Positions 1 to 64,000 of a DNA stretch of 64,000 nt are shown here, piece after piece. The translations under genes were made by a program, and so were the position numbers. The stretch covers positions 16,936 through 80,935 of the forward strand of contig JBAXXP010000001.1 of NCBI GenBank assembly GCA_037127815.1. Reading direction: 5' to 3'. Source of the stretch: a bacterium. GTDB taxonomy: Bacteria > Patescibacteriota > Minisyncoccia > Phycocordibacterales > CAIZLB01. Numbering within the stretch: position 1 is the stretch's first letter; every line of letters starts with the position of its first letter. Below the pieces are notes generated by a model that did no database searches, was not told the origin of the DNA, and saw only the letters and a program-made list of their open reading frames with translations.

Positions 1-125
1 AAATTGTTGAACTGGAGCAACAGTTGGCACTTGGGATTCTGGATTACTACCAATGAACCACCAAATACCTCCGACTAGAATAAGTATTATAATCATCCAT
101 GAAGTTGTCTTTGCTGTATCAGTCA
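1..125 (-). CDS. Partial small membrane protein. The N-terminus (MTDTAKTTSWMIIILILVGGIWWFIGSNPES...) is present and the 3' end lies beyond the window edge
   Basis: Minus-strand ATG at 123-125 opens an ORF that runs off position 1. It encodes a hydrophobic helix. Not in the ORF track because it is incomplete. Confidence 0.3.
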
Positions 126-336
126 TATTTATATATTTAATATTAGAATTAATATCGGGCGCACGGTGCACAGCCACGATGAATATGGAAACCATGTAGC
201 GTTATACCGAACATGCCCCACCTAACTATTATACACCCCTGTCATCAAAAGGTGAATATCTCAAAGATTTCATAAATTCAAGGTCTCAAAAAAGGATTTC
301 GGGCAAACTCTCCAAACACATATCAATAATCACTAC

Positions 337-1500
337 TTAATGACTCTTTGCAGACTTCATAACAGCTTTTGCAACAACCTTCGCTACCCTTCTGTCAAAA
401 GGACTTGGTATTATATAGTCCTTTTTAAGCTCTGTTTTTTTAACGAGTGATGCGATTGCGTGAGCCGCAGCTAGTTTCATCTCATCTGTAATTTGTTTAG
501 CTCCAGAATCAAGGGCTCCACGGAAAATTCCAGGAAAAACCAAAACATTATTTATCTGATTTGGATAGTCTGAACGACCTGTTCCAAAGACAGCAATCTT
601 TGTTTGCTTCGCATCCTCATAAGATATCTCAGGATTTGGATTGGCCATTGCAAAAACAATTGGATTCTCTGCCATTTCACTCACCCATTCTTTTTTTAGA
701 GCTCCAGCAACCGATACACCAATAAACACATCGGCATCTTTAATTACAATATCAAGAAGCCCTTCTACCTTCTTCTTGTTTGTAATTTTTGCCATTTCAA
801 TTTTTGATGCATTTAATCCTTCTCTCCCTTCATAAATTGCACCCCTACTATCTACAATAATCATCTTCCCCGCTGTTATTCCAGCCTTGATAAGTAGTTT
901 TGAAACTGCTGTTGCTGCAGCTCCAGCTCCATTTACTACAACTTTAATATTTTTTATATCCTTCTTAATAATCTTTAGCGCATTTATTAATGCAGCAAGC
1001 ACAACAATTGCTGTACCATGCTGATCATCGTGAAAGACAGGAATATTCAATTCTTTCTTTAGACGCTCTTCAATATAAAAACAATTTGGCGCAGATATGT
1101 CTTCAAGATTAATTCCCCCAAATGTTGGTGCTAATAATTTTACGGCTTCAATAACTTTTTCTGGATCTTGTGTATCAAGACAAATTGGGAAAGCGTCTAC
1201 ATTTGCAAATTCCTTAAATAAAATAGACTTTCCTTCCATAACAGGCATCGCAGCATAGGGACCAATATTTCCTAGACCAAGAACCGCTGAACCATCCGTT
1301 ATAACCGCCACTGTATTGCCTCGCATTGTGTATGAATTAACCTGCTTTTGATCCTTATGAATTAAACGGCACACTTCCGCCACCCCCGGGGTATAAGCCA
1401 AAGATAAATCAATTTTTGTTTTAAGTGGAACTTTGGATTTTAATTCCATTTTTCCTTTATATTTCTTGTGAAGTGCTAATGATTTTTTATTGTAGTCCAT
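337..1500 (-). CDS. NAD(P)-dependent malic enzyme, small-type
   Basis: 387 aa. Malic-enzyme motifs are present: LAYTPGVAEVC, GLGNIGP, and the Rossmann segment VVVNGAGAAATAV. The length matches the short bacterial/archaeal malic enzymes. Confidence 0.85.
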   Translation of the reverse strand: MDYNKKSLALHKKYKGKMELKSKVPLKTKIDLSLAYTPGVAEVCRLIHKDQKQVNSYTMRGNTVAVITDGSAVLGLGNIGPYAAMPVMEGKSILFKEFANVDAFPICLDTQDPEKVIEAVKLLAPTFGGINLEDISAPNCFYIEERLKKELNIPVFHDDQHGTAIVVLAALINALKIIKKDIKNIKVVVNGAGAAATAVSKLLIKAGITAGKMIIVDSRGAIYEGREGLNASKIEMAKITNKKKVEGLLDIVIKDADVFIGVSVAGALKKEWVSEMAENPIVFAMANPNPEISYEDAKQTKIAVFGTGRSDYPNQINNVLVFPGIFRGALDSGAKQITDEMKLAAAHAIASLVKKTELKKDYIIPSPFDRRVAKVVAKAVMKSAKSH

Positions 1501-1626
1501 ACAGCAATTATATCACATTCAATTTAGCGACAAACATCAGAGTACACTACCTATAAAAAACAACCCCGACAGCAATTACGCCGTCAGGGTTGGGGTTATT
1601 AAACTAAAACATCGATCCGATACCAA

Positions 1627-2712
1627 TCAGAACATCATCTTGCCATGAGGCCAATCCTGCAATTTCCAATTCAGAGTTGTTCCTCCCTTGAAGATTTGAA
1701 CCGGGCCTAATTTCATGGGGACTTCCCACGACTCACGCTTAATTGTCATAAACTCGGTAGATACCTCCATGTCATACAGATCAATGAAGTTCTCTGACAT
1801 GAATGGACCCAGATGTTTCAAGGCATTATCTTCATCGAAGATTGTTGTATATAATTCAACAGCATTTGGTGCAGTGAAGATACCAGCTGCACATCCGTAA
1901 CAATGAGACTTCGCAGCTTCATCATGAGGAGCAGAATCAGTTCCCGCTCCAAAACGAGGGTTTCCAGAAGTGACATGCTTCCGAACACGCATACGATGCT
2001 CTTCACGCTTAGGCACAGGTTTGCAATAGTTCCCTGGATTCATTCCACCCAAGAACATTGCATTCCTGTTGATCATCATGCCTTGAGGAGTAGCTGTTGC
2101 ATAAATTGGATGGTCAACCTCCGCTACAAAGTCTGCAGAACGTCCATCGGTAATGTGTTCAAACACAACCTTGAGCCCTGGGAAGACTTTTATCAACGGA
2201 ACCAAATCACGCTCAATGGAAACAATCTCGCGATCGAATTCATCAACCTCTCGCTCAGCCGCTTCAAAGTGACCAAGAAGTGGAATACCATGTTTCTCCA
2301 TCATTTCAAAGACAGGGTATCTTCCAAGAAGATTTCTGACTCCATGTTGGGATCCCGTTGTTCCCCCTTCTCCATTCTTGTCAGCCATATACAATTTGAC
2401 AGCAGTAAGATATCCAGTGTCAATCCACTTCTTGATTTCAGAGGCTGGAGTTGTGTCGGTGAGATACAACGCCAAACGCGGTTCAAAGTCACTCCACCAA
2501 GGAAGGGTTTCTTTGATTCGGCGATAATAAGCTTCAACCTTTTCCGGCGTATCAATCTGATCAGGATATTTCAGGTTAGGCATAATCAGCGCACCACTTG
2601 CCTGTTGGCAAACAGTAGCTGGCAATACCAGACTCATCACTTCTCCATCTCTCACATGTAAATGGCGATCAAACCATCTTTTAATCAAGATTTTATTTTG
2701 TTTTTCTTTCAC
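1627..2712 (-). CDS. pyrC: Dihydroorotase, class II (PyrC-type)
   Basis: 361 aa. HLHVRDG matches the E. coli PyrC metal-binding motif HLHLRDG. AVKLY, FEHIT and GTDSAPH align along the length of E. coli PyrC. The stop codon is TGA. Confidence 0.85.
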   Translation of the reverse strand: MKEKQNKILIKRWFDRHLHVRDGEVMSLVLPATVCQQASGALIMPNLKYPDQIDTPEKVEAYYRRIKETLPWWSDFEPRLALYLTDTTPASEIKKWIDTGYLTAVKLYMADKNGEGGTTGSQHGVRNLLGRYPVFEMMEKHGIPLLGHFEAAEREVDEFDREIVSIERDLVPLIKVFPGLKVVFEHITDGRSADFVAEVDHPIYATATPQGMMINRNAMFLGGMNPGNYCKPVPKREEHRMRVRKHVTSGNPRFGAGTDSAPHDEAAKSHCYGCAAGIFTAPNAVELYTTIFDEDNALKHLGPFMSENFIDLYDMEVSTEFMTIKRESWEVPMKLGPVQIFKGGTTLNWKLQDWPHGKMMF

Positions 2713-2805
2713 GACTCAATTTCTTTCTATGTTTGTTTTGTTTTCTGCGTTTTGCGGTCAGACACACGATTCAGGTCTTCGACCAGAATCGCCTGACCCC
2801 AAAGA

Positions 2806-3747
2806 TTATTCCAACAAATGTGTTGGCTGATCCTGATGATTCAATTCCTCCACAATCGCTGTCGGCCTCCATGGAGTCCTTAAGTGAATTGCACCGAAGC
2901 TAATTGCAGCGGCTTTGAGAATTAAATTTGCATGTACAACGTCTTGATAGTTCATCACGCTCGGCACAATTACCGGAAGTGATCCTTGTCTGTAGAGCTG
3001 TTCAGCAGCCCTCCAATTAAGTTTTTGTGCTGGCTTCCCAGACACACCACCACCACCTCCACCAACTTTTTTCTCCAATCTCCAAAGAGGTGTTTCCTCA
3101 CCGTCAGGAAAGGCGGTTTTCCAAGGTATACTATTCAGAGCGATTGCTTCCGCAATGCCCTCCAGATCACTGGCGATAGTCAAATAGTCTTGGTCAACTG
3201 AAACCTTCACGATAACAGGGTGCCCAGACACTTCCTTCACAGCCTTAACAGCATCAACGACACTGCCAGCGTCTTGCAAAGCATCTCCAGAATTTGGACA
3301 TGAATAATTCACCTTGATTGCAACAAATGGATATCGGTTGAGCATCTTTGTCATTTCGACAAGCTCTTCCTTTGTTCCAAAAATTGAGGCAATTAGAGGA
3401 AATTTTACAAAATCATGAAATGGTGCAATTTCTTTACACCACCAATCAATTCCCTTGTTAGTCAATCCAATCTTGTTGACAGAGCCTCCACGAATCAAAC
3501 GCATGCAAGTCCAAGGATTCCACCAACGCAGATTTCCCGGACGAGGATGACGAGTCAGAGTTTTGATAACCACGGTAAAAAGCTCGGGTTTAATAATCCC
3601 AAGCCAAACCAATGGCCATTCCCAAAACCATCCTTTCCCATCAAAAGCGAGAGCCCCGCTTGCAACAACATATTTCAACTCATGTCCATTCGATAGTTTA
3701 ATCATCTTATGTATTCCTCCAGTTTGTAGTTTTTGTTCAATTGTCAA
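2806..3747 (-). CDS. pyrD: Dihydroorotate dehydrogenase
   Basis: 313 aa. ASGALAFDGKG, IKVNYSCPN (the DHODH active-site loop) and a GGGGGVSGKP flavin-binding segment. It sits directly next to pyrC. Confidence 0.8.
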   Translation of the reverse strand: MTIEQKLQTGGIHKMIKLSNGHELKYVVASGALAFDGKGWFWEWPLVWLGIIKPELFTVVIKTLTRHPRPGNLRWWNPWTCMRLIRGGSVNKIGLTNKGIDWWCKEIAPFHDFVKFPLIASIFGTKEELVEMTKMLNRYPFVAIKVNYSCPNSGDALQDAGSVVDAVKAVKEVSGHPVIVKVSVDQDYLTIASDLEGIAEAIALNSIPWKTAFPDGEETPLWRLEKKVGGGGGGVSGKPAQKLNWRAAEQLYRQGSLPVIVPSVMNYQDVVHANLILKAAAISFGAIHLRTPWRPTAIVEELNHQDQPTHLLE

Positions 3748-3840
3748 TTGTAAGGCCGTAGGACCGTTACAGGACGATGTCGATTTAATCGACTATACGG
3801 CAATCCTAGACTAAATAAGGCTTAAAAGCAAACCAAAATA

Positions 3841-5055
3841 CTATAAATTATTCTTCCTAATTCTATTCCCTGCAACAAACAAAAGTGTCAAAAAAACTAA
3901 AGCTGAAAATCCTATTCCCGCCCAAGCTATCCAGGGATATTGTTCAGTGAATCTACTTTCACTAGTGTCGCAAGCATCTCCAATTTTATCGCCATCAGTA
4001 TCTCTTTGATCATAATTTGGAACATCCCTACAATTATCTATGGAGTTAATTATTCCGTCTCTGTCATAATCATCACAAACATCCCCTCTTCCATTTTGAT
4101 CAATATCAAGCTGATCTCCATTGGCAACGTTTATACAATTATCTATTACATTAGGAACACCATCTCCGTCAGTATCACTTAGGACAAAAACTGGGTTCTC
4201 CAAAACAGCAGGCATTGAGATTTTCCTTACACCAAGAGACGATGAATAATTGGAGGCCTCTTCATAATTTGCATATATCTTAGGTGCAACTTCAGGATTT
4301 ACATAAATTACATACTCTTTTTTGGGAAGCGCTAAAAAACTTAAGGACTCTCCAGCATATGCATTTAATGTATCATTTAAATGAATCTCTGAAATTCTAA
4401 TAGGTTGAGCGTATTGTAGTTCTAAAATCCATTTGTTTGACAATGTTATTGGAAAGTTAATTTCATTTGAGGTTGGTTTGTAATTGTTTAGCAAGACAAT
4501 TTCTTTGCCATTTACGTATGCCTTCAATGTAACCAATGTAGGTAGTGAGACATACGAATCAAAAGATAAATTTAAAGAGTCAGACTTAATTGCTTTTGAA
4601 TAATTAATTGAAATTGCAGAAATACTTTTACTCTCTTCCTTATTAAGGTAGAAATCCTTCATCGTTTGATAATTATTATCAAACAAATCGTTTAGATTTT
4701 CATTAGTAGAAATATCTATTGCATTTACATTATTAACATTTATTTGATTATCTCTCGTGACCAAACTTGAAATAAATTTACCATCAGTTTTATTGTATAC
4801 ACCAAAAGAGTCACTACTGATTTGATTGATGTCTATGGGAATCTGTAAGAGTGTCGGAACTAATATATTTTGGGCAGGAACTTTCATATAGTTCTTATAC
4901 GCTTTAAATATCACCTCGTTTGTTGATGTGGCGACACTTGTCACAGGTTGCCAATCTTTTACAATCGCATATGCAGGCTTAAAACTTAAAATTAGGACGA
5001 ATGCTATTGCAAGACATGCTGTAACCGATGATTTTATAATTAGTTTTTTATTCAT
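3841..5055 (-). CDS. Secreted/cell-surface protein with C-terminal thrombospondin type-3 (TSP3) Ca-binding repeats and a C-terminal transmembrane anchor
   Basis: N-terminal signal peptide [30 protein letters not shown]. The C-terminal region [70 protein letters not shown] fits the DxDxDGxxDxxDNC TSP3 consensus. A terminal hydrophobic helix follows, ending in a basic tail. Confidence 0.6.
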
Positions 5056-5091
5056 GTTTATTATTGTTTTTATTTTTACTGTGGACGTATC

Positions 5092-7020
5092 TTATTGTTG
5101 TTTTTTTGAAATAAAAGCTGTACTGATAAACATAACTCCCAAAATAATGAATGTAACAACACGTAATGCCAACTCCATTTGCCATACATCAACGAGTACT
5201 AATCTAAGTACAACCAAGACAAGAAGAACTCCTCCATACTTTTTTAGAATATCACTCCTGTTAAATAACCCAATAAAATACGTTCCTAATCCAATAACTG
5301 TATACATAAATAAGCTAACAAAGACCGCTGTATCTTGATTGAATATTACAGCGTGTGATGATAGCCAAATTATTACATAAAGATAAACTGTTGAGAATAT
5401 TAGTGATAAATGATAGAAATCAAATTCAGGCGCCATTGAGTCTTTTTCTTTATTTAACCTATAGAACATTCCAAGAGTAGCTAGAATTACTCCTATCAGA
5501 AATAGAACAAAGAAGTCAACATGGAACATTCCCATTCCCCTTTCATATTCCCAATTAGAAGAGAAAACACTCTCCAAGGACATCGCCATTGGTATAACCA
5601 TTAAAGCACCAAAGGCCTTTGATATTTTAATATTATTTGTTACCAAGAATGATGCGATAGAAACAATTGCCGCTTCAATAGCAAAAGCAATAATTAATGA
5701 TTTACCACTTAATTCTACAGATGTGGCTATCGCTAAAAACAAAACGGCAACTAGAGAATGTATATAGAATAGCTTTTCGTTTCTTGTAGCTTGAAATACA
5801 ATAAATCCTGAAACTCCGTATATCAACATCCACATAGATAACACAAGAGATTGATAAATCATAGGAACAAGACCTAGTGTAAGACCTAGAATAATTATTG
5901 TACTGACCACAGTTAGGAGTACATCATTTGAAGTAGCGCCAAACTCTACACTCTCTTCACTATTAACACCTCTATTTTTGGCCAATGCAACACTTCCATT
6001 TTCTGCGATTAGTGTATTGTCCTTTTTAATCAAACTCCAAGAACTAACAACAAGGTATAATAGTGATATTACGTATGCAAGTATAAGTGTTGTATATTTT
6101 GCAGAATCAGAGGCAAAGCTGTTTTGAGCATTCATCATTATAGGAAAACTGTAAAGTAGTATTCCAACTATTCCTATTGGATTACCAAATCTCCATCCCT
6201 TAACAATAGAAACCCAGATTGTAGAAATCGAAATAACAAGTAAATACAGGTAGATAGACACATAATCTAGATTCATTGATACATGAGATAGAACAGGAGC
6301 AAGAAGCGCTAATATTAGACCGTAAATTGCCAACTTTTCTACAGAGTATGCAAGGGCTGTAAGGCTTACATAGAACGAAACCAAGAATATTATTCCTAGC
6401 ACTATCATTGGAGAGAAAAATTGATAGAAATATTGTCCAGATAGAACAGAAATAATAACAAGAGCAGCACCTAATGCTGTAAACAAAACTCCCTGTGTTT
6501 CATCCTTACCAAGTCTAATTGTTCCAAAAATTGATATAAACGATCCTGCAACAATACCAATTGCAATTCTACCTACGGGACCAATCCAATCATGCATAAA
6601 TGCATAACTCACAAACCAACCAAAGCCAATTAGAATCATCAGTACTCCAAGTTTTAATAACCAGTTCTCTTGAATCCACGCAAGTACAGGATCAGGAGTA
6701 CTTGTTTCAGGCTGATTTACTCTGGCGGGTTGACGATAAATAGGCTGACCCATTTCCGTCACCCCAACATACGTATGCGTTTCAGGATTATTAGCCCCAT
6801 TTCTTTGTTCTGCATAATTTACGTCTGTTCGTTGAGAATCAGAAATTGAAACCTTAGATGAAGACTGCGAGACTCCTCCTTCTATTTCAGCAAGTTTCTG
6901 CTTAATCTTATAAACCTCTGACTTTAAATTCCGCACAGAACTACTTAAATCTGATGTCCTCGCGAGGAATATAATCCCTAAAATAATAAGTAAAAAATAA
7001 ATCATAAATATGATGAACAA
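5092..7020 (-). CDS. Polytopic membrane protein (>=14 predicted transmembrane helices) with an N-terminal coiled-coil/S-rich segment. Possibly DUF2339-like
   Basis: 642 aa, overwhelmingly hydrophobic helices after an N-terminal amphipathic region (LSSSVRNLKSEVYKIKQKLAEIEG). No catalytic motif recognised. Confidence 0.45.
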   Translation of the reverse strand: MFIIFMIYFLLIILGIIFLARTSDLSSSVRNLKSEVYKIKQKLAEIEGGVSQSSSKVSISDSQRTDVNYAEQRNGANNPETHTYVGVTEMGQPIYRQPARVNQPETSTPDPVLAWIQENWLLKLGVLMILIGFGWFVSYAFMHDWIGPVGRIAIGIVAGSFISIFGTIRLGKDETQGVLFTALGAALVIISVLSGQYFYQFFSPMIVLGIIFLVSFYVSLTALAYSVEKLAIYGLILALLAPVLSHVSMNLDYVSIYLYLLVISISTIWVSIVKGWRFGNPIGIVGILLYSFPIMMNAQNSFASDSAKYTTLILAYVISLLYLVVSSWSLIKKDNTLIAENGSVALAKNRGVNSEESVEFGATSNDVLLTVVSTIIILGLTLGLVPMIYQSLVLSMWMLIYGVSGFIVFQATRNEKLFYIHSLVAVLFLAIATSVELSGKSLIIAFAIEAAIVSIASFLVTNNIKISKAFGALMVIPMAMSLESVFSSNWEYERGMGMFHVDFFVLFLIGVILATLGMFYRLNKEKDSMAPEFDFYHLSLIFSTVYLYVIIWLSSHAVIFNQDTAVFVSLFMYTVIGLGTYFIGLFNRSDILKKYGGVLLVLVVLRLVLVDVWQMELALRVVTFIILGVMFISTAFISKKQQ

Positions 7021-7080
7021 TAAATAATTGGTAAATAATAAAACCTTCTTGTTTATAATTATACAACATTAAGCAAAACA

Positions 7081-7118
7081 AAACACCTCGCGTTTAAGCG
7101 AGGTGTTTTGTTTTTTTT
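7081..7118. terminator. Rho-independent terminator hairpin (CACCTCGC-gtttaa-GCGAGGTG), flanked by an A-run and a T-run, so bidirectional
   Basis: Perfect 8-bp GC-rich stem followed by TTTTGTTTTTTTT on the plus strand and by T-rich sequence on the minus strand. It lies 15 nt downstream of the helicase stop on the minus strand. Confidence 0.5.
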
Positions 7119-7132
7119 GAAATCAGTATTAC

Positions 7133-8740
7133 TTAGTCAATGAAAGTAAGAGCCTTACCTTTCTTATCACTTCTACCTGTTCTACCAATACGGTGAACAT
7201 AGTCATCATGAGTTTCAGGTAATTCATAGTTAATAACGTGAGATACGTTAGGTATATCAAGTCCACGTGCAGCAACGTCAGTTGCAACAAGCATTTGAAC
7301 TTCACCATCCTTGAAAGACTTTAGAGCACGTTGACGTTGAGTATGAACCTTGTCTCCGTGAATAGATGCTGCTTTGAAACCACGTTCTGCAAGCATTGTT
7401 GTTAGCTTCTCTACACCATGCTTTGTTCTTCCAAAAATAATAACCTTTTGAAATTCTGGATTGATCAATAGATCATGAAGAATATCAATTTTTGTTCCTC
7501 CCTTAACATAGACAACATCTTGATCAACGTTCTTTGCGGTATCTCTAGTTTTAACAGAAATACGAATTGGGTTTTTCAAGAAGTCATTAATGATTCTTTC
7601 AATATCAGGAGACAATGTAGCTGAGAAGAAAAGAGTTTGTCTTTCCTTTGGCATAAGACTCATAACGTATTTCATATCGTTAATGAATCCCATATCAAGC
7701 ATACGGTCAGCCTCATCAAGAACTAAGTTCTTGAAGTTTGAAAGATTTAATTTCTTTCGCTCGATAAGGTCCTTCAGACGTCCTGGAGTTCCAATTATAA
7801 AGTTGTTGAAATATCTTAGTTCAGAAATTTGTCTTCCGATTGGCGCTCCACCAACACAACAAACTGAATAGATTTTTAATCCTTTAATAAAAGATTGTAA
7901 TTCTTGATCAATTTGAATAGCTAGTTCACGAGTTGGGGCCATTATAATAGCCTGCTCATCAGGATTTATAAGAACCTTGTTTATAAGTGGTAAAAGAAAA
8001 GCTGCTGTTTTACCAGTACCTGTATTTGCAATACCTACCAAGTCTTCCCCATTAAGAATATGGGGAATTGTTTTATCTTGAATTGGTGAAGGTGTTATGT
8101 AACCTTTTGCGATTACACTTTTCTTTAGAGTTTCTTCGATTTTAAAATCGCTGAAAGTATTCTCTGGTACGTAAACCTCTACCTTGTCATCAGTTGTAGC
8201 TTTGTTGATGAATCTTGAAACATCAAGACGTGCACCACCTCTTGCTCCACCGCGACCACGGTTACCACCAAAGTTTCCTCTGCCACCGAATCTACTTGCT
8301 CCACCTCCAAATCCACCGCGTGAACCACCGTTTCCTCCGGCGTATCCACCACGACTTCCTGATGAAGCTCCGTATGAAGAACCTCCACCAAAAGATGAAC
8401 CGTCACGTGAACTTGCACGTGAGCTGTATGAAGAACCACCAGATGAACGTCCACCAGCAGATGATCCGCTGTATGAAGAACCACCATGACTTGCGCCAGA
8501 TGTTCCTCTTGATGATCCACCATAAGATGAACCACCACGTGATGCACCGTATGAAGAACCTCCAGATCTTGGGGCGCTTGATGAAGTGCTTTTATTTAAT
8601 GAACCACCGTATACACCAGTAAAAGCAGCGTTACTAGCTGATCTTGGAGCACTAGAACTACGAGGCGCTGATTTACGAGCTCCTCCTGTTGTACCACGAG
8701 TAATATTGTTTCTATTGCTAGAAGTTGTTTTATTATACAT
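7133..8740 (-). CDS. DEAD-box ATP-dependent RNA helicase with a ~185-aa N-terminal Gly/Ser/Tyr/Arg-rich low-complexity extension
   Basis: The helicase core carries the Q-motif (TPSPIQ), motif I ANTGTGKT, motif II DEAD (VLDEADRM), SAT and HRIGRTGR. The N-terminus is (GGSSYG / RGG / SSAPRS)n repeats with no internal Met. Confidence 0.85.
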   Translation of the reverse strand: MYNKTTSSNRNNITRGTTGGARKSAPRSSSAPRSASNAAFTGVYGGSLNKSTSSSAPRSGGSSYGASRGGSSYGGSSRGTSGASHGGSSYSGSSAGGRSSGGSSYSSRASSRDGSSFGGGSSYGASSGSRGGYAGGNGGSRGGFGGGASRFGGRGNFGGNRGRGGARGGARLDVSRFINKATTDDKVEVYVPENTFSDFKIEETLKKSVIAKGYITPSPIQDKTIPHILNGEDLVGIANTGTGKTAAFLLPLINKVLINPDEQAIIMAPTRELAIQIDQELQSFIKGLKIYSVCCVGGAPIGRQISELRYFNNFIIGTPGRLKDLIERKKLNLSNFKNLVLDEADRMLDMGFINDMKYVMSLMPKERQTLFFSATLSPDIERIINDFLKNPIRISVKTRDTAKNVDQDVVYVKGGTKIDILHDLLINPEFQKVIIFGRTKHGVEKLTTMLAERGFKAASIHGDKVHTQRQRALKSFKDGEVQMLVATDVAARGLDIPNVSHVINYELPETHDDYVHRIGRTGRSDKKGKALTFID

Positions 8741-8972
8741 ATTATTTAAGACTCTTTCTAAAAAGAAAGAGGTTTGATTTCCATTTATTTATGGAAAACT
8801 GAATTAGTCTTTAGAGATATACGTAAGGCGACTAGAAATCTCTAAAGTTTCGAAAAGTATATAGTTTGTGTGAAATATCCACGCAAAACCCATGAGAGAT
8901 TAACTTACCCCTGTAGTATGTACTATTTTGATGCTTTTGTCAAATGAGCGATTGGGTGCTTATTGAGCAACC

Positions 8973-8999
8973 AAAAAACCCCGAGATTCGGGGTTTTTT
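8973..8999. terminator. Rho-independent terminator hairpin (CCCCGAG-att-CGGGG) between an A-run and a T-run
   Basis: AAAAAACCCCGAGATTCGGGGTTTTTTGG. Bidirectional by symmetry. It lies downstream of the minus-strand ORF 9024-9221 and the HAD gene. Confidence 0.45.
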
Positions 9000-9023
9000 G
9001 GTGTATTGAGATTAACTCTTTAC

Positions 9024-9221
9024 TTATGCGACTACTTCTTCTGCTGCTGGAGCAACTTCTTCAACTGGGGCTACTTCCTCTGCTGCAACTGTAGCAACTT
9101 CCTCTGTAGGAGCTTCTACTGTAGCATCAGCTGCAACCTCTGCAGAGGCCTCAACTGTAACCTCCGCTGCAACTACTGCATCATCAGCTACACCTGTAAC
9201 AATTGTTTGTTCATCTGTCAT
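9024..9221 (-). CDS. Possible small, highly acidic Ala/Glu/Val-rich protein (65 aa)
   Basis: The ORF sits between the HAD gene and a terminator on the same strand. The protein is pure low complexity (AAEEVAPVEEVAP repeats), so it could be a non-coding artifact. Confidence 0.25.
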   Translation of the reverse strand: MTDEQTIVTGVADDAVVAAEVTVEASAEVAADATVEAPTEEVATVAAEEVAPVEEVAPAAEEVVA

Positions 9222-9289
9222 ATAATTATTATAAGATTAGATATTATTAAAAACGACCAAGGGAGTATACTACACATGTTCTGTATGTA

Positions 9290-10126
9290 CTAATTTATTA
9301 GTTTTTCTATAATTTTTTTTGTCTCCTCCGGTCCACTTACCTGAATACAATCAACACCCGTCATTTTTGCAGCATAGTCATTTCCTCCGGGAAATATTTT
9401 ATCACCAACAAAAACCATCTTGATGATTGGAATCTTCAAGAATTCTTCAAGTTTATGAATTCCATATGCTTTATTCACCCCTTTCATGGTTATATCAATT
9501 GATGTAGATCCACCCATTGATACATCAAAATTTGGAAGTCTCTCCTTAAGAATATCAACTGCAACCTTACGTTTTGCTCCATTTGGATCCCAAGCATTCT
9601 TAAGCTCAAGCGGGGCTTCTTGTCCAAGCGCCGAAAATGTTATTTGTGATTCCCTATCCTCAATAATTTGCCCATATGTTTTTTCTGGAGTTTCTATACC
9701 AGCTTCAAGTAATGCCTCCTTAAGCGTTTTCAAAATAGTTTTTTTGTCATCCTCAGATAAATTTTCTGAATACTCTTCATACCAGACTCCAACTGCACCC
9801 ACTTTTTTTCCGCCAGAATTTTCCCTTTCCCCTTCACGTTCACCAATCATCTTCCAAGAATAAAGTCTGGTACCTGAAGTAGGTAATAAAAATAAATTTT
9901 GAAAGTACTTTGCAGAAAGTTCATCTTTAGGCAAATTTCCTAAAAATTGTTTCTCAAATTGAGCATATTTTCCACCAGAAATAACAGCGACCTTTCTTCC
10001 TTCTAGGAGTTTAATAATTAGGCCTGCCATCTCACTATCCAGTGCAGACTTGCTGGCAGCAAGGGTTCCGTCTAAATCGAAAATGATTAACTCTTTCTCC
10101 AGACTACCTTTATGTTCTAAGCTCAT
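9290..10126 (-). CDS. HAD-superfamily subfamily IIB hydrolase, phosphomannomutase-like
   Basis: 278 aa. Motif I FDLDGTL with the Asp nucleophile, a cap region, and motif IV VGDKIFPGGNDY. The architecture matches HAD-IIB (eukaryotic-type PMM / sugar-phosphate phosphatase). Confidence 0.65.
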   Translation of the reverse strand: MSLEHKGSLEKELIIFDLDGTLAASKSALDSEMAGLIIKLLEGRKVAVISGGKYAQFEKQFLGNLPKDELSAKYFQNLFLLPTSGTRLYSWKMIGEREGERENSGGKKVGAVGVWYEEYSENLSEDDKKTILKTLKEALLEAGIETPEKTYGQIIEDRESQITFSALGQEAPLELKNAWDPNGAKRKVAVDILKERLPNFDVSMGGSTSIDITMKGVNKAYGIHKLEEFLKIPIIKMVFVGDKIFPGGNDYAAKMTGVDCIQVSGPEETKKIIEKLIN

Positions 10127-10127
10127 A

Positions 10128-12032
10128 TTATATTCTTAGTTTATGCAACAAATCCTTCAAAACAATTGTTGCAACGCCAATAACACTGTCTCCTGCTCCA
10201 TAATAAATATAAGCTCTTTCATCTCTTAGAACCAAACTACATGGGAATACAACCTTAGGAACAAGACCATTTAATTCATAAGGATCTTCTGGCTCAAAAA
10301 TTGGAGCTGCAGTTCTTGCTTTTACAATTGTTGGATTTTCTAAATCCAAGAGCACAGCACCCACACGATACGTTTTATTTTTTGAAATACCATGATACAA
10401 AAGAAGCCATCCTTCTTCTGTCTTTATTGGAGGGCCTGCAATACCAACCTTAACACCATCCCACATACCAGGTTGCGGATTCAATACTTCTATACATCTA
10501 CTAATTTTTTCTTTAGTAAAATCAAGTGTTGCAACAAAGTCTGCGCAAATACTTGTGTTAACTCTGTGTATTATCATGTACTTACCACCAATTTTCTCAG
10601 GAAAAATTACAGCGTCTTTATTAGGTATATTTGACGGAGTAATAACATTTGGCATTTCCCAATTATCCCATTTTCTATTCACAAAATCTTCAATAGAAAT
10701 GGAACTTACTGCAACACGCGGGGTAACACCATCATAGGCAGTGTATGTCATGTAAATTCTTCCTTCAATTTCTATAATACGAGGGTCTTCACATCCATAA
10801 TTTCCACTAGCTCCAATGCTTCTTTCAAAATCGGTACGGGGTGAATAAATTGGAGTATTAGGCCTTTCGTCGATTTTTAAACCATCACTACTTACAGCAT
10901 AACCAAGGACAGAGAGATTGGTTGACGATGCTGCTCTGTAGATAATATGAGTTTGACCGTTAATATTAATTGCCGCTGGATTAATTGTTCCACCAGCTTC
11001 CCAAAGAAGCCCTTGTCGTGGAGTGATTATTGGATTCCCAGCAAAGCGCTTAAATTTATGTTCAAGCTTAGAATCCGTCATCATATCCAAAAGATTTTCC
11101 ATATATATAGTAGCTGTAGCACAGTGTGTATCAGCTGCTCCGTAGAATATTTCCAATCTTCCTTCCTTAACTAGTGCTCCTGTTGGAAATACAATATTTA
11201 TAATATGCCCAGTCTTTTCATAATATGTATCAGGCACCATAAATGGACCCTTTGTTCTTCCCACAATACGTCTTGGATCTACTAAATCAAGCAAAACGGC
11301 CTCAACACCAAAAACAGGAGCCGAACTATTGTATTCCTGAATATGTGAATATATAAAAAGCCACCCCTTATCTGTTCTTATTGGAGGTGTCCCCATCTCA
11401 ACCTGTTCATTATCTTTTCTTCTAAGAATTATTTTATGAACATCCATGTGCGCCATCCACTCTATCCACTTATTTTCATTCCACATATCTTCAACGTTAT
11501 CAAACTCTGCATAGCAAATATCGGACATTTTAAGATCTGTATTTACAGTAAGAAGCGCTGCAAACTTTCCATTTATTTTTTCTGGAAACAGGACCATCGC
11601 CTTTGCATTAAAGGGTGTAATAAGGTGTTTCTCCCTAACTGTTTCCAAATCATCAGATATTGCAACAGCAACCTTTATATTGTCCGATGAATATGGGTAA
11701 CCCCCAAGTGCTGTATAAAAAATATAATATGTGTCATCAACCTTGGTAATTCTTGGATCCTCGCAACCAGCTTTATCGTAATCTGTATTTGGACCAAAGA
11801 AAACTTTCCTATCTTCAAAATGCACCCCATCATCTGCTATTCCAACACCAATTACAGAAGTACTTATATACGGGTACAAAAGAAGGTCTGGGCGTGACAT
11901 TGCTCTATAGAAAAGATATGTCTTATCTCCTTTTACTATTGGACACCCATTAAACGATGCGCTAGCCTCCCATGGATGATCCTTAATTGGTGATAATATT
12001 GGATTGTGTTCTGATCTGGTTAATGTAAACAT
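10128..12032 (-). CDS. Tandem (duplicated) GH130-family glycoside phosphorylase, mannoside-phosphorylase-like, two domains in one 634-aa protein
   Basis: Both the N-terminal half (NPILSP...FNGCPIVKGDKTYLFYRA) and the C-terminal half (NPIITPRQ...GTINPAAININGQTHIIYRAASS) carry GH130 (DUF377, 5-bladed beta-propeller) signatures. Single GH130 enzymes are about 320 aa. Confidence 0.75.
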   Translation of the reverse strand: MFTLTRSEHNPILSPIKDHPWEASASFNGCPIVKGDKTYLFYRAMSRPDLLLYPYISTSVIGVGIADDGVHFEDRKVFFGPNTDYDKAGCEDPRITKVDDTYYIFYTALGGYPYSSDNIKVAVAISDDLETVREKHLITPFNAKAMVLFPEKINGKFAALLTVNTDLKMSDICYAEFDNVEDMWNENKWIEWMAHMDVHKIILRRKDNEQVEMGTPPIRTDKGWLFIYSHIQEYNSSAPVFGVEAVLLDLVDPRRIVGRTKGPFMVPDTYYEKTGHIINIVFPTGALVKEGRLEIFYGAADTHCATATIYMENLLDMMTDSKLEHKFKRFAGNPIITPRQGLLWEAGGTINPAAININGQTHIIYRAASSTNLSVLGYAVSSDGLKIDERPNTPIYSPRTDFERSIGASGNYGCEDPRIIEIEGRIYMTYTAYDGVTPRVAVSSISIEDFVNRKWDNWEMPNVITPSNIPNKDAVIFPEKIGGKYMIIHRVNTSICADFVATLDFTKEKISRCIEVLNPQPGMWDGVKVGIAGPPIKTEEGWLLLYHGISKNKTYRVGAVLLDLENPTIVKARTAAPIFEPEDPYELNGLVPKVVFPCSLVLRDERAYIYYGAGDSVIGVATIVLKDLLHKLRI

Positions 12033-12076
12033 GTTTTATTCTTTGGTTATATTTTATTTATTATCGATATCTTTTC

Positions 12077-13207
12077 CTAAACCTTTCCGTAGGTTACCAA
12101 CCAATCTAATAGTGGTTTCAAAGGGGTCTTTGCAACACAAACATGTTTATCACCACCTCCATAATAAACATACAGATCATCATCTTGAAGAATTGCACCT
12201 GAAGCATATACAACACCCGGTTTTTCATCATTCTCATAATTCTCTACAGGCTCAAGTATTGGCGAAGGAGAACGATACAAAATCTTTGTTGGATCTTCAA
12301 AATCCAAAATCATACATCCTAACTTATATTTATTTGGATCACTCTTATCCATTGCGTGGTACAAAAGTAACCAACCGATTTCTGTTCTGATAGGTGGTGA
12401 TCCCGCACCTCTTACCCAATTATCCCACTGATCCTCTCTTCCTCCTGAAGGCGCGGAGCTTTGAATAAATTCTTCATCGATACGATCAATGTCATCAATA
12501 TATCCAATTCTAATTTCTGGAGAAATACTGTGAATTACAGCAAATTTTCCATTTAGCTTTTCTGGAAATAATACCCAATTTTTATTTATGTCTTTTGCAG
12601 ATGAAATAAATTTTGGTTTTTTCCAATTCCATTTTCCTTTTTTAAAATCCTCCATTGAAATAGAGGTCAATGCCATACGCACTGATCCCCAACCTTCAAA
12701 AGCTGTGTAGGTCATGTAAATACGATCACCAATCACAACTGCCCTTGGGTCTTCAGTTCCTCCCCATCCTCCACCAGAAGCGTAAACCATTGGATTATAA
12801 AAATGCGGTCTATCCTCCTCGCATTCATTTTCTATACAAAAAGTTGAGACAGAGACATAAACAGGATAATTATACCTTTCATCAAAAACAATTCCGTCCT
12901 GACTATTTGCATATCCAATACGTGAAAGTCCATCATCCCCCACAGCTCTGTATAACATATGAACAACACCGTCATCATCTTTTATGATTGCAGGGTTGAA
13001 TGTTCCAATGTTCTCCCATTTATTTAGGAGAGAAGGACTTATAACAGGATTGTTTACATTACGATCCAGATGAATACCGTCTACGGAGACTTCTGGAGTC
13101 TTAATTGAGATCTGCTTCTTTCTGAAAATCGAAACGATAAGCACCCCTAGAAATATAATCGCTAATACCCAAAATGGGTTTGTTATTATTTCTTTTAAAT
13201 TAGGCAT
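12077..13207 (-). CDS. GH130-family glycoside phosphorylase with an N-terminal transmembrane anchor
   Basis: 376 aa. Transmembrane helix FWVLAIIFLGVLIVSIF, then a GH130 pattern (NPVISPS...FNPAIIKDDDGVVHMLYRAVG...GTEDPR) homologous to the two domains of the upstream gene. Confidence 0.75.
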   Translation of the reverse strand: MPNLKEIITNPFWVLAIIFLGVLIVSIFRKKQISIKTPEVSVDGIHLDRNVNNPVISPSLLNKWENIGTFNPAIIKDDDGVVHMLYRAVGDDGLSRIGYANSQDGIVFDERYNYPVYVSVSTFCIENECEEDRPHFYNPMVYASGGGWGGTEDPRAVVIGDRIYMTYTAFEGWGSVRMALTSISMEDFKKGKWNWKKPKFISSAKDINKNWVLFPEKLNGKFAVIHSISPEIRIGYIDDIDRIDEEFIQSSAPSGGREDQWDNWVRGAGSPPIRTEIGWLLLYHAMDKSDPNKYKLGCMILDFEDPTKILYRSPSPILEPVENYENDEKPGVVYASGAILQDDDLYVYYGGGDKHVCVAKTPLKPLLDWLVTYGKV

Positions 13208-13213
13208 TTATTT

Positions 13214-13594
13214 TTACTTTACTCTATTGTATTTATCCTCAATACGAACGATGTCTTCCTCATCAAAAGTTCCGTATGCTATTTCTAAAAAAGTGACATT
13301 CTCATCACCAGCTTCAATTCTGTGTAACATCTTTCTAGGAATGAATAGCTCAAGACCTGCTTTTATTTCTATTTTCTCTTCGCCTACTGTAGCTATTCCG
13401 TTACCAGAAAGGATGTACCAGAACTCATCACGCGAATCATGATATTGCAAACTAAAAGCTTGACCACTGTTTACAGTAATAGTCTTTACCGTACAGGGTA
13501 AATTTTCCACAAATTTTACAAAATCACCCCAAGGGCGTTTTTCCTTATATGATTTTGGGGGATTTTCTATTGTAAATTGTGTTGTCATTTGCAT
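13214..13594 (-). CDS. Cupin-fold protein, mannose-6-phosphate isomerase (type II PMI C-terminal domain)-like
   Basis: 126 aa. Cupin motifs (PWGDFVKF, SLQYHDSRDEFWYILSGNG, HRIEAGDENVTFLEI) typical of phosphomannose-isomerase-type cupins. Confidence 0.55.
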   Translation of the reverse strand: MQMTTQFTIENPPKSYKEKRPWGDFVKFVENLPCTVKTITVNSGQAFSLQYHDSRDEFWYILSGNGIATVGEEKIEIKAGLELFIPRKMLHRIEAGDENVTFLEIAYGTFDEEDIVRIEDKYNRVK

Positions 13595-13649
13595 TGATTA
13601 TTATATCACAACGTGCCCTTTTTTTGTCTATTTGTTTGTACTTATTGCA

Positions 13650-14924
13650 TTACCAGGCCTTAATCTTTGTATTTACAAAGATTCTATACTTTTCTAGGTT
13701 GTCTTGTTCTCTTTTGGAGACATTAATGCTTACTGGAATTTTATCAGCATCGAGTGGTAGAACTGTATAATATTTGTTTCCATTTTTGTCTGACCCTCTC
13801 TTTACCCATGTACCCATAAAATCTGGTGTTATAGACAGAGTACTACTGCCATTAACCCTGCTGGGATTAATTTCTTTTGTAATTTCAAGCTTAAGTATTC
13901 CTCCAAGGTCCGTATATGGATTGGTCATTCCAGACACAAAATTTCCAAGTGAATATATAACTAGACACTTTTCACCATTAGTACTTTTCAAAAATGTTAT
14001 AGGTTCCAGTACATGAGGATGATCTCCTAGAACAATATTTGCACCACTGTTACATGCCAGCTGTGCAAGTTCTCGTTGAGATGCATTCTCTTGTAATTTA
14101 TACTCTACCCCAAAATGTAATGCTGTCACAATTACATCAACATTTTGTTTTTTTAAATCATTTATGTCCCTTACTATTTGCTCTTTATTAATATATGAAA
14201 GCATTCCAGATTTACTTTTAGGTAATGTTAGGCCGTTTGTATCATAAGTATATGAAACAAAACCAAATTTAAGTCCGTTCTTTTCAGTAATTTGATAATT
14301 AGAAATAGGTGAAACAATTCCATTTGGTAATGAACTTGTGCCAGATAGAGCAATTTTAGTATCGGGCTGAATTCTAGCACCCAATCCAATTAAGCCAGAA
14401 TTCTCGACATTCTTAATTGTATTCGTAAGGCCTACAACACCCCTATCGAGCGCGTGATTATTTGCCAAAGACACATGAGTAAAATAATTATTTTTTAATT
14501 CAGTTAATATTTCTGCAGGAGCATTAAACCTTGGATACCCAGAGTATTTTAATTCCTTTCCTGCAATTGGCGTTTCTAAATTAGCATAAACAATATCCGC
14601 ATTATTTAAATACGGTTTTATGTTTACAAAAAAACTTGAGAAATCATATTTACCATTTTTTTTATTATAAGTAGCATCAAGTTGTGCCTGATGCATCATA
14701 ATATCTCCAACAGCGAGAAGCGTCACCTTTCTAACCACTGGGGCCGGCTCAACTTGTTTTATAGAGTCAGCTCCCGCAACCTGCGCGGAGAGACTTGATT
14801 CTACTTTTTTAAAATATTTACCATATTGTGTGTTTACAAAAAAACCTCCGATTATGAAAACAGCTGTTGCTGTTAGGTAAAATGCATAATGACTAATTCT
14901 TCCTGATTGATTTTTGAGTATCAT
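13650..14924 (-). CDS. CapA/PgsA-family metallophosphatase (poly-gamma-glutamate capsule synthesis-like), membrane-anchored
   Basis: 424 aa. N-terminal transmembrane helix, then LLAVGDIMMH, NLETP and ANNHALDRG motifs of the CapA (YwtB) calcineurin-like family. Confidence 0.7.
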   Translation of the reverse strand: MILKNQSGRISHYAFYLTATAVFIIGGFFVNTQYGKYFKKVESSLSAQVAGADSIKQVEPAPVVRKVTLLAVGDIMMHQAQLDATYNKKNGKYDFSSFFVNIKPYLNNADIVYANLETPIAGKELKYSGYPRFNAPAEILTELKNNYFTHVSLANNHALDRGVVGLTNTIKNVENSGLIGLGARIQPDTKIALSGTSSLPNGIVSPISNYQITEKNGLKFGFVSYTYDTNGLTLPKSKSGMLSYINKEQIVRDINDLKKQNVDVIVTALHFGVEYKLQENASQRELAQLACNSGANIVLGDHPHVLEPITFLKSTNGEKCLVIYSLGNFVSGMTNPYTDLGGILKLEITKEINPSRVNGSSTLSITPDFMGTWVKRGSDKNGNKYYTVLPLDADKIPVSINVSKREQDNLEKYRIFVNTKIKAW

Positions 14925-14941
14925 TTTATATTATATCTTTA

Positions 14942-15505
14942 TTATTCAGCTTCATTAAAATTTTCAGCATTTTGAATCATAAATTCCCGAACACTTTTTA
15001 ATGCAATATTTCGCATTGCAAAAGAAGACCTTTCTTCATCTAACATTTCGGCGTATGTTTTATCATATCCATCTGGAATGAATATAGATGACCAGCCAAA
15101 ACTATTTGTGCCCTTTGGTGAATCAGAAATAGTACCAGACATTGATCCATCAAATAGATGAACAGTTTCTCCATCGCAAAAACCATAGCAAACTTTAGCT
15201 GTACATCTCCTATCTTTTCCATCAATAAGTCTACAAAGGCCTTCATTTTCAAGTTCTTTTAAAAACCATTTAATTAGTGGGCCAGGCAGTTTTCCCAAGG
15301 CATGAAAAACAAAAGAGACATCCTCCACAAGAACAGGTTTTCCAATTTTACTATATGCACGCAAAGCTTTATCTTTTACAATTTCTTCTAGATCTAAAGA
15401 TTGTATTTCTTCCAAATCAAGTGAATGATGGTCTATTTCAAGACCTAGGTACCTACTAACCTCTTCGGCCTTTCCAGCATTTCCAGTTATAAAGGTTATT
15501 TTCAT
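14942..15505 (-). CDS. rdgB: Non-canonical purine NTP pyrophosphatase (dITP/XTP pyrophosphatase, RdgB/Ham1 family)
   Basis: 187 aa. N-terminal ITGNAGKAEE and the Ham1-family substrate loop. Typical size. Confidence 0.8.
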   Translation of the reverse strand: MKITFITGNAGKAEEVSRYLGLEIDHHSLDLEEIQSLDLEEIVKDKALRAYSKIGKPVLVEDVSFVFHALGKLPGPLIKWFLKELENEGLCRLIDGKDRRCTAKVCYGFCDGETVHLFDGSMSGTISDSPKGTNSFGWSSIFIPDGYDKTYAEMLDEERSSFAMRNIALKSVREFMIQNAENFNEAE

Positions 15506-15553
15506 ACATTTAATATATCATATAACACCCCGGGGAAGAACTTCTTTTTAATG

Positions 15554-16279
15554 CTAAAGTTTACTGTATAGTAATTTAAAAATTTTAGTTTGAAACTGAG
15601 CAATCATCTCATTTTCTATAACAATTGCTGTCTTACTATTATAATCAATCAAAGCCACCTTATTTCCATAAATGATTTGAGTAATATTTAAATCAAATAA
15701 ATTATAACTATTTGGTACCGTTCTGACAGATCTGCCAAGTTTTGCATGACCAGCATTTTTTGAGGATTCATCTGTAATAACTAATCTTTCAAGGGATTTC
15801 CTATCTCTTATAATTTTATAATCTGCCGGAACATATTTTTTGCGGGATAATGTCAGTCCAGAACTGTATCTATAATAGATAGCGTTTTTGGGTAAACTAT
15901 GTACAACATCTGAAAACACAGCCTTGATTGCACTATCACCTTCTGTAAAGGTAACGATTGGTTTCTTGTCTCTCATTTTATAAGTCTCATGAAGTTCATG
16001 GATCTCCGCATTAAAGTTATCCTCCAAATCATTAAAAAGTTTTTCTAGCTTTTCTGGAGATTCTGCAACATACAACTTATACTTACCTTTTGGCATAGCA
16101 TTAACTAACCCCAAACTAGATAGATTTGGTAATGCCTTATAAACAGTTGGCCTATGTAATTTTGTCTCTCTTATAATATCTGAAATAGAAGCAGGACCTA
16201 GTTTCAAAAGACCCTTATAAATCAAGGCTTCTTCTTTACTCATCCCTATTTGTTCCAGTACAGTTTTGTTTATTTTCAT
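15554..16279 (-). CDS. TrmB-family sugar-responsive transcriptional regulator (wHTH + C-terminal sensor domain)
   Basis: N-terminal EQIGMSKEEALIYKGLLKLGPASISDIIRETKLHRPTVYKAL matches the TrmB winged helix. The start is placed at MKINKT, residue 19 of the track ORF that ends at 16333. Confidence 0.6.
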   Translation of the reverse strand: MKINKTVLEQIGMSKEEALIYKGLLKLGPASISDIIRETKLHRPTVYKALPNLSSLGLVNAMPKGKYKLYVAESPEKLEKLFNDLEDNFNAEIHELHETYKMRDKKPIVTFTEGDSAIKAVFSDVVHSLPKNAIYYRYSSGLTLSRKKYVPADYKIIRDRKSLERLVITDESSKNAGHAKLGRSVRTVPNSYNLFDLNITQIIYGNKVALIDYNSKTAIVIENEMIAQFQTKIFKLLYSKL

Positions 16280-16452
16280 AAGTTGTAATGTTTTGTTACA
16301 ACTTAATATATCACTATTAACTATGTAAATCAAGGGTGCTACAGCAGGCTCTCTGTTTAATGTACAAATTTTAGCATTTTCAAATACAAGTTTGTTGATT
16401 TGAACTATAGTTTAATCAGAAAAGAAATTAACAATTAACAGCAAACAAAACC

Positions 16453-17364
16453 ATGAAAAACAAAATCGAAAACACTAGGGTTAAGCAAATTGGGAATATC
16501 ATTCTTCAAAACCTTGTTCCACAGGCAATACAAATAATTCAAGATGAATGTCATGACCTGACTATAATCAAGAAGGTTGGCTATGATGGAGTGAAGCCTG
16601 ACCTTGCAACTAATGGTGACAGAAAAGCACAGGAAATGTACATGCGAGAAATCGCCAAACACTTCCCTGACTTTGGAATCATCGCCGAGGAAGATGGGGT
16701 TGCCTTTGATGGCAAAGATAATGGCGAGGATGGAGAGAAGGGCGAAGATATATATTTCACTATTGATCCACTAGATGGAACCAAGGCGTATGAACGTGGT
16801 GCAGGACAAGGTGTTGGAACAATGATTGCCCTCTGTAAAGACAACGATGTCATTGCAGCTTACATCGGCGACGCAAACACTGGTGAGACATACGGTTTTG
16901 CAGACATGGAAAAAAGAGGCGCAGCCATAAGGCAAAGATTTGGTGTAACAACCAACTTAAAGCCCAGAACTGATAAACCTCTAGCTGAACAATATGTACT
17001 CTTGCGTGAAATGCCTCGCAAGCAACCCGAGTTAATTAATAAAATGATTAACGATATAACAGCAGGTGGGCTATTTAAGGACGCTGAGGTTACAGGAGGA
17101 AGTATTGGTACAGCTTTTGCAAGGTTGTGGAAGGGAGAGGTTGGAGCGATGGTTCTTCAGCCAGGATTCAATACACCATGGGATCTTGCTCCAACACTTG
17201 GTATTAGCCGTAGGCTTGGCTACAAGTTTTTCAAACTTTTAGATGGTAAACTCATTGAGAATGAGCCAATGCTTACAAAGACTGTTGTTGAGAAACCATA
17301 CACAGAAATTGTTGTCCATGAAGCTCATGAAAAGGAATTGATGGAGTGGTTGAAGGTTAATTAA
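16453..17364 (+). CDS. Inositol monophosphatase / FBPase-like Li-sensitive phosphatase superfamily protein
   Basis: 303 aa. IIAEEDG, the metal-binding DPLDGT, and the WD(L)AP motif (NTPWDLAP). Confidence 0.7.
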   Translation: MKNKIENTRVKQIGNIILQNLVPQAIQIIQDECHDLTIIKKVGYDGVKPDLATNGDRKAQEMYMREIAKHFPDFGIIAEEDGVAFDGKDNGEDGEKGEDIYFTIDPLDGTKAYERGAGQGVGTMIALCKDNDVIAAYIGDANTGETYGFADMEKRGAAIRQRFGVTTNLKPRTDKPLAEQYVLLREMPRKQPELINKMINDITAGGLFKDAEVTGGSIGTAFARLWKGEVGAMVLQPGFNTPWDLAPTLGISRRLGYKFFKLLDGKLIENEPMLTKTVVEKPYTEIVVHEAHEKELMEWLKVN

Positions 17365-17378
17365 CAGCGGAATAAACC

Positions 17379-17415
17379 GCAATGCCCCGGCGCCAGAATG
17401 GCGCCGGGGCATTGC
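17379..17415. terminator. Perfect 17-bp GC-rich inverted repeat (GCAATGCCCCGGCGCCA-gaa-TGGCGCCGGGGCATTGC) between convergent genes
   Basis: Read directly. The stem is perfect and the loop is 3 nt. It lies between the + gene ending at 17364 and the - gene ending at 17483. No long T-run follows; only AAATGTTT is present. Confidence 0.45.
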
Positions 17416-17482
17416 AAATGTTTAAACGTTTCCGTTCAATATACTCGTGCTATATCCAATCATAAAAAAACAATTCCTTCTG

Positions 17483-18376
17483 TTAGAGATTATCCATCCC
17501 TGGCCTTCTGATTAATGTAGAATAATTCTCAGCATACCCAGTTTTTTGAGAAATATCTGTAATGTAAAATTTCTTTCTAGCCTGATCTATAGTAAGTTTT
17601 GTATCGATTAACCCACTATCTAACGCCATCTTATCGGCATGACTTGTAAGCACTACTTGCCAGTCAAAAGACGTTAACATTCCTGGCCAAAGTTTGTTCA
17701 CATGTCCTGCAATACTTGATGTACAATTTGCAAAGATAGAGTTGTACCATGCAGGGTGAATAGATAACTCGTTCATTCTATTTAACATATCCACAAGCAA
17801 TAACTTACCATCTTTTTGATTAGCTTTAAGTGGGTATATATAAATGTCAGCCTTGAATATATTTGCACGAACATAAATAGCATCCCTCTCGTCCGTTGCA
17901 ATATACATCAATGGAAAAGTACGAATAGTTCCATTCACCGGGCTGTATTTTTGACCCTTTGTTAATCTTCCTTCAATTGTAATTACCAAAAATGAATTAT
18001 CTTCAAATTCAAATGATAAAAAGGTATGAGCAAAAGAACTATCTGGACTGAATGGAGCTGTTATGTACCAAACTTTTTTTAACTTATTCAAATCATAGGT
18101 TTTATCATAGTACACCTCAATAGTTGGGTTCCCATTAGCATCATATTGAAAATTTCTGACATTTTTGACCGTGACTAAATTATCTTTAAATTCAGCTGTA
18201 GACAGTACTTTTAAGGTATCCTTCCAGTCTCCATCAGTTGGAACTTTTTTTGTTGCTTGCCAAATGATAAAAACAGCGAGGATTATACAAATTAGAGACA
18301 GGGTGAATTTTAGTATTTTTCTGAATTTGAAGCCCTTCCTGATTTTTGCCATGTGAGATGGTTTCGTGTTTTTCAT
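17483..18376 (-). CDS. N-terminally membrane-anchored hypothetical protein (possibly a DUF4105-like lipoprotein-associated domain)
   Basis: 297 aa. Basic N-terminus plus transmembrane helix LSLICIILAVFIIW, then a soluble domain with no recognised catalytic motif. Confidence 0.35.
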   Translation of the reverse strand: MKNTKPSHMAKIRKGFKFRKILKFTLSLICIILAVFIIWQATKKVPTDGDWKDTLKVLSTAEFKDNLVTVKNVRNFQYDANGNPTIEVYYDKTYDLNKLKKVWYITAPFSPDSSFAHTFLSFEFEDNSFLVITIEGRLTKGQKYSPVNGTIRTFPLMYIATDERDAIYVRANIFKADIYIYPLKANQKDGKLLLVDMLNRMNELSIHPAWYNSIFANCTSSIAGHVNKLWPGMLTSFDWQVVLTSHADKMALDSGLIDTKLTIDQARKKFYITDISQKTGYAENYSTLIRRPGMDNL

Positions 18377-18570
18377 TTAGTTCATTATAAAACAAAAGCA
18401 ATACAATTACACGCAAAAATCAAAAGATTTTTATATATTTTACGCTTAAAAACATTGTCCCTCGCTAAGCTCGGGATGATTTAGGCTAATATTGATGCGC
18501 TTCGCACCTAATAAGAGGAACATCTACGTCAAAATCTGCTGATTTTGACGCGATTTTTACGCTTAAAAAT

Positions 18571-18644
18571 TGGCTGCGAGACTTGGACTCGAACCAAGAT
18601 AGCGCCCTTCAGAGGGGCGCGTCCTACCATTAGACGATCTCGCA
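18571..18644 (-). tRNA. tRNA-Gln (anticodon CUG)
   Basis: The cloverleaf was folded by hand. The U1-A72 acceptor pair is typical of bacterial tRNA-Gln. The anticodon loop is CUCUGAA, the T-loop is TTCGAGT, and CCA is encoded. Confidence 0.8.
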
Positions 18645-18779
18645 ATGTAAATAAAGAATATCATTTTAGACTCTCATAAACAAGGGGTTAAAAATAACAC
18701 TGATTACCACTTCAAAAACAAAAGCACCCCCTGTATGTTGGATGCTTTTTCTAGTTTACCAACCATATTATGAAACGTT

Positions 18780-19709
18780 TTAGACCTTCAAATACTTCTT
18801 CACCGCCAAATAACTTGAAACAGCACCGAGAATTAGTCCTGTTCCAACAACAACCATAAACATCTGTCCAAAATTTGAAACATAGTAGCTAAAGATATTT
18901 AGCCCAGTTCCAAGATTAAACGTAAGCGGACCAACATAATAAGTCATTGGATATAATAGAATCAAGGTTATAATTCCAGCTACGGCACCATACATTAAAC
19001 CAACAGTAACAAACGGACCTCTAATATACATTTCACTAGCACCAACTAATCTCATAACAGCAATTTCCTCTCTGAAGATGTAAATCGCCAATCTAACGGT
19101 ATTAAATGTTATTAAAATTGAAACGATTGCAAAGAACGTCACCACAATTGTTCCAAGCTTCCTTGAAGAATCCATTATTCTATTAAGCGCATCAATTGCT
19201 TGTTTATTGTTAGAATAGTTTACTCTATCAACAATACCCGCGCCATTTCCATCGACACCAGTTTTCTGACTATCCAAGAATTTTACGATTGACTCATATT
19301 GTGAAGGATTCTTTGCTCTAATATTAAAGCTAGCTCCAAGTGGGTTTGCCCCAATTTCATCTAATGCTTGAAGTGTAAGCTCATCATCTTGATGTCTCTT
19401 TCTAAATTGAGTTAATGACTCCTCTCTTGAAACAAATGTAGCTGAAGCAACTTCTGGCAAATTCTTAATAGACTTTTGAAGTGAAGCTATGTCTTCATCG
19501 CTTGCGGATTGAGTTAAATAAACATTAACATCAACCTTACTTTCAATTGATTTCAATGTCGATGTTAGCATCGCGCCAATAAAGATGATTGAAGATATGA
19601 CGAGTAGTGTCACAATCATCACGAGAACCGATGCCAGAGAAACTGATCCGTTTCTCCAGAAACTTACAAAACCTGACTTTAATGTTCTTTTTATATTTGT
19701 CCAAATCAT
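18780..19709 (-). CDS. ftsX: Cell-division ABC transporter permease FtsX
   Basis: 309 aa. FtsX topology: TM1, a large extracytoplasmic loop, then three C-terminal transmembrane helices. It lies in the ftsE-ftsX arrangement. Confidence 0.8.
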   Translation of the reverse strand: MIWTNIKRTLKSGFVSFWRNGSVSLASVLVMIVTLLVISSIIFIGAMLTSTLKSIESKVDVNVYLTQSASDEDIASLQKSIKNLPEVASATFVSREESLTQFRKRHQDDELTLQALDEIGANPLGASFNIRAKNPSQYESIVKFLDSQKTGVDGNGAGIVDRVNYSNNKQAIDALNRIMDSSRKLGTIVVTFFAIVSILITFNTVRLAIYIFREEIAVMRLVGASEMYIRGPFVTVGLMYGAVAGIITLILLYPMTYYVGPLTFNLGTGLNIFSYYVSNFGQMFMVVVGTGLILGAVSSYLAVKKYLKV

Positions 19710-19766
19710 AAGTTTATTATAACCCCATATGTGGGAATTACAAAATCATGAAAAATAGATATACGG

Positions 19767-20303
19767 TTAGTTTCCAGCACAATATGACCGGTCCCAGACA
19801 TAAGGATCCGTTGGACCCACCAATTCCTTATTTAAATAAGAAATACCCACGTCTATAGGATTGTTTTGTTTATCAAGTACATACAAATTAAAATAATATT
19901 CGTTAAAGGATCTTTTACCCCCACAATCATAACCCCAACTACTATCCCAAGATAAAGGAGAAAGGTAGCTAACATTAACTGTGCCATAATTTGGGATAGT
20001 TTTTAGAATAGATATTAAATCTCCATTATACATTTTTTTTAACTGTAGATCAGCCGTAATATAAGTTGTAAAACCTCCGTCACTCCATACTGTATCACCA
20101 GGATCAAAATTAACATCACATTCACCATACTGACACAACGAAGAGGATGGGTAGTGACCGTAAGCTGTTCTGTACACTTCCAAAGACTTCATGAACTCCT
20201 CAAGAGAACTTTTAACCTTGGACATTTGCGCTTTTTGCCTAGCTATATTAACAGAAGCCAACACAATAGATGAAAGCAAGGCAATAATCGATATAACCAC
20301 CAA
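19767..20303 (-). CDS. Type IV pilin-like protein (mature domain). Its class-III signal peptide and ATG lie upstream in a different frame, across a 9-nt homopolymer
   Basis: This frame continues upstream as ...KTSKGGGGNSKKAG|FTLIELLVVISIIALLSSIVLA, the canonical prepilin G|FTLIE cleavage motif, with no in-frame start codon. The ATG at 20381-20383 (minus strand) is in the +1 frame across the poly-G tract. Confidence 0.6.
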   Translation of the reverse strand: MVVISIIALLSSIVLASVNIARQKAQMSKVKSSLEEFMKSLEVYRTAYGHYPSSSLCQYGECDVNFDPGDTVWSDGGFTTYITADLQLKKMYNGDLISILKTIPNYGTVNVSYLSPLSWDSSWGYDCGGKRSFNEYYFNLYVLDKQNNPIDVGISYLNKELVGPTDPYVWDRSYCAGN

Positions 20304-20343
20304 AAGCTCAATTAAAGTGAATCCTGCTTTTTTACTATTACCA

Positions 20344-20352
20344 CCCCCCCCC
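20344..20352. repeat. Homopolymeric tract, C9 on the plus strand and G9 on the minus strand, inside the prepilin leader coding region
   Basis: Counted directly: 20344-20352 are all C. With G10 or G7 the upstream ATG (MNIFKNKKLARGGGGNSKKAG|FTLIE...) would be in frame with the pilin. Confidence 0.7.
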
Positions 20353-20414
20353 TTGCTAGTTTTTTGTTTTTGAAAATATTCATTTTACTAGTTTTTCAGG
20401 TTTTTTTCTTTTTA

Positions 20415-21095
20415 TTACACAACAAACTCCCCTGTCTCACTATCCATAACAATCGCACCATCCTTCATTGAAATAACTCTTTTACCAACATGATCCACCA
20501 CTCCAGTGTTATGTGTAGTTAGGATGACGGTTGTTCCAAGATCATTGATCTTTTTAAGAATCTGAATAATCTCATAGGCGGTCTTTGGATCTAGATTTCC
20601 AGTTGGCTCATCGGCAATAATAATGTCTGGTTGATTAACAATAGCTCTTGCGATAGCCACTCTCTGCTTCTCTCCACCTGAAAGTTGGTGAGGAAAGTTA
20701 TGCATTTTATTACCAAGATCAACTAACTCTAGAACATGAGGAACATCAGCATGAATCTCTTCCTCATTTCTTCCTGCGGCTTCCATTGCAAAAGCTACGT
20801 TCTCATAGGCAGTTTTGTCGGATAATAATCTAAAATCCTGAAACACAGTTCCAACACGCCTTCTGTATTCATTCATATCAGACTTTCTTATTCCATGAAT
20901 ATCAATATTTTCAAAGGTTATAATTCCCTCTGTAGGTTTCTCCTCCGCTAAGATCATTTTAAGCAAAGTTGTCTTTCCAGCACCTGAGTGCCCCACAATT
21001 GAAACAAACTCTTTTGGTTTGATTAATAATGAAACATTATCTAACGCAAATGTATTATCAGCGTATTTTTTTGAGACTTTGTCGAGGAATAACAT
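20415..21095 (-). CDS. ftsE: Cell-division ATP-binding protein FtsE
   Basis: 226 aa. Walker A GHSGAGKTT, ABC signature LSGGEKQRVAIARA, Walker B IIIADEPTGNLD. Confidence 0.9.
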   Translation of the reverse strand: MLFLDKVSKKYADNTFALDNVSLLIKPKEFVSIVGHSGAGKTTLLKMILAEEKPTEGIITFENIDIHGIRKSDMNEYRRRVGTVFQDFRLLSDKTAYENVAFAMEAAGRNEEEIHADVPHVLELVDLGNKMHNFPHQLSGGEKQRVAIARAIVNQPDIIIADEPTGNLDPKTAYEIIQILKKINDLGTTVILTTHNTGVVDHVGKRVISMKDGAIVMDSETGEFVV

Positions 21096-21137
21096 ATAGA
21101 GATATTATAACCCCATATGCGGTTTTTACAAAATGCT

Positions 21138-22040
21138 TTATTCCGCAAAGAACTTTTTCTCTGCCTGTATAAAATCGTCCAGATCTCCACTTAAAACATT
21201 CTCCACCTTACTAGTCTCCTCCCCAGTCCTATGATCCTTAACCATTTTATATGGATGAAGTACATATGATCTTATCTGATTCCCCCACTCGGCATCCGTA
21301 GTCTTGCTCACATATAAACCTTTTTCTTTTGCCAGTCTTTCTTCTTCTTGATGTGCATATATTTTGGCCTTCAACATTGCAATTCCTTTTTCTCTATTCT
21401 GTAACTGCGAACGTTCAGTTGTAACATGCACAGACATTTTTGTTGGCTTATGAACAATCCTAACTGCAGTTTCCCTTTTATTTACATTCTGTCCCCCAGG
21501 ACCTCCGGCTCTTGCATAGGAGTATTCCAATTCATCTTCTGGAATTTCAATATCAACTTCCCTTTCAAATTTTGGTACAACCTCAACCATAGAAAAACTT
21601 GTATGTCTTAATTGTTTTGAATTAAACGGAGAAAGTCTAACAAGCCTATGCACTCCTGACTCATGTTTTAAAGTTCCGTAAGCGTTCTTTCCATCTATGT
21701 CAAAAGAGACATTTCTGTATCCTCCGTGATCATTTTTGTGTTCGTGAATCAAGGTCATACTCCAGCCTTTTTTTGAGATGAACTTCTGATACATTTCAAA
21801 TAGCATTCTAGAGAAATCTTCTGAATCATCCCCTCCAGCTCCTGAGAAGATTGTAATAATAGCCGAGCCTCCGTCATAAGGGCTTCCACCAAGACCGCTT
21901 GCAAGCTCTGTTTTTAGGTCCTGAAGCTCTTTTATTGTAGCCTGCGCTGTTGTTGAATCATTCCAAAAATCAACAGCGTTCATTGCTGATTCTATTTCAA
22001 TTATTCTAGCTTCTTTTTCTTTTTTGTTTAGATTATTCAT
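21138..22040 (-). CDS. prfB: Peptide chain release factor 2 (compact, 300 aa). No programmed-frameshift signature found upstream
   Basis: The SPF tripeptide (RLSPFNSKQ), specific to RF2, and the GGQ motif (GGPGGQNVNK) are present. The N-terminus aligns to E. coli RF2 from about residue 25 onward. Domain 1 is shortened. Confidence 0.85.
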   Translation of the reverse strand: MNNLNKKEKEARIIEIESAMNAVDFWNDSTTAQATIKELQDLKTELASGLGGSPYDGGSAIITIFSGAGGDDSEDFSRMLFEMYQKFISKKGWSMTLIHEHKNDHGGYRNVSFDIDGKNAYGTLKHESGVHRLVRLSPFNSKQLRHTSFSMVEVVPKFEREVDIEIPEDELEYSYARAGGPGGQNVNKRETAVRIVHKPTKMSVHVTTERSQLQNREKGIAMLKAKIYAHQEEERLAKEKGLYVSKTTDAEWGNQIRSYVLHPYKMVKDHRTGEETSKVENVLSGDLDDFIQAEKKFFAE

Positions 22041-22246
22041 GTTTTTAGACCTGATTAAGCATATTTTCCTAACACGATTCGCATTACTCCATCTACTCCG
22101 TGACCCTTCCCTTTTATTGGTATTTTAGCATAAATTTGGGTTTTCTTTATCTTTCCCTTGGTAATTCGAAACCCCGCCAGATAAACAAAAATTTGACAAG
22201 CCAAAATTATTTGATAAACTAAAAGTACAAATGGGGTATCCCAACC

Positions 22247-22271
22247 GCCCGAGCCTTAAAACCGCTCGGGC
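22247..22271. terminator. Hairpin GCCCGAGC-cttaaaacc-GCTCGGGC straddling the stop codon of the MazF-like gene
   Basis: 8-bp perfect stem. The TAA stop (22256-22258) lies in the loop. The upstream arm on the minus strand encodes the last residues, PERF. Confidence 0.4.
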
Positions 22272-22675
22272 TTAAGGTTTGATTTTATTTTAATCAGATC
22301 TTTTATAGACCTCTGTATCATTGCGAAATCTTTGTCTGACAAATATCCGATATGAGTGTCTAGCCTTTTTGTATCCAAAACCCTAAGTTGAGAGATTATA
22401 ACAGACTGCTCAGTATTTTTCAGTAAGACCTTCACATAATAGATATTGTCTTTATTTTTAGTACTCATTGGTATTCCCCAAAAAATGTTATTATTGAATT
22501 TTTTGAATACCAAAACAGGCCTTCGAAATATATACCCTTTTCCGTTTTCTTCATCCCCAACATTCTCCCCCAGTGCGCACCATCGAACCTCACCTTCTTT
22601 AATATAGATTCCCTTCCTTTCTTTTTTATCCAAATTAATTTTCACATATATCCAATCAATAAATATTTTTAGCAT
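22256..22675 (-). CDS. MazF/PemK-like endoribonuclease-fold protein (toxin-like), solitary, with an N-terminal extension
   Basis: 139 aa. The core VRWCALGENVGDEENGKGYIFRRPVLVFKKFNNNIFWGIPMSTKNKDNIYYVKV fits the MazF/Kid pattern W-x-D/L..G.E..G..RP.lV.......(V/I)P.T(S/T). No antitoxin-like ORF is adjacent. It is a paralog of 56296-56712. Confidence 0.55.
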   Translation of the reverse strand: MLKIFIDWIYVKINLDKKERKGIYIKEGEVRWCALGENVGDEENGKGYIFRRPVLVFKKFNNNIFWGIPMSTKNKDNIYYVKVLLKNTEQSVIISQLRVLDTKRLDTHIGYLSDKDFAMIQRSIKDLIKIKSNLKPERF

Positions 22676-22759
22676 TTAGAAATGTTATCAAAATGCAAGT
22701 GTGATTTTCATTAACAAATTATAAAGAAATTCCAAATTTTTTATAAACATACGTGAAAT

Positions 22760-22835
22760 TGGAGCCAATGGACGGGATCGAACCGTCGGCCTGCACGTTA
22801 CGAATGTGCCGCTCTACCAACTGAGCTACATCGGC
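22760..22835 (-). tRNA. tRNA-Thr (anticodon CGU)
   Basis: Sequence GCCGATGTAGCTCAGTTGGTAGAGCG...TTCGTAA...GGTTCGATCCCGTCCATTGGCTCCA closely resembles E. coli tRNA-Thr(CGU). CCA is encoded. Confidence 0.8.
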
Positions 22836-22900
22836 TTAAATAAGTCACTCACTATCTCACTTTTCCACACAGCATATTAACACTCACATACAATACTACT

Positions 22901-23761
22901 CTATCCCTTTTTTACCAGTTTTGAAAACAGGTCCATTATTACCTTAGTATTTTTGCCGACAACTCCATCACCAACCTTATCTTTATCAACCATAACAATT
23001 GGAACGATATCTTTATAAGAGGAGGTTAGAAAAATTTCATCTGCCTTCTTCATCTCTTCTATTGTGACGTCTCTTTCCTCAATCTTAAAATGCTTTTTTG
23101 CAATATCAAGCACGGCCATTCTGGTTATACCGAATAGAACATTATCTTTTGGAGTAACAAGTGTATCACCGAAGAACATAAAAATATTACTTGTTGAACA
23201 CTCAAGAATTTTTCCCTTATCGGTGAATAGTATCTCTATTGCTTTTTCTTTCTTACGCTTAACCTGTAAACTAACTGTGGTTATGTAATGAGTACTTTTT
23301 ACATCAGGCATAAAACGTTGATGTTCTTCTACAATAATCTTTCCACCTTTTATATATAAGTCTTCAGGAAGTGGAGTCCATTTTTCTGCTATTACAAAAA
23401 AAGTAGGTGTGTTTACATTGAATTCTATTCCCCTAATTGCGTCACCCCCTGTTAAAATCATTTTTAAATTAGTTCTTTCAAACCCATTCTTTTTTATAAG
23501 CGTCTTTAGAATTTGCTCTATCTCAACATCTGTAGATGGTATTTGTAGTCCGAGTTTTTTTGCAGATCTTTTAAATCTAGCCAAATGTTGTTTAAGGTAA
23601 AAAGGTTTATCGCCGTAAGCTGTAATTCCTTCATATATTGCATACCCTCTCAAAAGTCCAATATCGTAACAACTCACGTAAAGTTTATCAGCTCTCTCTA
23701 TCTTTCCATTTATATAGCAATAAGGCTTAATGCTTGGCTTACCCGTTTTTTCTGATGTCAT
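22901..23761 (-). CDS. Class IV PLP-dependent aminotransferase (branched-chain amino-acid / D-amino-acid aminotransferase family)
   Basis: 286 aa. Fold-type IV pattern (YDIGLLRGYAIYEG, GGDAIRG, the catalytic Lys region EILFTDKGKILECSTSNIF). Confidence 0.7.
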   Translation of the reverse strand: MTSEKTGKPSIKPYCYINGKIERADKLYVSCYDIGLLRGYAIYEGITAYGDKPFYLKQHLARFKRSAKKLGLQIPSTDVEIEQILKTLIKKNGFERTNLKMILTGGDAIRGIEFNVNTPTFFVIAEKWTPLPEDLYIKGGKIIVEEHQRFMPDVKSTHYITTVSLQVKRKKEKAIEILFTDKGKILECSTSNIFMFFGDTLVTPKDNVLFGITRMAVLDIAKKHFKIEERDVTIEEMKKADEIFLTSSYKDIVPIVMVDKDKVGDGVVGKNTKVIMDLFSKLVKKG

Positions 23762-23855
23762 AAGTTAAATATACCAAATATGGTCTAGGGTTACAAACTA
23801 TATACGAGTTCTTAGATACATTTAACATAACAGGACACAGGTTCAATACTAATTG

Positions 23856-23927
23856 AGCCGACAGTGAGAATCGAACTCACGATCTCTTCCTTACCAAGGA
23901 AGTGCTTTACCACTAAGCTATAACGGC
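23856..23927 (-). tRNA. tRNA-Thr (anticodon GGU). CCA not encoded. U5-U68 mismatch in the acceptor stem
   Basis: GCCGTTATAGCTTAGTGGTAAAGCACTTCCTTGGTAAGGAAGAGATCGTGAGTTCGATTCTCACTGTCGGCT. Anticodon loop TTGGTAA, T-loop TTCGATT. Confidence 0.7.
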
Positions 23928-23978
23928 TTTGATACCAAATGAGTAACAACCAGAACCCCGATGGACTCTGACTATACC

Positions 23979-24692
23979 CTACTCATCAATCTCCTGCTCC
24001 TCTTCAGTCTCAATATGATGATTACTTGGAATAATATCATCATCGTCAGAAAATGCACGGTCGAGCCATGCGTGCATGATATTCGAGCTTGCTGGCACAA
24101 GATTGAATAGAATTGCTAAAATAAAGAGTACTTTGGCCACCAGGGGACTCCAGAAACAGACGATGATTGCAAGAATAGCTGTTGCAACAGGAAACAGAAT
24201 TCTAATATAACCACTTCTTCTATCGATTTTTGTTATATCAACAGTGTCGATTTCCGGATCCTTTTCAATATGCCTCCTCATTAAATATAAGCTCAATCCT
24301 ATCAAAATAACATTTATCGCATAAACAATTACAGCTATTTTACTATCTGGATATCTTCCAAGTAAGGTTGTTGAAAAAGGGACTAGGATAATTAATAGGA
24401 AAAATAATGCGTTATAACATGCAAGGTATACGGTTAGAGTTTTGGCGTAAACAGAAGATATATAGTGGTGAGCACGCCAGTATGTAAACAAAAGAGAGAA
24501 TGACATTATGAAACTTAGAAAGATTGGAAGTAATTCTTTTAGAGAAGTAAGCAGAAGTTGTTCAGATGCTCCATCTGCTAAAATTGGGACCTTAATTTCA
24601 AAAGCCAGAAGCGTCATAACAATTGCAAATATACCATCTGCAAGCCCATCTAATCTCTGACGTCGCATATGAATTGGTCTCTTTGTAATCAT
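23979..24692 (-). CDS. TMEM175/DUF1211-family membrane protein (putative K+ channel)
   Basis: 237 aa. N-terminal RRQRLDGLADGIFAIVMTLLAFEI is the DUF1211 signature helix. Six transmembrane helices. Confidence 0.55.
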   Translation of the reverse strand: MITKRPIHMRRQRLDGLADGIFAIVMTLLAFEIKVPILADGASEQLLLTSLKELLPIFLSFIMSFSLLFTYWRAHHYISSVYAKTLTVYLACYNALFFLLIILVPFSTTLLGRYPDSKIAVIVYAINVILIGLSLYLMRRHIEKDPEIDTVDITKIDRRSGYIRILFPVATAILAIIVCFWSPLVAKVLFILAILFNLVPASSNIMHAWLDRAFSDDDDIIPSNHHIETEEEQEIDE

Positions 24693-24711
24693 GTAATTAT
24701 TTTAGCATGAC

Positions 24712-24745
24712 TTTGGGGTCAGGCACCAGCGTGCCTGACCCCAAA
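24712..24745. repeat. Copy 1 of the GC-rich palindromic repeat family (TTTGGGGTCAGGCAC-cagc-GTGCCTGACCCCAAA)
   Basis: 15-bp perfect arms. It sits between the tandem minus-strand genes 23979-24692 and 24817-25563. Confidence 0.8.
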
Positions 24746-24816
24746 TTAAAAATAGCGCAGCCCAATTCTAGGTCACACTATTTTTATGAAGCAAATAATT
24801 TGTTCAACCCTTCCCC

Positions 24817-25563
24817 CTAGTCTCTTTGTCTCTCCATGTAAACAGATATTGTTCTTCTTTTGTAAGCTTTACCGTCTCTTATATGTTTATAAGATTTAAT
24901 CATCTTATGAATTTTAAAATATGGTGAAAACAATTCTATAATTTCATCATCTGTCCAGACGTGCTCATAAACATCAATTCTAGGATGTATATATGAATTC
25001 AACTCCCCCGCTGGATTTTCCTTAATCAATCTTATTGCATGAGCGTCGGCGTCAAGCACAAATGTTTTTAGAAACGCCCAACCATACGGCTTAACAACTC
25101 TTGCAATTTCTTTAACATAATTTTTACGCTCTTCATCTCTAAGAAAATGACTTGTCATCATGTCTAGGAACATATCAACAGTTCCGTCCTCTGTAGGTAT
25201 TGGATCTGATAGGTCCTGAACATAAAATAGAATTCTTTCTGCTTTAGGGATTTTTGCATCTGGATTCACTTTTGTAACACCCTTCTCTTTTGCCATATCC
25301 TTTGCTTGTGAAATAGCAGTTCCAGAAATATCTATTCCAATACCCCTCATGTTATATTCAGCACAAAGTGGGACGAGATTTCTACCATTTCCGCACCCCG
25401 CATCAACAATTAATCCATTCTTTGGAAAAGGAGGCCACTCTGAGTTTCTGGTCACCCATTTTTCAAAAGTAATTAAATCAGAAGAAGGCTCAGTGGACAT
25501 TGCTAAATGCTCCCCTGTTTTATATTCCTTATTCCAAAACGCTGCTGAATTTTTTTTAGTCAT
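24817..25563 (-). CDS. Class I SAM-dependent methyltransferase
   Basis: 248 aa. SAM-binding motif I LIVDAGCGNGRN and motif II region IGIDISGTAI. Substrate unknown. Confidence 0.7.
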   Translation of the reverse strand: MTKKNSAAFWNKEYKTGEHLAMSTEPSSDLITFEKWVTRNSEWPPFPKNGLIVDAGCGNGRNLVPLCAEYNMRGIGIDISGTAISQAKDMAKEKGVTKVNPDAKIPKAERILFYVQDLSDPIPTEDGTVDMFLDMMTSHFLRDEERKNYVKEIARVVKPYGWAFLKTFVLDADAHAIRLIKENPAGELNSYIHPRIDVYEHVWTDDEIIELFSPYFKIHKMIKSYKHIRDGKAYKRRTISVYMERQRD

Positions 25564-25578
25564 GATATTTGTTTGTTT

Positions 25579-25616
25579 GATTTGGGGTCAGGCACCACGG
25601 TGCCTGACCCCAAATC
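25579..25616. repeat. Copy 2 of the palindromic repeat family (GATTTGGGGTCAGGCACCACGGTGCCTGACCCCAAATC)
   Basis: Near-perfect 18-bp arms. It lies between the MTase start (25563) and the NRAMP stop (25620). Confidence 0.8.
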
Positions 25617-25619
25617 AAA

Positions 25620-27056
25620 CTATGAGAACAAAGCATAGATTGTAGCCAAAGCTGTAACACCCATAAACACTACCGTAACCCACCCAACAACATTAGTCAA
25701 TTTTTTATTTCTATTTTCACCCATCACATCCTTTCTAGAGCTTAATCTAACGATAAAATACAATATTACAGGGGCAACAATACCATTAAGAACGGCAGAG
25801 TAGATTAATGCCTTTATAGGGTCTAAACCAATAAAGTTAAGCCCAATACCCACTATTACAGCAAGTGATATAACTCCATAAAAAGCCCTAGCCTCTTTTA
25901 GCTTCCTATTCAAACCAAACTTCCATCCAAAACTCTCAGATACAGCATATGCTGCTGAGCCTGCAAGAACTGGCACAGCAAGTAGTCCAACACCAATGAT
26001 ACCTATCGTAAACAGCAAATAAGCAAAATCTCCAGCAAAAGGACGAAGTGCAGCAGCAGCATCAGCAGCAGTGCCAATATTCGTTACACCATGTGAAAAT
26101 AGAGTTGCAGAACAAACTGCGATAATAAAAAACATCGCAGCATTTGAAATAAACATTCCCATCCAAATATCTACTCTCATTTTTTTAATATCCTCTGGAG
26201 TAGAAATTGTCATCAATGGTTCCGTCACAACTGATACAAAAGAAGGGTCAGTTAAAGGAACGGTCTCTAAGGTTTGAACATTCTGATTATTTTGTAAATC
26301 TAAAATTCTTTGAGCAAGTTGTTTTTCTTCTATCTCCTGAGAAGTCTGCCAGAAGAATAGATATGGAGAAATTGTTGTTCCTAATATTCCACAAACCAAA
26401 AGTATTTGATCTTTTGTAAAATCAAAATGTGGAACAACAGTATAATATAATACCGCTGACCAATCTATTTGAACAAAGAATGCCGTAATAACATATGAAA
26501 GTAGCACAAGCGCTAAATATTTTAAATACCTAGCATACTTTCCATAGCTCATAAATATTTGCATCAATAGACCACTCACACCAAAGAAAATAACAGTTGG
26601 ACCAAAAGGAAAATAAGGAAAAATTAATTGAAGCGCCTTAGTCATTGCACCAAAGTCTGCACCAATATTGAAAATATTTGCAGCAAGCAATAGAAATGTA
26701 CAAATATAAATAGCAGTTCTTGAATGATACTGTCTTATGTTTGCAGCAAGGCCTTGCCCTGTAATCATACCAATTCTAGCGCACATCTCTTGAACTGTTG
26801 CCATTAAAGGAAAGGTAAAAAGAGAAAGCCAAATTAATTTGAAACTATACTGAGCGCCGGTTTGAGAATATGTAGCAATTCCTGATGGATCATCATCAGA
26901 AGCACCCGTAGTTAGTCCTGGGCCAAGCATACGCCAAAAGTTTTTTGCTTTCTTTTCAACCACAACAGCTTCATGGCCTGCAGCTCTTACCCCCTCTCCT
27001 GCTACATGAATAGTTTTTCCAATTACATGACCAGTTGCATGTAAGGCATCTTTCAT
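25620..27056 (-). CDS. NRAMP-family divalent metal (Mn2+/Fe2+) transporter-like membrane protein
   Basis: LGPGLTTGASDDDPSGIATYSQTGAQY corresponds to the Nramp GPG...DPGN metal-binding TM1 motif, and ATVQEMCARIG to TM6. The start is taken at MKDALH, since the track ORF (ending 27140) has 28 implausible extra residues. Confidence 0.65.
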   Translation of the reverse strand: MKDALHATGHVIGKTIHVAGEGVRAAGHEAVVVEKKAKNFWRMLGPGLTTGASDDDPSGIATYSQTGAQYSFKLIWLSLFTFPLMATVQEMCARIGMITGQGLAANIRQYHSRTAIYICTFLLLAANIFNIGADFGAMTKALQLIFPYFPFGPTVIFFGVSGLLMQIFMSYGKYARYLKYLALVLLSYVITAFFVQIDWSAVLYYTVVPHFDFTKDQILLVCGILGTTISPYLFFWQTSQEIEEKQLAQRILDLQNNQNVQTLETVPLTDPSFVSVVTEPLMTISTPEDIKKMRVDIWMGMFISNAAMFFIIAVCSATLFSHGVTNIGTAADAAAALRPFAGDFAYLLFTIGIIGVGLLAVPVLAGSAAYAVSESFGWKFGLNRKLKEARAFYGVISLAVIVGIGLNFIGLDPIKALIYSAVLNGIVAPVILYFIVRLSSRKDVMGENRNKKLTNVVGWVTVVFMGVTALATIYALFS

Positions 27057-27239
27057 TCTATGTACATCATTTTGTTCATCATTATTCACAACAATATTAT
27101 ACACTATTAGATATTTTTTGAACAAGCAGTTATAATACATATGTAGCCTAAAATGAAATTTTTCTGAATATTAGACGTAATAATCATTATGAAGGCTAAA
27201 GGTGACAGCTTTCTGTTTTAACTAAACATAAATATAAAT

Positions 27240-28133
27240 ATGAATATAAAAAAAATATCATTAGTAACGTCTAGCCTTGCATTAGTTGCAAGTATGATGA
27301 TAGCCTCTTCATCTTCTGCAGACAGCATTACTAATACTAGACCCCAAGGAATGACGGGTCGAGGCGTGGCGCCTTATGGCGTAAACAAAAACGCAGTAAG
27401 ACCTGTAGCTATGGGGGCAGTTACATCCATTAATGGATCAACAATTACAATCGCAGGACGTCAGGTATCATTTAGTGAAAGAAGTAGCTCATCAACTCCA
27501 TCGTCAGCAGTAGTAACCTATACTGTTGATGCAACAAACGCTGTTGTAACTAAAGGAAACGCTTCAAGCACAGTTTCAAGTATTGTAGTTGGAGATAACA
27601 TTGTTGTTATGGGTACCGTAAGTGGAACAAACATTGTTGCCACAACAATTTTTAATAGTGTAAGAGGTCCGGCAAATGGACAAGGTAAAGAGCTGCAAAA
27701 CAGCGGTCAAGATAGTAGACAAAACGGTGGACAAAAAACTGGAAATAGAAATCCAAGAAACGGAACCTCAACGCAACCAGGAATTATTGGTAATGGGCAG
27801 CCGGTTGTGGCGGGAAAAATTGTCACTATAAATTCAAACTCTATCACAATTACAACCTCTGGTAATCTTACATATACAATCGATGTAGCAAACGCAAAAA
27901 TTACACTAGGGCAGGCCATCAGTGATATATCAAAACTAACTATTGGAGATATGGTTGTTGTTCAGGGTACAATAAACGGATCATCTGTTACAGCTTCAAC
28001 AATAATGGATAGAGGAAATTCTAATGGGCCATCCGGAACAGCAACAGGCTCTGCAAACACAAATCCTACTAATGGTGTAAAGGGATTTTTTGGTGGAGTA
28101 GGACAATTCTTCATGCACATGTTTGGATTCTAA
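27240..28133 (+). CDS. Secreted Thr/Ser/Gly/Asn-rich protein with two internal ~60-aa repeats
   Basis: Signal peptide MNIKKISLVTSSLALVASMMIASSSSA. The repeats TYTVDATNAVVTKGNASSTVSSIVVGDNIVVMGTVSGTNIVATTIF and TYTIDVANAKITLGQAISDISKLTIGDMVVVQGTINGSSVTASTIM align. Confidence 0.5.
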   Translation: MNIKKISLVTSSLALVASMMIASSSSADSITNTRPQGMTGRGVAPYGVNKNAVRPVAMGAVTSINGSTITIAGRQVSFSERSSSSTPSSAVVTYTVDATNAVVTKGNASSTVSSIVVGDNIVVMGTVSGTNIVATTIFNSVRGPANGQGKELQNSGQDSRQNGGQKTGNRNPRNGTSTQPGIIGNGQPVVAGKIVTINSNSITITTSGNLTYTIDVANAKITLGQAISDISKLTIGDMVVVQGTINGSSVTASTIMDRGNSNGPSGTATGSANTNPTNGVKGFFGGVGQFFMHMFGF

Positions 28134-28156
28134 TCTAAATTTTTATCGATTAAATA

Positions 28157-28185
28157 AAAAAGGACCGCATTCTGCGGTCCTTTTT
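28157..28185. terminator. Rho-independent terminator (GGACCGCA-ttc-TGCGGTCC + TTTTTTT), bidirectional between convergent genes
   Basis: AAAAAGGACCGCATTCTGCGGTCCTTTTTTTAAT, 8-bp perfect stem. Confidence 0.55.
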
Positions 28186-28818
28186 TTAATTCTTATTCCT
28201 ATTTACCCACCAAGCATCATCCTTATCACCAAACCACCAATGATCAGATTCTATATTTAATATTTTCTCTGCCAAGTCTTTTGCTTCATCCGTCTTTAGT
28301 CTACTTATTGTAGATTTAACCCAAGTCCTTGCTCTCTCATTACCAATATCAATTTGCTCTTTTAGTGAAATTAAAAATTCTAGATTATCTGCATCTTTTG
28401 CAAGCTGTGATTCATATGTAGTTCTTTCATGATATTCATGCAACAACTCCCCTATTTTATTTCCAAACGGCAATGAATCAACCAAATCTTTTTCAGCCTT
28501 CTCCTCTAGTCTTTCTGTATATTTTTGATGAACATAATTTAAATCAGAAATTCTAGATTCTGTTATGTCGTGGAATTGACACATTTGAACGATTCTTCCA
28601 ACATCAACTTTTCCATTTATGTGACCTAGGCAAAATCCAATATAAACAACTCTGTTAATATGTTCAGCAACACTTTGTTGTCCGCTGCCCAAAAACGCAG
28701 ACCAACTACGAGGTGTTTTTGCTAAGATTCCAACTTCATATAAGAAGTCTACTACGGGGTCCACTGAATTCTCTGGAATGTTAGTTATGATGTTTTTCAT
28801 ATAATTAGATACTAGCAT
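28186..28818 (-). CDS. HD-domain phosphohydrolase (YfbR-like 5'-deoxynucleotidase family)
   Basis: 210 aa. H...HD...D metal-ligand pattern (AEHINRV, QFHDITE, LAKDADNLE). Confidence 0.65.
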   Translation of the reverse strand: MLVSNYMKNIITNIPENSVDPVVDFLYEVGILAKTPRSWSAFLGSGQQSVAEHINRVVYIGFCLGHINGKVDVGRIVQMCQFHDITESRISDLNYVHQKYTERLEEKAEKDLVDSLPFGNKIGELLHEYHERTTYESQLAKDADNLEFLISLKEQIDIGNERARTWVKSTISRLKTDEAKDLAEKILNIESDHWWFGDKDDAWWVNRNKN

Positions 28819-28917
28819 ATCTGAGCCAAATTTGTGTACTGCTCCAAATTTTTAACTTCTATATTACGCTCCTAACACAGCCCTCATGTTCCAGAATTTT
28901 AGCAGAAATAAAAAACC

Positions 28918-28955
28918 TCTGGGTCACATATAATGTGCCCCAGAGGGTGTTTGAG
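28918..28955 (-). terminator. Hairpin (CCTCTGGG-tcacatataatgtgc-CCCAGAGG) followed by a T-run on the minus strand, downstream of 28984-29283
   Basis: The stem has one G.U pair. AAATAAAAAA on the plus strand gives TTTTTTATTT after the stem on the minus strand. Confidence 0.4.
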
Positions 28956-28983
28956 AATAGAATCATATTGTAATGATTGGTAA

Positions 28984-29283
28984 TCACCAGCCAAACGGGT
29001 TAGCGTATGGATTGTAGTATGGTTCCACGTAGTGTCCACGGTAGTAGCCACGGCGGCCATAGCCACCGTACGGAACAGTCGGACGGTTCATGGAATTGTT
29101 GAGGACAGCACCCCCTACCGCAGCAGCAGCAACACCCAATGCGGCCATTCCGACAGCATTGCCCATCTTGGCATTAGCTTCAGTTTGGCGAGCGCGCTGT
29201 TCGGGAGTACCACTTGGCATGGCGCAGTTTGTGAAAACAAGCGACACCATCGTAACGACAACAGTCAACAGTTTAGTTTTCAT
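28984..29283 (-). CDS. Small exported protein with a glycine-zipper segment and a Tyr/Gly/Arg/Pro-rich C-terminal tail
   Basis: Signal peptide MKTKLLTVVVTMVSLVFTNC, GMAALGVAAAAVGGAV glycine zipper, then PYGGYGRRGYYRGHYVEPYYNPYANPFGW. Confidence 0.5.
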   Translation of the reverse strand: MKTKLLTVVVTMVSLVFTNCAMPSGTPEQRARQTEANAKMGNAVGMAALGVAAAAVGGAVLNNSMNRPTVPYGGYGRRGYYRGHYVEPYYNPYANPFGW

Positions 29284-29346
29284 TTGTTCTGATTCTGGTT
29301 TTGGTTTTCTGACATCAGGAAAGGAGTATTCCTCCGGTCCTCACTA

Positions 29347-29374
29347 ATGCTATTCCTATCATATTTTTTGTCAA
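29347..29374 (-). promoter_or_regulatory. Sigma70-like promoter (minus strand: TTGACA-16nt-TAGCAT) for the 28984-29283 gene. A near-identical copy precedes the next paralog
   Basis: Minus-strand sequence CATTGACAAAAAATATGATAGGAATAGCATTAG. The same TTGACA-N16-TAGCATTA architecture and GAATAGCATTA block recur at 29872-29899. Confidence 0.5.
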
Positions 29375-29377
29375 TGA

Positions 29378-29791
29378 TCATCTATTGTTATGACCGTGTC
29401 CACCTTGGTGTTGATTGCCCCCAAAGTTTTGGTGCTGACCATATCCACCTCCTCTTCCTGGCGTGTTGTATACACCACGGTTGTAACTACCGTTGTAACC
29501 ACTATATCCATGATTACCGCCAACACTGTGACCGTAACCACTTGTATATCCACGATCTCCATAACTTGATCCGTAGTTATGGTTATCGTAACGATTATAG
29601 TATCCACCTCCGCGATAATAATTACGATATGGTTCGTACCCATAATACTGGGGACTTTCCACAATCACCTCCTCGACATACCCAGGTGTGTATGCTTGAC
29701 TGCTATAATCAATCATCGGCACACAACTCGTCAAAAGAAATGCTGGTGGAGCAAGGACAAGTAATGCTGTAAGAAACAATTTTGCATTCAT
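29378..29791 (-). CDS. Lipoprotein with a Gly/Tyr/Arg/Asn-rich low-complexity C-terminal region
   Basis: Lipobox LLTSC after the signal peptide MNAKLFLTALLVLAPPAFLLTSC. The tail is YYGYEPYRNYYRGGGYYNRYDNHNYGSSYGDRGYTSGYGHSVGGNHGYSGYNGSYNRG.... Confidence 0.5.
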   Translation of the reverse strand: MNAKLFLTALLVLAPPAFLLTSCVPMIDYSSQAYTPGYVEEVIVESPQYYGYEPYRNYYRGGGYYNRYDNHNYGSSYGDRGYTSGYGHSVGGNHGYSGYNGSYNRGVYNTPGRGGGYGQHQNFGGNQHQGGHGHNNR

Positions 29792-29871
29792 ATTCTTTGT
29801 GATTCTAGGGTTCTGTATTTTAGTTCAGGGTTCTGATGCAAGGAATCGATAACATCTTCACATCTGTCTTA

Positions 29872-29899
29872 ATGCTATTCTTCTCGTGATTTTTGTCAA
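29872..29899 (-). promoter_or_regulatory. Sigma70-like promoter (minus strand TTGACA-16nt-TAGCAT) for lipoprotein gene 29378-29791
   Basis: Minus-strand CATTGACAAAAATCACGAGAAGAATAGCATTAAG. Duplicate of the element at 29347-29374. Confidence 0.5.
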
Positions 29900-29961
29900 T
29901 GCAGAAAAATAATCACAAAAAAAAGAGCCCTATTGCTAGGACTCTTTTTATTGTTTCTTTG

Positions 29962-30033
29962 CGCGGCTGATGGGTGCTGACCCCACGGCCTCTCCCGTGA
30001 CAGGGGAGTGCTCTACCGTTGAGCTACAGCCGC
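29962..30033 (-). tRNA. tRNA-Asp (anticodon GUC). CCA not encoded. Unusual T-loop (GTCAGCA)
   Basis: GCGGCTGTAGCTCAACGGTAGAGCACTCCCCTGTCACGGGAGAGGCCGTGGGGTCAGCACCCATCAGCCGCG. The anticodon loop CTGTCAC matches E. coli tRNA-Asp, and the discriminator is G. Confidence 0.7.
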
Positions 30034-30632
30034 ATTTTCATGAATCCTTCGAAAATAAGCTTTTTTCTGTCCAGATAAAGCTTACTCGTCGTATTATACA
30101 TGATTTTATAAATTTTCAAAGAGTCTCGGGTACTATACTGTAATCTACTATAATTTCCACTTCTAAGGTTAAATAAACTTCCACCGTCCAAACCTAAAGA
30201 ATTAAGCATATTAAATAGATTATTTAAGAACATTTTACTAGCAGAAGTAAAGGCTACAAACATCACGGATGTTGGTTTTTTTCTTGTTTTATTAGTATGC
30301 CCTACCCAGATATTTCCATCCCCATCAAAATACCCTCTAATAAAATCTCCTTCATATTTTTTTGGAATGGTAGGAATATCCATTCTTAATGACTTATTTG
30401 GGGTAAGTCCAAGGAGTACAAGGTCATTAAACATTTCTTTGCTTCCAATTTGGACCCTATATACAGACCCCGTTTCTGATTTTATTTCAGATATTTTATG
30501 TGGTAATTTCATTACTTCAGCAATAGAAATAAGAAGTTCCCTGTCAGCCGTATAGAAAGAGATAAAATGAGTATTTCTTTTAGTTTTAATTATGTTACCA
30601 TCTGCAAATAAAAAACCTAAAATATAAGCCAT
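30024..30632 (-). CDS. Free-standing double-motif LAGLIDADG homing endonuclease
   Basis: 202 aa. Motif 1 LGFLFADGNI and motif 2 IRGYFDGDGNI are spaced about 100 aa apart, typical of monomeric two-domain LAGLIDADG enzymes. The 3' end overlaps the first ~10 nt of tRNA-Asp. Confidence 0.8.
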   Translation of the reverse strand: MAYILGFLFADGNIIKTKRNTHFISFYTADRELLISIAEVMKLPHKISEIKSETGSVYRVQIGSKEMFNDLVLLGLTPNKSLRMDIPTIPKKYEGDFIRGYFDGDGNIWVGHTNKTRKKPTSVMFVAFTSASKMFLNNLFNMLNSLGLDGGSLFNLRSGNYSRLQYSTRDSLKIYKIMYNTTSKLYLDRKKLIFEGFMKMRL

Positions 30633-30740
30633 GTTAGGCGACCATTTTTTGAAAAAGTTGTTGTTGTTAATTTTAAATACTGGAGTGGTATTATTATATA
30701 TTCGAAAAAATTAATGACAATTGCGAACATTAAAAAAGTG

Positions 30741-30814
30741 TGTCGACGGGAGGGATCGAACCTCCGACCTTGGGCTTATGAGTCCCACGCTCTAACCAAC
30801 TGAGCTACGTCGAC
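30741..30814 (-). tRNA. tRNA-Met (anticodon CAU), elongator-type or tRNA-Ile2-type (G1-C72 paired). CCA not encoded
   Basis: GTCGACGTAGCTCAGTTGGTTAGAGCGTGGGACTCATAAGCCCAAGGTCGGAGGTTCGATCCCTCCCGTCGACA. Anticodon loop CTCATAA. Confidence 0.75.
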
Positions 30815-30941
30815 GTACAGACACTATAATACAAAAACACCTAATTTTCAAGCTTTATAGAAGGCTCTATTTTATGCATTTTTTACGATTAATATCTACC
30901 CAGCAAAAAAGCCCCTATTAGGAGCTTTTTTTTTTAAATTG

Positions 30942-31012
30942 TTGCGGAGTCCGGAATTGCACCGGATCTACAAGGTTATGAGCCTCGCGTGCGACTGTAA
31001 CACTCCCCCGCA
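30942..31012 (-). tRNA. Atypical tRNA-like gene with a CAU anticodon loop. The D-loop lacks GG and the T-loop is TGCAATT
   Basis: TGCGGGGGAGTGTTACAGTCGCACGCGAGGCTCATAACCTTGTAGATCCGGTGCAATTCCGGACTCCGCAA folds into a cloverleaf with a 7-bp acceptor stem (U1-A72, one G.U) and anticodon loop CTCATAA. The D and T loops are non-canonical. Confidence 0.4.
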
Positions 31013-31120
31013 ATTTGTATCTATATCAAATATGAATACCTTCGTACTATATAACATATTGTAATAAAAGACAATCCTTTTCAGGTTTTAGTCTAAAATA
31101 CCAAATAGCAATAAGTCAGC

Positions 31121-31903
31121 CTAGATAAAATAGAATTCAGCAAAAACCTTTCTGTATAAATCTATTGTGTTTTGAGCTTGCTCATGTGACAACTCATATG
31201 AAGACCCTTCATGAGCAATGGTGTTTCTAACTTTATGAGCCCTCCATGCCAAATCAAGTGTATTAAAGTCTGAGGACTCAATTGCTTTTAATTTGTCTGC
31301 GATAGTGTCTCCATCGTAACCCATTTGATCAAGCATTTCATATAGCAAAATATCAGCTTCAAGAATTGCCATTCTCCAATCTGAAGAATTTGTAGATGCT
31401 ATGTGACCTAAAATATCTTCCCATTTTTTATTTTCTCCAGATGGATTAAGTACAGGCTTACCGGCAGACAAGTCTGTACCACCTTCAGACACACCTTCTC
31501 CAACACCCCCCTGCGATACACCACTCTGTGAACCCGCAGTACTTGAAATACTTGCGATATAACCTTTTGGTAAACTAGTTTTATACAAAGTAACAATTTC
31601 CTTTTGCTTATTTTTTAAATAAAAGGACGCAAGAAGGAAAAATAGAATTAAAAAAACAGAGAAAAATATCACCATATTAAATAGTGAATTGAATGAGTCC
31701 AGAGCCTGATTTATAAAACCAGTTGAGTCTGTAGTCAACTTTCCTTGTCCGTACCCCAAATTCTCTAAAACTCTTTTCCCGGTTGCAAGATAAATAAGAA
31801 CAATAAAAGCGACAACTGAAAATATCTTAATTTCCAATGCGAACATATGGTCTGAAGCCCCAGCACTTGCTGGTTTTTTTGCATCTGGTTTTTTATCTGC
31901 CAT
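31121..31903 (-). CDS. Two-TM membrane protein whose C-terminal alpha-helical domain carries an R-x4-H (HEPN-like, DUF4145-like) motif
   Basis: 260 aa. Lys-rich N-terminus, two transmembrane helices, a Ser/Gly-rich linker, then ...AWRAHKVRNTIAHEGSSYELSHEQAQNTIDLYRKV. The R-N-T-I-A-H segment fits the HEPN Rx4-6H motif. Family assignment is tentative. Confidence 0.4.
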   Translation of the reverse strand: MADKKPDAKKPASAGASDHMFALEIKIFSVVAFIVLIYLATGKRVLENLGYGQGKLTTDSTGFINQALDSFNSLFNMVIFFSVFLILFFLLASFYLKNKQKEIVTLYKTSLPKGYIASISSTAGSQSGVSQGGVGEGVSEGGTDLSAGKPVLNPSGENKKWEDILGHIASTNSSDWRMAILEADILLYEMLDQMGYDGDTIADKLKAIESSDFNTLDLAWRAHKVRNTIAHEGSSYELSHEQAQNTIDLYRKVFAEFYFI

Positions 31904-32024
31904 TGTATTGTAATTCTATCATACTAGATGAGCAAAGAGAAAGACTAATTAGAATATGTACAAATTTTCGATTAAATTCCCCACCAACATACAGTATTAC
32001 TGCCTAAAGTAGAATTAGTTTCCC

Positions 32025-33314
32025 TTACTGGGGGGTGCTGGTGCCGGTGTCAACACAGGTGTTAGTTACATAGTCAAAATATGTGGTCTCCGTTGCTCCA
32101 GCACAGTAAGGTTCAACAGACGTCTTTCTTTGATCAACCGAGGCTGCGCATGTACCATTGGCAGTATTTTCCGTTCCGTCTGTAAGGAACACCAGACCTT
32201 CAGGACAAACAGCCTCAGTAGTACAATCCGTATCCGCTGAATCCACATCATTATCCAAATCATTATCTATACCGTCATGACATGTTGTTAAAGTATTTTC
32301 AGGACGTGATAGAAAAGGGTGAGCACCCGAGTGCAAAAAACCGGCACAATCTGCATCATAATTATCACTAGCTCCATCACCATCATTATCGATATGATCG
32401 TTACAAAGATCTGCTGTATTCTCCTGTGGAGATGGAGAAGTAATGGTATTTACGATTGGAGCAAAGACAGTCTCATAGAAGCTTCCTCCTGAACCATTAG
32501 AAATAGCAGGGGCACCATTTGTAATACCAGCAACGGCATCAACGGAGTCGCTTATATTGGTAGATGCCTCTAAACCATCATGTCCTGCAGGGAAGGGTCT
32601 CTCAGAAACTTCAGATTCACCAGCTCCAACAGTATACTCCACAACACCATACGTGTACCCATTTTCGTTTTCGCCTCCATTATTCAAAACATCAATAGCC
32701 GCAGGACTCGTGTCCCCTAAAATAAAACCAGTTCTCTTGTTTATAATACCACTTGATTCTGACCCACCTCCACTTACTCCAACTTGAGCTGTCAAAATAG
32801 AGTAAGTTGCAAACGTTGTGTCAGTTTTAATTGCCTTATAACAAATCCCTGCTGCATCATCATCATATGGGTGAACGGGTACGGCTGGCATGTATTTTTT
32901 TGCTACCAATGCCGCCGCCGCATTATCAAAGTTTACACAAAGCTGTGTCGTACTATGTGTGGCTGATGCATCAGCCTTTTTAATAAAAAACGAAAGTTTG
33001 TTTGCCCAATTTGCTCTTTGTTCATTGTTGTGTCCAGCCGTTCTCTGCAAACCCAAAACCTTATTTTCCTTTTGATTATTCAGCGCAACGGTAGTTCCAT
33101 CTGTTGGCGGAAATGTATGTGTATCATTATAATAAAGATCTGCAGCTATTCTAAACTGCCTCAAGTCCTCTGTTATCTTTGTATCATTAGTTTTCATTCT
33201 TGTGCTAGCAAGATTATTTAGAACAATTGATGACATTAGTGCGATTATCGCAACAACAACGAGAAGCTCAATTAAAGTGAAAGCTCTTTCTCTATTAGTT
33301 TTAGTTTTCATCAT
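32025..33314 (-). CDS. Large type IV pilin-like protein (prepilin leader + ~400-aa C-terminal domain with Cys-bracketed Asp-rich Ca-binding-like repeats)
   Basis: MMKTKTNRERA|FTLIELLVVVAIIALMSSIVL prepilin N-terminus. The C-terminal region has the repeats CNDHIDNDGDGASDNYDADC and CHDGIDNDLDNDVDSADTDC. The start is taken at MMKTK, since the track ORF adds 18 unlikely residues. Confidence 0.6.
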   Translation of the reverse strand: MMKTKTNRERAFTLIELLVVVAIIALMSSIVLNNLASTRMKTNDTKITEDLRQFRIAADLYYNDTHTFPPTDGTTVALNNQKENKVLGLQRTAGHNNEQRANWANKLSFFIKKADASATHSTTQLCVNFDNAAAALVAKKYMPAVPVHPYDDDAAGICYKAIKTDTTFATYSILTAQVGVSGGGSESSGIINKRTGFILGDTSPAAIDVLNNGGENENGYTYGVVEYTVGAGESEVSERPFPAGHDGLEASTNISDSVDAVAGITNGAPAISNGSGGSFYETVFAPIVNTITSPSPQENTADLCNDHIDNDGDGASDNYDADCAGFLHSGAHPFLSRPENTLTTCHDGIDNDLDNDVDSADTDCTTEAVCPEGLVFLTDGTENTANGTCAASVDQRKTSVEPYCAGATETTYFDYVTNTCVDTGTSTPQ

Positions 33315-33379
33315 ACTTATATTATACAGCTTTATCGAAAAAAATCGACAACATAACGCCAAATACAATCAAACAATGA

Positions 33380-34885
33380 CTATCTCACCTCTTCAAACTT
33401 CTTTCCTATTGCAAACAAAACGTCTTCTCTACATGACGGTGCCATGAATTGAATACCAAGTGGTAATTTTATTTTTCCCCCATTATTTTCTATAGAATTT
33501 ACACTTGAAGAATCTTTCTCTTCTGCTTCTACATAACCCGATGGAACAGAAATAGCTGGGATTCCAATTAGGTTTGCAGTAACCGTAAATATATCTTCTA
33601 AATACATTTGAACTGGATCACTAGTATTTTGGCCAATTTTAAAAGCTGGACTTGGTGCTGTTGGTGTCAGGATGACATCAACTTCCTCAAATGCTTTTTT
33701 GAAATCTTGTGCAATCAAATCTCTGACAATATTGGCCTTGTTATAATACGCATCATGATATCCAGATGAAAGCACATAGGTTCCTAAAATTATTCTTCTT
33801 CTAACTTCCTTTCCCAATAATCCCCCTCTGGTATTTAGATAGTCACCAAGTAAATCATCGCCCTCAATTTTTGAACCGTATTTTACAGCATCAAATCTTG
33901 CCATGTTCGATGAAACCTCAGCTGGCATCAAAATATAATAAACAGCTAGTGAATATTTTATATGAGGAAGACTAACTTCTTTTATCTCAACCCCTGCTTT
34001 TTTAAGTTTTTCTATTGATTCATTTAAATTCTTAAGAACAGCTGGATCAATTCCACCCATATTCATAAGCTCAGGAACAATTCCTATTCTTAATTTATTC
34101 AAATCTATTCTTGATGTATTTGCGACTGTATTCTTCACCTCTTCATCTGAAAGTGAGGTTGCGTCATATCTATCCTGTCCTTTTATTACATTAAAAATTT
34201 GTTCCGTTTCTTCAACTGTTTTTGCGATTGGTCCGATTACGTCTAGTGACGACCCCATCGCCATTAGTCCATGACGAGAAACTCTTCCATATGTTGGCTT
34301 AAGTCCAACTACTCCGCAGTAACTTGCGGGTTGTCTAATTGATCCACCTGTATCTGATCCAAGTGAAACAAGTACGGCGTCCATTGCAACCGAAGCCGCT
34401 GATCCACCTGATGAGCCTCCGGCAACACGAGATAAATCATTTGGATTTTTTGTTACCCCATATGCGGAGTTCTCAGTTGAACCTCCCATGGCAAATTCAT
34501 CCATATTCACTCTTCCGATAAAAATAGCTCCGACTGCTTTTAGTTTTGTGATTACATTTGAATCATAGGCGCTAATATAATTTTCCAGGATTTTCGATGA
34601 AGCTCCCGCGTGCTTTCCTTCTGTTAAAATATTGTCCTTGATTGCAAAAGGAATTCCAAGCAGGGCTCTCGCTGAAAGGTCTCCTCCTCCCTTTCTTTCG
34701 TCATCAGCTTTTTTTGCTTGTTCAAGTGCGTCTGCAAAAACCTCTCTAAATGCATTTATATCTTTGTCTTTTAAATTTATTTGATCAAGATAAGCTTGCA
34801 CCAAATCAACACTGGTTAATGTGCCGTTTGCAAACATTTCTTTTACTGATGATATTGTGAGTGATTTTAGATCTATTGTAGTCAT
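33380..34885 (-). CDS. gatA: Asp-tRNA(Asn)/Glu-tRNA(Gln) amidotransferase subunit A
   Basis: 501 aa. Amidase signature GGSSGGSAASVA, catalytic Ser-cisSer-Lys region. Confidence 0.9.
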   Translation of the reverse strand: MTTIDLKSLTISSVKEMFANGTLTSVDLVQAYLDQINLKDKDINAFREVFADALEQAKKADDERKGGGDLSARALLGIPFAIKDNILTEGKHAGASSKILENYISAYDSNVITKLKAVGAIFIGRVNMDEFAMGGSTENSAYGVTKNPNDLSRVAGGSSGGSAASVAMDAVLVSLGSDTGGSIRQPASYCGVVGLKPTYGRVSRHGLMAMGSSLDVIGPIAKTVEETEQIFNVIKGQDRYDATSLSDEEVKNTVANTSRIDLNKLRIGIVPELMNMGGIDPAVLKNLNESIEKLKKAGVEIKEVSLPHIKYSLAVYYILMPAEVSSNMARFDAVKYGSKIEGDDLLGDYLNTRGGLLGKEVRRRIILGTYVLSSGYHDAYYNKANIVRDLIAQDFKKAFEEVDVILTPTAPSPAFKIGQNTSDPVQMYLEDIFTVTANLIGIPAISVPSGYVEAEEKDSSSVNSIENNGGKIKLPLGIQFMAPSCREDVLFAIGKKFEEVR

Positions 34886-34893
34886 ATTTTTTG

Positions 34894-34926
34894 TTGGGGT
34901 CAGGCACCATGGTGCCTGACCCCAAA
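34894..34926. repeat. Copy 3 of the palindromic repeat family (TTGGGGTCAGGCACCATGGTGCCTGACCCCAAA), intercistronic between gatC and gatA
   Basis: Perfect palindrome with a CATG centre. It occupies essentially the whole 44-nt gatC-gatA spacer. Confidence 0.8.
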
Positions 34927-34929
34927 TCG

Positions 34930-35238
34930 TTAGCCGAGAATTTTCTTAACCTCCACCAATCCATCTTGATGCTTTGGAGCAGCCTCTACCAGCTTTTGTG
35001 GAACTGGATTAAGCAATTGATCAGCAACATCATCTCTCATTACATTTCTATGAGAAAGATCCGATGGGTTTTTAATTGAAGCGCTTGTAGTATCAGCACC
35101 TTCTGTCACCTCTTGTATTTGATCTACATACTTCAGAATATGGCTTATCTCCGTAGCGTATTGCTCAGCCTCTTCATTTGCAACCTTAATACGTGCAAGG
35201 CTAGCCAATTTTTGTATATCTTCTGATGTGATTGTCAT
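34930..35238 (-). CDS. gatC: Asp-tRNA(Asn)/Glu-tRNA(Gln) amidotransferase subunit C
   Basis: 102 aa. A GatC-like helical N-terminus (LASLARIKVANEEAEQY..ISHILKYVDQI) sits directly upstream of gatA. Confidence 0.7.
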   Translation of the reverse strand: MTITSEDIQKLASLARIKVANEEAEQYATEISHILKYVDQIQEVTEGADTTSASIKNPSDLSHRNVMRDDVADQLLNPVPQKLVEAAPKHQDGLVEVKKILG

Positions 35239-35343
35239 GTTTGTTATAGTAGCATTATTGGGACGATTTTCAAATGTCGAGGTCTGGTGAGACTTAGGCC
35301 TATCTTCATAAAATGTAGTACATTTTATTAAAATTAAACTCTA

Positions 35344-35601
35344 CTAATAAAGTTCGCTATGCGAACCAATTTCGACTAGAATAACCACATCTTTCTGACT
35401 TTTATCAAAAATAACTCTAACATCCCCTGTTACATTCAAACTCCATAAATCCTTTAACTTACCAGATAGTCTATGAATATTTAGAGACCTATCACCTGAG
35501 TCTTTTATAAAAATTCCTATTCTAGCCCTGAACTCATTTTTAATTCTTTGGTCCTGTTTTTTAAATTGCTTATCAAATTTATTGGTAGTGGTTATTATCA
35601 T
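35344..35601 (-). CDS. Type II toxin-antitoxin toxin, RelE/ParE superfamily (YafQ-like mRNA interferase)
   Basis: 85 aa. KFDKQFKK...IKNEFRARIGIFIKD...SLNIHRLSGKLKDLWSLNVTGDVRVIF matches the YafQ/RelE pattern, including the conserved catalytic-region His/Arg. Confidence 0.6.
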   Translation of the reverse strand: MIITTTNKFDKQFKKQDQRIKNEFRARIGIFIKDSGDRSLNIHRLSGKLKDLWSLNVTGDVRVIFDKSQKDVVILVEIGSHSELY

Positions 35602-35629
35602 TAGTAAGGTTCATTATGACGACTAGAGA

Positions 35630-35896
35630 TTAAGAATTAAGATGCTTCATTAAATCATTGGTATTATCAAATGGGCCCGAGGTTTTACCTTCTTTATATT
35701 CTTTCCTTGCTTCAACAATTAAAGACTCTAAACGTGGTGTTATGGTTGTTGATGTAGAAAATTCAAGCTGACCAGTTCTTGCAAATTGCTTTAGTGTTGC
35801 GTTCACTATTGAACTCAAAGACAGCCCTAGATCAAAGGCTCTTTGCTGGGCTTGTACCTTTACATCATTATCTATCTTTAGATTGACCTGTGTTTT
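35630..35896 (-). CDS. Type II antitoxin, RelB/DinJ family (ribbon-helix-helix)
   Basis: MKTQVNLKIDNDVKVQAQQRAFDLGLSLSSIVNATLKQFA resembles the DinJ N-terminus (RIDEDLKNQA..VLAGMGLTISDLVRITL). It lies immediately upstream of the toxin. The start is taken at the internal Met of the track ORF. Confidence 0.6.
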   Translation of the reverse strand, partial: KTQVNLKIDNDVKVQAQQRAFDLGLSLSSIVNATLKQFARTGQLEFSTSTTITPRLESLIVEARKEYKEGKTSGPFDNTNDLMKHLNS

Positions 35897-35943
35897 CATA
35901 TACCATAAGTATATACTTATGGTAGCGTGAGTCAAGTCAACTA

Positions 35944-38091
<2,148 letters not shown>

Positions 38092-38164
38092 TTAACACAA
38101 TTTAAGCACGGGGTCAGTCACGACGGCACTCAAACACCCAATAGTCATACATAGTCCTAAATCA

Positions 38165-38797
38165 TTAGTATTGTACATCCAGACCTCTTTCTACCGTTCT
38201 TGGATTTGCAGTATTACAACCTATTTTATCGGCTGTTACACCAGAATTATATCCTCTAGAAATAATTCTGGTGTAGGGTACGTTTTCTGTATTACCCAAA
38301 TCATCTGTTGCACTATTATAACCTTTAGCAATCACGACTTTTGCACAAGACGGATATCCATCGGTATTATTTGAATAATCAATAATTAAAGTTGAGGTTG
38401 CTGCATCAAAAGACACCATTTTTGATGCATATATTTTACCAGCTCCGCAACGAATAGTTGCATTTTCGGTGGGTATAGGTATAGGTGTAGGTGTAGCTGC
38501 GACAACAGTAGAAGATGCAGAAAATGGACCATCATCCAAAACATTTGTTCCATCAGCATTTTTTACATCCCAAAACTGTACACATTCAGAGCCAGAGTCA
38601 GCTGCATAAAAAGCAATCTGTGAATCTTTTCCTGAGCCTGCAAGAAGTAATTGCTTCAAAATAATATTCCCAATAGAAAAACCAACAGCAAGCAGAAGGC
38701 TTGAGACAACCATAGCCACAAAGAGTGTAAAACCAGAAGATCTGCTTTCTCTTGTGCTGTTCTTTTTGTTTTTCATCAGTTTATTTAAATTAATCAT
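38165..38797 (-). CDS. Type IV pilus minor pilin (prepilin-type N-terminal domain)
   Basis: ...SRSSG|FTLFVAMVVSSLLLAVGFSI prepilin cleavage and methylation motif. First of four consecutive pseudopilin genes. Confidence 0.55.
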   Translation of the reverse strand: MINLNKLMKNKKNSTRESRSSGFTLFVAMVVSSLLLAVGFSIGNIILKQLLLAGSGKDSQIAFYAADSGSECVQFWDVKNADGTNVLDDGPFSASSTVVAATPTPIPIPTENATIRCGAGKIYASKMVSFDAATSTLIIDYSNNTDGYPSCAKVVIAKGYNSATDDLGNTENVPYTRIISRGYNSGVTADKIGCNTANPRTVERGLDVQY

Positions 38798-38818
38798 ATT
38801 GTAATTATATTACTTAAA

Positions 38819-39478
38819 TTATAAACCATTTTTAGAAGCCCAGTTTGTAAAATACTCTTTTAAAGTAAGCTTTGATTGACTACTTCCAGTTTTCCAATAC
38901 ATATTCACAACCATAACAATTTCTTGCGGGACTGCCGGTTGAGTACCTGTAGGCATAGGTACTCTTTCAAAATATATCTCTCTTTTAAATATAGAATCTG
39001 TTACTACACTCCCTGTTGTTTTACCAAAAATACCATCCCCAATCTTTAAAAAATTATCATTGTATGCATCAAATTGATATCCACCAACACCTATAGTCAA
39101 GGATACTGTATTTGTCTTAGTAGTTGCAGCATTAGGAGCCGTCAGTATCATCTTGGTTCCGAATACACCGTCAGCTGTATTATCTCCAAGCCATATTCTT
39201 CTATCAGCATATTTCGCATTATCAACGTAAAACCCCGTAATTCCAATGCTCTGAACATCTCTCAAATTCCTTACATATTCAATTGCCTCCTGCGCCAGAT
39301 AATAAGCGGTCATTTGGTCTCTTGTGTAATACGATGAATGCAAAGCCTGCGCAATAATTCCGAGAGGCCCAATAACAGCAATTGTCAAAATAGAAATTGC
39401 GACCAAAGTTTCTACCATAGTTAAGCCTGCGTTACTTCTCACCTTACCAATATTTAATTTTATTTTTTTCAGGAACAT
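38819..39478 (-). CDS. Type IV pilus minor pilin (PilW/FimT-like)
   Basis: ...RSNAG|LTMVETLVAISILTIAVIGPL prepilin N-terminus, with Glu at +5. Confidence 0.6.
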   Translation of the reverse strand: MFLKKIKLNIGKVRSNAGLTMVETLVAISILTIAVIGPLGIIAQALHSSYYTRDQMTAYYLAQEAIEYVRNLRDVQSIGITGFYVDNAKYADRRIWLGDNTADGVFGTKMILTAPNAATTKTNTVSLTIGVGGYQFDAYNDNFLKIGDGIFGKTTGSVVTDSIFKREIYFERVPMPTGTQPAVPQEIVMVVNMYWKTGSSQSKLTLKEYFTNWASKNGL

Positions 39479-39483
39479 ATTTA

Positions 39484-40125
39484 TTATTTTGGTAGATTTA
39501 GATTTCTTTGAGAAATATATGTCTGCACTGTAAAATCAGAAGTCTGGGTTGGGTTCACATTTGCCGTTCCATTCATCGTAAGAAACACACTCGGTTGACC
39601 AGTATAATTTGCAGAGATGGGATTACTCACAACAAATTTTAAATCCTTAATATCAACTTCTGGTGATGTTAATGGATATTGGGAAACGACTTCGGACCCT
39701 GTGCGGGTTTCTTTCCATATTCTACCCTTACCGTCTGTCACTTCACGATAATATCTAACACCTCTTTTTTCACCTGTAATTGTGGATACTAGGGAAATAG
39801 AGAAGAACGACGTATTGGGAGTACAACCATTATCACCAGATAGATTAGAAGTCGTGGATGCTGAAATAACATTCACAGTACAGGTGTAAGCATATCCTGT
39901 TTTAATGTCTCTGACCATACTTTCGACTGCAAAGTTTAAGTTATTAGCTACAGCATTTATTGCTTGAGCTTTTTTGTTACCATCAACGATAGATAAGATT
40001 GCTCCAAGACTCAGAGTCATAACCATAGCAAATAAACTAACAGAAACCATAACCTCAATAAGGGTAAAACCTCTTTTTTGATTGGTATTCTTTTCAGTTT
40101 TATTTTTATTATTATTTCTAATCAT
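39484..40125 (-). CDS. Type IV pilus minor pilin (PilV-like)
   Basis: ...NQKRG|FTLIEVMVSVSLFAMVMTLSLGAIL prepilin N-terminus. Confidence 0.6.
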   Translation of the reverse strand: MIRNNNKNKTEKNTNQKRGFTLIEVMVSVSLFAMVMTLSLGAILSIVDGNKKAQAINAVANNLNFAVESMVRDIKTGYAYTCTVNVISASTTSNLSGDNGCTPNTSFFSISLVSTITGEKRGVRYYREVTDGKGRIWKETRTGSEVVSQYPLTSPEVDIKDLKFVVSNPISANYTGQPSVFLTMNGTANVNPTQTSDFTVQTYISQRNLNLPK

Positions 40126-40167
40126 TTTTTTATTATTTACTATTTTTCAATAGAACCTCACATTATT

Positions 40168-40869
40168 TTACGGAATTGGAGTAGTGGGTGTTGTACAATT
40201 AAGTCCTGGATTAGGAACCCCCGGATTCTCAACTCTTATCTGCCCAGTAACTTCAACTACAATAGCTCTACAGTTTGTCCCCTCCGCATTGTTTACAATA
40301 ATTCTTGCAGGACCCACAGCCTGAGTGACACCAAGACTAGCATCAACAACATAAAAAGTAGCCTCAGGATTTGGTCTTTTAAACATTATAGCTAGTTTTT
40401 CACTAGATTGCAGAGACATACAGGCAGGGTCAGTACCATGGGCGACGCAAGCTCCTGTAATTTTATTTCCTCTCTGGTTCTGAATTTGATACATTGATTG
40501 AACTTCTGATGGTTGACCATCAGACTCAAGTATGCGGGGCACTTTGTTATCATCAGCGTCACCAAATACAACAACTTGATTTGAAATTCCCATATCAAAA
40601 TACGCACCATATCCCATATTAAAATTAGGATTGGCAGAGGCTGTTGCTCTCACTCCAATACCATAGGTCTGTGCCTCTCTTACAGAAAGTGCAGTCTCAT
40701 ACGCAAGGTTCGTTATCAAAATACTACTATTCAATCCAGTCTGATTAAATAATGCAGCACCCATAATTACAGCAAAAATACCAAGAACAACAATAAGCTC
40801 AATCATAGTAAACCCCCCATTCTTTAGCTTTACAATCTGCTTATTTTTTTTAGAAAAAATTACCTTCAT
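40168..40869 (-). CDS. Type IV pilus minor pilin (FimT/GspH-like)
   Basis: ...LKNGG|FTMIELIVVLGIFAVIMGAALF prepilin N-terminus. Confidence 0.6.
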   Translation of the reverse strand: MKVIFSKKNKQIVKLKNGGFTMIELIVVLGIFAVIMGAALFNQTGLNSSILITNLAYETALSVREAQTYGIGVRATASANPNFNMGYGAYFDMGISNQVVVFGDADDNKVPRILESDGQPSEVQSMYQIQNQRGNKITGACVAHGTDPACMSLQSSEKLAIMFKRPNPEATFYVVDASLGVTQAVGPARIIVNNAEGTNCRAIVVEVTGQIRVENPGVPNPGLNCTTPTTPIP

Positions 40870-40910
40870 TAGCTATATTGTAACACAACAGAAAACAAGA
40901 AAATAGTAAA

Positions 40911-41915
40911 TTATGAATTAAATATCGCAAGAAAATCCATTACAGAAATATTTAAGAAGAATACAATCAACAGTCCAAGTATTAGGAATGGTGCAAACGG
41001 TATCTCACTTTGAAATTTAACAGAATACAGTTGCTTGAAATCACTTTGTATTCCCATTCTATTCTTTCTGTTTGCCGTCTTTTTTGATATAAATTTCATC
41101 ACAGCAACGCCTCCCATTGCAATAAGTGATATTATTGCTCCAATCCAGAAGGCAAAAACAACAGCTGAGAAGCCATATTTAACTCCAAGAAGCCATCCGA
41201 TTCCTAACCCGAGCTTTGCATCACCAAGTCCCATCCACTTCCCTCCTGAGATAAGCCAAATGAAATAGAATGGAAATGCAACGAAGATTCCAGAAAGTAG
41301 CATCATATACCCATCAAAGTTCAGTGGTATGCCAAAAAGAATACTAGAAGTTTCATAATTGAAGCTGAGAAAAATCTGAAGAAATGCTATAGCAGCAAAT
41401 GCGTATGAGAATTCATCGGGAATAATTTTATGCTTGAAATCATAAACTGTCATCAGAACCAGCAAACACATAATTATTAAAGATACCCCTACAGATACAC
41501 CAAAAATTAATGGCGACACCTCAAGTATTGCTGCGTTTTTTAAATATACAAACAAAAACAGAACGGCAGTGAAAATCTCTACCAATACATATTGTGGAGA
41601 TATCTTACTTTTACACGTTCTACATTTTCCTTTTAGGAATATCCAACTGAAAATTGGGAACAGGTCTATTACAGACAATGTTCTTCTGCACGATGGACAT
41701 TTAGAGCGACCCCCCAACCCCCTCCCTGTATTAAATCTATATAAAACTACATTCAAGAAACTTCCAATAATGGCGCCAAAAATAAAAAAGGCAAATGATA
41801 AGAAAATGGTCATGTCTATATAATACATTATTATTGGTGTGCTGGCGATTGGGTAGTTTCCAGCTGTATTTTGTGATTTTAGAACAACAAAAAAACCGAG
41901 CCGGAATATCTCCAA
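40911..41915 (-). CDS. pilD: Prepilin peptidase / N-methyltransferase PilD (A24 family)
   Basis: GAIIGSFLNVVLYR TM1 motif. A CPSC...CRTC tetracysteine Zn site in the first cytoplasmic loop. Catalytic Asp-containing helices. The likely true start is MTIFLSF (41813), since the track ORF adds 34 N-terminal residues. Confidence 0.8.
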   Translation of the reverse strand: MEIFRLGFFVVLKSQNTAGNYPIASTPIIMYYIDMTIFLSFAFFIFGAIIGSFLNVVLYRFNTGRGLGGRSKCPSCRRTLSVIDLFPIFSWIFLKGKCRTCKSKISPQYVLVEIFTAVLFLFVYLKNAAILEVSPLIFGVSVGVSLIIMCLLVLMTVYDFKHKIIPDEFSYAFAAIAFLQIFLSFNYETSSILFGIPLNFDGYMMLLSGIFVAFPFYFIWLISGGKWMGLGDAKLGLGIGWLLGVKYGFSAVVFAFWIGAIISLIAMGGVAVMKFISKKTANRKNRMGIQSDFKQLYSVKFQSEIPFAPFLILGLLIVFFLNISVMDFLAIFNS

Positions 41916-41948
41916 ACTCGGTTTTTAATTCTCCCAAACTATGTCAAA

Positions 41949-42374
41949 TTAACTTCCACAAACACCCCCCGTAACTGTATTTCCTGTTGTAGAAGCTGAT
42001 TTTCCAGTACTATCTACACACCAATATGCGCCAGACGTCTTTGCTGCTACAGCCCAAGCTGTAGTTGATGCGGTACAATAAACGGAATTTACTGGTGAAG
42101 TTTTTGTCTTAACATCCGTTATAAGAGTTTTTAAGCCTGTATCTGCGATAAAAATACCACCGGTACAGTCAGCAGAACTACTGTAACTTCCAGCTGTCGA
42201 ATAATACAACTCCGCCTGAGCTCTCATGTTTGAAAGCTCAGATTGGATAGCTGCATCCTGTCCTTTTGTTCTCGCTGTTGTAAGTGAAGCTAACACAACA
42301 GATGAAAGAATACCGATGATAGCAATAACTACCAAGAGCTCGATCAATGTGAAACCTTTATTTGAATTTTTCAT
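41949..42374 (-). CDS. pilA: Major type IV pilin (PilA-like)
   Basis: 141 aa. Short leader MKNSNKG|FTLIELLVVIAIIGILSSVVLASL. A C-terminal Cys pair (C...C) forms a D-region disulfide. The size is typical of a major pilin. Confidence 0.7.
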   Translation of the reverse strand: MKNSNKGFTLIELLVVIAIIGILSSVVLASLTTARTKGQDAAIQSELSNMRAQAELYYSTAGSYSSSADCTGGIFIADTGLKTLITDVKTKTSPVNSVYCTASTTAWAVAAKTSGAYWCVDSTGKSASTTGNTVTGGVCGS

Positions 42375-42458
42375 AAACTATTTTTAAATTTAATTGTTAT
42401 AACAATGAGACTGGCCGAAAACCGAAACTGATTTTTAACTTGATTTTGATTTCAAAAT

Positions 42459-42489
42459 TACGTGAGTGTCTTAAATAGACATTCACGTA
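42459..42489 (-). terminator. Hairpin (TACGTGAGTGTC-ttaaata-GACATTCACGTA) between pilC and pilA, followed by a T-rich tract on the minus strand
   Basis: 12-bp stem with one G.U. On the minus strand the stem is followed by ATTTTGAAATC. It is a candidate terminator or attenuator that separates the pilA transcript. Confidence 0.35.
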
Positions 42490-42580
42490 TGTTTAATTAT
42501 ATACTATATATACAAATAGGCTATTTTGATGTGTGGATAGGTCATTTGCGTCCATTACTTTTTTCCTTCTTTCCCAATTA

Positions 42581-43792
42581 CTACATAGATGAAGACACGT
42601 TGTAAATAGGAATCAAAACTGACGCGAGCAAGAATCCAACACCAAGACCAAGTGCAACAATCATAATAGGTTCAATCAAGTCCACAAGTGTATCAACTGC
42701 TTGCATAACCTCTCTTTGATAGAATTTAGCAAGAGTCTTTAGAATTCCACCCACATCTCCCGTCTCCTCTCCAACCTTAACCATCTGTACCATAATTCCT
42801 GGAATTTCTTTTTGATAGGGCATCAATGAATCAGACAATGACTTACCACCTCTAACCGCTTCCAATGCGTCATTCAACAAATCTTCATAAACTTTATTGT
42901 CCACAACCTTACTTGTAAGTTCAAGTGCTTTAACCATAGGAACACCAGAAATTAGCTGTGTGTTCATGTTATCTGCAATTCTTGAAAGATACAGTTTCTT
43001 ATACAAACTACTTACATAAGGAATCTCTAATTTAAATTTTGCAAACGAGTCCTTGCCAGCTGGTGTTCTTGCGTAATAAATAAGTAAAATAATTCCTGCA
43101 ATGAACACCGCCAAAAAGAAGAATCCATATCTCACCATAAAATTACTAAGTCCAATAACAATTTTTGTATAAATAGGAACCTCTTGTCCAGAATCAAGAA
43201 TAATTGAAGAGATTTTTGGAATAACCACAGTAAGCATCAGAATCATAACGGCAAAGAATGTGAAGATAACAAAGGCTGGATAAATTAAGGCATTCTTAAC
43301 CTTTGATGAAACTTCATAACTTCTATCAAGATAGTCAGCTAGGTATTCAAATGTCTCATCCAACTTACCAGACTCCTCCCCCGCCTTGATCATGTTTGTA
43401 TAAAAAGAGGAGAAAACTCTTGGATGCTTTGACAAAGCAGATGACATGGATGTACCACCCTGAATATCTTCTGCAACTTCTGAAAGAATTATTCTAAGAT
43501 TCTTATTCTCCATTTCCCCCGCTAGCAATCTAAAGATTCTAAGAGCAGAAACCTGCGCAGTAAAGAGTGTAGCCAACTGACGAGACAAAATAACAATATC
43601 CTTGTTTGAGATACCTGTACCAAAAATAGCCAAATCTCTACTTAAAAGACCTTTATCTTCAGCTGGCTTAATTGAGGAAATTGTCAGATTTCTTCTTTGA
43701 AGAGAGTTTATGGCAATATCAACATTGATTGCATCAATTGTTCCTTCACTCTCGGCTCCACCTTCTCCTATTGCTTTGTATTTGAATAACAT
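42581..43792 (-). CDS. pilC: Type IV pilus platform protein PilC (GspF family)
   Basis: 403 aa. Two GspF repeats with three transmembrane helices each. Confidence 0.85.
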   Translation of the reverse strand: MLFKYKAIGEGGAESEGTIDAINVDIAINSLQRRNLTISSIKPAEDKGLLSRDLAIFGTGISNKDIVILSRQLATLFTAQVSALRIFRLLAGEMENKNLRIILSEVAEDIQGGTSMSSALSKHPRVFSSFYTNMIKAGEESGKLDETFEYLADYLDRSYEVSSKVKNALIYPAFVIFTFFAVMILMLTVVIPKISSIILDSGQEVPIYTKIVIGLSNFMVRYGFFFLAVFIAGIILLIYYARTPAGKDSFAKFKLEIPYVSSLYKKLYLSRIADNMNTQLISGVPMVKALELTSKVVDNKVYEDLLNDALEAVRGGKSLSDSLMPYQKEIPGIMVQMVKVGEETGDVGGILKTLAKFYQREVMQAVDTLVDLIEPIMIVALGLGVGFLLASVLIPIYNVSSSM

Positions 43793-43812
43793 CTTTTTTA
43801 GATTTGTTTAAA

Positions 43813-44874
43813 TTATACCATTCTTTCTAGATTTTTTGGATTCAAAGAATGCTTATATGCAGATTCAATTGAAATTTCCCCACGTCTTACTAGCTCCGCA
43901 AGGGACCTATTCATATCAATCATACCATCACCCATTCCCGTTTCAATTACGGTATTTATTTCATATGATCTTTTCTCTCTAATTAAGTTTGCTGTTGCGT
44001 TGTTTGCAATCATAAGCTCAAAGGCAGGAACCATTCCACCTGAAATTTTTGGAATTAATCTTTGTGAAAATATTCCGGTTAAGGATGATGCCAGCTGTGT
44101 TCTAATTTGATCCTGTTGTTCAGGTGGAAATGAATCTATAATTCTATCAATGGTTTGCGATGCATTATTAGTATGAAGTGTTGAAAGAACTAAGTGACCA
44201 GTCTCGGCTGCTGTTACCGCAGCTGATATTGTCTCCGTATTCCTCATCTCTCCCAATAGAATAACGTTAACGTCTTGACGCAAAACTGAGGTTAGTGCAG
44301 CTTCAAAACTATTTGTATCAACAAAAATCTCTCTTTGGTCAATAATAGATTTCTTTTGTTCATACAAATATTCAATGGGGTTTTCAATTGTGATAATATG
44401 TTCTGCTCTTTCTTGATTAATAAGTTCAACCATAGACGCCAGGGTTGTTGACTTGCCTTGTCCAACTGGACCAACTACCAAAAAGAAACCTTGCTTCATT
44501 CTGGCAAAGCTTTCCAGAATTTCTGGTAACCCTAACTCCTTAAGTGTCTTTATTTTATTTTGAATAAGTCTAAGTGCAATAGTATGAGCACTTCTTTGTA
44601 TATACGCATTACCTCTAAATCTTGACACTTCATTAAACTGATACGAGAAGTCCAACTCTTTATTGTCTAAAAATCTTTTACGAGAAGCTTCATCTATCAT
44701 TAAATTTAACAAGGAATCAATATCATCATGTGTAAGAAGTGGTTTTTTAACTAATGGAATTAAAACCCCATTAACTCTAACTGTTGGATGTCTACCCTCA
44801 GACAAGTGTAAATCAGACGCCCCCTCTAGGGTAACTGTTGATAAAAGGTCTTTTAATTCTTGTTCGTAATTCAT
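43813..44874 (-). CDS. pilT: Twitching-motility retraction ATPase PilT
   Basis: 353 aa. Walker A GPVGQGKST, Asp box, Walker B and His box. Its size is PilT-like and it lacks the long PilB N-domain. Confidence 0.85.
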   Translation of the reverse strand: MNYEQELKDLLSTVTLEGASDLHLSEGRHPTVRVNGVLIPLVKKPLLTHDDIDSLLNLMIDEASRKRFLDNKELDFSYQFNEVSRFRGNAYIQRSAHTIALRLIQNKIKTLKELGLPEILESFARMKQGFFLVVGPVGQGKSTTLASMVELINQERAEHIITIENPIEYLYEQKKSIIDQREIFVDTNSFEAALTSVLRQDVNVILLGEMRNTETISAAVTAAETGHLVLSTLHTNNASQTIDRIIDSFPPEQQDQIRTQLASSLTGIFSQRLIPKISGGMVPAFELMIANNATANLIREKRSYEINTVIETGMGDGMIDMNRSLAELVRRGEISIESAYKHSLNPKNLERMV

Positions 44875-44898
44875 ATTTTTTATTTTAATAGTTTAAAA

Positions 44899-45315
44899 TT
44901 ATATAGAAACACCTACCCTTCTATCTTTTGTTCTCTCTAAAAGAGCAAAAACTTCTGTGACAATTTCTGATGGAATAGATGTTGCCTTAACAATATAACC
45001 ATCAACACCAAGACTTTTGGCCTTCTCAATATCAGATGGCTGTCCTTGATTACTAAGCATCATAATAGCAGCTCTCTTTGCTAGGCCGTCCACCCTGATT
45101 GCGTTCAACGCCTCTATGCCATCCATTACAGGCATTACAACATCCAGAAGAATGACATCAGGTTCGTATCCATCCTTTAGTTTGGTAACAGCAACCAAAC
45201 CATTGCCAGCTAAAGTAACATCAAATCTATTATTGGTAAATTTTATTGAATACATATTCAATAAAAACTTATCATCATCCACAATCATTACTTTAAATGG
45301 TATATCTCCGTTCAT
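44899..45315 (-). CDS. Single-domain response regulator (CheY-like receiver) embedded in the pilus locus
   Basis: 138 aa. Phospho-acceptor Asp in ILLDVVMPVMDG, and DD at the N-terminus (MIVDDDKF). Confidence 0.75.
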   Translation of the reverse strand: MNGDIPFKVMIVDDDKFLLNMYSIKFTNNRFDVTLAGNGLVAVTKLKDGYEPDVILLDVVMPVMDGIEALNAIRVDGLAKRAAIMMLSNQGQPSDIEKAKSLGVDGYIVKATSIPSEIVTEVFALLERTKDRRVGVSI

Positions 45316-45406
45316 GTTTTTATTATATCACAAAACAATTACAAAAAAATGTAGATAGTAACATTCCAACATAAAAAAAACACTTCTCTCTACGCAATAG
45401 ATCTTA

Positions 45407-47134
45407 CTAAACTTTACTGATTTCTTCCATCGGAATAACTTTATTTAAAGCCTTGATTGTAGCATCCTCTTTCATTAAAATCATACCTTGAGTTCTTGCA
45501 TATTTTGTAATTGCAATTTCAGTTGGCTCTTTTAGAATAATTTCCTGCATTGTTTTATCCACCTCAAACATTTCAGTTACAGCGATTCTTCCTTTTGTTC
45601 CACGTGGACAATCTGGAGTGGGACTAATTTTATAGACGTCCTTCATTTCAGGAATAACCCCTCTAAATTCTGTTGGGATTTCTTCAAGGAATTTGTCAAA
45701 AATTGTCTTAATACTTCCTTCTACTGGAATTGTCGTAACAGCAGATTCATATGACTTACCAACAAGACGCTGTGCCATTCCCAAAATCAACGTAGGAGCA
45801 ATAAGATAAGGGTCAATTCCCATGTCCACAAGTCTAGGGATAATACCAACAGCTGAGTTGGTGTGAATTGTTGATAGCACCAAGTGACCAGTAAGAGCGG
45901 CTTGAATAGCCAACTCCGCCGTCTCCTTATCTCTAATCTCTCCAACCATTATAATATCTGGGTCCTGGCGAAGAGTAGTACGCAATCCAGTTGCAAAAGT
46001 ATATCCAATTTCTGGTCTAACCTGAGACTGACTTAATCCCTCAATATTATATTCAACCGGATCCTCAAGTGACAGCACATTGTTTTCTTCCAAATCAAGC
46101 TCCTTAACCATAGAATAAAGGGTTGTTGTCTTTCCAGATCCTGTAGGACCAGAAATAAGGATTAACCCATAAGGCTTATCTAATGCCTCTTTAATTAATT
46201 TAAGATTTCTCTCTGGAAACCCTAACTCATCAAGTTTTTGAACACTTTTTTGTTGATCCAAGATACGCATTTCAACTTTTTCTCCATAATATGTTGGAAA
46301 TGTAGATACACGAAAGTCAATCTTTCTTCCGTCAATTCTTGCGGAAAAACGGTTATCTTGTGGCTTACGTTTTTCATCGAGCTTAATATTGGAAAGAATT
46401 TTAATACGCGCAACAAGAGCGTCGTGAACTTTTGCAGGCAAAACAATACTTGTATATAAAACACCGTCTACTCGGAAACGAACACGAACTCTATCCTTCA
46501 TTGGTTCAATATGAACGTCAGATACTCCTCCCTCAATTGCATAACGTAAGATTGTTGCAACAATTTTTGTAACTGGCGCGTCTTCAATTATATTAGGTGC
46601 TCCCCCAACAGCAGGAGCCTTACCAAGATCACCTCTATCCTTCATCATTTCAACCTCTTCTGCTGAAAATTCAGTCTCTAAATCACCGAGAGCTTTATTA
46701 ACTTCTCCGGCAATTCCATTATAAGCGGCTAATGCCTGGGTGAAATCATCCTCAGAGATAAGGAAGATTTTAAAAGGCATATTTGTCTTATTTGAAATAA
46801 AATTAAGAGCGTCTCTCGCCTCAATATTCTCAGGATCCACAATTCCAACCTCAAGAACTCCATCGGAAATACCAAGTGGAATAATTTTATAGTGATTTGC
46901 AGATTCTTCTGGAATATATTTTAAAACATCAAAAGCAATGTCCTTTCCGTCAAGTTCTCTTGTTGGTATTTTAAGATACTCACCTTTTGCTTTTACTATT
47001 GCTGTATTACTAATCTGTTTGGCACGCAAAATATCCTCTACAGATTGACCTGTGGTTGTTGCTTCATCTGATATGTATGGGATATCCTCCGCTGATATCA
47101 CATTTTGCTTTGCTAATACGTCTAAAAAACTCAT
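45407..47134 (-). CDS. pilB: Type IV pilus assembly ATPase PilB (GspE family)
   Basis: 575 aa. N-terminal GSPII_E_N domain. Walker A GPTGSGKTT, Asp box, Walker B, His box. Confidence 0.9.
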   Translation of the reverse strand: MSFLDVLAKQNVISAEDIPYISDEATTTGQSVEDILRAKQISNTAIVKAKGEYLKIPTRELDGKDIAFDVLKYIPEESANHYKIIPLGISDGVLEVGIVDPENIEARDALNFISNKTNMPFKIFLISEDDFTQALAAYNGIAGEVNKALGDLETEFSAEEVEMMKDRGDLGKAPAVGGAPNIIEDAPVTKIVATILRYAIEGGVSDVHIEPMKDRVRVRFRVDGVLYTSIVLPAKVHDALVARIKILSNIKLDEKRKPQDNRFSARIDGRKIDFRVSTFPTYYGEKVEMRILDQQKSVQKLDELGFPERNLKLIKEALDKPYGLILISGPTGSGKTTTLYSMVKELDLEENNVLSLEDPVEYNIEGLSQSQVRPEIGYTFATGLRTTLRQDPDIIMVGEIRDKETAELAIQAALTGHLVLSTIHTNSAVGIIPRLVDMGIDPYLIAPTLILGMAQRLVGKSYESAVTTIPVEGSIKTIFDKFLEEIPTEFRGVIPEMKDVYKISPTPDCPRGTKGRIAVTEMFEVDKTMQEIILKEPTEIAITKYARTQGMILMKEDATIKALNKVIPMEEISKV

Positions 47135-47144
47135 ATTTATTTTA

Positions 47145-47687
47145 TTATTGTGGAAGTGCCACTGGAACAGCTTTCTTTTTAGTAGCGCTTGATGTTGCGG
47201 CCGCTGGAGCGCTTGATGTTGCAGTTTTTGGAACGAGCACTGGAGATTTTACAGCGGAGGATGTAGCGGTTGAAGTTCCAGCCGTATTTGTAATATTACC
47301 AGATATATCCTGGAAACTACCTGATGATTGTCCGGAATCAGATCCGATTGGTGCAAAAGGATTTGGTCTACCAATTTCTTGGACTTGTATTTCTAGGTGA
47401 TTATCAACTAACCCTAAAAATATAGGGTCCTTAAAGTAGGCCACTTTTAAATCAACACTTTGTATTGCAAGTAATTGATCAACGAAGCTCTTAGCTAATT
47501 CATTATTAGGCACAACAGAACCGGTAGATGCAGCGCCTGTAGTTGATGTATCAACAGAAGTTTTCTGAAGTGTTGAAGAGTCCGTAGTTGGAGCGCCGCT
47601 TGTGTAGATAGTATAAGCAATAAAAGCAACAATCAAAACTACGATTATGATGATTAAATATTTAAATTTTTTAAGTGTTTCAATCAT
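47145..47687 (-). CDS. Pilus-locus bitopic membrane protein with a Ser/Thr-rich region (PilP-like position), function unknown
   Basis: 180 aa. N-terminal transmembrane helix, then Thr/Ser-rich low complexity and a conserved-looking middle segment. Confidence 0.35.
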   Translation of the reverse strand: MIETLKKFKYLIIIIVVLIVAFIAYTIYTSGAPTTDSSTLQKTSVDTSTTGAASTGSVVPNNELAKSFVDQLLAIQSVDLKVAYFKDPIFLGLVDNHLEIQVQEIGRPNPFAPIGSDSGQSSGSFQDISGNITNTAGTSTATSSAVKSPVLVPKTATSSAPAAATSSATKKKAVPVALPQ

Positions 47688-47691
47688 GTTT

Positions 47692-48249
47692 TTATTTTAG
47701 CCAATAAGTCTGCAGGGTCACATTAAAATCATATTTATCATTGTCTGCTGCTGTAAAGGAAATTTCTGAAACATCAACTAGACGAAGGTTATCTTCAAGA
47801 CTTTGTAGAAATAGAATAAACTGATCATATGATGTTGTGACGCCAAAGTTAAGCGCGATTGTTCCATATTTTTTGTTATCAGACCCTATGCTTGGTGAAG
47901 CATTCCCTGTAGCTCCAGTCTTAGATGCACCTCCGATAACCTTTGCGCCTCTTATATTTTGAGACAAAACAAGATTGGCGATGTGTTGAATATCGATAAT
48001 AAGCTTAACGTTTTCTACTCCATCTGGGAGAAACTTATCTAGATTTTTTAATTGAACATCATCAATTTTCTTTCTATCAGATGTCAATTTCTCTCTCTTA
48101 ACCCTTAACTCCATAGCCTTACCGTTTGCTTCATCTAATTTTTGAAGATCAGCTTGCTTTTGCTGAATTAATGCATAGTTTGGATTTATATAGAAAATAA
48201 ACGCAGCTACGGCCGAAGCTATAAAAAATATTTGTGCGAGGGTTTTCAT
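47692..48249 (-). CDS. pilO: PilO-like pilus assembly protein (TM + coiled coil)
   Basis: 185 aa. N-terminal transmembrane helix, a coiled-coil (QQKQADLQKLDEANGKAMELRVKREKL) and a C-terminal domain. It follows the pilN-like gene. Confidence 0.5.
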   Translation of the reverse strand: MKTLAQIFFIASAVAAFIFYINPNYALIQQKQADLQKLDEANGKAMELRVKREKLTSDRKKIDDVQLKNLDKFLPDGVENVKLIIDIQHIANLVLSQNIRGAKVIGGASKTGATGNASPSIGSDNKKYGTIALNFGVTTSYDQFILFLQSLEDNLRLVDVSEISFTAADNDKYDFNVTLQTYWLK

Positions 48250-48250
48250 A

Positions 48251-48922
48251 TTATTGTCCTGTTACATTAGCTGGTTGAGTAGTGTCGACCGTAGTATCAG
48301 ATGGAGGAGTCCTCTTGTAAACCTGATTATTTGGATCAGACTTCATCTTGTAATAATTCAAAAGAGTAGGGTCAACTCCAGTTGTGAAAGAGAACACAGC
48401 TTTACCAGAAGCAGTTAGGTCAGGGTCACTAAAAATAGTGTTTCTAAAAACATTTCTTAATTTAGGATTAGTAAAAGCACTAGCTTGAAGCGCAACAGCT
48501 TCATAACTAACAGCCTCGCCACTCATGGAAATAGAAATTTTATCACCACCAGCGTTTGTATATTTGAAATTTGTGAATCTTGCATTCTTAAGTGTTGTAT
48601 CCCCTATCACTCCAAATAGTACTGATGGAGCAACGTGTTGTCTCAAAAGAAAATCAGCGGAATTTATTTTATCATTTAAATGAGTAAACTCTTTGATGGT
48701 ATTTTGATCGAATGAATTTCTGGCCAAATTTAAACTATTGTTTGTTGCTGCAATTTTGCTATCCAATTGATTGCTCCACAAATAGACAGCACCAGATGCC
48801 ACACCACTTGCAATAAAAATCAAAAAAGAAATCAAGAAGAAAATATTTGAGCCAGCTCTTGACCTAACTGGTTCGTTAACCGGTTGCTTTGGTATAAATG
48901 ATGATTGGAACTTTGTTTCCAT
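48251..48922 (-). CDS. pilN: PilN-like pilus assembly protein
   Basis: 223 aa. Short cytoplasmic N-terminus, a single transmembrane helix and a periplasmic domain. It lies directly downstream of pilM, as in pilMNO operons. Confidence 0.5.
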   Translation of the reverse strand: METKFQSSFIPKQPVNEPVRSRAGSNIFFLISFLIFIASGVASGAVYLWSNQLDSKIAATNNSLNLARNSFDQNTIKEFTHLNDKINSADFLLRQHVAPSVLFGVIGDTTLKNARFTNFKYTNAGGDKISISMSGEAVSYEAVALQASAFTNPKLRNVFRNTIFSDPDLTASGKAVFSFTTGVDPTLLNYYKMKSDPNNQVYKRTPPSDTTVDTTQPANVTGQ

Positions 48923-49022
48923 AAGAATTATTTAAATATAGTATACCACTAATTGCAATTTTAATGCATTGTTTTTCAAAAGTTTTCCACAAGTAAAATC
49001 GTTTTTCACTCTTATACAGCTT

Positions 49023-50144
49023 TTATGACACCTCCTGAAGTCTTCTTAGCGCAATCCCAACAGCAACAGCAAATTCTAGCCCCGCATTCTTCAATACCCC
49101 CTCCAAAAAAGCAGGTGCCTCAACTTTACTGAATGGATCTCCAATCTCTACGGTTGTTTGAAAGTTTGCTGCGGCCATTTCTACAATCCCCTTCATAGCA
49201 ACACCACCTCCTGTTAAAATAACCTTTGAGACAGTTTTATTAAATCTTTTTTGGTAACTCAAAAGTACACTATTTGCTTCTGAAAAAATATAATCCATAG
49301 TAAGAGAAATAATTTCATATATTTTTTGCTCATCAGCTGGAGCTAGGGTTCCAAGAGACCTTTTCATATGCTCAGCACTATCAAAAGTAACATTCATTCC
49401 CTTAGAGATACTAGTGCTAACCTCTTGAGATCCTTTATTTATTATATGCGATGATTTAATTATACCTCTTTCAATCATATAAATTTTTGTAGCCGCTGCG
49501 CCCATGTCAAAAATCATCACAGGCTCAATTTCCCCAGAAATCAAAGCTCTTGTACTACTGAACATCTCAATTTCAAAAAAACCAGTATCAAGCCCAGCTT
49601 GATTTACAATAGAACTATAATTACTGAGAACTTCATTATGAATTGATACAACCAAAACCTGTACCTTCTGTGGCACGTTTGTTTTTTCACCCTCTTCATC
49701 TTCTGCGTCCACAAAATCTAAATCACCATGTTCATTAGGGATTACCCACCAATCCATAGTCACTTCACTTATTGGAACAGGGATATATTTTCTTGCCTCA
49801 AGGGGAATCATTTCTTTTAGCTCCGCATCACTCACTTTTGGTAACTCAATAAGGGAAACAAGACTAGATTTAAATGGAATTGAAACTCCAGAAATAAGAC
49901 TTGTGACATTCGCTTCCTTAATAATATCTTTTATAGCCTCTGCAATTTTCTCAGCAGGCAGGACTGCTACCTGCCCAACCTGAAGACCTGCATATGGAGC
50001 AAGGGCAATTTCTCCATATGTTTCAAGTACGGCCTTGCCACGATGCTTTTTTAATTGCACAACCTTGATAGAAGAAGAGCCAATATCAACACCAATGACG
50101 CTTTGGTTGTTTTCTTGGAAAATTCTTTGGAGAAAATTTGACAT
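49023..50144 (-). CDS. pilM: Type IV pilus assembly protein PilM (actin-like ATPase fold)
   Basis: 373 aa. N-terminal VIGVDIGSSSIKVVQL phosphate-1 motif of the actin/FtsA fold. PilM length. Confidence 0.75.
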   Translation of the reverse strand: MSNFLQRIFQENNQSVIGVDIGSSSIKVVQLKKHRGKAVLETYGEIALAPYAGLQVGQVAVLPAEKIAEAIKDIIKEANVTSLISGVSIPFKSSLVSLIELPKVSDAELKEMIPLEARKYIPVPISEVTMDWWVIPNEHGDLDFVDAEDEEGEKTNVPQKVQVLVVSIHNEVLSNYSSIVNQAGLDTGFFEIEMFSSTRALISGEIEPVMIFDMGAAATKIYMIERGIIKSSHIINKGSQEVSTSISKGMNVTFDSAEHMKRSLGTLAPADEQKIYEIISLTMDYIFSEANSVLLSYQKRFNKTVSKVILTGGGVAMKGIVEMAAANFQTTVEIGDPFSKVEAPAFLEGVLKNAGLEFAVAVGIALRRLQEVS

Positions 50145-50262
50145 AGGTGTGTTATGTAAATGTATACAGTGTTGTCTTTACTATTTATACAATAAATAGC
50201 CATACAGACATTCTACTGTGCGTAACATTATTATTAATAGTATACACCATAAAAAATAAAAT

Positions 50263-50952
50263 ATGAACAATAAACAAATTAATTGTGAAGAAAAAGAAGA
50301 CAAAAGAGAAAATAGCAAAATTAAATCTATTTTTTGCTATGGAGACGCCGATGTAAAGAAAATGATATGGTCATTTAAGACCGATAAGACATTTTATAAA
50401 TCGCAAGACAGCCTTATTCCACTAAGGGCTGTAGCTAAAGAACTTGTGAATGAAAATTTGCAAAATATCATTATTTGCGTGCCTTCATCCTCATTTTGGC
50501 ATAATAAAAAAAGTTTTGACCATATGCACTTATTTATAAGGAATTTAAGAAGATTTTTTGAAGGAATTTGTAAAAACAAATCATTTACAATCACAGATAA
50601 GCCGGTTTGCTCAAACTTTGAATATATCCCCTATTCAATAATTCCTCATTTGAACAAGGATTTACAGAAGGGATTAAATAAAAATGAGCGCAGTATACAA
50701 ACAGTCGGAGCATATCAATTAAGTTATTATTTTAAATTCCGTATAAAATTACTCCTGAAAAAAATAACTAGTCAAACCAATCAAACAGATCAAAACAAGA
50801 GTCCTATATTGCAGATTTTAATTATGGACGATGTGATGACAACAGGCTCAACAATAAAAGAGTGCCGTAGGGTTGTATATGAATACTTACAAAAAATAGA
50901 GGCGGATGAAGTGGTGCATGTAAACTGTTTAACACTAGCTTATGAAGCCTAA
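50263..50952 (+). CDS. comF: ComF/ComFC-family phosphoribosyltransferase-domain protein (DNA-uptake associated)
   Basis: 229 aa. C-terminal PRTase motif LIMDDVMTTGSTIKE. Cys-containing N-terminus. It is transcribed divergently from the pilus locus. Confidence 0.6.
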   Translation: MNNKQINCEEKEDKRENSKIKSIFCYGDADVKKMIWSFKTDKTFYKSQDSLIPLRAVAKELVNENLQNIIICVPSSSFWHNKKSFDHMHLFIRNLRRFFEGICKNKSFTITDKPVCSNFEYIPYSIIPHLNKDLQKGLNKNERSIQTVGAYQLSYYFKFRIKLLLKKITSQTNQTDQNKSPILQILIMDDVMTTGSTIKECRRVVYEYLQKIEADEVVHVNCLTLAYEA

Positions 50953-51078
50953 TATCGATAAAATACAAAGAAATGAAAAAATGGACATTAGACCTTAAAT
51001 TATGTAGTATTTTGACCAGATAGATAGTAGTAAATTAAATCAATAAATCAACACACAACCAATAGAAATAGACACGCA

Positions 51079-52407
51079 ATGAAACGTAAAGGTATAAATG
51101 CAAACATTAAAGTCGCAAAGTTTGGTGGAACCTCGCTTGCTGACGCAAATCAGATAAAGAAAGTTTTGGCCATCATTCAAGCAGACAGTGAGCTTCAATA
51201 CATTGTAGTCTCTGCCCCAGGTAAGCGACATTCCAAAGACAAGAAAATTACGTCCCTTTTGGAGAAATGGCATCAGCTTCACAAAAACGGCCATTCCTAC
51301 GCAAGAGTACAGAAAATTGTTAGCAATAGATTTTCTAAAATAGTTCAAGAGCTTGGAATCAAGCTGGATATTCATGCAGAAATGGTAGAAATTGCGCACT
51401 GGATTAACTCTGGTGCAACATTAGACTATGCAATCAGTAGAGGTGAATACCTTATGGGCAAAATTATTGCCATTGCTCTTGAATATGATTTTGTGGACCC
51501 AGCAACTTGCATTAATTTTAACAGGCAAGGACAACACATTGAGGATTATAAGCAGATTGGAAAAATCCTCAAAGGCAAAAAAGCTGTCATCCCAGGATTT
51601 TACGGCGCCTCGCAAGATGGATTCATAAAGACTTTTTCTCGAGGTGGCTCTGACATAACGGGGGCAATAATTGCCTGCGCAGTTAGAGCAGCTGTCTACG
51701 AAAACTGGACCGACGTGTCAGGCTTTCTAATGGCAGATCCCAGAGTGGTTGAGAGGCCGATGAAAATTGAATCAATGACTCACCGTGAACAACGTGAACT
51801 TTCCTATATGGGAGCCGGTGTATTTCATGAAGAAGCAATGTTCCCTCTTCGAAACACAGGGACTGCTATCAACATAAGAAACACCAATGATCCTAGCAAT
51901 AGTGGAACGCTCATTGTTGCTGATGGTGGACAAGGAAGAAAACCGTGGGTTATCACGGGCGTTGCTGGTCGCAAAAACTTCACGTCAATTAGAGTGGAAA
52001 AGGCGATCATGAACAGACAGGTTGGATTTGCTAGAAAAATTCTCACCATACTTGAGAAAAATGATATCAGTTTTGAGCACATACCAGGGGGTATTGATAC
52101 GTTAAGCATCATCATTAATGACAAACAACTTTATGGAAAAAAACAAAAGGTTGTGCGAGAAATTAGAAAGATATGTTCACCAGATTTGATTAAAATAACC
52201 TCGGGAATGGCTATGATTGCAATTGTCGGACAGGCCATGGTCCACCGTCCTGGAATTGCCGCAATTGTTTTTACAGCGCTCGCAAATGAGAAAATTAATG
52301 TGAAAATGATCAATCAGGGATCAAGTGAAATCAGTATTATCATCGGCGTCAAAAACGACGATTATGAGAATGCTGTACGCGCGATCTACGAGGGTTTTGT
52401 AGGATAG
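51079..52407 (+). CDS. lysC: Aspartate kinase
   Basis: 442 aa. N-terminal VAKFGGTSLADA, the amino-acid kinase fold, and C-terminal ACT domains. Confidence 0.9.
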   Translation: MKRKGINANIKVAKFGGTSLADANQIKKVLAIIQADSELQYIVVSAPGKRHSKDKKITSLLEKWHQLHKNGHSYARVQKIVSNRFSKIVQELGIKLDIHAEMVEIAHWINSGATLDYAISRGEYLMGKIIAIALEYDFVDPATCINFNRQGQHIEDYKQIGKILKGKKAVIPGFYGASQDGFIKTFSRGGSDITGAIIACAVRAAVYENWTDVSGFLMADPRVVERPMKIESMTHREQRELSYMGAGVFHEEAMFPLRNTGTAINIRNTNDPSNSGTLIVADGGQGRKPWVITGVAGRKNFTSIRVEKAIMNRQVGFARKILTILEKNDISFEHIPGGIDTLSIIINDKQLYGKKQKVVREIRKICSPDLIKITSGMAMIAIVGQAMVHRPGIAAIVFTALANEKINVKMINQGSSEISIIIGVKNDDYENAVRAIYEGFVG

Positions 52408-52428
52408 GGATTTTTCACAATCAACTTG

Positions 52429-52459
52429 GCCGCTTTGCGTTTTACGCAAAGCGGCCATT
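52429..52459. terminator. Terminator hairpin (TGGCCGCTTTGCG-tttta-CGCAAAGCGGCCA) after lysC
   Basis: 13-bp perfect stem, then T-rich ATTCTTTTGTTT on the plus strand. It lies between convergent genes. Confidence 0.55.
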
Positions 52460-52469
52460 CTTTTGTTTA

Positions 52470-52898
52470 TCATTCTACGCTAATCAATCCTTGAACAAAT
52501 TTAAATATCTTTTCATAAGTATCCTTTGCAATTTCTGCTGTAACAAATTTTGGATCCTCCACTTTCCACCAAATAACTTTTTTATCATTCCTCAGAAAAT
52601 CTGGAATATATGGCTCTTGTGCCATTGAAACAACAACGTTATGTTCTTCTAGCATCTCTGGGAGTAATCGTCTTGTCTTATTCATTCTTATATTCATGCC
52701 ATTCAATTCCATTAAATCAAAGAAGTCTTCTGTTAAAAACACATTACACAAAAGCTGCCCCTCAGGTTCATCTACCGCCCCCGTATAAGTACCTGCTGAG
52801 TCAGAGTCGTTTGAATCTGTAAGCTTATTATAAATAGACATAGCCATCTGACTTCTGAACATATTTCCCTTGCATATGAATAAAACTTTTTTAGGCAT
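52470..52898 (-). CDS. Low-molecular-weight protein-tyrosine phosphatase / LMW-PTP-type arsenate reductase family
   Basis: MPKKVLFICKGNMFRSQMA carries the CX5R P-loop (CKGNMFRS). 142 aa. The track ORF (to 53000) reads through the adjacent tRNA-Ser and was trimmed to the ATG at 52896-52898. Confidence 0.7.
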   Translation of the reverse strand: MPKKVLFICKGNMFRSQMAMSIYNKLTDSNDSDSAGTYTGAVDEPEGQLLCNVFLTEDFFDLMELNGMNIRMNKTRRLLPEMLEEHNVVVSMAQEPYIPDFLRNDKKVIWWKVEDPKFVTAEIAKDTYEKIFKFVQGLISVE

Positions 52899-52900
52899 TT

Positions 52901-52992
52901 TGGCGGAGACGGAGGGATTCGAACCCTCGGTGCCGTTTAAAGGGCACACCTCTTTAGCAAAGAGGCACGTTAGACCACTCTGACACGTCTCC
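52901..52992 (-). tRNA. tRNA-Ser (anticodon GCU), type II with long variable arm. CCA encoded
   Basis: GGAGACGTGTCAGAGTGGTCTAACGTGCCTCTTTGCTAAAGAGGTGTGCCCTTTAAACGGCACCGAGGGTTCGAATCCCTCCGTCTCCGCCA. Anticodon loop TTGCTAA. Confidence 0.8.
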
Positions 52993-53031
52993 AACATCAT
53001 TAAGATAGCACAAAATAGAGTATTTTACTAC

Positions 53032-53364
53032 ATGATAATTACGACCAATTCAAGGTTTGACACCATCGGTAATTTAATATATCATTCAAACATGCATTTG
53101 AATGAATTAGCCAAGTTAATACGCACAGCCGGTGATGAAAGTAGGCTCAAAATCCTATGCATTATTTTTAATAAGAAGAAAATATGCGTATCTGACCTAG
53201 CAGAAGAATTGCATATGGGCATAGCCATCGTATCCCATCACCTTCAAGTCATGTCTCGTGAAGGACTAGTAATCCCTGTACGGGACGGCAAAAGAATTTG
53301 TTACGAGCTTCCCAAAGAAGCATTTATTAAAGACTTAAAAAAATTTATTTGTAAATACAAATAA
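53032..53364 (+). CDS. ArsR/SmtB-family metalloregulatory transcriptional repressor
   Basis: ELAKLIRTAGDESRLKILCII...ICVSDLAEELHMGIAIVSHHLQVMSREGLV is the ArsR wHTH. The start may be the internal MHLNEL (53092). Confidence 0.65.
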   Translation: MIITTNSRFDTIGNLIYHSNMHLNELAKLIRTAGDESRLKILCIIFNKKKICVSDLAEELHMGIAIVSHHLQVMSREGLVIPVRDGKRICYELPKEAFIKDLKKFICKYK

Positions 53365-53383
53365 TAGACTAAAAAATTAAAAT

Positions 53384-53626
53384 ATGAATACAACAAATCA
53401 CAAAGTTATAGTTTACGGAACTCAAACATGTCCATACTGTATATACGCAAAAGATTACTTCAATGAAAATAATATCCCCTTTGAAGACATTGATGTAACA
53501 AAGGATCAAGTAAAGGCACAAGAAATGATTACCAAAAGTGGCCAAATGGGAGTACCTGTAATTGATATAGATGGAAACATATTAATTGGATTCCAGCCTG
53601 AGGCTTTTGCAGAACTACTAAAATAG
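53384..53626 (+). CDS. Glutaredoxin (NrdH/Grx-like, CPYC active site)
   Basis: 80 aa. VIVYGTQTCPYCIYAK and the downstream GVPVIDIDG motif. Confidence 0.75.
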   Translation: MNTTNHKVIVYGTQTCPYCIYAKDYFNENNIPFEDIDVTKDQVKAQEMITKSGQMGVPVIDIDGNILIGFQPEAFAELLK

Positions 53627-53629
53627 CTT

Positions 53630-53665
53630 ATTTGGGGTCAGGCACCATGGTGCCTGACCCCAAAT
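53630..53665. repeat. Copy 4 of the palindromic repeat family (ATTTGGGGTCAGGCACCATGGTGCCTGACCCCAAAT)
   Basis: Perfect 36-nt palindrome between the grx stop (53626) and the ung stop (53667). Confidence 0.8.
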
Positions 53666-53666
53666 A

Positions 53667-54347
53667 TTATTTCCAATCAATCTCCCTTACTCCACGTTTC
53701 TTAAGATATTTATTTGTCTTACTAAAATGCTTGGTACCAAAGAACCCCTTGTATACTGAGAATGGCGATGGATGCGCTGCCTCAAGTACAAGATGTTTTT
53801 TTGTATCAATTTTTTTACCCTTCTTTTTTGCATAATTTCCCCACAATATAAAAACCAAGCCTTCTCTCTCAGAAGATAACTTTTCAATTACAAAATCTGT
53901 AAATTCCTCCCACCCCTTTTTCTGATGTGACCCTGGAGCATGCGAACCAACAGTTAATGTCGCATTCAAAAGAAGCACCCCTTGTTTTGCCCATCTAGAT
54001 AAATCTCCACTTTTCTGTGGAACTATATGTAAATCGTTCTCAATTTCTTTATAAATATTTTTTAACGATGGAGGTGGCGTAACCCCATCGTTAACAGAGA
54101 AGCACAGCCCATTTGCCTGATTTGGACCATGATATGGATCCTGACCAATAATCACCACTTTCACATTCTCAAACGAACATAAATTGAAGGCTCTAAAGAT
54201 GTTTTGTTTTGCTGGATAAGTTTCAACTCCACCCTTCAAATACTCTCCATGAACAAAACTAGATAAAGCCTTAAAATACGGCTTTTTAAACTCACCCAAA
54301 AGAACCTTCTTCCAGGAATCTTCAATTTTGACTTCCTTATCAAACAT
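53667..54347 (-). CDS. ung: Uracil-DNA glycosylase, family 1
   Basis: 226 aa. GQDPYHGPNQANGLCFSV water-activating loop and the HPSPFS DNA-intercalation loop. Confidence 0.85.
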   Translation of the reverse strand: MFDKEVKIEDSWKKVLLGEFKKPYFKALSSFVHGEYLKGGVETYPAKQNIFRAFNLCSFENVKVVIIGQDPYHGPNQANGLCFSVNDGVTPPPSLKNIYKEIENDLHIVPQKSGDLSRWAKQGVLLLNATLTVGSHAPGSHQKKGWEEFTDFVIEKLSSEREGLVFILWGNYAKKKGKKIDTKKHLVLEAAHPSPFSVYKGFFGTKHFSKTNKYLKKRGVREIDWK

Positions 54348-54427
54348 TAGCTGTATTATAGGTAAAAAGGCAAAAAATTCAAATAAGTTTGAAATATCTC
54401 AAAAATAAGATATACTGCCACATACAA

Positions 54428-54514
54428 GGAGGATTGGATGAGCGGCTTAAATCAACAGTTTACTAAACTGTCGGCTTGGAAACAGGCCCGTGAGTTCGAA
54501 TCTCACATCCTCCG
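54428..54514 (+). tRNA. Type II (Ser-like, long variable arm, G73) tRNA with apparent anticodon ACU. CCA not encoded
   Basis: GGAGGATTGGATGAGCGGCTTAAATCAACAGTTTACTAAACTGTCGGCTTGGAAACAGGCCCGTGAGTTCGAATCTCACATCCTCCG. The anticodon stem ACAGT/ACTGT gives loop TTACTAA. The loop differs from the tRNA-Ser(GCU) loop TTGCTAA only by G34A. Confidence 0.6.
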
Positions 54515-54657
54515 CAAAATAATGGGCATAGCCCATATATTTTGCGAGAGTGCAGAATAGGTTGCGAAGCGACCGTAATTCTGCCTCCGCAAGTCATATT
54601 ACCCTTAAAATTTGACACCCTCTGTATCTTTGTTAAACTATAGGTACAAATAGACTT

Positions 54658-54782
54658 TTAGTCGCAACCCCAAGCTTTTCCAAGAAGCTTGGGGATTAAA
54701 TTTACAACATTTTCTATAATCTTATTATATTCAGAAGTATTTAGCCTACCCATTCTTAAGCCTAATCTTTTTGCATCATATA
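54658..54782 (-). pseudogene. 3' fragment (~41 codons) of a third MazF/PemK-like paralog
   Basis: The minus-strand frame reads ...LYDAKRLGLRMGRLNTSEYNKIIENVVNLIPKLLGKAWGCD*. This aligns with the C-terminus of 56296-56712 (LYDSRRLGPRIGKLDKIGYNDVIKNIVNFIPKPLVETWGSD*). Similarity stops upstream of LYD and there is no start codon. Confidence 0.5.
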
Positions 54783-54807
54783 GCGCGGCAGAGACACCTG
54801 AAAAATA

Positions 54808-54868
54808 AAAAACCCACCCAATAGCTGACCCCTAGGCCTAAAACTATTGTGTGGGTTATTTTTATGTC
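54808..54868 (-). terminator. Long imperfect hairpin (AACCCACCCAATAG ... CTATTGTGTGGGTT) flanked by A/T runs, downstream of 54881-55159
   Basis: 12-bp stem with one mismatch and a 19-nt loop, preceded by AAAAAA and followed by ATTTTTAT. Confidence 0.3.
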
Positions 54869-54880
54869 AACCTTCCCCAA

Positions 54881-55159
54881 CTAGCGAGTCAACACTCCAG
54901 TCCGATGAAACCAATTCAATAGCATTGCTGTTAACCATCCAACCACATACCCAACAATGAATGTAAATATAATCAAAGTCAGAGCGATACTAAATGAAAA
55001 TGGCTGTACCTGAAATGGATTGTTAACAAAATGTAATCCAAATATCCAATCCATATAAATCTGGGCCCATCCGATAAGCACAAAAAGACTCCAACATAAG
55101 TGAAATCCTCCCATTATACTTCCTGTAGCTAGACCTACTTTATTTTTATTAAGATTCAT
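54881..55159 (-). CDS. Small hypothetical membrane protein (3 predicted transmembrane helices)
   Basis: 92 aa, hydrophobic and Trp-rich. No recognised motif. Confidence 0.35.
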   Translation of the reverse strand: MNLNKNKVGLATGSIMGGFHLCWSLFVLIGWAQIYMDWIFGLHFVNNPFQVQPFSFSIALTLIIFTFIVGYVVGWLTAMLLNWFHRTGVLTR

Positions 55160-55164
55160 GAGTG

Positions 55165-55587
55165 TTATTTATTAAGTTTTATTTTTACTGATTTCTCCTT
55201 TGACCCCTCAACAACGGGCATCGTAACCACAAGTACACCATCCTTATATTCCGCTTCTGTCTTAGAAGAATCTACAGCTTTTGGTAGTCTTACAGATCGA
55301 GAAAAGGAACCCCTCTTTATCTCCTTACTGTAGTAATCCTTTTTATCAACCTCCTTTTCTTCCTCCCTGCTGCCAGAAATTGTTAACATGTCATCCTCCA
55401 GTGAAATATCAAGTTCGTCAGACTTAATTCCAGGCAAGCTCATTTTTGCAATAACTTTATCTTTTTCTTCGTAAATATCGACAGCAAGATCCATACCCAA
55501 TTTAGGCATAACCGGAAAAGATGGGAAAATGCGATCATCAAAAAATTTATCTACCTCACCAAATGGTTCCCATTTAATTATTTGCAT
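55165..55587 (-). CDS. Small heat-shock protein, Hsp20/alpha-crystallin family
   Basis: Alpha-crystallin-domain pattern (MDLAVDIYEEKDKVIAKMSLPGIKSDELDISLEDDMLTISGSR...GSFSRSVRLP...AEYKDGVLVVTMP). The start is taken at MQIIKWEPF, since the track ORF extends to 55641. Confidence 0.8.
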   Translation of the reverse strand: MQIIKWEPFGEVDKFFDDRIFPSFPVMPKLGMDLAVDIYEEKDKVIAKMSLPGIKSDELDISLEDDMLTISGSREEEKEVDKKDYYSKEIKRGSFSRSVRLPKAVDSSKTEAEYKDGVLVVTMPVVEGSKEKSVKIKLNK

Positions 55588-55707
55588 AATATTAATTATT
55601 TTAATCGTTCCACTAATATAATATACTATCGCTCTAGGCAATTGATGATCGACCTATATATGGTAATTATCTCGCACTGCAAAAAAAAAGCAAACTATGC
55701 ATAAATA

Positions 55708-56241
55708 ATGTATAGTTTAAATATGAAAAAATTGCTTTATACAGAAGCTGGGCCAAATGGAACTGCATACAAAAAAGGAGAATGGGAGAAGTTTGCCATA
55801 CACAATGAAAATGAAATAAAGGGCTTTTTTGGCGAATACAGATTTCTGAGTAATTTCTGGCCAGCAAAAGTATTTCTAGATAATGTAGAGTATTCAAGCG
55901 TAGAACTTGCATATCAGGCGGCAAAATGGAAACCTGAGTCCAGACAATTTTTCTCTACATGTACAGAATTAGATTCAATAGATTTCAATAGACAAAATAT
56001 ACCAGATGGATACCCTACAGCTATATGGGATTCAATAAAACTATCTATAATGGAAGATTTAGTTAAGCAAAAATTTGACCCAAAAATTAATCCTGAGAAT
56101 TATCAAAAACTCCAATCTACAAACAACAAACATCTTGAAGAAATGAATTGGTGGGGTGACATATTTTGGGGAACAACAGAAAATGGAGATGGAGAAAATA
56201 ATCTCGGTAAACTACTAATGGCAGTACGCAAAAATATCTAA
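55708..56241 (+). CDS. NADAR-domain protein (YbiA/DUF1768 family; N-glycosidase / ADP-ribose-processing superfamily)
   Basis: FFGEYRFLSNFWPAKV, YSSVELAYQAAKW, WWGDIFWG and NNLGKLLMAVR match NADAR conserved blocks. The start may be MKKLLY (55723). Confidence 0.7.
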   Translation: MYSLNMKKLLYTEAGPNGTAYKKGEWEKFAIHNENEIKGFFGEYRFLSNFWPAKVFLDNVEYSSVELAYQAAKWKPESRQFFSTCTELDSIDFNRQNIPDGYPTAIWDSIKLSIMEDLVKQKFDPKINPENYQKLQSTNNKHLEEMNWWGDIFWGTTENGDGENNLGKLLMAVRKNI

Positions 56242-56295
56242 CTGTGTATTTGACATCCTTGTTTGATTTGATAGAATTCAAATACAAATCGACGC

Positions 56296-56712
56296 TTAGT
56301 CGCTACCCCAAGTCTCCACCAGAGGCTTGGGGATAAAATTTACTATATTTTTAATAACATCGTTATACCCTATTTTATCCAGCTTTCCAATTCTAGGACC
56401 TAGCCTTCTACTATCATAAAGCCTTATATGAGAAATCATTACTGATCTAGTCACTGATTTTAATTGGACTTTAATATAATACTTATTATCCTTATTTTGA
56501 CTAGTCAAAGGAATACCCAAAAATAAATTTCTATTAAACTTTTTAAACACCAAAACGGGTCGTGAAAAAGTATCGCTTTTCCCGTTCTCTTCATCACCTA
56601 TGTTTACTCCAATTGAACACCAAAAAACATCCCTTTCTTTAATTGAAGGAAATCTTAATCTGACATCTAAACCACTCTTTTTCACAGACCATTTTTCGAA
56701 GTCTTTTTCCAC
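56296..56712 (-). CDS. MazF/PemK-like endoribonuclease-fold protein (toxin-like), solitary; paralog of 22256-22675
   Basis: 138 aa. DVFWCSIGVNIGDEENGKSDTFSRPVLVFKKFNRNLFLGIPLTSQNKDNKYYIKV. The C-terminal codons (IPKPLVETWG) are encoded by the inverted repeat CCCCAAG...CTTGGGG at 56307-56332. No antitoxin-like neighbour. Confidence 0.55.
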   Translation of the reverse strand: MEKDFEKWSVKKSGLDVRLRFPSIKERDVFWCSIGVNIGDEENGKSDTFSRPVLVFKKFNRNLFLGIPLTSQNKDNKYYIKVQLKSVTRSVMISHIRLYDSRRLGPRIGKLDKIGYNDVIKNIVNFIPKPLVETWGSD

Positions 56713-56783
56713 TAATTAATTTTAGCAAAATCACATGAGTTTTTGATAAATAAATTCTAAAGAAAAACGAAACAAAATAATTA

Positions 56784-57188
56784 CTAGGAAAGCTTGGATG
56801 TACAGAAAGCACACCTTGTTGCCTCTTTTGGAATCTCACTCAAACATTCCGGGCATTCCTTCTTTTTTGGTTCCAACTTTTTCAAATCGCGCTTAGCTCT
56901 TGCGATTAATATATTTATTGGAGTTAGAACAAAAAAATAAACAGAGAAAACGATTATGAAAAATGACATTAGTGAATTTATGAAGTCTCCAACCATAAAT
57001 TTACTGTCGTTGATTGTAAAGAAGATGCTTGAAAAATCAGGAGACTTAACCACAGCCCCAATCAAAGGAGTAATCAAGTCCTTAACAATAGCTTCCACAA
57101 TCTTACTGAAAGCAGCTCCAACAGCAACTCCAACTGCCAAAGTAATCATGTTATCTCTTAATATAAATTCTTTAAATCCTTTTATCAT
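56784..57188 (-). CDS. mscL: Large-conductance mechanosensitive channel MscL with a C-terminal CxxC...CxxC zinc-ribbon tail
   Basis: N-terminal FKEFILRDNMITLAVGVAVGAAFSKIVEAIVKDLITPLIG is the MscL TM1 signature. The C-terminus is KKECPECLSEIPKEATRCAFCTSKL. Confidence 0.75.
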   Translation of the reverse strand: MIKGFKEFILRDNMITLAVGVAVGAAFSKIVEAIVKDLITPLIGAVVKSPDFSSIFFTINDSKFMVGDFINSLMSFFIIVFSVYFFVLTPINILIARAKRDLKKLEPKKKECPECLSEIPKEATRCAFCTSKLS

Positions 57189-57262
57189 ATTTTTTTATTA
57201 TATTCCTATTCTATCCTTAAACAGAATAACGTCAACTTTTAGCTCCCTATTATTTGCAGATA

Positions 57263-57706
57263 TTAATTGAAATCTACTTCAAATCTATACATTCCCATTC
57301 CACATGTTCCATTTAGTATACCGGCAGCTTGGCTTCCAACATCAATATCCGTTGAACCAGTTTGTGGTAATATTTGATTAACATTCAAACTTGCAATTCT
57401 TATAGACGAGGAGCAATCAAATGTACCTCTAGTTTTGAATCTTATACTAGTTGGAATACCAGCCTTAGCTATACTCTTACTAGGATTATATCCACCCCTA
57501 ACATCAATTTCAATAATTTGCTTTCCATCTACCACCGTGACATTACTCGCGTTACTATCTGTTTCTCCTGTTCCATTCACACCCCCAGTAATTCCAGACG
57601 CCCCATTGTTTCCACTCGATGAAACTATGAATGCCACTATAATTAAAAGTAAGGCAAATATTACTGCTGCTATGGTTGTTTTCATATATTGTGTTTTATC
57701 GGACAT
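57263..57706 (-). CDS. Membrane-anchored exported protein with a Cys/Met-rich cupredoxin-like C-terminal domain (putative copper-binding)
   Basis: N-terminal transmembrane helix and a Gly/Ser/Asn/Thr linker. The domain EIDVRGGYNP...FDCSSSI...GTCGMGMYRFEV resembles Cupredoxin_1-like proteins found in copper operons. Tentative. Confidence 0.35.
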   Translation of the reverse strand: MSDKTQYMKTTIAAVIFALLLIIVAFIVSSSGNNGASGITGGVNGTGETDSNASNVTVVDGKQIIEIDVRGGYNPSKSIAKAGIPTSIRFKTRGTFDCSSSIRIASLNVNQILPQTGSTDIDVGSQAAGILNGTCGMGMYRFEVDFN

Positions 57707-57711
57707 AAAGA

Positions 57712-58839
57712 TTAAAAATTAAAGATTGGTGAAATAAACCCAATCGCCACCAAGCTATTTATTAAATTGAAGATAGCAAACATAATTACAATAAGACCAG
57801 CCGTCTTAAAGAATATCCCCTGTTTTGTGCTATTTTTTATACTAAATGAACTAAAGCTAATAAGTGCGAGAACTGGAAGCGTACCTAACGCAAAGGAAAG
57901 CATTGTTAAGGTACCGCCCATAAAACTACCTGTTGTTAAACTATATAATTGCATTGACTGAGTAAATCCACAAGGTAAAAAGAAAGTTGCAATACCTACG
58001 AGTAATGGAGTTAAGGTGTGATTTAATTTTGATACGCCGTGCGCTCTCTGTGAAATAAATCTTGGCATCCCCGGTTGTAGTTTTTTAGCCCAAGGAAAAA
58101 CATCGAGCAAATTTATACCTAAGATGAACATTACAACGGCTATCAATATTCCGAGAATAAATGTTGCATAAGCACTTAATGTAAATGCACTTCCTACAGC
58201 ACCAATTACTCCACCCAAAATAAAGAACGATATCAAACGCCCTCCATGAAACATTATTTGAGGTTTAATTCTATCTCCTTCTTTTGCAAAAGTAGCAGAC
58301 ATTGAAAGTAATAGACCACCAACAACTGCCATACATGATGAAAGTGATGCAATTATTCCGACTACAAACGATGTACCATATGTCACATTTCCTCCGCCAA
58401 CAAGATTTATAAGGCCAACTTTTTGAAGTAGTAAAAATAAAATTAGAAAACCAAGTGCGACAGGACCTGCGATTTTAAAATCAGACCATTTTGAAACGCT
58501 TGCTCCTTTTGTGTGCTGAGAATTCAGAACACCTCCATCTTTAGACCCAAACACTTCTTTATGTTCCTCTCCAGAAGAAATTTTATATCCATGCTTTTCT
58601 ACAAGTAACGACAACTCTTTTGCAATATCTTCCTCACTCTTACCTTTGAAATTTCCAATCACTTCAACACATCCCCCACCTAAATTTGCTACAGCTTTTT
58701 CCACCATTGCATGATCATTTAATTCAGTTTCAGTTAGAAGTACACAGGCGTTACAATGCATTCCCTTGATAAAGAATTTATATTTTTTAGACCCATCTAT
58801 TTCTTCCTGCATTCTACCCGTATTATTTTGATTATGCAT
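57712..58839 (-). CDS. Heavy-metal-associated (HMA) domain fused to a DsbD_2/CcdA-like thiol-disulfide transmembrane domain
   Basis: N-terminal FFIKGMHCNAC metal-binding motif. The membrane domain has Cys-containing helices (LSSCMAVVGG; FFLPCGFTQ) like the CcdA/DsbD transmembrane region. Confidence 0.5.
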   Translation of the reverse strand: MHNQNNTGRMQEEIDGSKKYKFFIKGMHCNACVLLTETELNDHAMVEKAVANLGGGCVEVIGNFKGKSEEDIAKELSLLVEKHGYKISSGEEHKEVFGSKDGGVLNSQHTKGASVSKWSDFKIAGPVALGFLILFLLLQKVGLINLVGGGNVTYGTSFVVGIIASLSSCMAVVGGLLLSMSATFAKEGDRIKPQIMFHGGRLISFFILGGVIGAVGSAFTLSAYATFILGILIAVVMFILGINLLDVFPWAKKLQPGMPRFISQRAHGVSKLNHTLTPLLVGIATFFLPCGFTQSMQLYSLTTGSFMGGTLTMLSFALGTLPVLALISFSSFSIKNSTKQGIFFKTAGLIVIMFAIFNLINSLVAIGFISPIFNF

Positions 58840-58840
58840 A

Positions 58841-61198
58841 TTATTTTAATTTTTTAGTTTCAAGTCTTAGTGAGTTTGTCACAACAGAAACACTACTTCC
58901 GGCCATTGCCAATCCTGCGAAAACGGGATTCAGAGTTATACCCCATATTGGATACAGTAACCCAGCAGCTACAGGAATTCCAATTATATTATAAATAAAT
59001 GCCCAGAAAAGATTTTGCTTTATTGTTCTCATTGTAGTTTGAGAAAGATCAAACGCCTGTGACAGTTTATTTAAGTCCCCATGTAAAAGCGTAATGCCAG
59101 ATGACTCAATAGCAACATCAGTTCCTGTAGCCATAGCGATTCCAACATCAGCTTGAACCAAAGCCGGAGCATCATTAATTCCGTCTCCCACCATTGCTAC
59201 TTTTTTACCTTCTGCCTGAAGCTCTTTAATTTTTCCAGCCTTCTCAGCAGGTAATACTTCTGAAATCACATTATCGATATTTGCTTGCTTGGCAATATAC
59301 ATTGCTGCCAAATGATTATCTCCGGTAAGCATCACTACTTTGATTCCACGCTTATGAAGTTTTGAAATCGCCTCCACTGACTCTTCTTTTAGAGTATCGC
59401 TAAGTGCAATTAATCCAATTTTTTGCGAATCAATCTCCACAATAACCACGGTCTTACCTTGTTCTTGTAATTCTTTTATCTTTTCGATTTCTTGCCCTCT
59501 ACCAACATGACTTATCTCATTTAAATTTGGTTTGTGAACATAAATAATTTTCCCCTCACCTTCTCCTCTCACACCAACTCCTTCAAGTGCAATAAAATTT
59601 TCTATCTTAATAAGAGTAATATTTTTTTCAATTGATTTATTAACGATAGCTTCAGCAAGAGGGTGTTCTGAAAGTTTTTCAACACTGGCTGCAAATTGCA
59701 AAATATGATCATCGCTGAATTCCTCATGCAAAATAATAACATCAGTTACTTCTGGCTTTCCTTTTGTAATTGTTCCTGTCTTATCAAGTACCACCGTATC
59801 AACATTACTTAATTTCTCAAGAGCCTCAGCATCCTTAATCAGGATTCCGTATTCAGCCCCCTTCCCAACCCCAACAATGATTGCTGTTGGAGTTGCAAGT
59901 CCTAGGGCACATGGGCAAGCAATAACTAATATTCCAACAAAAGCTAAAATTCCAAAAGAAAGTGCCGACGAGAAACCAAGAAACATTGTTCCAACAGTTA
60001 GCCATACAGCAAGAGTGAGTATTGATACACCAAGAACAATAGGAACAAATACTGCAGATATTTTATCAGCAAGCGCTTGTATGGGTGCTTTGGAGCCCTG
60101 TGCCTCCTCTACCATTCTAATAATTTGTGACAAAAGTGTGTCTGCGCCAACTTTTGTGGCAATAAATTTAAAATTACCTTGTTTGTTAATCGTTGCACCA
60201 ACAACCAAATCTCCAACTTTTTTTTCAGCAGGAATAGACTCCCCAGTAATCATAGATTCATCTACGCTAGACACACCTTCAATTATTTTCCCATCAACTG
60301 GAATTTTTGCTCCGGGTTTCACGATAACGATATCTCCAATCTGCACTTCATTTATAGATACTTCAACTTCAATTCCATCTTTTAAGACAAGAGCTATCTT
60401 TGCCTGCAGTCCAATTAATTTTTCTATTGCCTCTCCTGTTTGAAGTTTAGATTTTGCTTCAAGATATTTTCCAAATATTACAAAACCAATTACAACAATC
60501 GTAACATCAAAATATGTATATTCTGGAAGTTGCAACGCAAAAGCGGCTTGAGGAAATAGAGTTATAAAAATACTGTAAATGTATGCAGTTAATGTTCCAA
60601 TACCAATAAGCGTATCCATATTTGCAACCCTGTATTTTATGAATCTAATAACCCCTTGCAGGAATGGTTGTCCAATCCAAAAAAGAACTATTGTTCCAAG
60701 TATCATTGTAATTGAATTAAACAATGACATTGAAATAGGTACCTCTGAAATGTACGATGAAAGCAAAGTCTTCATCAAGATATTCCACACCATGACAATA
60801 AATACTAAAATAGCCACGGGCAAAACAAACCAAATTTTATACCTCATCTCTGACAGCTCCTTATTTTTTTCTTCTTTTGATTGTCCAATACCTGTGTGAA
60901 CACGATGTTCCTCCTCACTCATATTCTCCATACCTGGTCCCATACCATGATCTTCTACACGACTCATACCGTGAATTGCACTTTCATTTTCACCACTAAG
61001 TGTATAGCCGAGTTTTTCTATTTCATTATTCATTCTTTCTATTGATGTTTTTTCTGGATCAAATTCAACTACCGCTTTTTCAGTTGCAATGTTAACATTG
61101 ACGTCCCCCACCCCATCTAATGTACCAATCTTTTTTGAAATTATTGCAGCACAACTAGCGCAATGCATACCTTTGATTTTTAATATTTGTTTTCTCAT
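58841..61198 (-). CDS. copA: Copper-translocating P1B-type ATPase
   Basis: 785 aa. N-terminal HMA domain (GMHCASC), transmembrane CPC motif ([11 protein letters not shown]), phosphorylation motif DKTGTIT, and GDGINDAP. Confidence 0.9.
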
Positions 61199-61221
61199 GT
61201 TTATATATAGTGAATTTTGAA

Positions 61222-61276
61222 TTTTGGGGTCAGGCGATTTTGGTCGTAGACCTAAGTCGTGTGCCTGACCCCAAAA
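61222..61276. repeat. Copy 5 (variant with 27-nt insert in the loop) of the palindromic repeat family, intercistronic between csoR and copA
   Basis: TTTTGGGGTCAGGC-[gattttggtcgtagacctaagtcgtgt]-GCCTGACCCCAAAA. It lies between the csoR stop (61280) and the copA start (61198). Confidence 0.7.
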
Positions 61277-61279
61277 CTT

Positions 61280-61570
61280 TTATTTTCTCTTAAGCTTATA
61301 TACTTTTAGAATCTCAGCTTTTGCCTTTTCTGTTTGACCTTGTGCAACCTGCCTAAGAACACAATGTCCCAAATGATGCTCTAAAAGAAGATCTTCAACG
61401 TTAGATAGACCTTGTTTTGCAGCTGAAGTCTGAGTAATTACATCGATGCAATATGTATCGTTTTCGATCATTTGATATAACCCTCTGATTTGACCTTCTA
61501 TTAATTTTAGACGGCGCAGAATTTTATCTTTCTTTTCATCTTTCTTGATATCTGTTTTTACTGATTTCAT
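61280..61570 (-). CDS. csoR: CsoR/RcnR-family copper-sensing transcriptional repressor
   Basis: 96 aa. LRRLKLIEGQIRGLYQMIENDTYCIDVITQ...HHLGHC carries the C-H-C Cu(I)-ligand pattern (Cys41, His66 and Cys70 in this protein's own numbering) of CsoR. Confidence 0.8.
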   Translation of the reverse strand: MKSVKTDIKKDEKKDKILRRLKLIEGQIRGLYQMIENDTYCIDVITQTSAAKQGLSNVEDLLLEHHLGHCVLRQVAQGQTEKAKAEILKVYKLKRK

Positions 61571-61582
61571 ATTTCATATTTT

Positions 61583-61600
61583 ATACCCCCTAGGGGGTAT
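61583..61600. promoter_or_regulatory. CsoR operator: perfect 18-bp palindrome ATACCCCCTAGGGGGTAT, upstream of csoR-copA
   Basis: It matches the GC-rich pseudo-palindrome bound by B. subtilis CsoR at copZA (TACCC-N-GGGTA core). It sits 13 nt upstream of the csoR start codon. Confidence 0.6.
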
Positions 61601-61640
61601 AGTCAATTACCTATAACTAGATCCTTCTAAAATCATAAGT

Positions 61641-62225
61641 TTGGTATTTCTTTATATTTTCTTTATAAACACAGGTCCTGCTGGATATGGTAAACTTAGG
61701 TACATAGACATGAAAAAAGAACCAAAAACAATAGCAGTAAATGACAAAATGCAGAAGAACTATACATATGCATTGGTTGAACCTGTTGGTAAAAATTTTG
61801 ACCCTATCTTCAAGCCTCAACTTACACCTAAAGAAATGCTTGAACTGGGTGTTTTTGGTGGAAAGTACATGACAGACTGTGGTAAGGAGTTTCCTAAGGA
61901 CTGGTACAAAGAAGCAAAACTCTCCCCTCTCAAATACGATGCCAAAATTAATTATTTTAAAACAAGAGCAAGTCAACCACTTTCTGTTTGGCGTGCCAAG
62001 GGATGGATTTATAAAGAAGATCCAAGAGGTTGGTTTCAATGGTATTGCAGATATTATATGGGGAGAAGGATTCCTGCTGAAGATAAAAGACAAATAAAAA
62101 GATGGTTTAATATGAGACGTCATGTTTCTCAAATAGTTAACAATTGTAGAACAGCAGATTTTAGCTGTCACACCAGACAGAGGCAAGCAGTTCTTCACTG
62201 GGCATATGATAGTAGAAAATTTTAA
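61641..62225 (+). CDS. Conserved hypothetical protein with a Trp/Tyr/Arg-rich C-terminal motif (GWFQWYCRYYMGRR...QIKRWFNMRRH)
   Basis: 194 aa. The likely start is MKKEPKT (61704). No family recognised by eye. Confidence 0.35.
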   Translation: MVFLYIFFINTGPAGYGKLRYIDMKKEPKTIAVNDKMQKNYTYALVEPVGKNFDPIFKPQLTPKEMLELGVFGGKYMTDCGKEFPKDWYKEAKLSPLKYDAKINYFKTRASQPLSVWRAKGWIYKEDPRGWFQWYCRYYMGRRIPAEDKRQIKRWFNMRRHVSQIVNNCRTADFSCHTRQRQAVLHWAYDSRKF

Positions 62226-62232
62226 ATAAAAA

Positions 62233-64000
62233 ATGACAGAAAAATCCACACACCTTAAATTCATAGACTATCCCATTTCATCAGTAATCAGGGTTACTCC
62301 TGATCAAGTTCCACACCTTAAAAAATTAAACCTTTTTACTGTTGGTGATATTCTAAGGCACTTCCCCACAAGATATGGTGGAACATCTGAAGCCCAATAT
62401 ATCAAAGACCTAATGGTGGGCCAAAGCGCTACAATATACGGAAGAATTGGAAAACTAAAAACGGGTAAAAGTTTTAAGAGTAAGATGGCAATGGCCGAGG
62501 GCGTGGTAACCGACAACACCGGAAACATAAAAGTCATATGGCTTCATCAACCTTACATTGCAAAACTAATTCAAGAAGGAAGTTTGGTGAAAGTTACAGG
62601 TAAGGTTACAAAAAGAGGTGAAACAAATGGAATGATGAATCCAGAAATAGAATCTGTTGGAACTCTGCCAGACCAAATTGGTAGAAACCTTTTTGCAGGC
62701 AGTGAAACACCAATAGAACATTTTTCGCCAGTATACCCAGAGACAAAAGGGGTGACATCAAAATGGATTTATCACACACTTCAGAGAATTTTTAAGAATC
62801 CCCTTTTTGAATCAATAGAGGACCCAGTTCCCGCTGACATTCTTAAGAAATATAATTTACCAGCACTTAAAACATCTCTTGTTTGGATTCATACTCCTCA
62901 AAAGGAATCTGATGCTCAGGTCGCTAGAAAAAGATTTGCATTTGAGGAAGTGTTTTATATTCAAATTAAAAATCAACAAGTTAGAGCTATGGCTGAAAAA
63001 GAAAAGGCTTACATAATTGAACCATCAAAAGAGACTCTTGGAGAATTCACTAGCAGATTCCCCTTTGCATTAACCACCTCTCAACAAAAATCAATTAAAG
63101 ATATTTTGAACGATTTTAAAAAAGGCACCCCAATGTCCCGACTTCTTGAAGGAGATGTAGGTTCAGGAAAAACAGCCGTTGCAGCAACTACAGCATACGG
63201 AGTTGTGACAACAAGACCAAAAGGCAAGGACTCAAAAACACAAAACTTTGGAAACTTACAGGTTGCATACATGGCCCCCACAGAAATATTAGCAAAACAA
63301 CACTTCGAATCTTTTATTCAGTATTTCAAACATATGCCAATTTCTATTGGTTTTATAAGCGGAACGGGATGCAGAAAATTTCCTTCAAAGGTTAATCAAG
63401 GTGGATGGACCGATATTTCAAGATCACAATTATTGAAATGGGTTGAGGGTGGTGAGATTGCAATACTAATTGGAACTCATGCATTAATTCAAAAGACAGT
63501 AAAATTCAAAGATCTGGCGTATGTAATAATTGATGAGCAACATAGATTTGGAACAGCACAGAGACAGAAGTTAGCACGCAAGCATGATGTTGTCCCCCAT
63601 TTACTATCAATGACGGCAACACCAATTCCAAGAACTCTTGCCCTAACTCTTTATGGGGATTTAGATTTATCTTTGATTGATCAAATGCCCACAGGAAGAA
63701 AACCAATTATTACGGAAATTATTACTGAGCCAAAAAGAGATGCAACATATGAAAAAATCAAAAAAGAACTTGCTGAAGGAAGACAAGTTTATGTTATTTG
63801 TCCAAGAATAGAAGAAGCTGATCCTGACAAGGAGCAAGCTCTGAATGTTAAATCTGTTGTAGAGGAAGCAAAAAGACTAAAGCAAAAAATATTTCAAGAA
63901 TGGAATATCGATATTCTTCATAGTAAAATGAAGCCTAAAGAAAAGGATGCGGTTATGCAGAGTTTTGAAAGAAAAGAAATTGATATCTTGGTTGCAACAA
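62233..64000 (+). CDS. recG: ATP-dependent DNA helicase RecG (3'-partial, continues beyond window)
   Basis: An N-terminal wedge/OB domain, then helicase motif I GDVGSGKT, motif II VIIDEQHRFG and MTATPIPRT. The ORF is open to the window end and is not in the track because it has no stop. Confidence 0.85.
   Translation, partial: MTEKSTHLKFIDYPISSVIRVTPDQVPHLKKLNLFTVGDILRHFPTRYGGTSEAQYIKDLMVGQSATIYGRIGKLKTGKSFKSKMAMAEGVVTDNTGNIKVIWLHQPYIAKLIQEGSLVKVTGKVTKRGETNGMMNPEIESVGTLPDQIGRNLFAGSETPIEHFSPVYPETKGVTSKWIYHTLQRIFKNPLFESIEDPVPADILKKYNLPALKTSLVWIHTPQKESDAQVARKRFAFEEVFYIQIKNQQVRAMAEKEKAYIIEPSKETLGEFTSRFPFALTTSQQKSIKDILNDFKKGTPMSRLLEGDVGSGKTAVAATTAYGVVTTRPKGKDSKTQNFGNLQVAYMAPTEILAKQHFESFIQYFKHMPISIGFISGTGCRKFPSKVNQGGWTDISRSQLLKWVEGGEIAILIGTHALIQKTVKFKDLAYVIIDEQHRFGTAQRQKLARKHDVVPHLLSMTATPIPRTLALTLYGDLDLSLIDQMPTGRKPIITEIITEPKRDATYEKIKKELAEGRQVYVICPRIEEADPDKEQALNVKSVVEEAKRLKQKIFQEWNIDILHSKMKPKEKDAVMQSFERKEIDILVAT

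What the first reader, a model, noticed from the sequence alone, without database searches (positions are those of the whole stretch)
9290..13594. Complete beta-mannoside phosphorolysis-to-fructose-6-phosphate route encoded by three GH130 domains, a HAD-IIB PMM-like enzyme and a cupin PMI
The gene order on the minus strand is HAD-IIB (phosphomannomutase-like), a 634-aa protein made of two GH130 domains in tandem, a third membrane-anchored GH130, and a small cupin of the mannose-6-phosphate-isomerase type. GH130 enzymes phosphorolyse beta-mannosides to mannose-1-phosphate. A PMM would then yield mannose-6-phosphate, and a PMI would yield fructose-6-phosphate. For a reduced genome this is a notable dedicated carbohydrate-salvage module. 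It may target host or partner N-glycans or mannans. The TM-anchored GH130 would place its catalytic domain outside the membrane, which is odd for a phosphorylase. The fused double GH130 is also unusual.
Basis: partly seen in the sequence, partly recalled or inferred. Interest (0 to 1): 0.5.

Follow-up and report, generated by a model that had tools for sequence, protein, structure and literature searches.

The report
Conserved Patescibacteria beta-1,2-mannoside operon
Four tightly packed genes, conserved in many ultra-small Patescibacteria, appear to link beta-1,2-linked mannose chains to the central metabolite fructose-6-phosphate inside the cell, but only one of the three GH130 domains looks like a standard phosphorylase.

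Summary
The four ORFs sit at the stated coordinates and match HAD-IIB/PMM, GH130 x2, GH130 with an N-terminal TM helix, and a PMI-type cupin.

(1) All three GH130 domains are closest to the Thermoanaerobacter beta-1,2-mannoside phosphorylases (GH130_6). All carry the Glu/Lys pair that marks beta-1,2 linkage, so N-glycan or plant beta-1,4-mannan targets are unlikely.

(2) Only the C-terminal domain of the fusion has the canonical phosphate-binding Arg/His pair. The N-terminal domain has Leu-Thr at that site. The membrane-anchored enzyme has His-Ser, and none of 105 orthologues has Arg or Lys there.

(3) In 100 of 100 TM-bearing homologues the positive charges follow the helix. The catalytic domain therefore faces the cytoplasm, not the outside.

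(4) The HAD protein's nearest solved relative is the Lactococcus alpha-phosphoglucomutase PgmH (35% identity), ahead of the eukaryotic PMMs.

(5) The double GH130 is not a one-off. At least 538 species genomes encode relatives, and all four genes are present near one another in 48 of 65 loci with enough context. Other lineages fuse the GH130 types in other orders, including a triple fusion.

No importer accompanies the operon, so its direction (salvage or turnover of a self-made mannoside) is open. It is a new variant of a known kind.

The parts
13214..13594 (-). 126-aa single-domain cupin of the type II phosphomannose-isomerase kind (first gene of the operon)
   Evidence: PF01050 scores 64.8 bits against a cut-off of 23.6 and covers profile positions 13-116 of 116. 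TIGR01479 GMP_PMI matches only its C-terminal positions 360-467. The motifs RPWG, SLQYH..RDEFW, IPR...HRIEAG and DIVR.EDKYGR are conserved in 64 orthologues. The gene is present in 54 of 65 loci with context.
12077..13207 (-). 376-aa membrane-tethered GH130 ('HS-type'): N-terminal TM helix plus a beta-propeller that lacks the canonical phosphate-binding Arg
   Evidence: PF04041 scores 138 bits. The best solved relatives are Teth514_1788 and Teth514_1789 (Foldseek TMt 0.81-0.84). EDPR, K209, H226, R266 and H284 are conserved. The canonical Arg position is S227, and it is S67/G25/A8/T3/N2 across 105 orthologues.
13109..13177 (-). TM helix (residues about 11-33) of the HS-type GH130, predicted N-out/C-in
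   Evidence: The AlphaFold model has a helix at 11-33. Flanking K+R counts average 0.22 on the N side and 5.09 on the C side. The C side is higher in 100 of 100 TM-bearing homologues.
11067..12032 (-). N-terminal GH130 domain of the 634-aa fusion ('LT-type', residues 1-322)
   Evidence: Matches 7fip at 3e-48. N28, R43, E91-D92, K144 and D301 are invariant. The canonical His-Arg is replaced by L161-T162, followed by a 5-aa insertion. The [KR]xG residue is replaced by Q210 (H or Q in the family), with an invariant E212 two residues on. The His is displaced by one position (Y228-S229-H230). A helical insertion lies at 180-199.
10128..11066 (-). C-terminal GH130 domain of the fusion ('HR-type', residues 323-634, plus stop codon): canonical beta-1,2-mannoside phosphorylase signature
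   Evidence: 40% identical to Teth514_1788 (phmmer 1.7e-61). N351, R366, E415-D416, K472, H489-R490, K528, H547 and D615 are invariant in 48 homologues.
9290..10126 (-). 278-aa HAD-IIB phosphohexomutase of the PgmH/eukaryotic-PMM family (last gene of the operon)
   Evidence: PF03332 and TIGR01484 both score above their cut-offs. The best solved relative is 4bnd, Lactococcus lactis alpha-phosphoglucomutase, at 1e-32 and 35% identity over 244 aa. PMM2 follows at 1e-15. The motifs DxDGT, SGG and GDK..GGNDY are conserved. The gene is present in 52 of 65 loci with context.

Best explanation
The four genes form an operon conserved across Paceibacteria-type Patescibacteria. It connects beta-1,2-linked mannosides to fructose-6-phosphate entirely inside the cell.

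Proposed steps:
- The C-terminal ('HR-type') domain of the fused protein is a canonical inverting GH130 phosphorylase: Man-beta1,2-R + Pi <-> alpha-Man-1-P + R.
- The PgmH/PMM-type HAD mutase interconverts Man-1-P and Man-6-P.
- The small type-II-PMI cupin interconverts Man-6-P and Fru-6-P.

All steps are reversible.

The other two GH130 domains are the 'LT-type' N-terminal half of the fusion and the 'HS-type' enzyme tethered to the cytoplasmic face of the membrane. Both keep the catalytic Asp and the mannose and +1-site ligands, but both lack the canonical phosphate-binding Arg. They most likely perform a different step on the same glycan. Candidates are chain-length-specific phosphorolysis using a relocated Arg, Man-1-P- or GDP-Man-dependent elongation, or hydrolysis.

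The operon has no importer, beta-1,2-mannosides are rare in the environment, and the operon is conserved in genomes recovered from many different samples. For these reasons I favour turnover of a self-made, possibly membrane-proximal, beta-1,2-mannoside pool over digestion of foreign N-glycans or plant mannan.

Shown: domain identities, active-site signatures, predicted topology, synteny and gene fusions. Inferred: substrates, sugar specificity of the mutase and the cupin, and direction of flux.
For: - Family and closest structures: (GH130_6 enzymes Teth514_1788 and Teth514_1789; TMt up to 0.90).
- Beta-1,2 signature: the Glu next to the catalytic Asp and the Lys 18 residues before the Arg site are 100% conserved in all three domains. 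The criterion comes from PMC7660257 and PMC4599007.
- Full phosphate-binding set in the C-terminal domain only.
- Cytoplasmic orientation of the TM enzyme. The fusion protein starts like cytosolic Teth514_1789 and has no leader.
- Mutase family.
- PMI-type cupin.
- Operon conservation. A second GH130 gene is adjacent in 65 of 65 loci, the cupin in 54, the HAD gene in 52, and all four in 48.
- Gene fusions link the three GH130 types: HS+LT+HR triple (P0361), TM+HS+HR (P0399) and HR+LT in reversed order (P0368).
- No importer appears among the recurrent neighbours. The recurrent co-directional extras are PAP2/PAP2_C membrane proteins, an MsbA/glucan-exporter-like ABC protein and an RfaE-II-like sugar-1-P nucleotidyltransferase.
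- Published data: loss of the equivalent Arg (R202A in Uhgb_MS) lowers phosphorylase activity 16-fold, and beta-1,2 GH130 phosphorylases also use GDP-Man weakly (PMC12814180).
Against: - No enzyme of these three Patescibacteria GH130 types, nor this HAD protein or cupin, has been assayed.
- The nearest characterised HAD relative is an alpha-phosphoglucomutase. From my memory of Neves et al. 2006, which I could not retrieve here, it does not act on mannose phosphates.
- The HS-type and LT-type domains each have a family-specific invariant Arg nearby (R257; R204/R205). These could replace the missing canonical Arg, so both may still be ordinary phosphorylases.
- No GDP-mannose pyrophosphorylase is present in the 64-kb window, and no glycan product is known from any Patescibacterium.
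- The envelope-type neighbours each occur in 10% of loci or fewer.
- Known bacterial GH130 systems are catabolic.
Confidence: 0.5

Rival explanations
1. Pure salvage. The cell takes up beta-1,2-manno-oligosaccharides released from a host or neighbour. All three GH130 domains phosphorolyse them, with different chain-length preferences. Man-1-P is then funnelled through the mutase and isomerase to Fru-6-P without spending ATP.
For: - The characterised relatives Teth514_1788 and Teth514_1789 are a pair of phosphorylases with different chain-length specificity in a catabolic/salvage cluster (PMC4264767).
- The PMM-plus-PMI pairing fits a route to glycolysis.
- Patescibacteria are scavengers with reduced genomes.
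- Family-specific invariant Arg residues (R257 in HS-type, R205 in LT-type) could restore phosphate binding.
Against: - No transporter or binding protein lies in or next to the operon in any of 84 loci examined. The Thermoanaerobacter cluster, by contrast, carries an ABC importer (PMC4264767).
- Beta-1,2-mannosides are rare in the environment, yet the operon is conserved in at least 538 species genomes.
- Two of the three domains fail the Arg/His phosphorylase criterion.
- N-glycan or beta-1,4-mannan targets are contradicted by the Glu/Lys pair.
Confidence: 0.3
2. Biosynthesis only. The HS-type and LT-type GH130 domains act as beta-1,2-mannosyltransferases, like Leishmania GT108 MTP1/2 or the weak transferase activity of GH130 beta-1,2 enzymes. 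They build an envelope or membrane-linked glycan at the inner face of the membrane. The cupin and the mutase supply Man-1-P from Fru-6-P.
For: - The canonical Arg is lost in two domains. The published decision tree assigns 'short L2 loop with only three phosphate contacts' to transferases with little or no phosphorylase activity (PMC12814180). In GT108, replacing the equivalent Arg with His abolishes phosphorylase activity (PMC10913872).
- The HS-type enzyme is tethered to the cytoplasmic face of the membrane.
- Occasional adjacent PAP2 (undecaprenyl-diphosphatase-like), PAP2_C, MsbA/glucan-exporter-like ABC and RfaE-II-like nucleotidyltransferase genes.
Against: - The C-terminal domain keeps a complete, invariant phosphorylase site.
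- No ManC/GMP gene lies in the window or in the conserved operon.
- Transferase activity of the GH130 enzymes tested so far is weak and of doubtful physiological relevance (PMC12814180).
- Foldseek places the models far from GT108 (E 1e-8 to 1e-10, against 1e-26 for GH130_6).
Confidence: 0.15
3. There is no linear pathway. The HAD protein is the cell's housekeeping alpha-phosphoglucomutase and the cupin is not an isomerase (for example a sugar-binding or regulatory cupin). Their linkage to the GH130 genes then reflects co-regulation, not consecutive reactions.
For: - The best solved relative of the HAD protein is the alpha-PGM PgmH, at 1e-32 against 1e-15 for PMM2. The protein shares PgmH's Lys and Gln where PMM2 has Arg21 and Arg134 (the PMM2 residue numbers are my own count from the alignment and recall, not a tool output or a paper read here).
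- No stand-alone cupin of this size turned up as a characterised PMI in the PDB search.
Against: - The HAD gene is in the operon in 52 of 65 genomes and the cupin in 54 of 65, in two alternative gene orders.
- The cupin matches PF01050 over its full length and keeps the motifs of type II PMI domains.
- 35% identity to PgmH is too low to transfer sugar specificity.
Confidence: 0.1

Closest known systems
Thermoanaerobacter sp. [quoted passage not shown]
   Same: These are the best sequence and structure matches for all three domains (33-40% identity; TMt 0.81-0.90). They share the Asn/Asp/Asp mannose ligands, the Glu/Lys beta-1,2 pair and a short L2 loop. They are cytosolic, and several GH130 paralogues lie side by side.
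   Different: The Thermoanaerobacter enzymes are single-domain and both carry His-Arg. Their cluster has an ABC importer, a GH5, a Man-1-P guanylyltransferase and a GT4, and no PMM or PMI. Here there is a fused pair plus a membrane-tethered paralogue, two of the three domains lack the Arg, a HAD mutase and a cupin accompany them, and there is no transporter.
Bacteroides fragilis / Ruminococcus albus mannan catabolic route (GH130_1 and GH130_2 phosphorylases feeding Man-1-P to PMM and PMI)
   Same: The same pathway logic: phosphorolysis to Man-1-P, then Man-6-P, then Fru-6-P.
   Different: Those enzymes are beta-1,4-specific, with the Tyr/Arg pair, and match far more weakly here (E 1e-10 to 1e-25). 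From my general knowledge, that route uses an alpha-D-phosphohexomutase-type PMM and a type I PMI, and works together with importers and an epimerase.
Leishmania mannogen cycle (GT108 MTP1-7; PMC10913872, PMC12814180)
   Same: A family of paralogous five-bladed propellers acts on beta-1,2-mannan inside the cell. Some keep the phosphate-binding Arg (phosphorylase/transferase) and some have lost it (strict transferases). PMM and PMI connect the pool to Fru-6-P, and the organism is a parasite with streamlined metabolism.
   Different: The similarity is structural only and distant (13-16% identity; Foldseek E 1e-8 to 1e-10). GT108 replaces the Arg with His, whereas here it is Ser/Gly/Ala or Thr. 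No mannan has been shown in Patescibacteria.
Lactococcus lactis PgmH (alpha-phosphoglucomutase, HAD superfamily; PDB 4BND)
   Same: Best solved relative of the HAD protein (1e-32; 35% identity over 244 aa). It shares the DxDGT, SGG and GD...GGNDY motifs and the cap residues Lys, Arg, Gln and Lys.
   Different: PgmH is a housekeeping glucose-phosphate mutase. From memory it is inactive on mannose phosphates. The Patescibacteria protein is embedded in a mannoside operon, and its specificity is untested.
GH130_3 beta-1,2-mannosidases (BT3780, BACOVA_03624; PMC4599007)
   Same: They share the Glu/Lys beta-1,2 pair, and the basic phosphate ligands are lost, as in the LT-type and HS-type domains.
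   Different: The hydrolases replace the basic residues with Glu and are predicted to be secreted (signal peptides in that meta-node; PMC7660257). Here the replacements are Thr, Ser, Gln or His, the proteins are cytoplasmic, and the similarity is lower (59-73 bits against 147-168 for GH130_6).

Membership tests
CAZy GH130 (Pfam PF04041) | Five-bladed beta-propeller matching the family profile above its gathering score | tested here: met
   339 bits in two stretches for the fusion and 138 bits for the TM protein, against a cut-off of 26. AlphaFold models superpose on GH130 structures with TMt 0.81-0.90.
GH130 catalytic core | Proton-donor Asp (UhgbMP D104) and -1 mannose ligands (Teth514_1788 Asn28, Asp92, Asp281) | tested here: met
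   N28/D92/D301, N351/D416/D615 and N71/D153/D353 are invariant in 48-52 homologues of each protein.
GH130 glycoside phosphorylase (criteria of PMC7660257) | Phosphate-binding Arg/His pair (UhgbMP R168/H231) - C-terminal domain of the fusion | tested here: met
   H489-R490 and H547 are invariant, as is K528 at the third basic position.
GH130 glycoside phosphorylase (criteria of PMC7660257) | Phosphate-binding Arg/His pair - N-terminal ('LT-type') domain of the fusion | tested here: not met
   L161-T162 replace His-Arg (T in 116 of 120, S in 4 of 120). The His is displaced by one residue (Y-S-H230). The third basic position is Q or H. Two of the three phmmer alignments that span this stretch instead place K168, in a 5-aa insertion, opposite a target Arg (7fip and 1vkd), while the third (5b0p) places T162 there.
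GH130 glycoside phosphorylase (criteria of PMC7660257) | Phosphate-binding Arg/His pair - membrane-tethered ('HS-type') enzyme | tested here: not met
   The Arg position is S227, and it is S67/G25/A8/T3/N2 across 105 orthologues, never K or R. H284 and R266 are retained.
GH130 glycoside phosphorylase (criteria of PMC7660257) | No signal peptide; intracellular location | tested here: met
   The fusion has no N-terminal hydrophobic segment. The TM enzyme has K+R counts of 0.22 before and 5.09 after the helix, with the C side higher in 100 of 100. This is a positive-inside-rule inference, not an experiment.
Beta-1,2-specific GH130 | Glu next to the catalytic Asp, and Lys at the UhgbMP R150 position (E/K pair) | tested here: met
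   E91/K144, E415/K472 and E152/K209 are 100% conserved.
NCBIfam NF052550 beta-1,2-mannobiose phosphorylase (equivalog) | Score at or above the curated cut-off of 450 bits | tested here: not met
   440.8 bits summed over two domains for the fusion, and 198.9 bits for the TM protein.
GH130_3 beta-1,2-mannosidases | Carboxylate residues (BT3780 E227, E268) replacing the basic phosphate ligands; secretion signal | tested here: inconclusive
   There is no Glu at the aligned Arg or Lys positions. The LT-type domain does have invariant D166 and E212 two to four residues away. The BT3780 sequence could not be obtained for a direct residue map. NF058598 scores 198 and 85 bits against a cut-off of 550.
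GT108 mannosyltransferase/phosphorylases | Sequence or profile membership | tested here: not met
   There is only distant fold similarity (13-16% identity; E 1e-8 to 1e-10).
HAD-IIB PMM/PgmH phosphohexomutases | PF03332 and TIGR01484 above cut-off; DxDGT nucleophile motif; GDxxxxGGND motif; C2B cap with basic residues | tested here: met
   The motifs are 90-100% conserved in 120 orthologues.
Phosphomannomutase (EC 5.4.2.8) function | Man-1-P <-> Man-6-P activity | not testable with these tools
   The nearest characterised relative is an alpha-PGM. The operon context is the only argument for mannose phosphates.
Type II phosphomannose isomerase domain | PF01050 above gathering score over the full profile | tested here: met
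   64.8 bits against a cut-off of 23.6, covering profile positions 13-116 of 116. The motifs are conserved in 64 orthologues. Enzyme activity cannot be tested here.
Bifunctional GMP/PMI (TIGR01479) | N-terminal guanylyltransferase domain plus C-terminal PMI domain | tested here: not met
   Only profile positions 360-467 match, at 63 bits against a cut-off of 373. The protein is 126 aa long.

The most novel reading that the evidence does not exclude
Patescibacteria make and recycle an intracellular or membrane-proximal beta-1,2-mannan: a bacterial counterpart of Leishmania mannogen. They would do so with a three-part GH130 machine: an Arg-less membrane-tethered enzyme and an Arg-less 'LT' domain for priming, elongation or trimming, and a canonical phosphorylase domain for mobilisation. 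A HAD-type mutase and a mini-PMI would buffer the pool against Fru-6-P. This would be a carbon and energy reserve in cells thought to have almost no storage metabolism, evolved independently of GT108.
Probability: 0.25. Interest if true: 0.8.

Novelty: new variant of a known kind. Interest (0 to 1): 0.5.

Why it matters
Patescibacteria make up a large share of bacterial diversity, and their carbon metabolism is poorly understood. An operon found in hundreds of their genomes is likely to be central to their physiology. This one devotes three differentiated GH130 domains, a mutase and an isomerase to beta-1,2-mannosides.

The operon also offers GH130 enzymologists natural, strongly conserved variants that lack the canonical phosphate-binding arginine. 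These occur fused to, or next to, a canonical phosphorylase. That makes them a ready-made system for asking how phosphorylase, transferase and hydrolase chemistries partition within this fold.

Finally, the analysis corrects two likely annotation errors: that the target is N-glycans or plant mannan, and that the membrane-anchored enzyme is extracellular.

Tried and rejected
- Promoter and terminator scan of 8700-16500: counts were at shuffle level, so it was uninformative.
- Rfam and tRNA scans of the window: nothing in the operon.
- Literature searches for GH130 in CPR/Patescibacteria found only a passing mention in one Microgenomates genome paper (PMC7143001). Searches for Patescibacteria or Parcubacteria with PMM, PMI or Man-1-P found nothing relevant. 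'DUF377' returned unrelated papers.
- The PgmH primary paper (PubMed 16980299) is not held. Its statement on substrate specificity therefore rests on my memory.
- The supplementary residue tables of PMC12814180 are not held.
- I could not obtain the BT3780 sequence to map its catalytic-base glutamates residue by residue. PDB chain ids are not accepted by protein comparison, and the hydrolases never rank in the five alignments shown. The spacing argument (E227 to E268 is 41 residues, against 38 from R490 to K528) is only a hint.
- The idea that the N-terminal domain is a dead pseudo-enzyme was rejected. Its catalytic Asp, mannose ligands and many other residues are invariant across 120 homologues.
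- The idea that the TM segment is a cleaved signal peptide was rejected. There is no positive n-region, and the charges follow the hydrophobic core.
- The TrmB regulator, PGA_cap, Ham1 and IMPase-like genes next to the operon in this window are not conserved neighbours in other genomes. I do not count them as parts of the operon.

Full report
**Observation**

The four ORFs lie on the minus strand exactly where stated: 13214-13594 (126 aa), 12077-13207 (376 aa), 10128-12032 (634 aa) and 9290-10126 (278 aa). The gaps between them are 6, 44 and 1 bp, so they read as one transcription unit in the order cupin, TM-GH130, double GH130, HAD.

- PF01050 (MannoseP_isomer) plus Cupin_2 for the 126-aa protein.
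- PF04041 (GH130) once in the 376-aa protein and twice in the 634-aa protein.
- PF03332 (PMM) and TIGR01484 (HAD-IIB) for the 278-aa protein.

AlphaFold2 models built on 48-52 homologues are confident. The fusion has pLDDT 93 and pTM 0.87, which means two propellers in a defined mutual orientation. The 376-aa protein has pLDDT 88, with a helix at residues 11-33 followed by one propeller.

**Which GH130 enzymes are these**

By sequence and by structure, all three domains are closest to Teth514_1788 and Teth514_1789. [quoted passage not shown] Identity is 33-40% and TMt is 0.81-0.90. Lin0857 and Uhgb_MS come next, then the GH130_3 mannosidases, then the beta-1,4 phosphorylases, with GT108 far behind.

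Published criteria (PMC7660257, PMC4599007, PMC4264767, PMC12814180) define these features:
- the proton donor (UhgbMP D104);
- the -1 mannose ligands (Asn, Asp, Asp);
- the linkage determinants (Tyr/Arg for beta-1,4, Glu/Lys for beta-1,2, Glu/Arg for beta-1,3);
- the phosphate ligands (R168 and H231, plus a third basic residue).

I aligned 120 homologues of the fusion and 105 of the TM protein. All three domains keep the donor Asp, the mannose ligands, the +1 Arg and the Glu/Lys pair without exception. They are therefore beta-1,2-type mannoside enzymes.

**Three different active-site types**

- *HR-type.* The C-terminal half of the fusion has the complete phosphorylase set: H489-R490, K528 and H547, all invariant.
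- *HS-type.* The TM protein has Ser at the Arg position. Across 105 orthologues that position is S67/G25/A8/T3/N2 and never basic. It keeps R266 and H284.
- *LT-type.* The N-terminal half of the fusion has L161-T162 instead of His-Arg, followed by a 5-residue insertion. It has Q or H at the K528 position, an invariant E212 two residues later, a His displaced by one residue, and an extra helical insertion.

A search of 1.84 billion representatives shows that LT-type is a clade of its own and also exists as stand-alone proteins of about 325 aa.

By the Arg/His rule of PMC7660257, only one of the three domains qualifies as a phosphorylase. In Uhgb_MS the equivalent R202A mutation lowers phosphorylase activity 16-fold. 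The authors' decision tree assigns 'short L2 loop with three phosphate contacts' to transferases with weak or no phosphorylase activity (PMC12814180). In GT108, Arg-to-His abolishes phosphorylase activity (PMC10913872).

There is a caveat. Both divergent types carry family-specific invariant arginines close by (R257 in HS-type; R204/R205 in LT-type). These might substitute for the missing Arg. I had no coordinates to check this, so the chemistry of these two domains stays open.

**Topology**

Of 120 homologues, 100 have an N-terminal hydrophobic segment. K+R counts in the 15 flanking residues average 0.22 on the N side and 5.09 on the C side, and the C side is higher in 100 of 100.

By the positive-inside rule this is an N-out/C-in anchor and not a signal peptide. 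The propeller is tethered to the cytoplasmic face of the membrane. This removes the 'odd for a phosphorylase' problem.

In some lineages the helix is replaced by a degenerate GH130-like domain.

**Mutase and isomerase**

The HAD protein's best solved relative is Lactococcus lactis alpha-phosphoglucomutase PgmH (4BND; 1e-32; 35% identity over 244 residues). The eukaryotic PMMs follow at 1e-15 and weaker.

The protein has the DxDGT, SGG and GDK..GGNDY motifs. It shares PgmH's Lys and Gln where PMM2 has Arg21 and Arg134; these PMM2 residue numbers are my own count from the alignment and recall. Mannose specificity is inferred only from operon context. From memory, PgmH itself is glucose-specific; that paper was not retrievable.

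The cupin matches PF01050 over its full length. It keeps the RPWG, SLQYH..RDEFW, HR and DIVR.EDKYGR motifs in 64 orthologues. It corresponds to the C-terminal PMI domain of bifunctional GMP/PMI enzymes without the guanylyltransferase part.

**Distribution and linkage**

The window comes from a Patescibacteria MAG. The gene content is typical (type IV pili, GatCAB and similar), and identical proteins are named 'bacterium', Paceibacterota or Parcubacteria.

The 120 best homologues of the fusion are all 595-672 aa with 93-100% query coverage (100% for all but three). A scan of one genome per species found at least 538 genomes encoding relatives. The best 80 are all full-length doubles, most of them titled as Paceibacteria- or Parcubacteria-type lineages: Taylor-, Nomura-, Zambryski-, Adler-, Campbell-, Wolfe- and Moranii-bacteria. 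Some records carry other titles, namely 'uncultured Candidatus Saccharibacteria', 'uncultured bacterium', TM6 and Omnitrophota.

In the 65 loci with enough flanking DNA:
- a second GH130 gene is adjacent in 65 (61 single-domain HS-type, 4 a second double);
- the cupin is present in 54;
- the HAD gene is present in 52;
- all four are present in 48, in two gene orders.

Fusions tie the three GH130 types together independently: LT+HR (the common form), HR+LT (P0368), TM+HS+HR (P0399) and HS+LT+HR in one 971-aa chain (P0361). In CAZy, by contrast, only 4 GH130-GH130 sequences were known among 1592 (PMC7660257). I found no paper describing this operon.

**Mechanism and direction**

The well-supported core is as follows. 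An HR-type domain interconverts beta-1,2-mannosides plus Pi with alpha-Man-1-P. A PgmH/PMM-type mutase and a PMI-type cupin then connect Man-1-P to Fru-6-P. All of this happens in the cytoplasm, and all steps are reversible.

Sequence cannot say which way the flux runs. Arguments against simple salvage:
- No importer or binding protein lies in or beside the operon in any of 84 loci, unlike the Thermoanaerobacter cluster.
- Beta-1,2-mannosides are environmentally rare, yet the operon is conserved across species recovered from many different samples.
- Two of the three domains have non-canonical phosphate sites.
- One enzyme is membrane-tethered on the inside.
- The only recurrent co-directional extras are PAP2/PAP2_C membrane proteins, an MsbA/glucan-exporter-like ABC protein, an RfaE-II-like sugar-1-P nucleotidyltransferase and a sensor kinase. 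Each of these occurs in 10% of loci or fewer.

I therefore favour turnover of a self-made beta-1,2-mannoside pool (0.5 for the overall model). Pure salvage of imported beta-1,2-mannosides is the main rival (0.3). Biosynthesis only (0.15) and 'not a linear pathway' (0.1) are the minor rivals.

**Comparison and novelty**

The pathway logic is known from Bacteroides and Ruminococcus (beta-1,4) and Thermoanaerobacter (beta-1,2). The idea of paralogous propellers partitioned into Arg-containing and Arg-less forms around a beta-1,2-mannan recalls the Leishmania mannogen system.

What is new here:
- a phylum-wide operon;
- the obligate pairing or fusion of three distinct GH130 active-site types;
- an inward-facing membrane tether;
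- a HAD-type rather than alpha-D-phosphohexomutase-type mutase;
- a stand-alone mini-PMI.

This is a new variant of a known kind, of moderate interest now. Interest would be high if an endogenous mannan reserve were demonstrated.

**Limits**

- There is no biochemical evidence.
- The hydrolase reference sequence could not be aligned directly.
- The rest of this genome could not be searched for ManC or transporters.
- Topology rests on the positive-inside rule.

Noticed in passing
window 1-64000: GC skew is negative in 29 of 32 2-kb bins, and almost all ORFs of 110 aa or more lie on the minus strand. A similar strand-composition disparity was reported for Microgenomates of order UBA1400 (PMC7143001).
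   Followed up: no
window 7133-8740 (-): This DEAD-box helicase carries an N-terminal low-complexity tail of about 190 aa, rich in Ser, Gly and Arg.
   Followed up: no
window 9024-9221 (-): A 65-aa acidic Ala/Glu/Val-repeat ORF lies just downstream of the HAD gene. It is called as a gene on the contigs of this species that extend past the HAD gene. It has no Pfam match and is not seen in other species' loci.
   Followed up: partly
window 9290-10126 (-), residues about 93-112: The HAD mutase of this species has a 20-aa insertion (MIGEREGERENSGGKKVGAV) that is absent from most of the 120 orthologues, which are mostly about 250 aa long.
   Followed up: partly
window 54428-54515 (+): ARAGORN calls a tRNA-Ser with anticodon ACT. 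Rfam's tRNA model does not report it at gathering score, so it may be a false positive or an unusual tRNA.
   Followed up: no
window 30024-30632 (-): A weak LAGLIDADG_3-like ORF lies among tRNA genes (tRNA-Asp at 29961-30033; two tRNA-Met at 30740-31012).
   Followed up: no
P0361, P0399, P0368, P0362, P0184 (proteins from other metagenomes): Other GH130 architectures exist: HS+LT+HR triple fusion (971 aa), TM+HS+HR (697 aa), HR+LT in reversed order, LT+HR plus about 400 aa of unknown sequence, and a degenerate GH130-like domain fused to an HS-type domain in place of the TM helix.
   Followed up: partly
L009, L010, L022, L030, L031, L034, L045, L050 (directly upstream of the cupin); L038, L056, L057, L059, L073, L081 (adjacent to the operon: downstream in five, upstream in L038): PAP2_C-type and PAP2 (undecaprenyl-diphosphatase-like) membrane proteins are co-directional and immediately adjacent to the operon in 14 loci. 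In a few others an MsbA/glucan-exporter-like ABC protein, or an RfaE-domain-II-like nucleotidyltransferase, takes that place.
   Followed up: partly
window 15554-16333 (-) and 13650-14924 (-): A TrmB-family sugar regulator and a PGA_cap (CapA-like) protein lie upstream of the operon in this species only. They are not conserved neighbours elsewhere.
   Followed up: partly
window 38000-50200: There is a large type IV pilus/T2SS-like cluster: PilM, two T2SSE ATPases, T2SSF, a prepilin peptidase and several N_methyl pilins. A RelB/YafQ toxin-antitoxin pair sits next to gatC, just upstream of this cluster, at about 35000-35900.
   Followed up: no

What the first reader, a model, noticed from the sequence alone, without database searches (positions are those of the whole stretch)
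20304..20383. A G9 homopolymer separates the prepilin leader and ATG from the mature pilin frame: candidate slipped-strand phase switch
The pilin-like CDS 19767-20303 continues upstream in frame as KTSKGGGGNSKKAG|FTLIELLVV..., a textbook class-III signal peptide cleavage site. This frame has no ATG, GTG or TTG before an in-frame TAA. The only plausible start, ATG at 20381-20383 (MNIFKNKKLAR...), is in the +1 frame across a run of nine G (plus-strand C, 20344-20352). With 10 or 7 G the gene would read M-N-I-F-K-N-K-K-L-A-R-G-G-G-G-N-S-K-K-A-G|F-T-L-I-E: a complete prepilin. A homopolymer sitting exactly at the start of a surface-structure gene is the classical architecture of contingency loci, where slippage gives ON/OFF phase variation. 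It could equally be a homopolymer sequencing error. The gene sits next to ftsEX, outside the main pilus locus.
Basis: seen in the sequence. Interest (0 to 1): 0.7.

Follow-up and report, generated by a model that had tools for sequence, protein, structure and literature searches.

The report
Poly-G on/off switch in pilin
A run of nine G's in the signal-peptide part of a surface-fibre (type IV pilin) gene of an uncultured ultra-small bacterium puts the gene out of frame here, while otherwise identical genomes from other samples carry ten G's and an intact gene, which is the signature of a classical slippage on/off switch, apparently not yet described in this group of bacteria.

Summary
On the minus strand, ATG 20383-20381 opens a 23-codon ORF. 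A G9 run (20352-20344) separates it from a complete type IV pilin frame (G|FTLIE...) that has no start codon of its own.

The in-frame G10 allele exists. It is called as a 205-aa prepilin on 20 contigs from about a dozen samples. The sequenced stretches of these contigs (1.5-20.6 kb) differ from the window only at the tract; one also has a C>G change 3 nt upstream. G9 recurs in GCA_964417855.1, and a PGAP-annotated MAG gives the pilin no protein record.

The tract is a codon-usage outlier. It lies in an insertion that lengthens the leader. It is kept as G8 at the same leader position in two homologues that are only about 32-47% identical.

The pilin lies between ftsE and ftsX. Those genes are about 90% identical to relatives, while the pilin is 40-44%.

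A scan of species genomes found the same layout (ATG, poly-G, G|FTLIE) in many low-GC genomes, about half out of frame.

Best reading: a slipped-strand contingency switch, with the window in the OFF state. A homopolymer miscall cannot be excluded without reads. The mechanism is known (Neisseria pilC, Bifidobacterium pilins), so this is a new member of a known kind.

The parts
20381..20383 (-). ATG start codon of the prepilin, used in both states
   Evidence: The same ATG starts the 205-aa protein P0121/P0001 in the G10 assemblies.
20344..20352 (-). G9 homopolymer (codons 11-14 of the leader), the proposed slippage tract. G9 is OFF; G10, G7 or G13 would be ON.
   Evidence: G10 is found in L001-L010, L144 and L150; G9 in the window and L011. 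It is the only G/C run longer than 6 in the window.
20322..20383 (-). Region coding the class III signal peptide (leader), from the ATG to Gly-1. It is intact only with G10: MNIFKNKKLARGGGGNSKKAG.
   Evidence: The leader is 21 aa against a median of 10 aa in 120 homologues. The extra residues are the tract-bearing insertion.
20312..20314 (-). TAA that ends the 23-codon ORF from the ATG in the G9 (OFF) state
   Evidence: frame 2 translation MNIFKNKKLARGGVVIVKKQDSL*.
19767..20321 (-). Mature type IV pilin (184 aa plus stop), starting FTLIELLVVISIIALL. It has no start codon of its own.
   Evidence: Pfam N_methyl at E=1.5e-8. The AlphaFold model has pLDDT 88.7, with a helix at 24-75 followed by a beta domain. 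Cys154 and Cys202 are conserved.
20415..21095 (-). ftsE, whose stop lies 31 nt upstream of the pilin ATG. It probably supplies the transcript that carries the pilin.
   Evidence: A promoter-like site TTGTAA-16-TATAAT lies at 21131-21104, and none was found directly before the pilin ATG.
18780..19709 (-). ftsX, 57 nt downstream of the pilin stop, with its own promoter-like site at 19743-19716
40911..41915 (-). Prepilin peptidase (PilD, peptidase A24), which would cleave the leader after Gly-1. It acts in trans.
   Evidence: Pfam A24_N_bact at 3.7e-29 and Peptidase_A24 at 2.8e-9.
41949..48249 (-). Main type IV pilus locus: 141-aa pilin, PilC, PilT, response regulator, PilB, and a PilO-like protein. 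None of these genes carries a G/C tract.
   Evidence: for the Pfam hits; for the absence of other runs.

Best explanation
The locus is an orphan type IV pilin gene of a Parcubacteria-like member of the Patescibacteria (CPR). Its expression is set by the length of a poly-G tract inside the leader (class III signal peptide) coding region.

With G10, the ATG, the basic leader and the G|FTLIE mature pilin form one ORF. PilD, encoded in the same window, can then process the product, and the pilus machinery can use it. With G9, as in this window, ribosomes starting at the only start codon stop after 23 codons. The mature-pilin frame has no initiation site, so no pilin is made.

Slipped-strand mispairing during replication adds or removes a G, which gives heritable, reversible ON/OFF switching. 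The window carries the OFF allele, and most sampled populations carry ON. The switch controls a pilin that evolves far faster than its neighbours. It is therefore probably a surface-exposed subunit under diversifying selection, for example from pilus-dependent phages or through contact with partner cells.

Shown: the sequence anatomy, both alleles in otherwise identical assemblies, conservation of the tract in homologues, the codon-usage anomaly, and the hyper-divergence of the pilin.
Inferred: slippage in vivo, reversibility, the selective agent, and that G9 is a true allele.
For: 1. Anatomy. The ATG, the G9 and the start-less G|FTLIE frame are all in place, with an N_methyl hit and a pilin-like predicted structure.

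2. Both alleles exist.
- The G10 protein P0121 is on 19 contigs, and its variant P0001 on one more.
- These come from JGI 3300020158, 3300020228, 3300021349 and 3300021605; Logan SRR7053308/09/10/532/533 and SRR8517161; ENA ERZ27300065; and NCBI GCA_005795785.1.
- G9 is in the window and in GCA_964417855.1, which matches the window 100% over 6,459 nt.
- The truncated product P0123 is on 3 contigs, with NCBI, ENA and Logan listed as sources.
- The NCBI accessions for FtsX and FtsE are consecutive (MEI6041983, MEI6041984), so the pilin has no protein record in that annotated MAG.

3. The tract is the only variable site. L002-L010 differ from the window by one gap and no mismatches over 1.5-6.6 kb. 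L001 differs by one gap plus one mismatch 3 nt from the tract over 20,618 nt.

4. The tract is not needed to encode the protein. GGG makes up 13.6% of Gly codons, and none of the 14 other Gly-Gly-Gly sites in the window uses GGG-GGG.

5. The tract is conserved. P0002 (about 44-47% identical) has ATA GGG GGG GGC. P0022 (about 32-35% identical) has GTA GGG GGG GGC. Both sit after K-L-x in a lengthened leader. Of 120 homologues, 4 have GGG in the leader, and 3 of those write it as G8-G10.

6. The pilin diverges fast. FtsE, FtsX and RF2 are 90-92% identical to those of L015 and L153. The pilin is 40-44% identical, and its C-terminal domain 31-33%.

7. The design recurs. In 47 low-GC loci from species genomes, 20 are in frame and 23 are out of frame with an ATG in another frame. 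Tracts of G9 to G15 occur on the same flanks. A Yonathbacteria pilin is OFF with G8 and would need G9.

8. Assembly behaviour. One Logan contig starts 4 nt after the tract, as expected at a branching site in an assembly graph.
Against: No reads were available, so heterogeneity within one population and reversibility are untested. G9 versus G10 is exactly the kind of difference that sequencing or consensus errors produce, and G-tracts are known to disturb Illumina reads (PMC9187656).

Only two lengths (9 and 10) were seen, and G10 dominates by about 20 contigs to 3. The OFF records may all derive from one read set. The other two OFF contigs could not be displayed.

Several of the G10 assemblies (JGI and Logan) may share libraries, so the count of independent samples is lower than the count of contigs. 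A G9 somewhere in 64 kb is not rare in shuffles (15 of 100). Only one tract lies in the 64 kb, so there is no genome-wide set of such tracts to support the reading.
Confidence: 0.66

Rival explanations
1. Sequencing or assembly artefact. The organism always has G10 and an intact gene. The G9 in this window, and in the identical GCA_964417855.1 contig, is a homopolymer under-call, and the tract has no regulatory role.
For: G10 is in about 20 contigs against 3 for the truncated product. The window and L011 are 100% identical and may be one assembly. G-tracts are documented to cause read problems.
Against: No other homopolymer, including A/T runs of 8-10, differs over 20.6 kb, so the assembly is not generally error-prone. 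The sources recorded for the truncated product include Logan, an assembly pipeline separate from the submitted genome assembly, as well as NCBI and ENA, and a PGAP-annotated MAG gives the pilin no protein record. Even if this G9 were an error, the conserved, codon-atypical tract in three homologues and the ON/OFF mix at similar loci elsewhere would still point to a switch.
Confidence: 0.2
2. Plain pseudogene. A single, non-adaptive frameshift has inactivated a dispensable accessory pilin in this strain. The tract is only a mutational weak spot, not a selected switch.
For: The gene lies outside the main pilus locus, which has its own pilins. The syntenic orthologues work without any tract.
Against: There is no second lesion, and the rest of the ORF is identical to the intact allele. 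The tract is maintained in diverged homologues against codon preference. One slip restores the OFF allele to the intact gene.
Confidence: 0.08
3. Recoding. The G9 gene is expressed as it stands, through programmed -1 ribosomal frameshifting on G GGG GGG or through RNA-polymerase slippage on the G run, which yields the same 205-aa prepilin.
For: In the ATG frame the tract reads AG-G GGG GGG-GTG. This is an in-phase X XXY YYZ heptamer, and a -1 shift gives exactly ...LARGGGGNSKK... (derived).
Against: The 98 nt from the tract onward show no structure beyond shuffles (z = 0.00). Near-identical genomes simply carry G10, and the homologues are in frame. The out-of-frame arrangement is therefore not conserved, as it would be for a programmed frameshift. 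A low level of leaky expression by slippage cannot be excluded.
Confidence: 0.04
4. Alternative start. The pilin is translated from TTG 20303 or from the internal ATG (Met54), as gene callers annotate it (178, 177 or 152 aa).
For: ORF lists and public gene calls use these starts.
Against: These products lack the leader, Gly-1, Phe1 and Glu5, or the whole membrane helix. All of these are invariant in 25 homologues and are needed for prepilin peptidase processing, according to established knowledge of type IV pilins.
Confidence: 0.02

Closest known systems
Neisseria gonorrhoeae / N. meningitidis pilC phase variation (Jonsson et al. 1991, cited in PMC5953494)
   Same: A genic poly-G tract (G9-20 in the phasome table) switches a pilus-biogenesis gene ON and OFF by frameshift. 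From my own knowledge, the tract lies in the signal-peptide coding part of the gene. The target is a type IV pilus system.
   Different: PilC is a tip adhesin and assembly factor with a Sec signal, not a pilin with a class III signal peptide. The host is a cultured pathogen in which switching has been measured. Here switching is only inferred from assemblies.
Bifidobacterium breve UCC2003 sortase-dependent pilins bbr_0113 and bbr_1889 (PMC9187656)
   Same: The start codon and secretion signal are in one ORF and the mature pilin in another, separated by a G-tract. Replication slippage re-frames them, and databases annotate the two halves separately. This is the same layout as here.
   Different: Those are sortase-assembled pilins with a Sec signal and an LPXTG motif, in a high-GC actinobacterium. 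Slippage there was proven by maximum-depth sequencing.
Poly-G/C contingency genes of Campylobacter jejuni and Helicobacter pylori (own knowledge; H. pylori LPS genes in PMC1599737, listed)
   Same: Small, low-GC genomes in which rare G/C homopolymers of 8-13 nt within surface-structure genes act as ON/OFF switches.
   Different: The targets are mostly glycosyltransferase, flagellar and capsule genes, with dozens of tracts per genome. Only one tract is visible in this 64-kb window.
Repeat-driven hypervariation in a Gracilibacterium, also a CPR member (PMC6851277)
   Same: Slippage-type variation in a surface-related gene of a CPR bacterium, noticed through assembly fragmentation.
   Different: That case involves in-frame 9-mer repeats that change protein length. 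It is not a homopolymer frameshift switch and not a pilin.

Membership tests
Type IV pilin / prepilin (class III signal peptide) | N-terminal methylation and cleavage motif G|F-T-L-I-E with Glu5 | tested here: met
   Pfam PF07963 N_methyl at E=1.5e-8, 34.3 bits against a cut-off of 21.2. G21 to E26 are invariant in 25 homologues.
Type IV pilin / prepilin (class III signal peptide) | Short basic leader with its own start codon in front of Gly-1 | tested here: not met
   Not met in the window as sequenced (G9): the pilin frame has no start codon. It is met in the G10 alleles, with leader MNIFKNKKLARGGGGNSKKAG.
Type IV pilin / prepilin (class III signal peptide) | Long hydrophobic N-terminal alpha-helix followed by a beta-sheet globular domain | tested here: met
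   AlphaFold2 model with pLDDT 88.7, a helix at 24-75 and then six strands. Foldseek matches to solved pilins (C. difficile PilW, PilE, CofA) are only weak, with a best E of 0.03.
Type IV pilin / prepilin (class III signal peptide) | Cognate prepilin peptidase and assembly machinery in the genome | tested here: met
   PilD, PilC, PilT, PilB, a PilO-like protein and further pilins lie at 38165-48249.
Type IV pilin / prepilin (class III signal peptide) | Cleavage, N-methylation and incorporation into a filament | not testable with these tools
   This needs proteomics or microscopy on an uncultured organism.
Simple-sequence-repeat contingency locus (slipped-strand phase variation) | A homopolymer of about 8 nt or more within the ORF or promoter, whose length sets the frame or expression | tested here: met
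   G9 lies between the only ATG and the pilin frame. G10, G7 or G13 restore the frame.
Simple-sequence-repeat contingency locus (slipped-strand phase variation) | Tract length polymorphic among otherwise identical genomes | tested here: met
   G9 in the window and L011, against G10 in L001-L010, L144 and L150. No other difference was found, apart from one adjacent substitution in L001. This is at the level of assemblies only.
Simple-sequence-repeat contingency locus (slipped-strand phase variation) | Length heterogeneity within one population, and a high, reversible switching rate | not testable with these tools
   No reads were available. The only hint is a Logan contig that breaks 4 nt after the tract.
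Simple-sequence-repeat contingency locus (slipped-strand phase variation) | Tract maintained by selection rather than by coding need | tested here: met
   GGG makes up 13.6% of Gly codons, and 0 of 14 other GGG tripeptides use GGG-GGG. G8 is retained at the same leader position in P0002 and P0022.
Simple-sequence-repeat contingency locus (slipped-strand phase variation) | The gene encodes a surface or interaction determinant under diversifying selection | tested here: met
   The product is a pilin. It is 40-44% identical to those of relatives, against 90-92% for the flanking FtsE, FtsX and RF2.
Programmed -1 ribosomal frameshift site | In-phase slippery heptamer X XXY YYZ | tested here: met
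   G GGG GGG is in phase with the ATG frame.
Programmed -1 ribosomal frameshift site | Downstream stimulatory RNA structure | tested here: not met
   Minimum free energy -19.3 kcal/mol against a shuffle mean of -19.31, z = 0.00.
Programmed -1 ribosomal frameshift site | The two-frame arrangement is conserved in relatives | tested here: not met
   Near-identical genomes and homologues are in one frame.

The most novel reading that the evidence does not exclude
Poly-G tracts placed in the class III signal-peptide coding region may be a widespread, repeatedly evolved ON/OFF device for type IV pilin genes in small, low-GC, mostly uncultured bacteria. These include Patescibacteria such as this one and a Yonathbacterium, and gut Bacilli/Tenericutes-like MAGs with seven or more such genes per genome. 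The device would let populations shuffle which hypervariable pilins are displayed. In this Parcubacteria-like lineage the switchable pilin is a conserved resident of the ftsEX operon, which hints at a link between pilus display and the division apparatus.
Probability: 0.45. Interest if true: 0.65.

Novelty: new member of a known kind. Interest (0 to 1): 0.5.

Why it matters
Type IV pili are thought to be central to how CPR/Patescibacteria attach to partner cells and take up DNA, but nothing is known about how they regulate them. These organisms are uncultured and carry few regulators. A heritable stochastic switch on a fast-evolving pilin would indicate bet-hedging against pilus-targeting phages or changing hosts in these organisms. 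In the paper library searched here, I found no description of phase variation of this kind for them.

There is also a practical consequence. Such genes are split or dropped by annotation pipelines: here they appear as 152-, 177- or 178-aa fragments or as a pseudogene. Pilin repertoires of MAGs are therefore under-counted. The claim can be tested directly with existing public reads.

Tried and rejected
- Metagenome scans. Two DNA-pattern scans of metagenome contigs for this locus with a variable tract found nothing. The pattern itself works, matching 19 loci already fetched, so that collection simply lacks these contigs.
- Hidden OFF contigs. Two attempts to display the other two contigs that carry the truncated OFF product failed, because the tool collapses them into one place. 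Their tract length and source run remain unseen.
- Programmed frameshift. No downstream RNA structure was found, so this was rejected as the main mechanism.
- Alternative starts. TTG 20303 and Met54 were rejected because they remove invariant processing residues.
- P0106. Its leader ends in GGGGG, but the DNA reads GGA GGA GGG GGT GGT, which is not a homopolymer.
- Fold search. The PDB search gave only weak pilin hits and no finer classification.
- RF2. I suspected a programmed frameshift in the neighbouring RF2 gene. There is none: it is a single 300-aa ORF, and the 353-aa orthologue call is an over-extension across a tRNA-Thr.
- Contig ends. Contig ends near the gene in several assemblies fall at varied positions inside ftsE, so they are not evidence about the tract, except for L151.
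- Failed call. One get_proteins call failed on the id limit.

Full report
**1. The observation**

- ATG at 20383-20381 opens MNIFKNKKLARGGVVIVKKQDSL, which ends at TAA 20314-20312.
- A run of exactly nine G occupies 20352-20344.
- One frame over, an open frame reads ...NEYFQKQKTSKGGGGNSKKAG|FTLIELLVVISIIALL... and runs to the stop at 19769-19767.
- Between the TAG/TAA at 20390-20385 and the cleavage-site glycine, that frame has no ATG, GTG or TTG.
- With one more G, the ATG and the pilin join into a 205-aa prepilin.

The repaired protein hits Pfam N_methyl at E=1.5e-8. Its AlphaFold model (pLDDT 88.7) shows the pilin shape: a long N-terminal helix at residues 24-75 followed by a beta domain. 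Matches to solved pilins are weak.

The run is the only G or C homopolymer longer than six in the 64 kb, which is 36.6% GC. Dinucleotide-preserving shuffles still produce a G9 somewhere in the window in 15 of 100 trials. The run alone is therefore not the argument. Its position, recurrence and variability are.

**2. Context**

The gene lies between ftsE (20415-21095) and ftsX (18780-19709), with prfB upstream. It starts 31 nt after the ftsE stop and ends 57 nt before ftsX.

Promoter-like TTGTAA-16-TATAAT sites precede ftsE and ftsX but not the pilin. The pilin is therefore probably read from the ftsE transcript, and ftsX has its own promoter. This is an inference from consensus matches only.

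A full type IV pilus locus lies 18-28 kb away in the window: a PilO-like protein, PilB, a response regulator, PilT, PilC, a 141-aa pilin, the PilD prepilin peptidase, and four minor-pilin-like genes. A further 447-aa pilin-like gene lies at 32025-33368. None of these carries a G/C tract.

Named LigA relatives at 65-68% identity are Parcubacteria, Patescibacteria, Taylorbacteria and Pacebacteria. The organism is therefore a Parcubacteria-like CPR bacterium. NCBI labels its proteins only "[bacterium]".

**3. Both alleles exist**

A protein search returned the in-frame product at 100% identity (P0001). Its cluster also holds P0121, which is exactly the G10 translation of the window, and two truncated gene calls: P0122 (177 aa) and P0123 (152 aa, starting at Met54).

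*The ON allele (G10).*
- P0121 is on 19 contigs and P0001 on one.
- The DNA of eleven of these places shows G10.
- The sources are JGI samples 3300020158, 3300020228, 3300021349 and 3300021605; Logan assemblies of SRR7053308, -09, -10, -532, -533 and SRR8517161; ENA ERZ27300065; and NCBI GCA_005795785.1.

*The OFF allele (G9).*
- P0123 is on three contigs, and the sources recorded for it are NCBI, ENA and Logan.
- The one contig I could read, GCA_964417855.1 contig CAYQJB010000001.1 (412,981 bp), has G9.
- That contig is 100% identical to the window over 6,459 nt.
- The NCBI protein accessions of the window's FtsX and FtsE are consecutive (MEI6041983.1 and MEI6041984.1). In that PGAP-annotated MAG the pilin therefore has no protein record, which is what is expected for a frameshifted pseudogene.

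*The tract is the only difference.*
- L002-L010 differ from the window by one gap and zero mismatches over 1.5-6.6 kb.
- L001 differs over 20,618 nt by that gap plus one C>G change 3 nt upstream of the tract.
- No A/T homopolymer, of which there are runs up to 10, differs. The assemblies are therefore not generally poor at homopolymers.
- One Logan contig (SRR7053536) begins 4 nt after the tract, as happens at a branching point in an assembly graph.

**4. Is the tract a selected feature?**

Three lines say yes.

- *Codon use.* GGG makes up 13.6% of glycine codons. None of the 14 other Gly-Gly-Gly sites in the window, including a Gly6 stretch, uses two adjacent GGG codons.
- *Position in an insertion.* Leaders of 120 homologues have a median length of 10 aa. 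The syntenic orthologues have MKTKNLKKAG (P0003) and MNIINKKRKTG (P0012), with no tract. The window's 21-aa leader equals such a leader plus the stretch ..KLARGGGGNS...
- *Conservation.* The two other homologues with a similar insertion keep the tract at the DNA level. P0002 (about 44-47% identical) has AAA CTG ATA GGG GGG GGC. P0022 (about 32-35% identical, from a 36% GC contig) has AAG CTG GTA GGG GGG GGC. Each is a G8, and each is in frame. Given the codon usage, writing the first two of three Gly codons as GGG has a probability near 0.02 per gene.

**5. What kind of gene is switched?**

FtsE, FtsX and RF2 are 90-92% identical between the window and two relatives (L015, L153). The pilin lodged among them is only 40-44% identical. 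Its N-terminal helix is 65-77% identical and its C-terminal domain 31-33%.

The pilin is a conserved resident of this neighbourhood. The gene order is ftsE-pilin-ftsX in the window and in L153, and prfB-pilin-ftsE-ftsX in L015. A fast-evolving surface subunit is the usual kind of gene placed under contingency control.

**6. The design is general**

In the 47 loci with GC below 0.36, the states were as follows:
- 20 are in frame with an upstream ATG;
- 23 are out of frame, with an ATG 10-40 nt upstream of the tract in another frame;
- 3 have the ATG after the tract;
- 1 lies at a locus end and could not be classified.

These loci come mostly from gut "uncultured Bacilli" or Tenericutes-like MAGs, several with many loci each. 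Families with the same flanks carry G9, G10, G11, G12 or G15. In one family only G15 is ON, while three G10 and two G11 copies are OFF.

A Yonathbacteria MAG (L040) reads ATG CAT ATG GGA AAG ACT ATG G8 TGGGCGCGACAGA GGG TTC ACC. It is one G short of an intact MHMGKTMGGGGRDRG|FTLIEL. This makes an evolved switch class far more likely than a coincidence. These are single assemblies, however, and the census is incomplete.

**7. Mechanism and rivals**

*Best explanation (confidence 0.66).* Slipped-strand mispairing at the tract toggles the reading frame between the initiation codon plus leader and the mature pilin. The window holds the OFF allele.

*Sequencing or consensus error (0.2).* This remains a real possibility. 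The difference is a single base in a G run, G-tracts disturb Illumina reads, G10 dominates, and the OFF records may stem from one data set. Against it stand recovery of the truncated product from more than one source, Logan among them, a PGAP MAG with no protein record for the pilin, and the absence of any other homopolymer discrepancy.

*Plain pseudogene (0.08).* This does not explain why the tract is conserved or why the ORF is otherwise intact.

*Programmed -1 frameshifting or transcriptional slippage (0.04).* It is formally possible, because G GGG GGG is an in-phase slippery heptamer. But there is no stimulatory structure (z = 0.00), and relatives are simply in frame.

*Alternative starts (0.02).* These delete invariant residues.

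**8. Comparison with known systems**

The mechanism is classical. Neisseria pilC carries a genic G9-20 tract (PMC5953494, citing Jonsson 1991). [quoted passage not shown]

Three things differ here:
- the gene class, a type IV pilin with the tract inside its class III signal peptide;
- the host, a Patescibacterium;
- the genomic setting, inside the ftsEX operon.

Full-text searches found no paper that links phase variation of this kind to Patescibacteria, CPR or Saccharibacteria pilins. The nearest CPR report is in-frame 9-mer repeat hypervariation in a Gracilibacterium. I therefore file this as a new member of a known kind.

**9. Verdict**

The locus is very probably a poly-G contingency switch on an orphan, hypervariable type IV pilin, seen here in the OFF state. 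Interest is moderate at 0.5: the mechanism is ordinary, the organism and gene class are new, and the claim can be tested directly with public reads. The decisive missing datum is the distribution of tract lengths in raw reads.

Noticed in passing
L020-L136 (genome-contig hits with GC below 0.36), e.g. L021, L023, L031, L034, L066, L075 and L081, all from MAG Lapin-020__bin127: Gut 'uncultured Bacilli' or Tenericutes-like MAGs carry many prepilin genes with a G9-G15 tract in the leader, after an SD-like site and an ATG. Of 47 loci, 20 are in frame and 23 out of frame, and the same flanks occur with different tract lengths. This looks like a multi-gene pilin phasome.
   Followed up: partly
L040 3236-3276 (minus strand), Candidatus Yonathbacteria RIFOXYC2_FULL_47_9: A second CPR pilin has the same layout in the OFF state: ATG..ATG followed by G8. 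One more G would give MHMGKTMGGGGRDRG|FTLIEL.
   Followed up: partly
window 18780-21095; L015 4001-6333; L153 3263-5588: A pilin gene is a conserved resident of the ftsEX neighbourhood in this lineage. It lies between ftsE and ftsX in the window and L153, and between prfB and ftsE in L015. It is 40-44% identical, while FtsE and FtsX are about 90% identical. The reason for the linkage is unknown.
   Followed up: partly
L001 about 10028 (equivalent to window 20356): The only substitution in 20.6 kb between the JGI contig Ga0194052_1000108 and the window is a C>G change 3 nt upstream of the tract (Ala>Gly in the leader). It could be a real variant or a miscall next to the homopolymer.
   Followed up: no
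L151 position 1 (Logan SRR7053536_1469858): This contig begins 4 nt after the tract. Several other assemblies break at varied positions inside ftsE, 150-360 nt upstream of the pilin ATG.
   Followed up: partly
L012 1-60 (ENA ERZ4223250, coverage 2.4): A slightly diverged strain (3 mismatches) has G10, but the sequence upstream of codon 5 is different and has no ATG. It may be a chimeric contig end or a rearranged start.
   Followed up: no
P0022 (L142 936-1670) and P0054: Two pilin homologues share an odd, Cys/His-rich 25-30 aa stretch (ILQxFCHC...AR..TE.T..CQKL) between the tract or N-terminus and the cleavage site. It is unlike normal leaders and could be a conserved nucleotide element read through by gene callers.
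   Followed up: no
L052 3266-3317 and L074 2592-2641 (Patescibacteria KTG4t2parc3, one 623-kb contig): Two paralogous pilins have a G10 and a G8 tract after an upstream ATG. A second in-frame ATG gives MKQG|FTLIEL downstream of the tract, so the tract may switch between two leaders or affect ribosome binding.
   Followed up: no
window 21138-22040 and 22760-22835: RF2 is a single 300-aa ORF with no programmed frameshift site. The 353-aa orthologue call (P0148) is an over-extension that translates across a tRNA-Thr gene.
   Followed up: yes
window 21104-21131 and 19716-19743 (minus strand): Identical promoter-like sites TTGTAA-16-TATAAT end only 8 nt and 6 nt before the ATG of ftsE and ftsX. This suggests leaderless or near-leaderless mRNAs.
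   Followed up: no
window 54428-54515 (+): ARAGORN calls a tRNA-Ser with the unusual anticodon ACT. Rfam's tRNA model does not report it at the gathering score, so it may be a false positive.
   Followed up: no
window 30024-30632 (minus strand): A LAGLIDADG homing-endonuclease ORF sits between tRNA-Asp (29961-30033, overlapping by 10 nt) and tRNA-Met (30740-30814). Similar ORFs lie near ftsX in L015.
   Followed up: no
window 22256-22675 (minus strand): A PemK/MazF-like toxin gene lies between tRNA-Thr and prfB, with no obvious adjacent antitoxin ORF.
   Followed up: no

Follow-up and report, generated by a model that had tools for sequence, protein, structure and literature searches.

The closest described counterparts of the repeats reported here are the REP, BIME and REPIN elements of Enterobacteria and Pseudomonas, which are likewise short GC-rich extragenic palindromes present in many near-identical copies. 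REPs stabilize upstream mRNA, and those lying within ~15 nt of a stop codon reduce translation via ribosome stalling. In REP/REPIN-RAYT systems, a single-copy RAYT gene of the Y1/HUH kind is itself flanked by REPs. DNA uptake sequences (DUS/USS) also occur in inverted pairs 3' of genes in Neisseria and Pasteurellaceae, and are plentiful as single copies, many of them within genes, at roughly 1 per kb. Patescibacteria (CPR) genomes are regarded as streamlined and as carrying few repeats and little non-coding sequence of regulatory function, and our search of the literature turned up no account of REPs in Patescibacteria.

We analysed a 64,000-nt stretch of one such genome (the window, which here means this entire stretch) together with 10 kb on either side. 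All five palindromes that the original prediction had placed in the window were recovered from the sequence, each matching the consensus TTTGGGGTCAGGCACC-N2-4-GGTGCCTGACCCCAAA, and a sixth that it had missed was found at 2751-2803. Two forms can be distinguished: a short form, which is a perfect palindrome with 15-22-bp arms and a 2-4-nt loop, and a long form with an insert between the arms. The copies and the one putative remnant are as follows (labels c1 to c6 are used below).

2751 to 2803, minus strand: c6, long form, with the minus-strand sequence TTTGGGGTCAGGC-GATTCTGGTCGAAGACCTGAATCGTGT-GTCTGACCGCAAA, 2 mismatches in the arms and a predicted energy of -28.4 kcal/mol; it starts 2 nt past the stop codon of DHO_dh (2806-3747, minus strand).
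24712 to 24745: c1, short form, 15-nt arms and the 4-nt loop CAGC, between two minus-strand genes, following the methyltransferase (MTase) stop by 72 nt and preceding the TMEM175 start by 20 nt.
25575 to 25620: c2, short form, perfect 22-nt arms, -40.1 kcal/mol, filling the Nramp/MTase spacer, with a stop codon 6 nt before it and a start codon 18 nt after it.
34893 to 34926: c3, short form, with 16-nt arms at 34894-34925, 4 nt from the gatC stop and 8 nt from the gatA start.
38106 to 38128: probable decayed half-copy upstream of the ligA start, GGGGTCAGTCAC (opposite strand GTGACTGACCCC).
53629 to 53666: c4, short form, 19-nt arms, making up nearly all of the spacer between the convergent glutaredoxin (Grx, plus strand) and UDG (minus strand) genes.
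61222 to 61276, plus strand: c5, long form, 14-nt arms enclosing the 27-nt insert GATTTTGGTCGTAGACCTAAGTCGTGT, between CsoR and CopA; the CsoR stop is 3 nt away when counted from the 14-nt arms, or 5 nt when counted from the 12-nt core, and CopA starts at a distance of 23-25 nt.

The 13-mer GGGGTCAGGCACC matches 10 half-sites in the window with at most 2 mismatches, compared with 0.30 expected from shuffles, and none of 100 shuffles attained 10 matches; across all of our counts, 10-12 half-sites were observed against 0.3-1.2 expected. The same genome holds two further long-form copies (locus L169; L numbers denote compared loci), 0.2 and 1.85 kb past the left end of the window, bringing the total to 8 copies and 1 remnant in ~84 kb, all intergenic, and metagenomes of the same lake contain additional copies on other low-GC contigs. 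The motif is thus neither absent elsewhere nor restricted to convergent gene pairs, in keeping with the original prediction, as the family continues outside the window and sits in operons. Identical sequences occur in independent JGI, ENA and NCBI assemblies, and therefore the palindromes are not an assembly artefact. The 13 nt of the arm are invariant across the short copies, with a variable loop. The 27-nt loop insertion noted earlier in the 61222-61276 copy is real, and the same insert is common to all four long-form copies, including c6, a similarity that structure alone would not demand. The estimate of 70-80% GC holds for the core (71%) but not for the whole element, which with its T/A ends reaches ~59% against ~36.5% for the window. 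The open reading frames beginning (M/L)GSGTMVPDP are, as had been suggested, translations of the repeat.

Pfam identifies the flanking genes as TMEM175, SAM-MTase, Nramp, GatC, GatA, glutaredoxin, UDG, CsoR and CopA, which bears out the placement of copies inside gatC/gatA, Nramp/MTase and CsoR/CopA. The element starts 2-9 nt past a stop codon for 5 of the 6 window copies and for copies in L055, L057, L066 and L169. T-runs precede the stem and A-runs follow it, so that the flanks are inverted (TTT...AAA; GTTTGA...TCAAAC), and neither a shared flanking motif nor a target-site duplication is visible at the copies. A MITE was considered and rejected, since none of the copies is bordered by direct repeats, their flanks are inverted and the short-form arms are only 2-4 nt apart. 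The copy c1 is located directly upstream of a conserved promoter-like motif, TGnTAAAAT...ATG.

Comparison with related species indicates how the copies arose. The gatC/gatA junction has no palindrome in any of five syntenic relatives (74-84% GatA identity), whose spacers range from as short as 3-8 nt up to 111 nt of unrelated AT-rich sequence, and the GatA N-terminus is conserved among them. At Nramp/MTase, c2 is missing from three relatives (L132, L133 and L166) and also from L016, a strain variant that is otherwise identical to the window (one SNP over ~19 kb; 99% overall); the L016 tract without c2 looks like an imported allele rather than an excision. The relatives carry a DUF305 gene at the CsoR/CopA position of c5, and in the relative L165 UDG and Grx are separated by two extra genes. 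A profile search of six related species (~109 kb) found no full copy. The relative L132 nevertheless keeps the right arm of c1, TGCCTGACCCCA, at the orthologous position, with 12 nt of the arm retained despite saturated neutral divergence. Because no relative has a full copy and one of them holds a half-site at the orthologous position, the copies have a common descent and arose by insertion: they are shown to be homologous and to have been inserted or copied in after the split from the sampled relatives, landing in intergenic spacers that were originally only a few nucleotides long. The possible degenerate copy at 38106-38128 is absent from L132, L133 and L134, and this lineage-specific sequence probably represents a decayed half-element, as proposed. 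Apart from the L016 tract, the copies are fixed across every assembly of the species, and ongoing movement was not seen.

The predicted hairpins are very stable (-28 to -40 kcal/mol; z-scores -4 to -10). The inner hairpin of the long form is imperfect, with a T.T mismatch that is conserved, and is followed by an unpaired GTGT; the long form shows 4 compensatory pairs, pairing of the inner helix reaches 100% in each of the four copies, and the arms decay while the inner hairpin is kept. Compensatory changes within a palindrome can, however, come from template switching without selection. In an Rfam search only tRNAs attained the gathering score, and the copies gave generic hairpin matches far under threshold.

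A GC-rich stem-loop 3' of a stop codon is also found in intrinsic (Rho-independent) terminators, and the original prediction had described two of the copies as convergent-gene terminators. Only c4 turned out to lie between convergent genes, and none of the copies has a 3' U-tract; the polarity is in fact reversed (TTT-stem-AAA). Classic A-tract/stem/T-tract terminators are present in the same window, at 7075-7114, 8970-9002, 28156-28186 and 29915-29954, each with a unique sequence, whereas the palindromes repeat one sequence at many loci and some of them lie within obligately co-transcribed pairs. A terminator scan of positions 20-40 kb flagged none of the copies there. Moreover, c3 ends 8 nt before gatA and leaves no space for a gatA promoter. 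Taken together, the lack of a U-tract, the ordinary terminators in the same genome and the reading of gatA through a copy mean that the copies are not canonical terminators. It could still be argued that they are sequence-conserved, U-tract-less (I-shaped) bidirectional terminators or attenuators with partial read-through in operons. Each copy places a stable GC-rich stem-loop right after a stop codon, c4 alone separates Grx from the convergent UDG gene, with the same arrangement at the convergent YceG/CDPS pair of L055, and a different U-tract-less GC palindrome occupies the convergent junction at 17379-17415. We regard this as improbable, given that the copies at gatC/gatA and Nramp/MTase, unlike c4, are internal rather than at transcription-unit ends and that the shared loop and insert sequences, together with the absence in relatives, favour copying over convergent selection. 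These observations support a homologous dispersed family of extragenic palindromes rather than terminators that arose independently. Still less probable, in our view, is that the palindromes are double-stranded DNA sites for a dimeric sequence-specific protein (nucleoid, segregation or regulatory) or for a pilus-linked DNA-uptake receptor, the latter as paired DNA uptake sequences like those in Neisseria terminators. The invariant arm and variable loop of the short copies would suit such a protein, and identical arms at the old L132 half-site could mean that selection has kept a protein-binding sequence, rather than that the element spread recently; several adjoining genes have metal-related functions (Nramp, TPMT-like MTase, CsoR/CopA and Grx/ArsR), and all the genes of a type IV pilus set are present in the window, a feature shared with DUS/USS carriers along with a 10-13-nt motif in inverted pairs. 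Unlike DUS/USS, however, every half-site in the 84 kb belongs to a palindrome, with no single and no coding copies, and the density is only ~1 palindrome per 10 kb. The sites are found 3' of genes or between convergent genes and not at promoters, the neighbouring genes overall (gatCA, DHO_dh, dUTPase, YceG, AddA-like helicase and S16) have no common function, and it is the arms that decay in the long form while the inner hairpin persists.

The likeness to REP/BIME elements that had been proposed therefore has to be qualified, and the roles suggested along with it, as mRNA stabilisers, RNase sites and transposition targets, are putative. What stands is a dispersed family of short extragenic palindromes with many near-identical copies in ~84 kb, which, like REPs, occupy 3' untranslated and intercistronic spacers (also within operons), are lineage-specific and missing at the orthologous sites of relatives, lack target-site duplications and would form stable mRNA hairpins, here predicted. 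E. coli REPs are imperfect hairpins, with a mismatch bulge required for TnpA-REP binding and a conserved 5' GTAG (PMC3479197). In contrast, the short form here is perfect, has a 2-4-nt loop and lacks GTAG; a conserved mismatch, T.T, occurs only in the inner hairpin of the long form, whose GTGT lies 3' of that hairpin, on the wrong side and with the wrong sequence for a GTAG (GTRG) foot. The RAYT that the original prediction had envisaged did not appear: Pfam calls for all genes revealed no transposase of any kind in the window and the 10 kb on either side, and no Y1/RAYT homologue was found in 1.38 Mb of compared loci except in the relative L167. Because no RAYT, GTAG foot or imperfect short-form stem was found in the DNA covered, membership of the REP-RAYT family is not demonstrated, and the best reading of these features is a REP-like family in the broad sense.

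The hairpin ends of IS200 elements and the IS200/IS605-derived palindrome-associated elements (PATEs) offer a second comparison. They share with the family hairpin recognition (proposed here) and the lack of target-site duplication, and the imperfect inner hairpin of the long form adjoins a conserved unpaired tetranucleotide, GTGT, as at IS200/IS605 ends. The short form differs from IS200-type elements in having no left-end/right-end asymmetry, and a cognate TnpA was not found in the DNA examined. In L167, GC-rich hairpins flank an IS200-type TnpA gene, but they differ in sequence from the window palindromes; Y1 machinery is thus present in the clade, an observation that we counted in favour of a Y1 enzyme.

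On balance, we assign a probability of roughly 0.6 to a lineage-specific and broadly REP-like family of miniature palindromic repeats in a single species of uncultured, Paceibacteria-like Patescibacteria. Against it weigh the lack of a transposase in the window and its 10-kb flanks, the lack of visible target-site duplications and the fixation of the copies. Such a family would spread at the DNA level via its hairpin by means of a trans-acting enzyme encoded outside the window, with an IS200/RAYT-type Y1/HUH transposase as the obvious candidate, and template switching inside the palindrome may maintain the perfect arms. Each inserted copy would set a very stable predicted hairpin 2-9 nt past the upstream stop codon. 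Without a U-tract, this hairpin is probably inefficient as an intrinsic terminator and more likely serves as a 3'-exonuclease barrier or an RNase III-type processing site. Translation of neighbouring cistrons would also become uncoupled, and ribosomes would be slowed at the stop codon.

On this reading, a proliferating palindrome is tolerated inside essential, normally translationally coupled pairs such as gatC-gatA, where a 32-nt hairpin stands in place of a spacer that is 3-8 nt in several relatives. As a natural marker, the family may reveal how the genome of an uncultured lineage has changed recently, its copies are candidate mRNA processing or stability signals in CPR-type organisms, and it gives reason to seek a hairpin-specific (Y1/HUH-type) enzyme in CPR genomes.

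The 13-mer itself recurs in distant phyla. It is doubtful, although conceivable, that GGGGTCAGGCACC is a cross-phylum recognition motif, with one widespread and possibly horizontally transferred sequence-specific factor making or using all three repeat sets described here, and it seems similarly unlikely that it is a cross-phylum building block of extragenic repeats just past stop codons. If so, it would point to a new and widespread sequence-specific factor, for example an HUH enzyme that recognizes hairpins or a protein that binds or processes RNA, or alternatively to element transfer between a CPR episymbiont and its hosts; if the recurrence is due to chance, the palindromes are an ordinary REP-like family in an unusual host. 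Against a shared motif, the searches themselves fixed 12-13 nt and only 3 further nucleotides match unforced (1 in 64), and terabase-scale databases are expected to contain several repeat families sharing any GC-rich 12-mer. We found no shared neighbour gene or transposase and no viral or plasmid carrier, and a control on viral contigs gave only a weak excess (~6 independent matches versus 2). On the other side, GTDB representatives contain ~11 independent exact 13-mer palindromes, compared with a crude expectation of 0.3-1.3, and GGGGTCAGGCACC forms multi-copy paired palindromes in a 70%-GC actinomycete MAG. It also occurs in tandem-plus-inverted arrays with an 18-19-nt period on ~40 high-GC soil contigs that are Gemmatimonadota-like (67% GC hosts; neighbouring proteins closest to Gemmatimonadaceae), and in ~20 of 34 of these arrays the first unit begins 2-14 nt past a stop codon.

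The palindromes form a real repeat family, larger than the five copies of the original prediction. With up to two mismatches allowed, the 13-mer arm GGGGTCAGGCACC matches the window 10 times, against 0.30 expected from dinucleotide-preserving shuffles, and reading of the sequence confirms all five palindromes at their predicted positions; that count was nevertheless too low, as a sixth copy at 2751-2803 had been overlooked. Two forms occur, a short one, which is a perfect palindrome with a 2-4-nt loop, and a long one, in which the arms enclose a 27-nt insert.

Copies of the palindrome family in the window and its left flank (L169 is a locus of the same genome that covers the left flank)
2751-2803: long form, the sixth window copy
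24712-24745: short form, between two minus-strand genes (MTase and TMEM175)
25579-25616: short form, extending to 25575-25620 with perfect 22-nt arms, between Nramp and MTase
34894-34926: short form, between gatC and gatA
38106-38128: apparent decayed half-copy
53630-53665: short form, between the convergent Grx and UDG genes
61222-61276: long form, between CsoR and CopA
L169:11662-11716 and L169:13321-13373: decayed long forms, about 0.2 and 1.85 kb past the left end of the window

The insertion described for the 61222 copy is confirmed, and the same insert, GATTYTGGTCGWAGACCTRARTCGTGT, recurs in the 2751-2803 copy. The sequence at 38106-38128, put forward as a possible degenerate copy, does resemble a decayed half-copy and is extra DNA particular to the window lineage. 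The family thus amounts to eight copies and one remnant in about 84 kb (the window plus 10 kb on each side); the 10 kb to the right of the window holds no further copy, and a profile derived from ten copies of the short form matched nothing more within the window. The window has no other dispersed non-coding repeat family, and the ORFs beginning (M/L)GSGTMVPDP are translations of this one, as had been proposed. Because independent JGI, ENA and NCBI assemblies contain identical palindrome sequences, the palindromes are not assembly artefacts. Short-form copies with identical arms are also present on other 36%-GC contigs from the same lake metagenomes, beside the housekeeping genes YceG, dUTPase, an AddA-like helicase and S16. 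The host is an uncultured Patescibacteria (CPR) bacterium: its GatA and CopA homologues carry the names Parcubacteria, Pacebacteria or Paceibacterota, and the window, at about 36.5% GC, is densely packed with genes and includes a type IV pilus cluster. Contigs of this species reach 413 kb. Pfam identified the genes neighbouring the palindromes as TMEM175, SAM-methyltransferase (MTase), Nramp, GatC, GatA, glutaredoxin (Grx), UDG, CsoR and CopA.

All copies are predicted to fold stably (-28 to -40 kcal/mol, z-scores -4 to -10), and an Rfam search of the palindromes matched no family. All four long-form copies pair the inner 9-bp helix, which has two compensatory changes and a conserved T.T mismatch, with GTGT left unpaired; three copies are decaying in the outer arms, where two more compensatory pairs occur. 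The resulting total of four is reached by 5 of 500 shuffles, and either selection or template switching inside the palindrome could have produced the changes. As the long form lies in the sense orientation relative to genes twice and in the antisense orientation twice, a strand-specific RNA role of its asymmetric part is argued against. The insert shared by the four long-form copies is not demanded by hairpin formation alone, which indicates that the copies are related by descent.

Comparison with relatives points to copying and insertion. The gatC-gatA junction is free of the palindrome in all five syntenic relatives (L132, L133, L134, L166 and L167; GatA identity 74-84%), where the spacer measures 3 nt (L133), 8 nt (L134 and L167), 68 nt (L166) or 111 nt (L132), the two longest being AT-rich and unrelated. 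The C-terminus encoded upstream and the N-terminus encoded downstream are unaltered, which places the element precisely within the spacer. The Nramp-MTase spacer likewise has no palindrome in L132, L133, L166 or the strain variant L016, and six related species, sampled over about 109 kb, contain no full copy. At the MTase-TMEM175 junction, L132 retains TGCCTGACCCCA precisely at the position of the window's right arm; at least one site therefore predates the L132 split, or else the same site was struck twice. Two further junctions differ in gene content: relatives have CsoR-DUF305-CopA where the window lacks DUF305 and carries a long form instead (61199-61279 compared with L165:9400-10000), and UDG and Grx, separated by bPH_2 and TPR genes in the related locus L165, are adjacent in the window with a palindrome between them. 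Neither a target-site duplication nor a common flanking motif is visible at the copies.

The MTase gene lies between two copies, and we considered whether it might be a mobile cassette; this was rejected because relatives without the palindromes conserve the Nramp-MTase-TMEM175 synteny. The strain variant L016 is identical to the window over about 19 kb and then enters a tract of about 73% identity (L016:19240-19958, corresponding to window 25737-24927) that covers the 3' part of Nramp, the spacer and MTase. Its spacer contains CAAAAGTCGGG twice and no palindrome, and resembles that of L133; CAAAAGTCGGG forms no family in the window. From its sequence the tract looks like a recent within-species recombination import, and the palindromes do not mark it, since the divergence starts about 120 nt inside Nramp.

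Two copies had been taken for terminators of convergent genes; only the 53630 copy is in fact convergent, the 24712 copy being flanked by two minus-strand genes. Nor do the palindromes have the make-up of ordinary terminators. T lies before the stem and A after it, with no U-tract, a terminator scan of 20-40 kb listed none of the copies, and classic A-tract/stem/T-tract terminators of unique sequence occur elsewhere in the same window (7075-7114, 8970-9002, 28156-28186 and 29915-29954). In addition, gatA, with its conserved N-terminus, starts 8 nt past a copy, so it must be transcribed through the hairpin. The copy between Grx and UDG may still act as a barrier. Most copies begin 2-9 nt past a stop codon, in part a consequence of how short the original spacers were. 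E. coli REPs are hairpins that guard upstream mRNA against 3' exonucleases, and by analogy the window hairpins might shield upstream transcripts in the same way. Those with perfect 19-22-bp stems may in addition be RNase III substrates, and a hairpin less than about 15 nt from a stop codon could hinder terminating ribosomes. The gap between gatC and gatA in relatives is a mere 3-8 nt, a hint of translational coupling, and any coupling of this kind would be broken by an inserted hairpin.

The nearest kind among known repeats is REP/BIME/REPIN, and the proposed resemblance is broadly right as regards behaviour. Membership of the REP-RAYT family is unproven: the 5' GTAG of RAYT-linked REPs was not found in the window palindromes, the short form does not have the imperfect bulged hairpin that characterizes REP-RAYT elements (PMC3479197), and no cognate RAYT gene was found in the window, its flanks or the other loci examined. 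Uptake sequences (DUS/USS) were rejected, as the window palindromes include no single or intragenic copies, and so was a MITE, as target-site duplication and internal segment are both missing; the palindromes also do not match the sequences of the sigma-54 promoter, parS, dif, CIRCE, the CsoR operator or integron attC. A search of the literature for the motif and for REP/RAYT in CPR bacteria found no description of such elements in this group.

No transposase is encoded in the window or its flanks, and a RAYT search with an approximate E. coli YafM query, which is weak evidence, plus an HUH/Y-motif regular expression had no match outside L167 in the 1.38 Mb of loci searched. This locus, from a related species with 79% identical GatA, encodes a 151-aa IS200-type Y1 transposase (L167:3441-4060; NF033573, 128 bits) between a pilin gene and a prepilin peptidase gene, flanked by GC-rich hairpins of its own (AAAGCCGTCC-GGCA-GGACGGCTTT and CCACCGGAC-CTTA-GTCCGGTGG). 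Hairpin-based transposition machinery thus occurs in the clade; tblastn with this TnpA returned nothing beyond L167.

The 13-mer also recurs in other phyla, which raises the question of whether these repeats are genuinely linked. A metagenome scan constrained solely by TTGGGGTCAGGC...GCCTGACCCCAA gave more than 111 loci of 35-74% GC. At least about 40 high-GC (0.63-0.68) soil or rhizosphere contigs carry arrays of exact GGGGTCAGGCACC with 5-6-nt spacers and an 18-19-nt period, comprising up to seven direct units followed by inverted units and usually beginning 2-14 nt past a stop codon (L029:760-898, L127:515-653, L062:4113-4214, L120:15-104 and 3652-3762, L060:320-471 and about 35 other loci in L021-L130); the best named homologues of a protein beside one array are from Gemmatimonadaceae. 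Two contigs of the 70%-GC actinomycete MAG MFD08447.bin.2.10 (L001:3649-3734 and L003:6898-6981) carry tandem pairs of GGGGTCAGGCACC-TGC-GGTGCCTGACCCC with the flanks GGATCGACAGC in common, so the palindrome is a multi-copy family there. The same exact 13-mer in both settings favours a link, as do about 11 independent single exact palindromes in other phyla among GTDB representatives, which exclude the window's own genome, against a crude expectation of 0.3-1.3. However, most of the match was imposed by the search patterns themselves, and terabase-scale databases should contain several families sharing any given GC-rich 12-mer. Viral contigs contain neither the full 13-mer palindrome nor a tandem 13-mer; 12-mer arms gave zero for the real motif and zero for controls, a pattern without power, and 10-mer arms gave 22 loci, about six independent, against two for a shuffled arm, a weak control. 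On balance, we consider a genuine cross-phylum link unlikely.

Other palindromic elements were seen alongside. On L078, a 44%-GC contig, a composite palindromic element about 300 nt long occurs twice (2050-2400 and 3500-3700); it has several nested inverted repeats around a centre TTGGGGTCAGGCATGCAT...ATGCATGCCTGACCCCAA and represents another multi-copy family with only the 12-mer in common. In the window, two further palindromes (17379-17415 and 52427-52457), perfect, GC-rich and each of unique sequence, sit where convergent genes meet. The former (GCAATGCCCCGGCGCCA...) has no T-tract, and its arms GCAATGCC...GGCATTGC equal the inner hairpin of Gemmatimonadota-like composites (L096, L111, L120), which may be coincidence.

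The motif TGnTAAAATAATTACATG, which includes an extended -10-like box, is conserved right at the TMEM175 start (window 24693-24712, minus strand; L132:20075-20097; L133:20572-20590); the position of that box 6 nt ahead of the ATG points to a leaderless mRNA. Upstream of ligA there is a similar TTAAA..TGTTAAACTG motif, and a common 32-nt promoter-like repeat (19715-19746 and 21103-21134; minus strand, TTGTAA-N16-TATAAT) is found upstream of the FtsX-like and ABC ATPase genes, both on the minus strand. ARAGORN called a tRNA-Ser whose anticodon, ACT, is unusual (54428-54515, plus strand) and a second tRNA-Met (30941-31012, minus strand), neither at the gathering score of the Rfam tRNA model. Finally, an ORF that weakly matches LAGLIDADG_3 (30024-30632, minus strand) overlaps the tRNA-Asp gene by about 10 nt and is kept at the same place in L132, L133 and L166.
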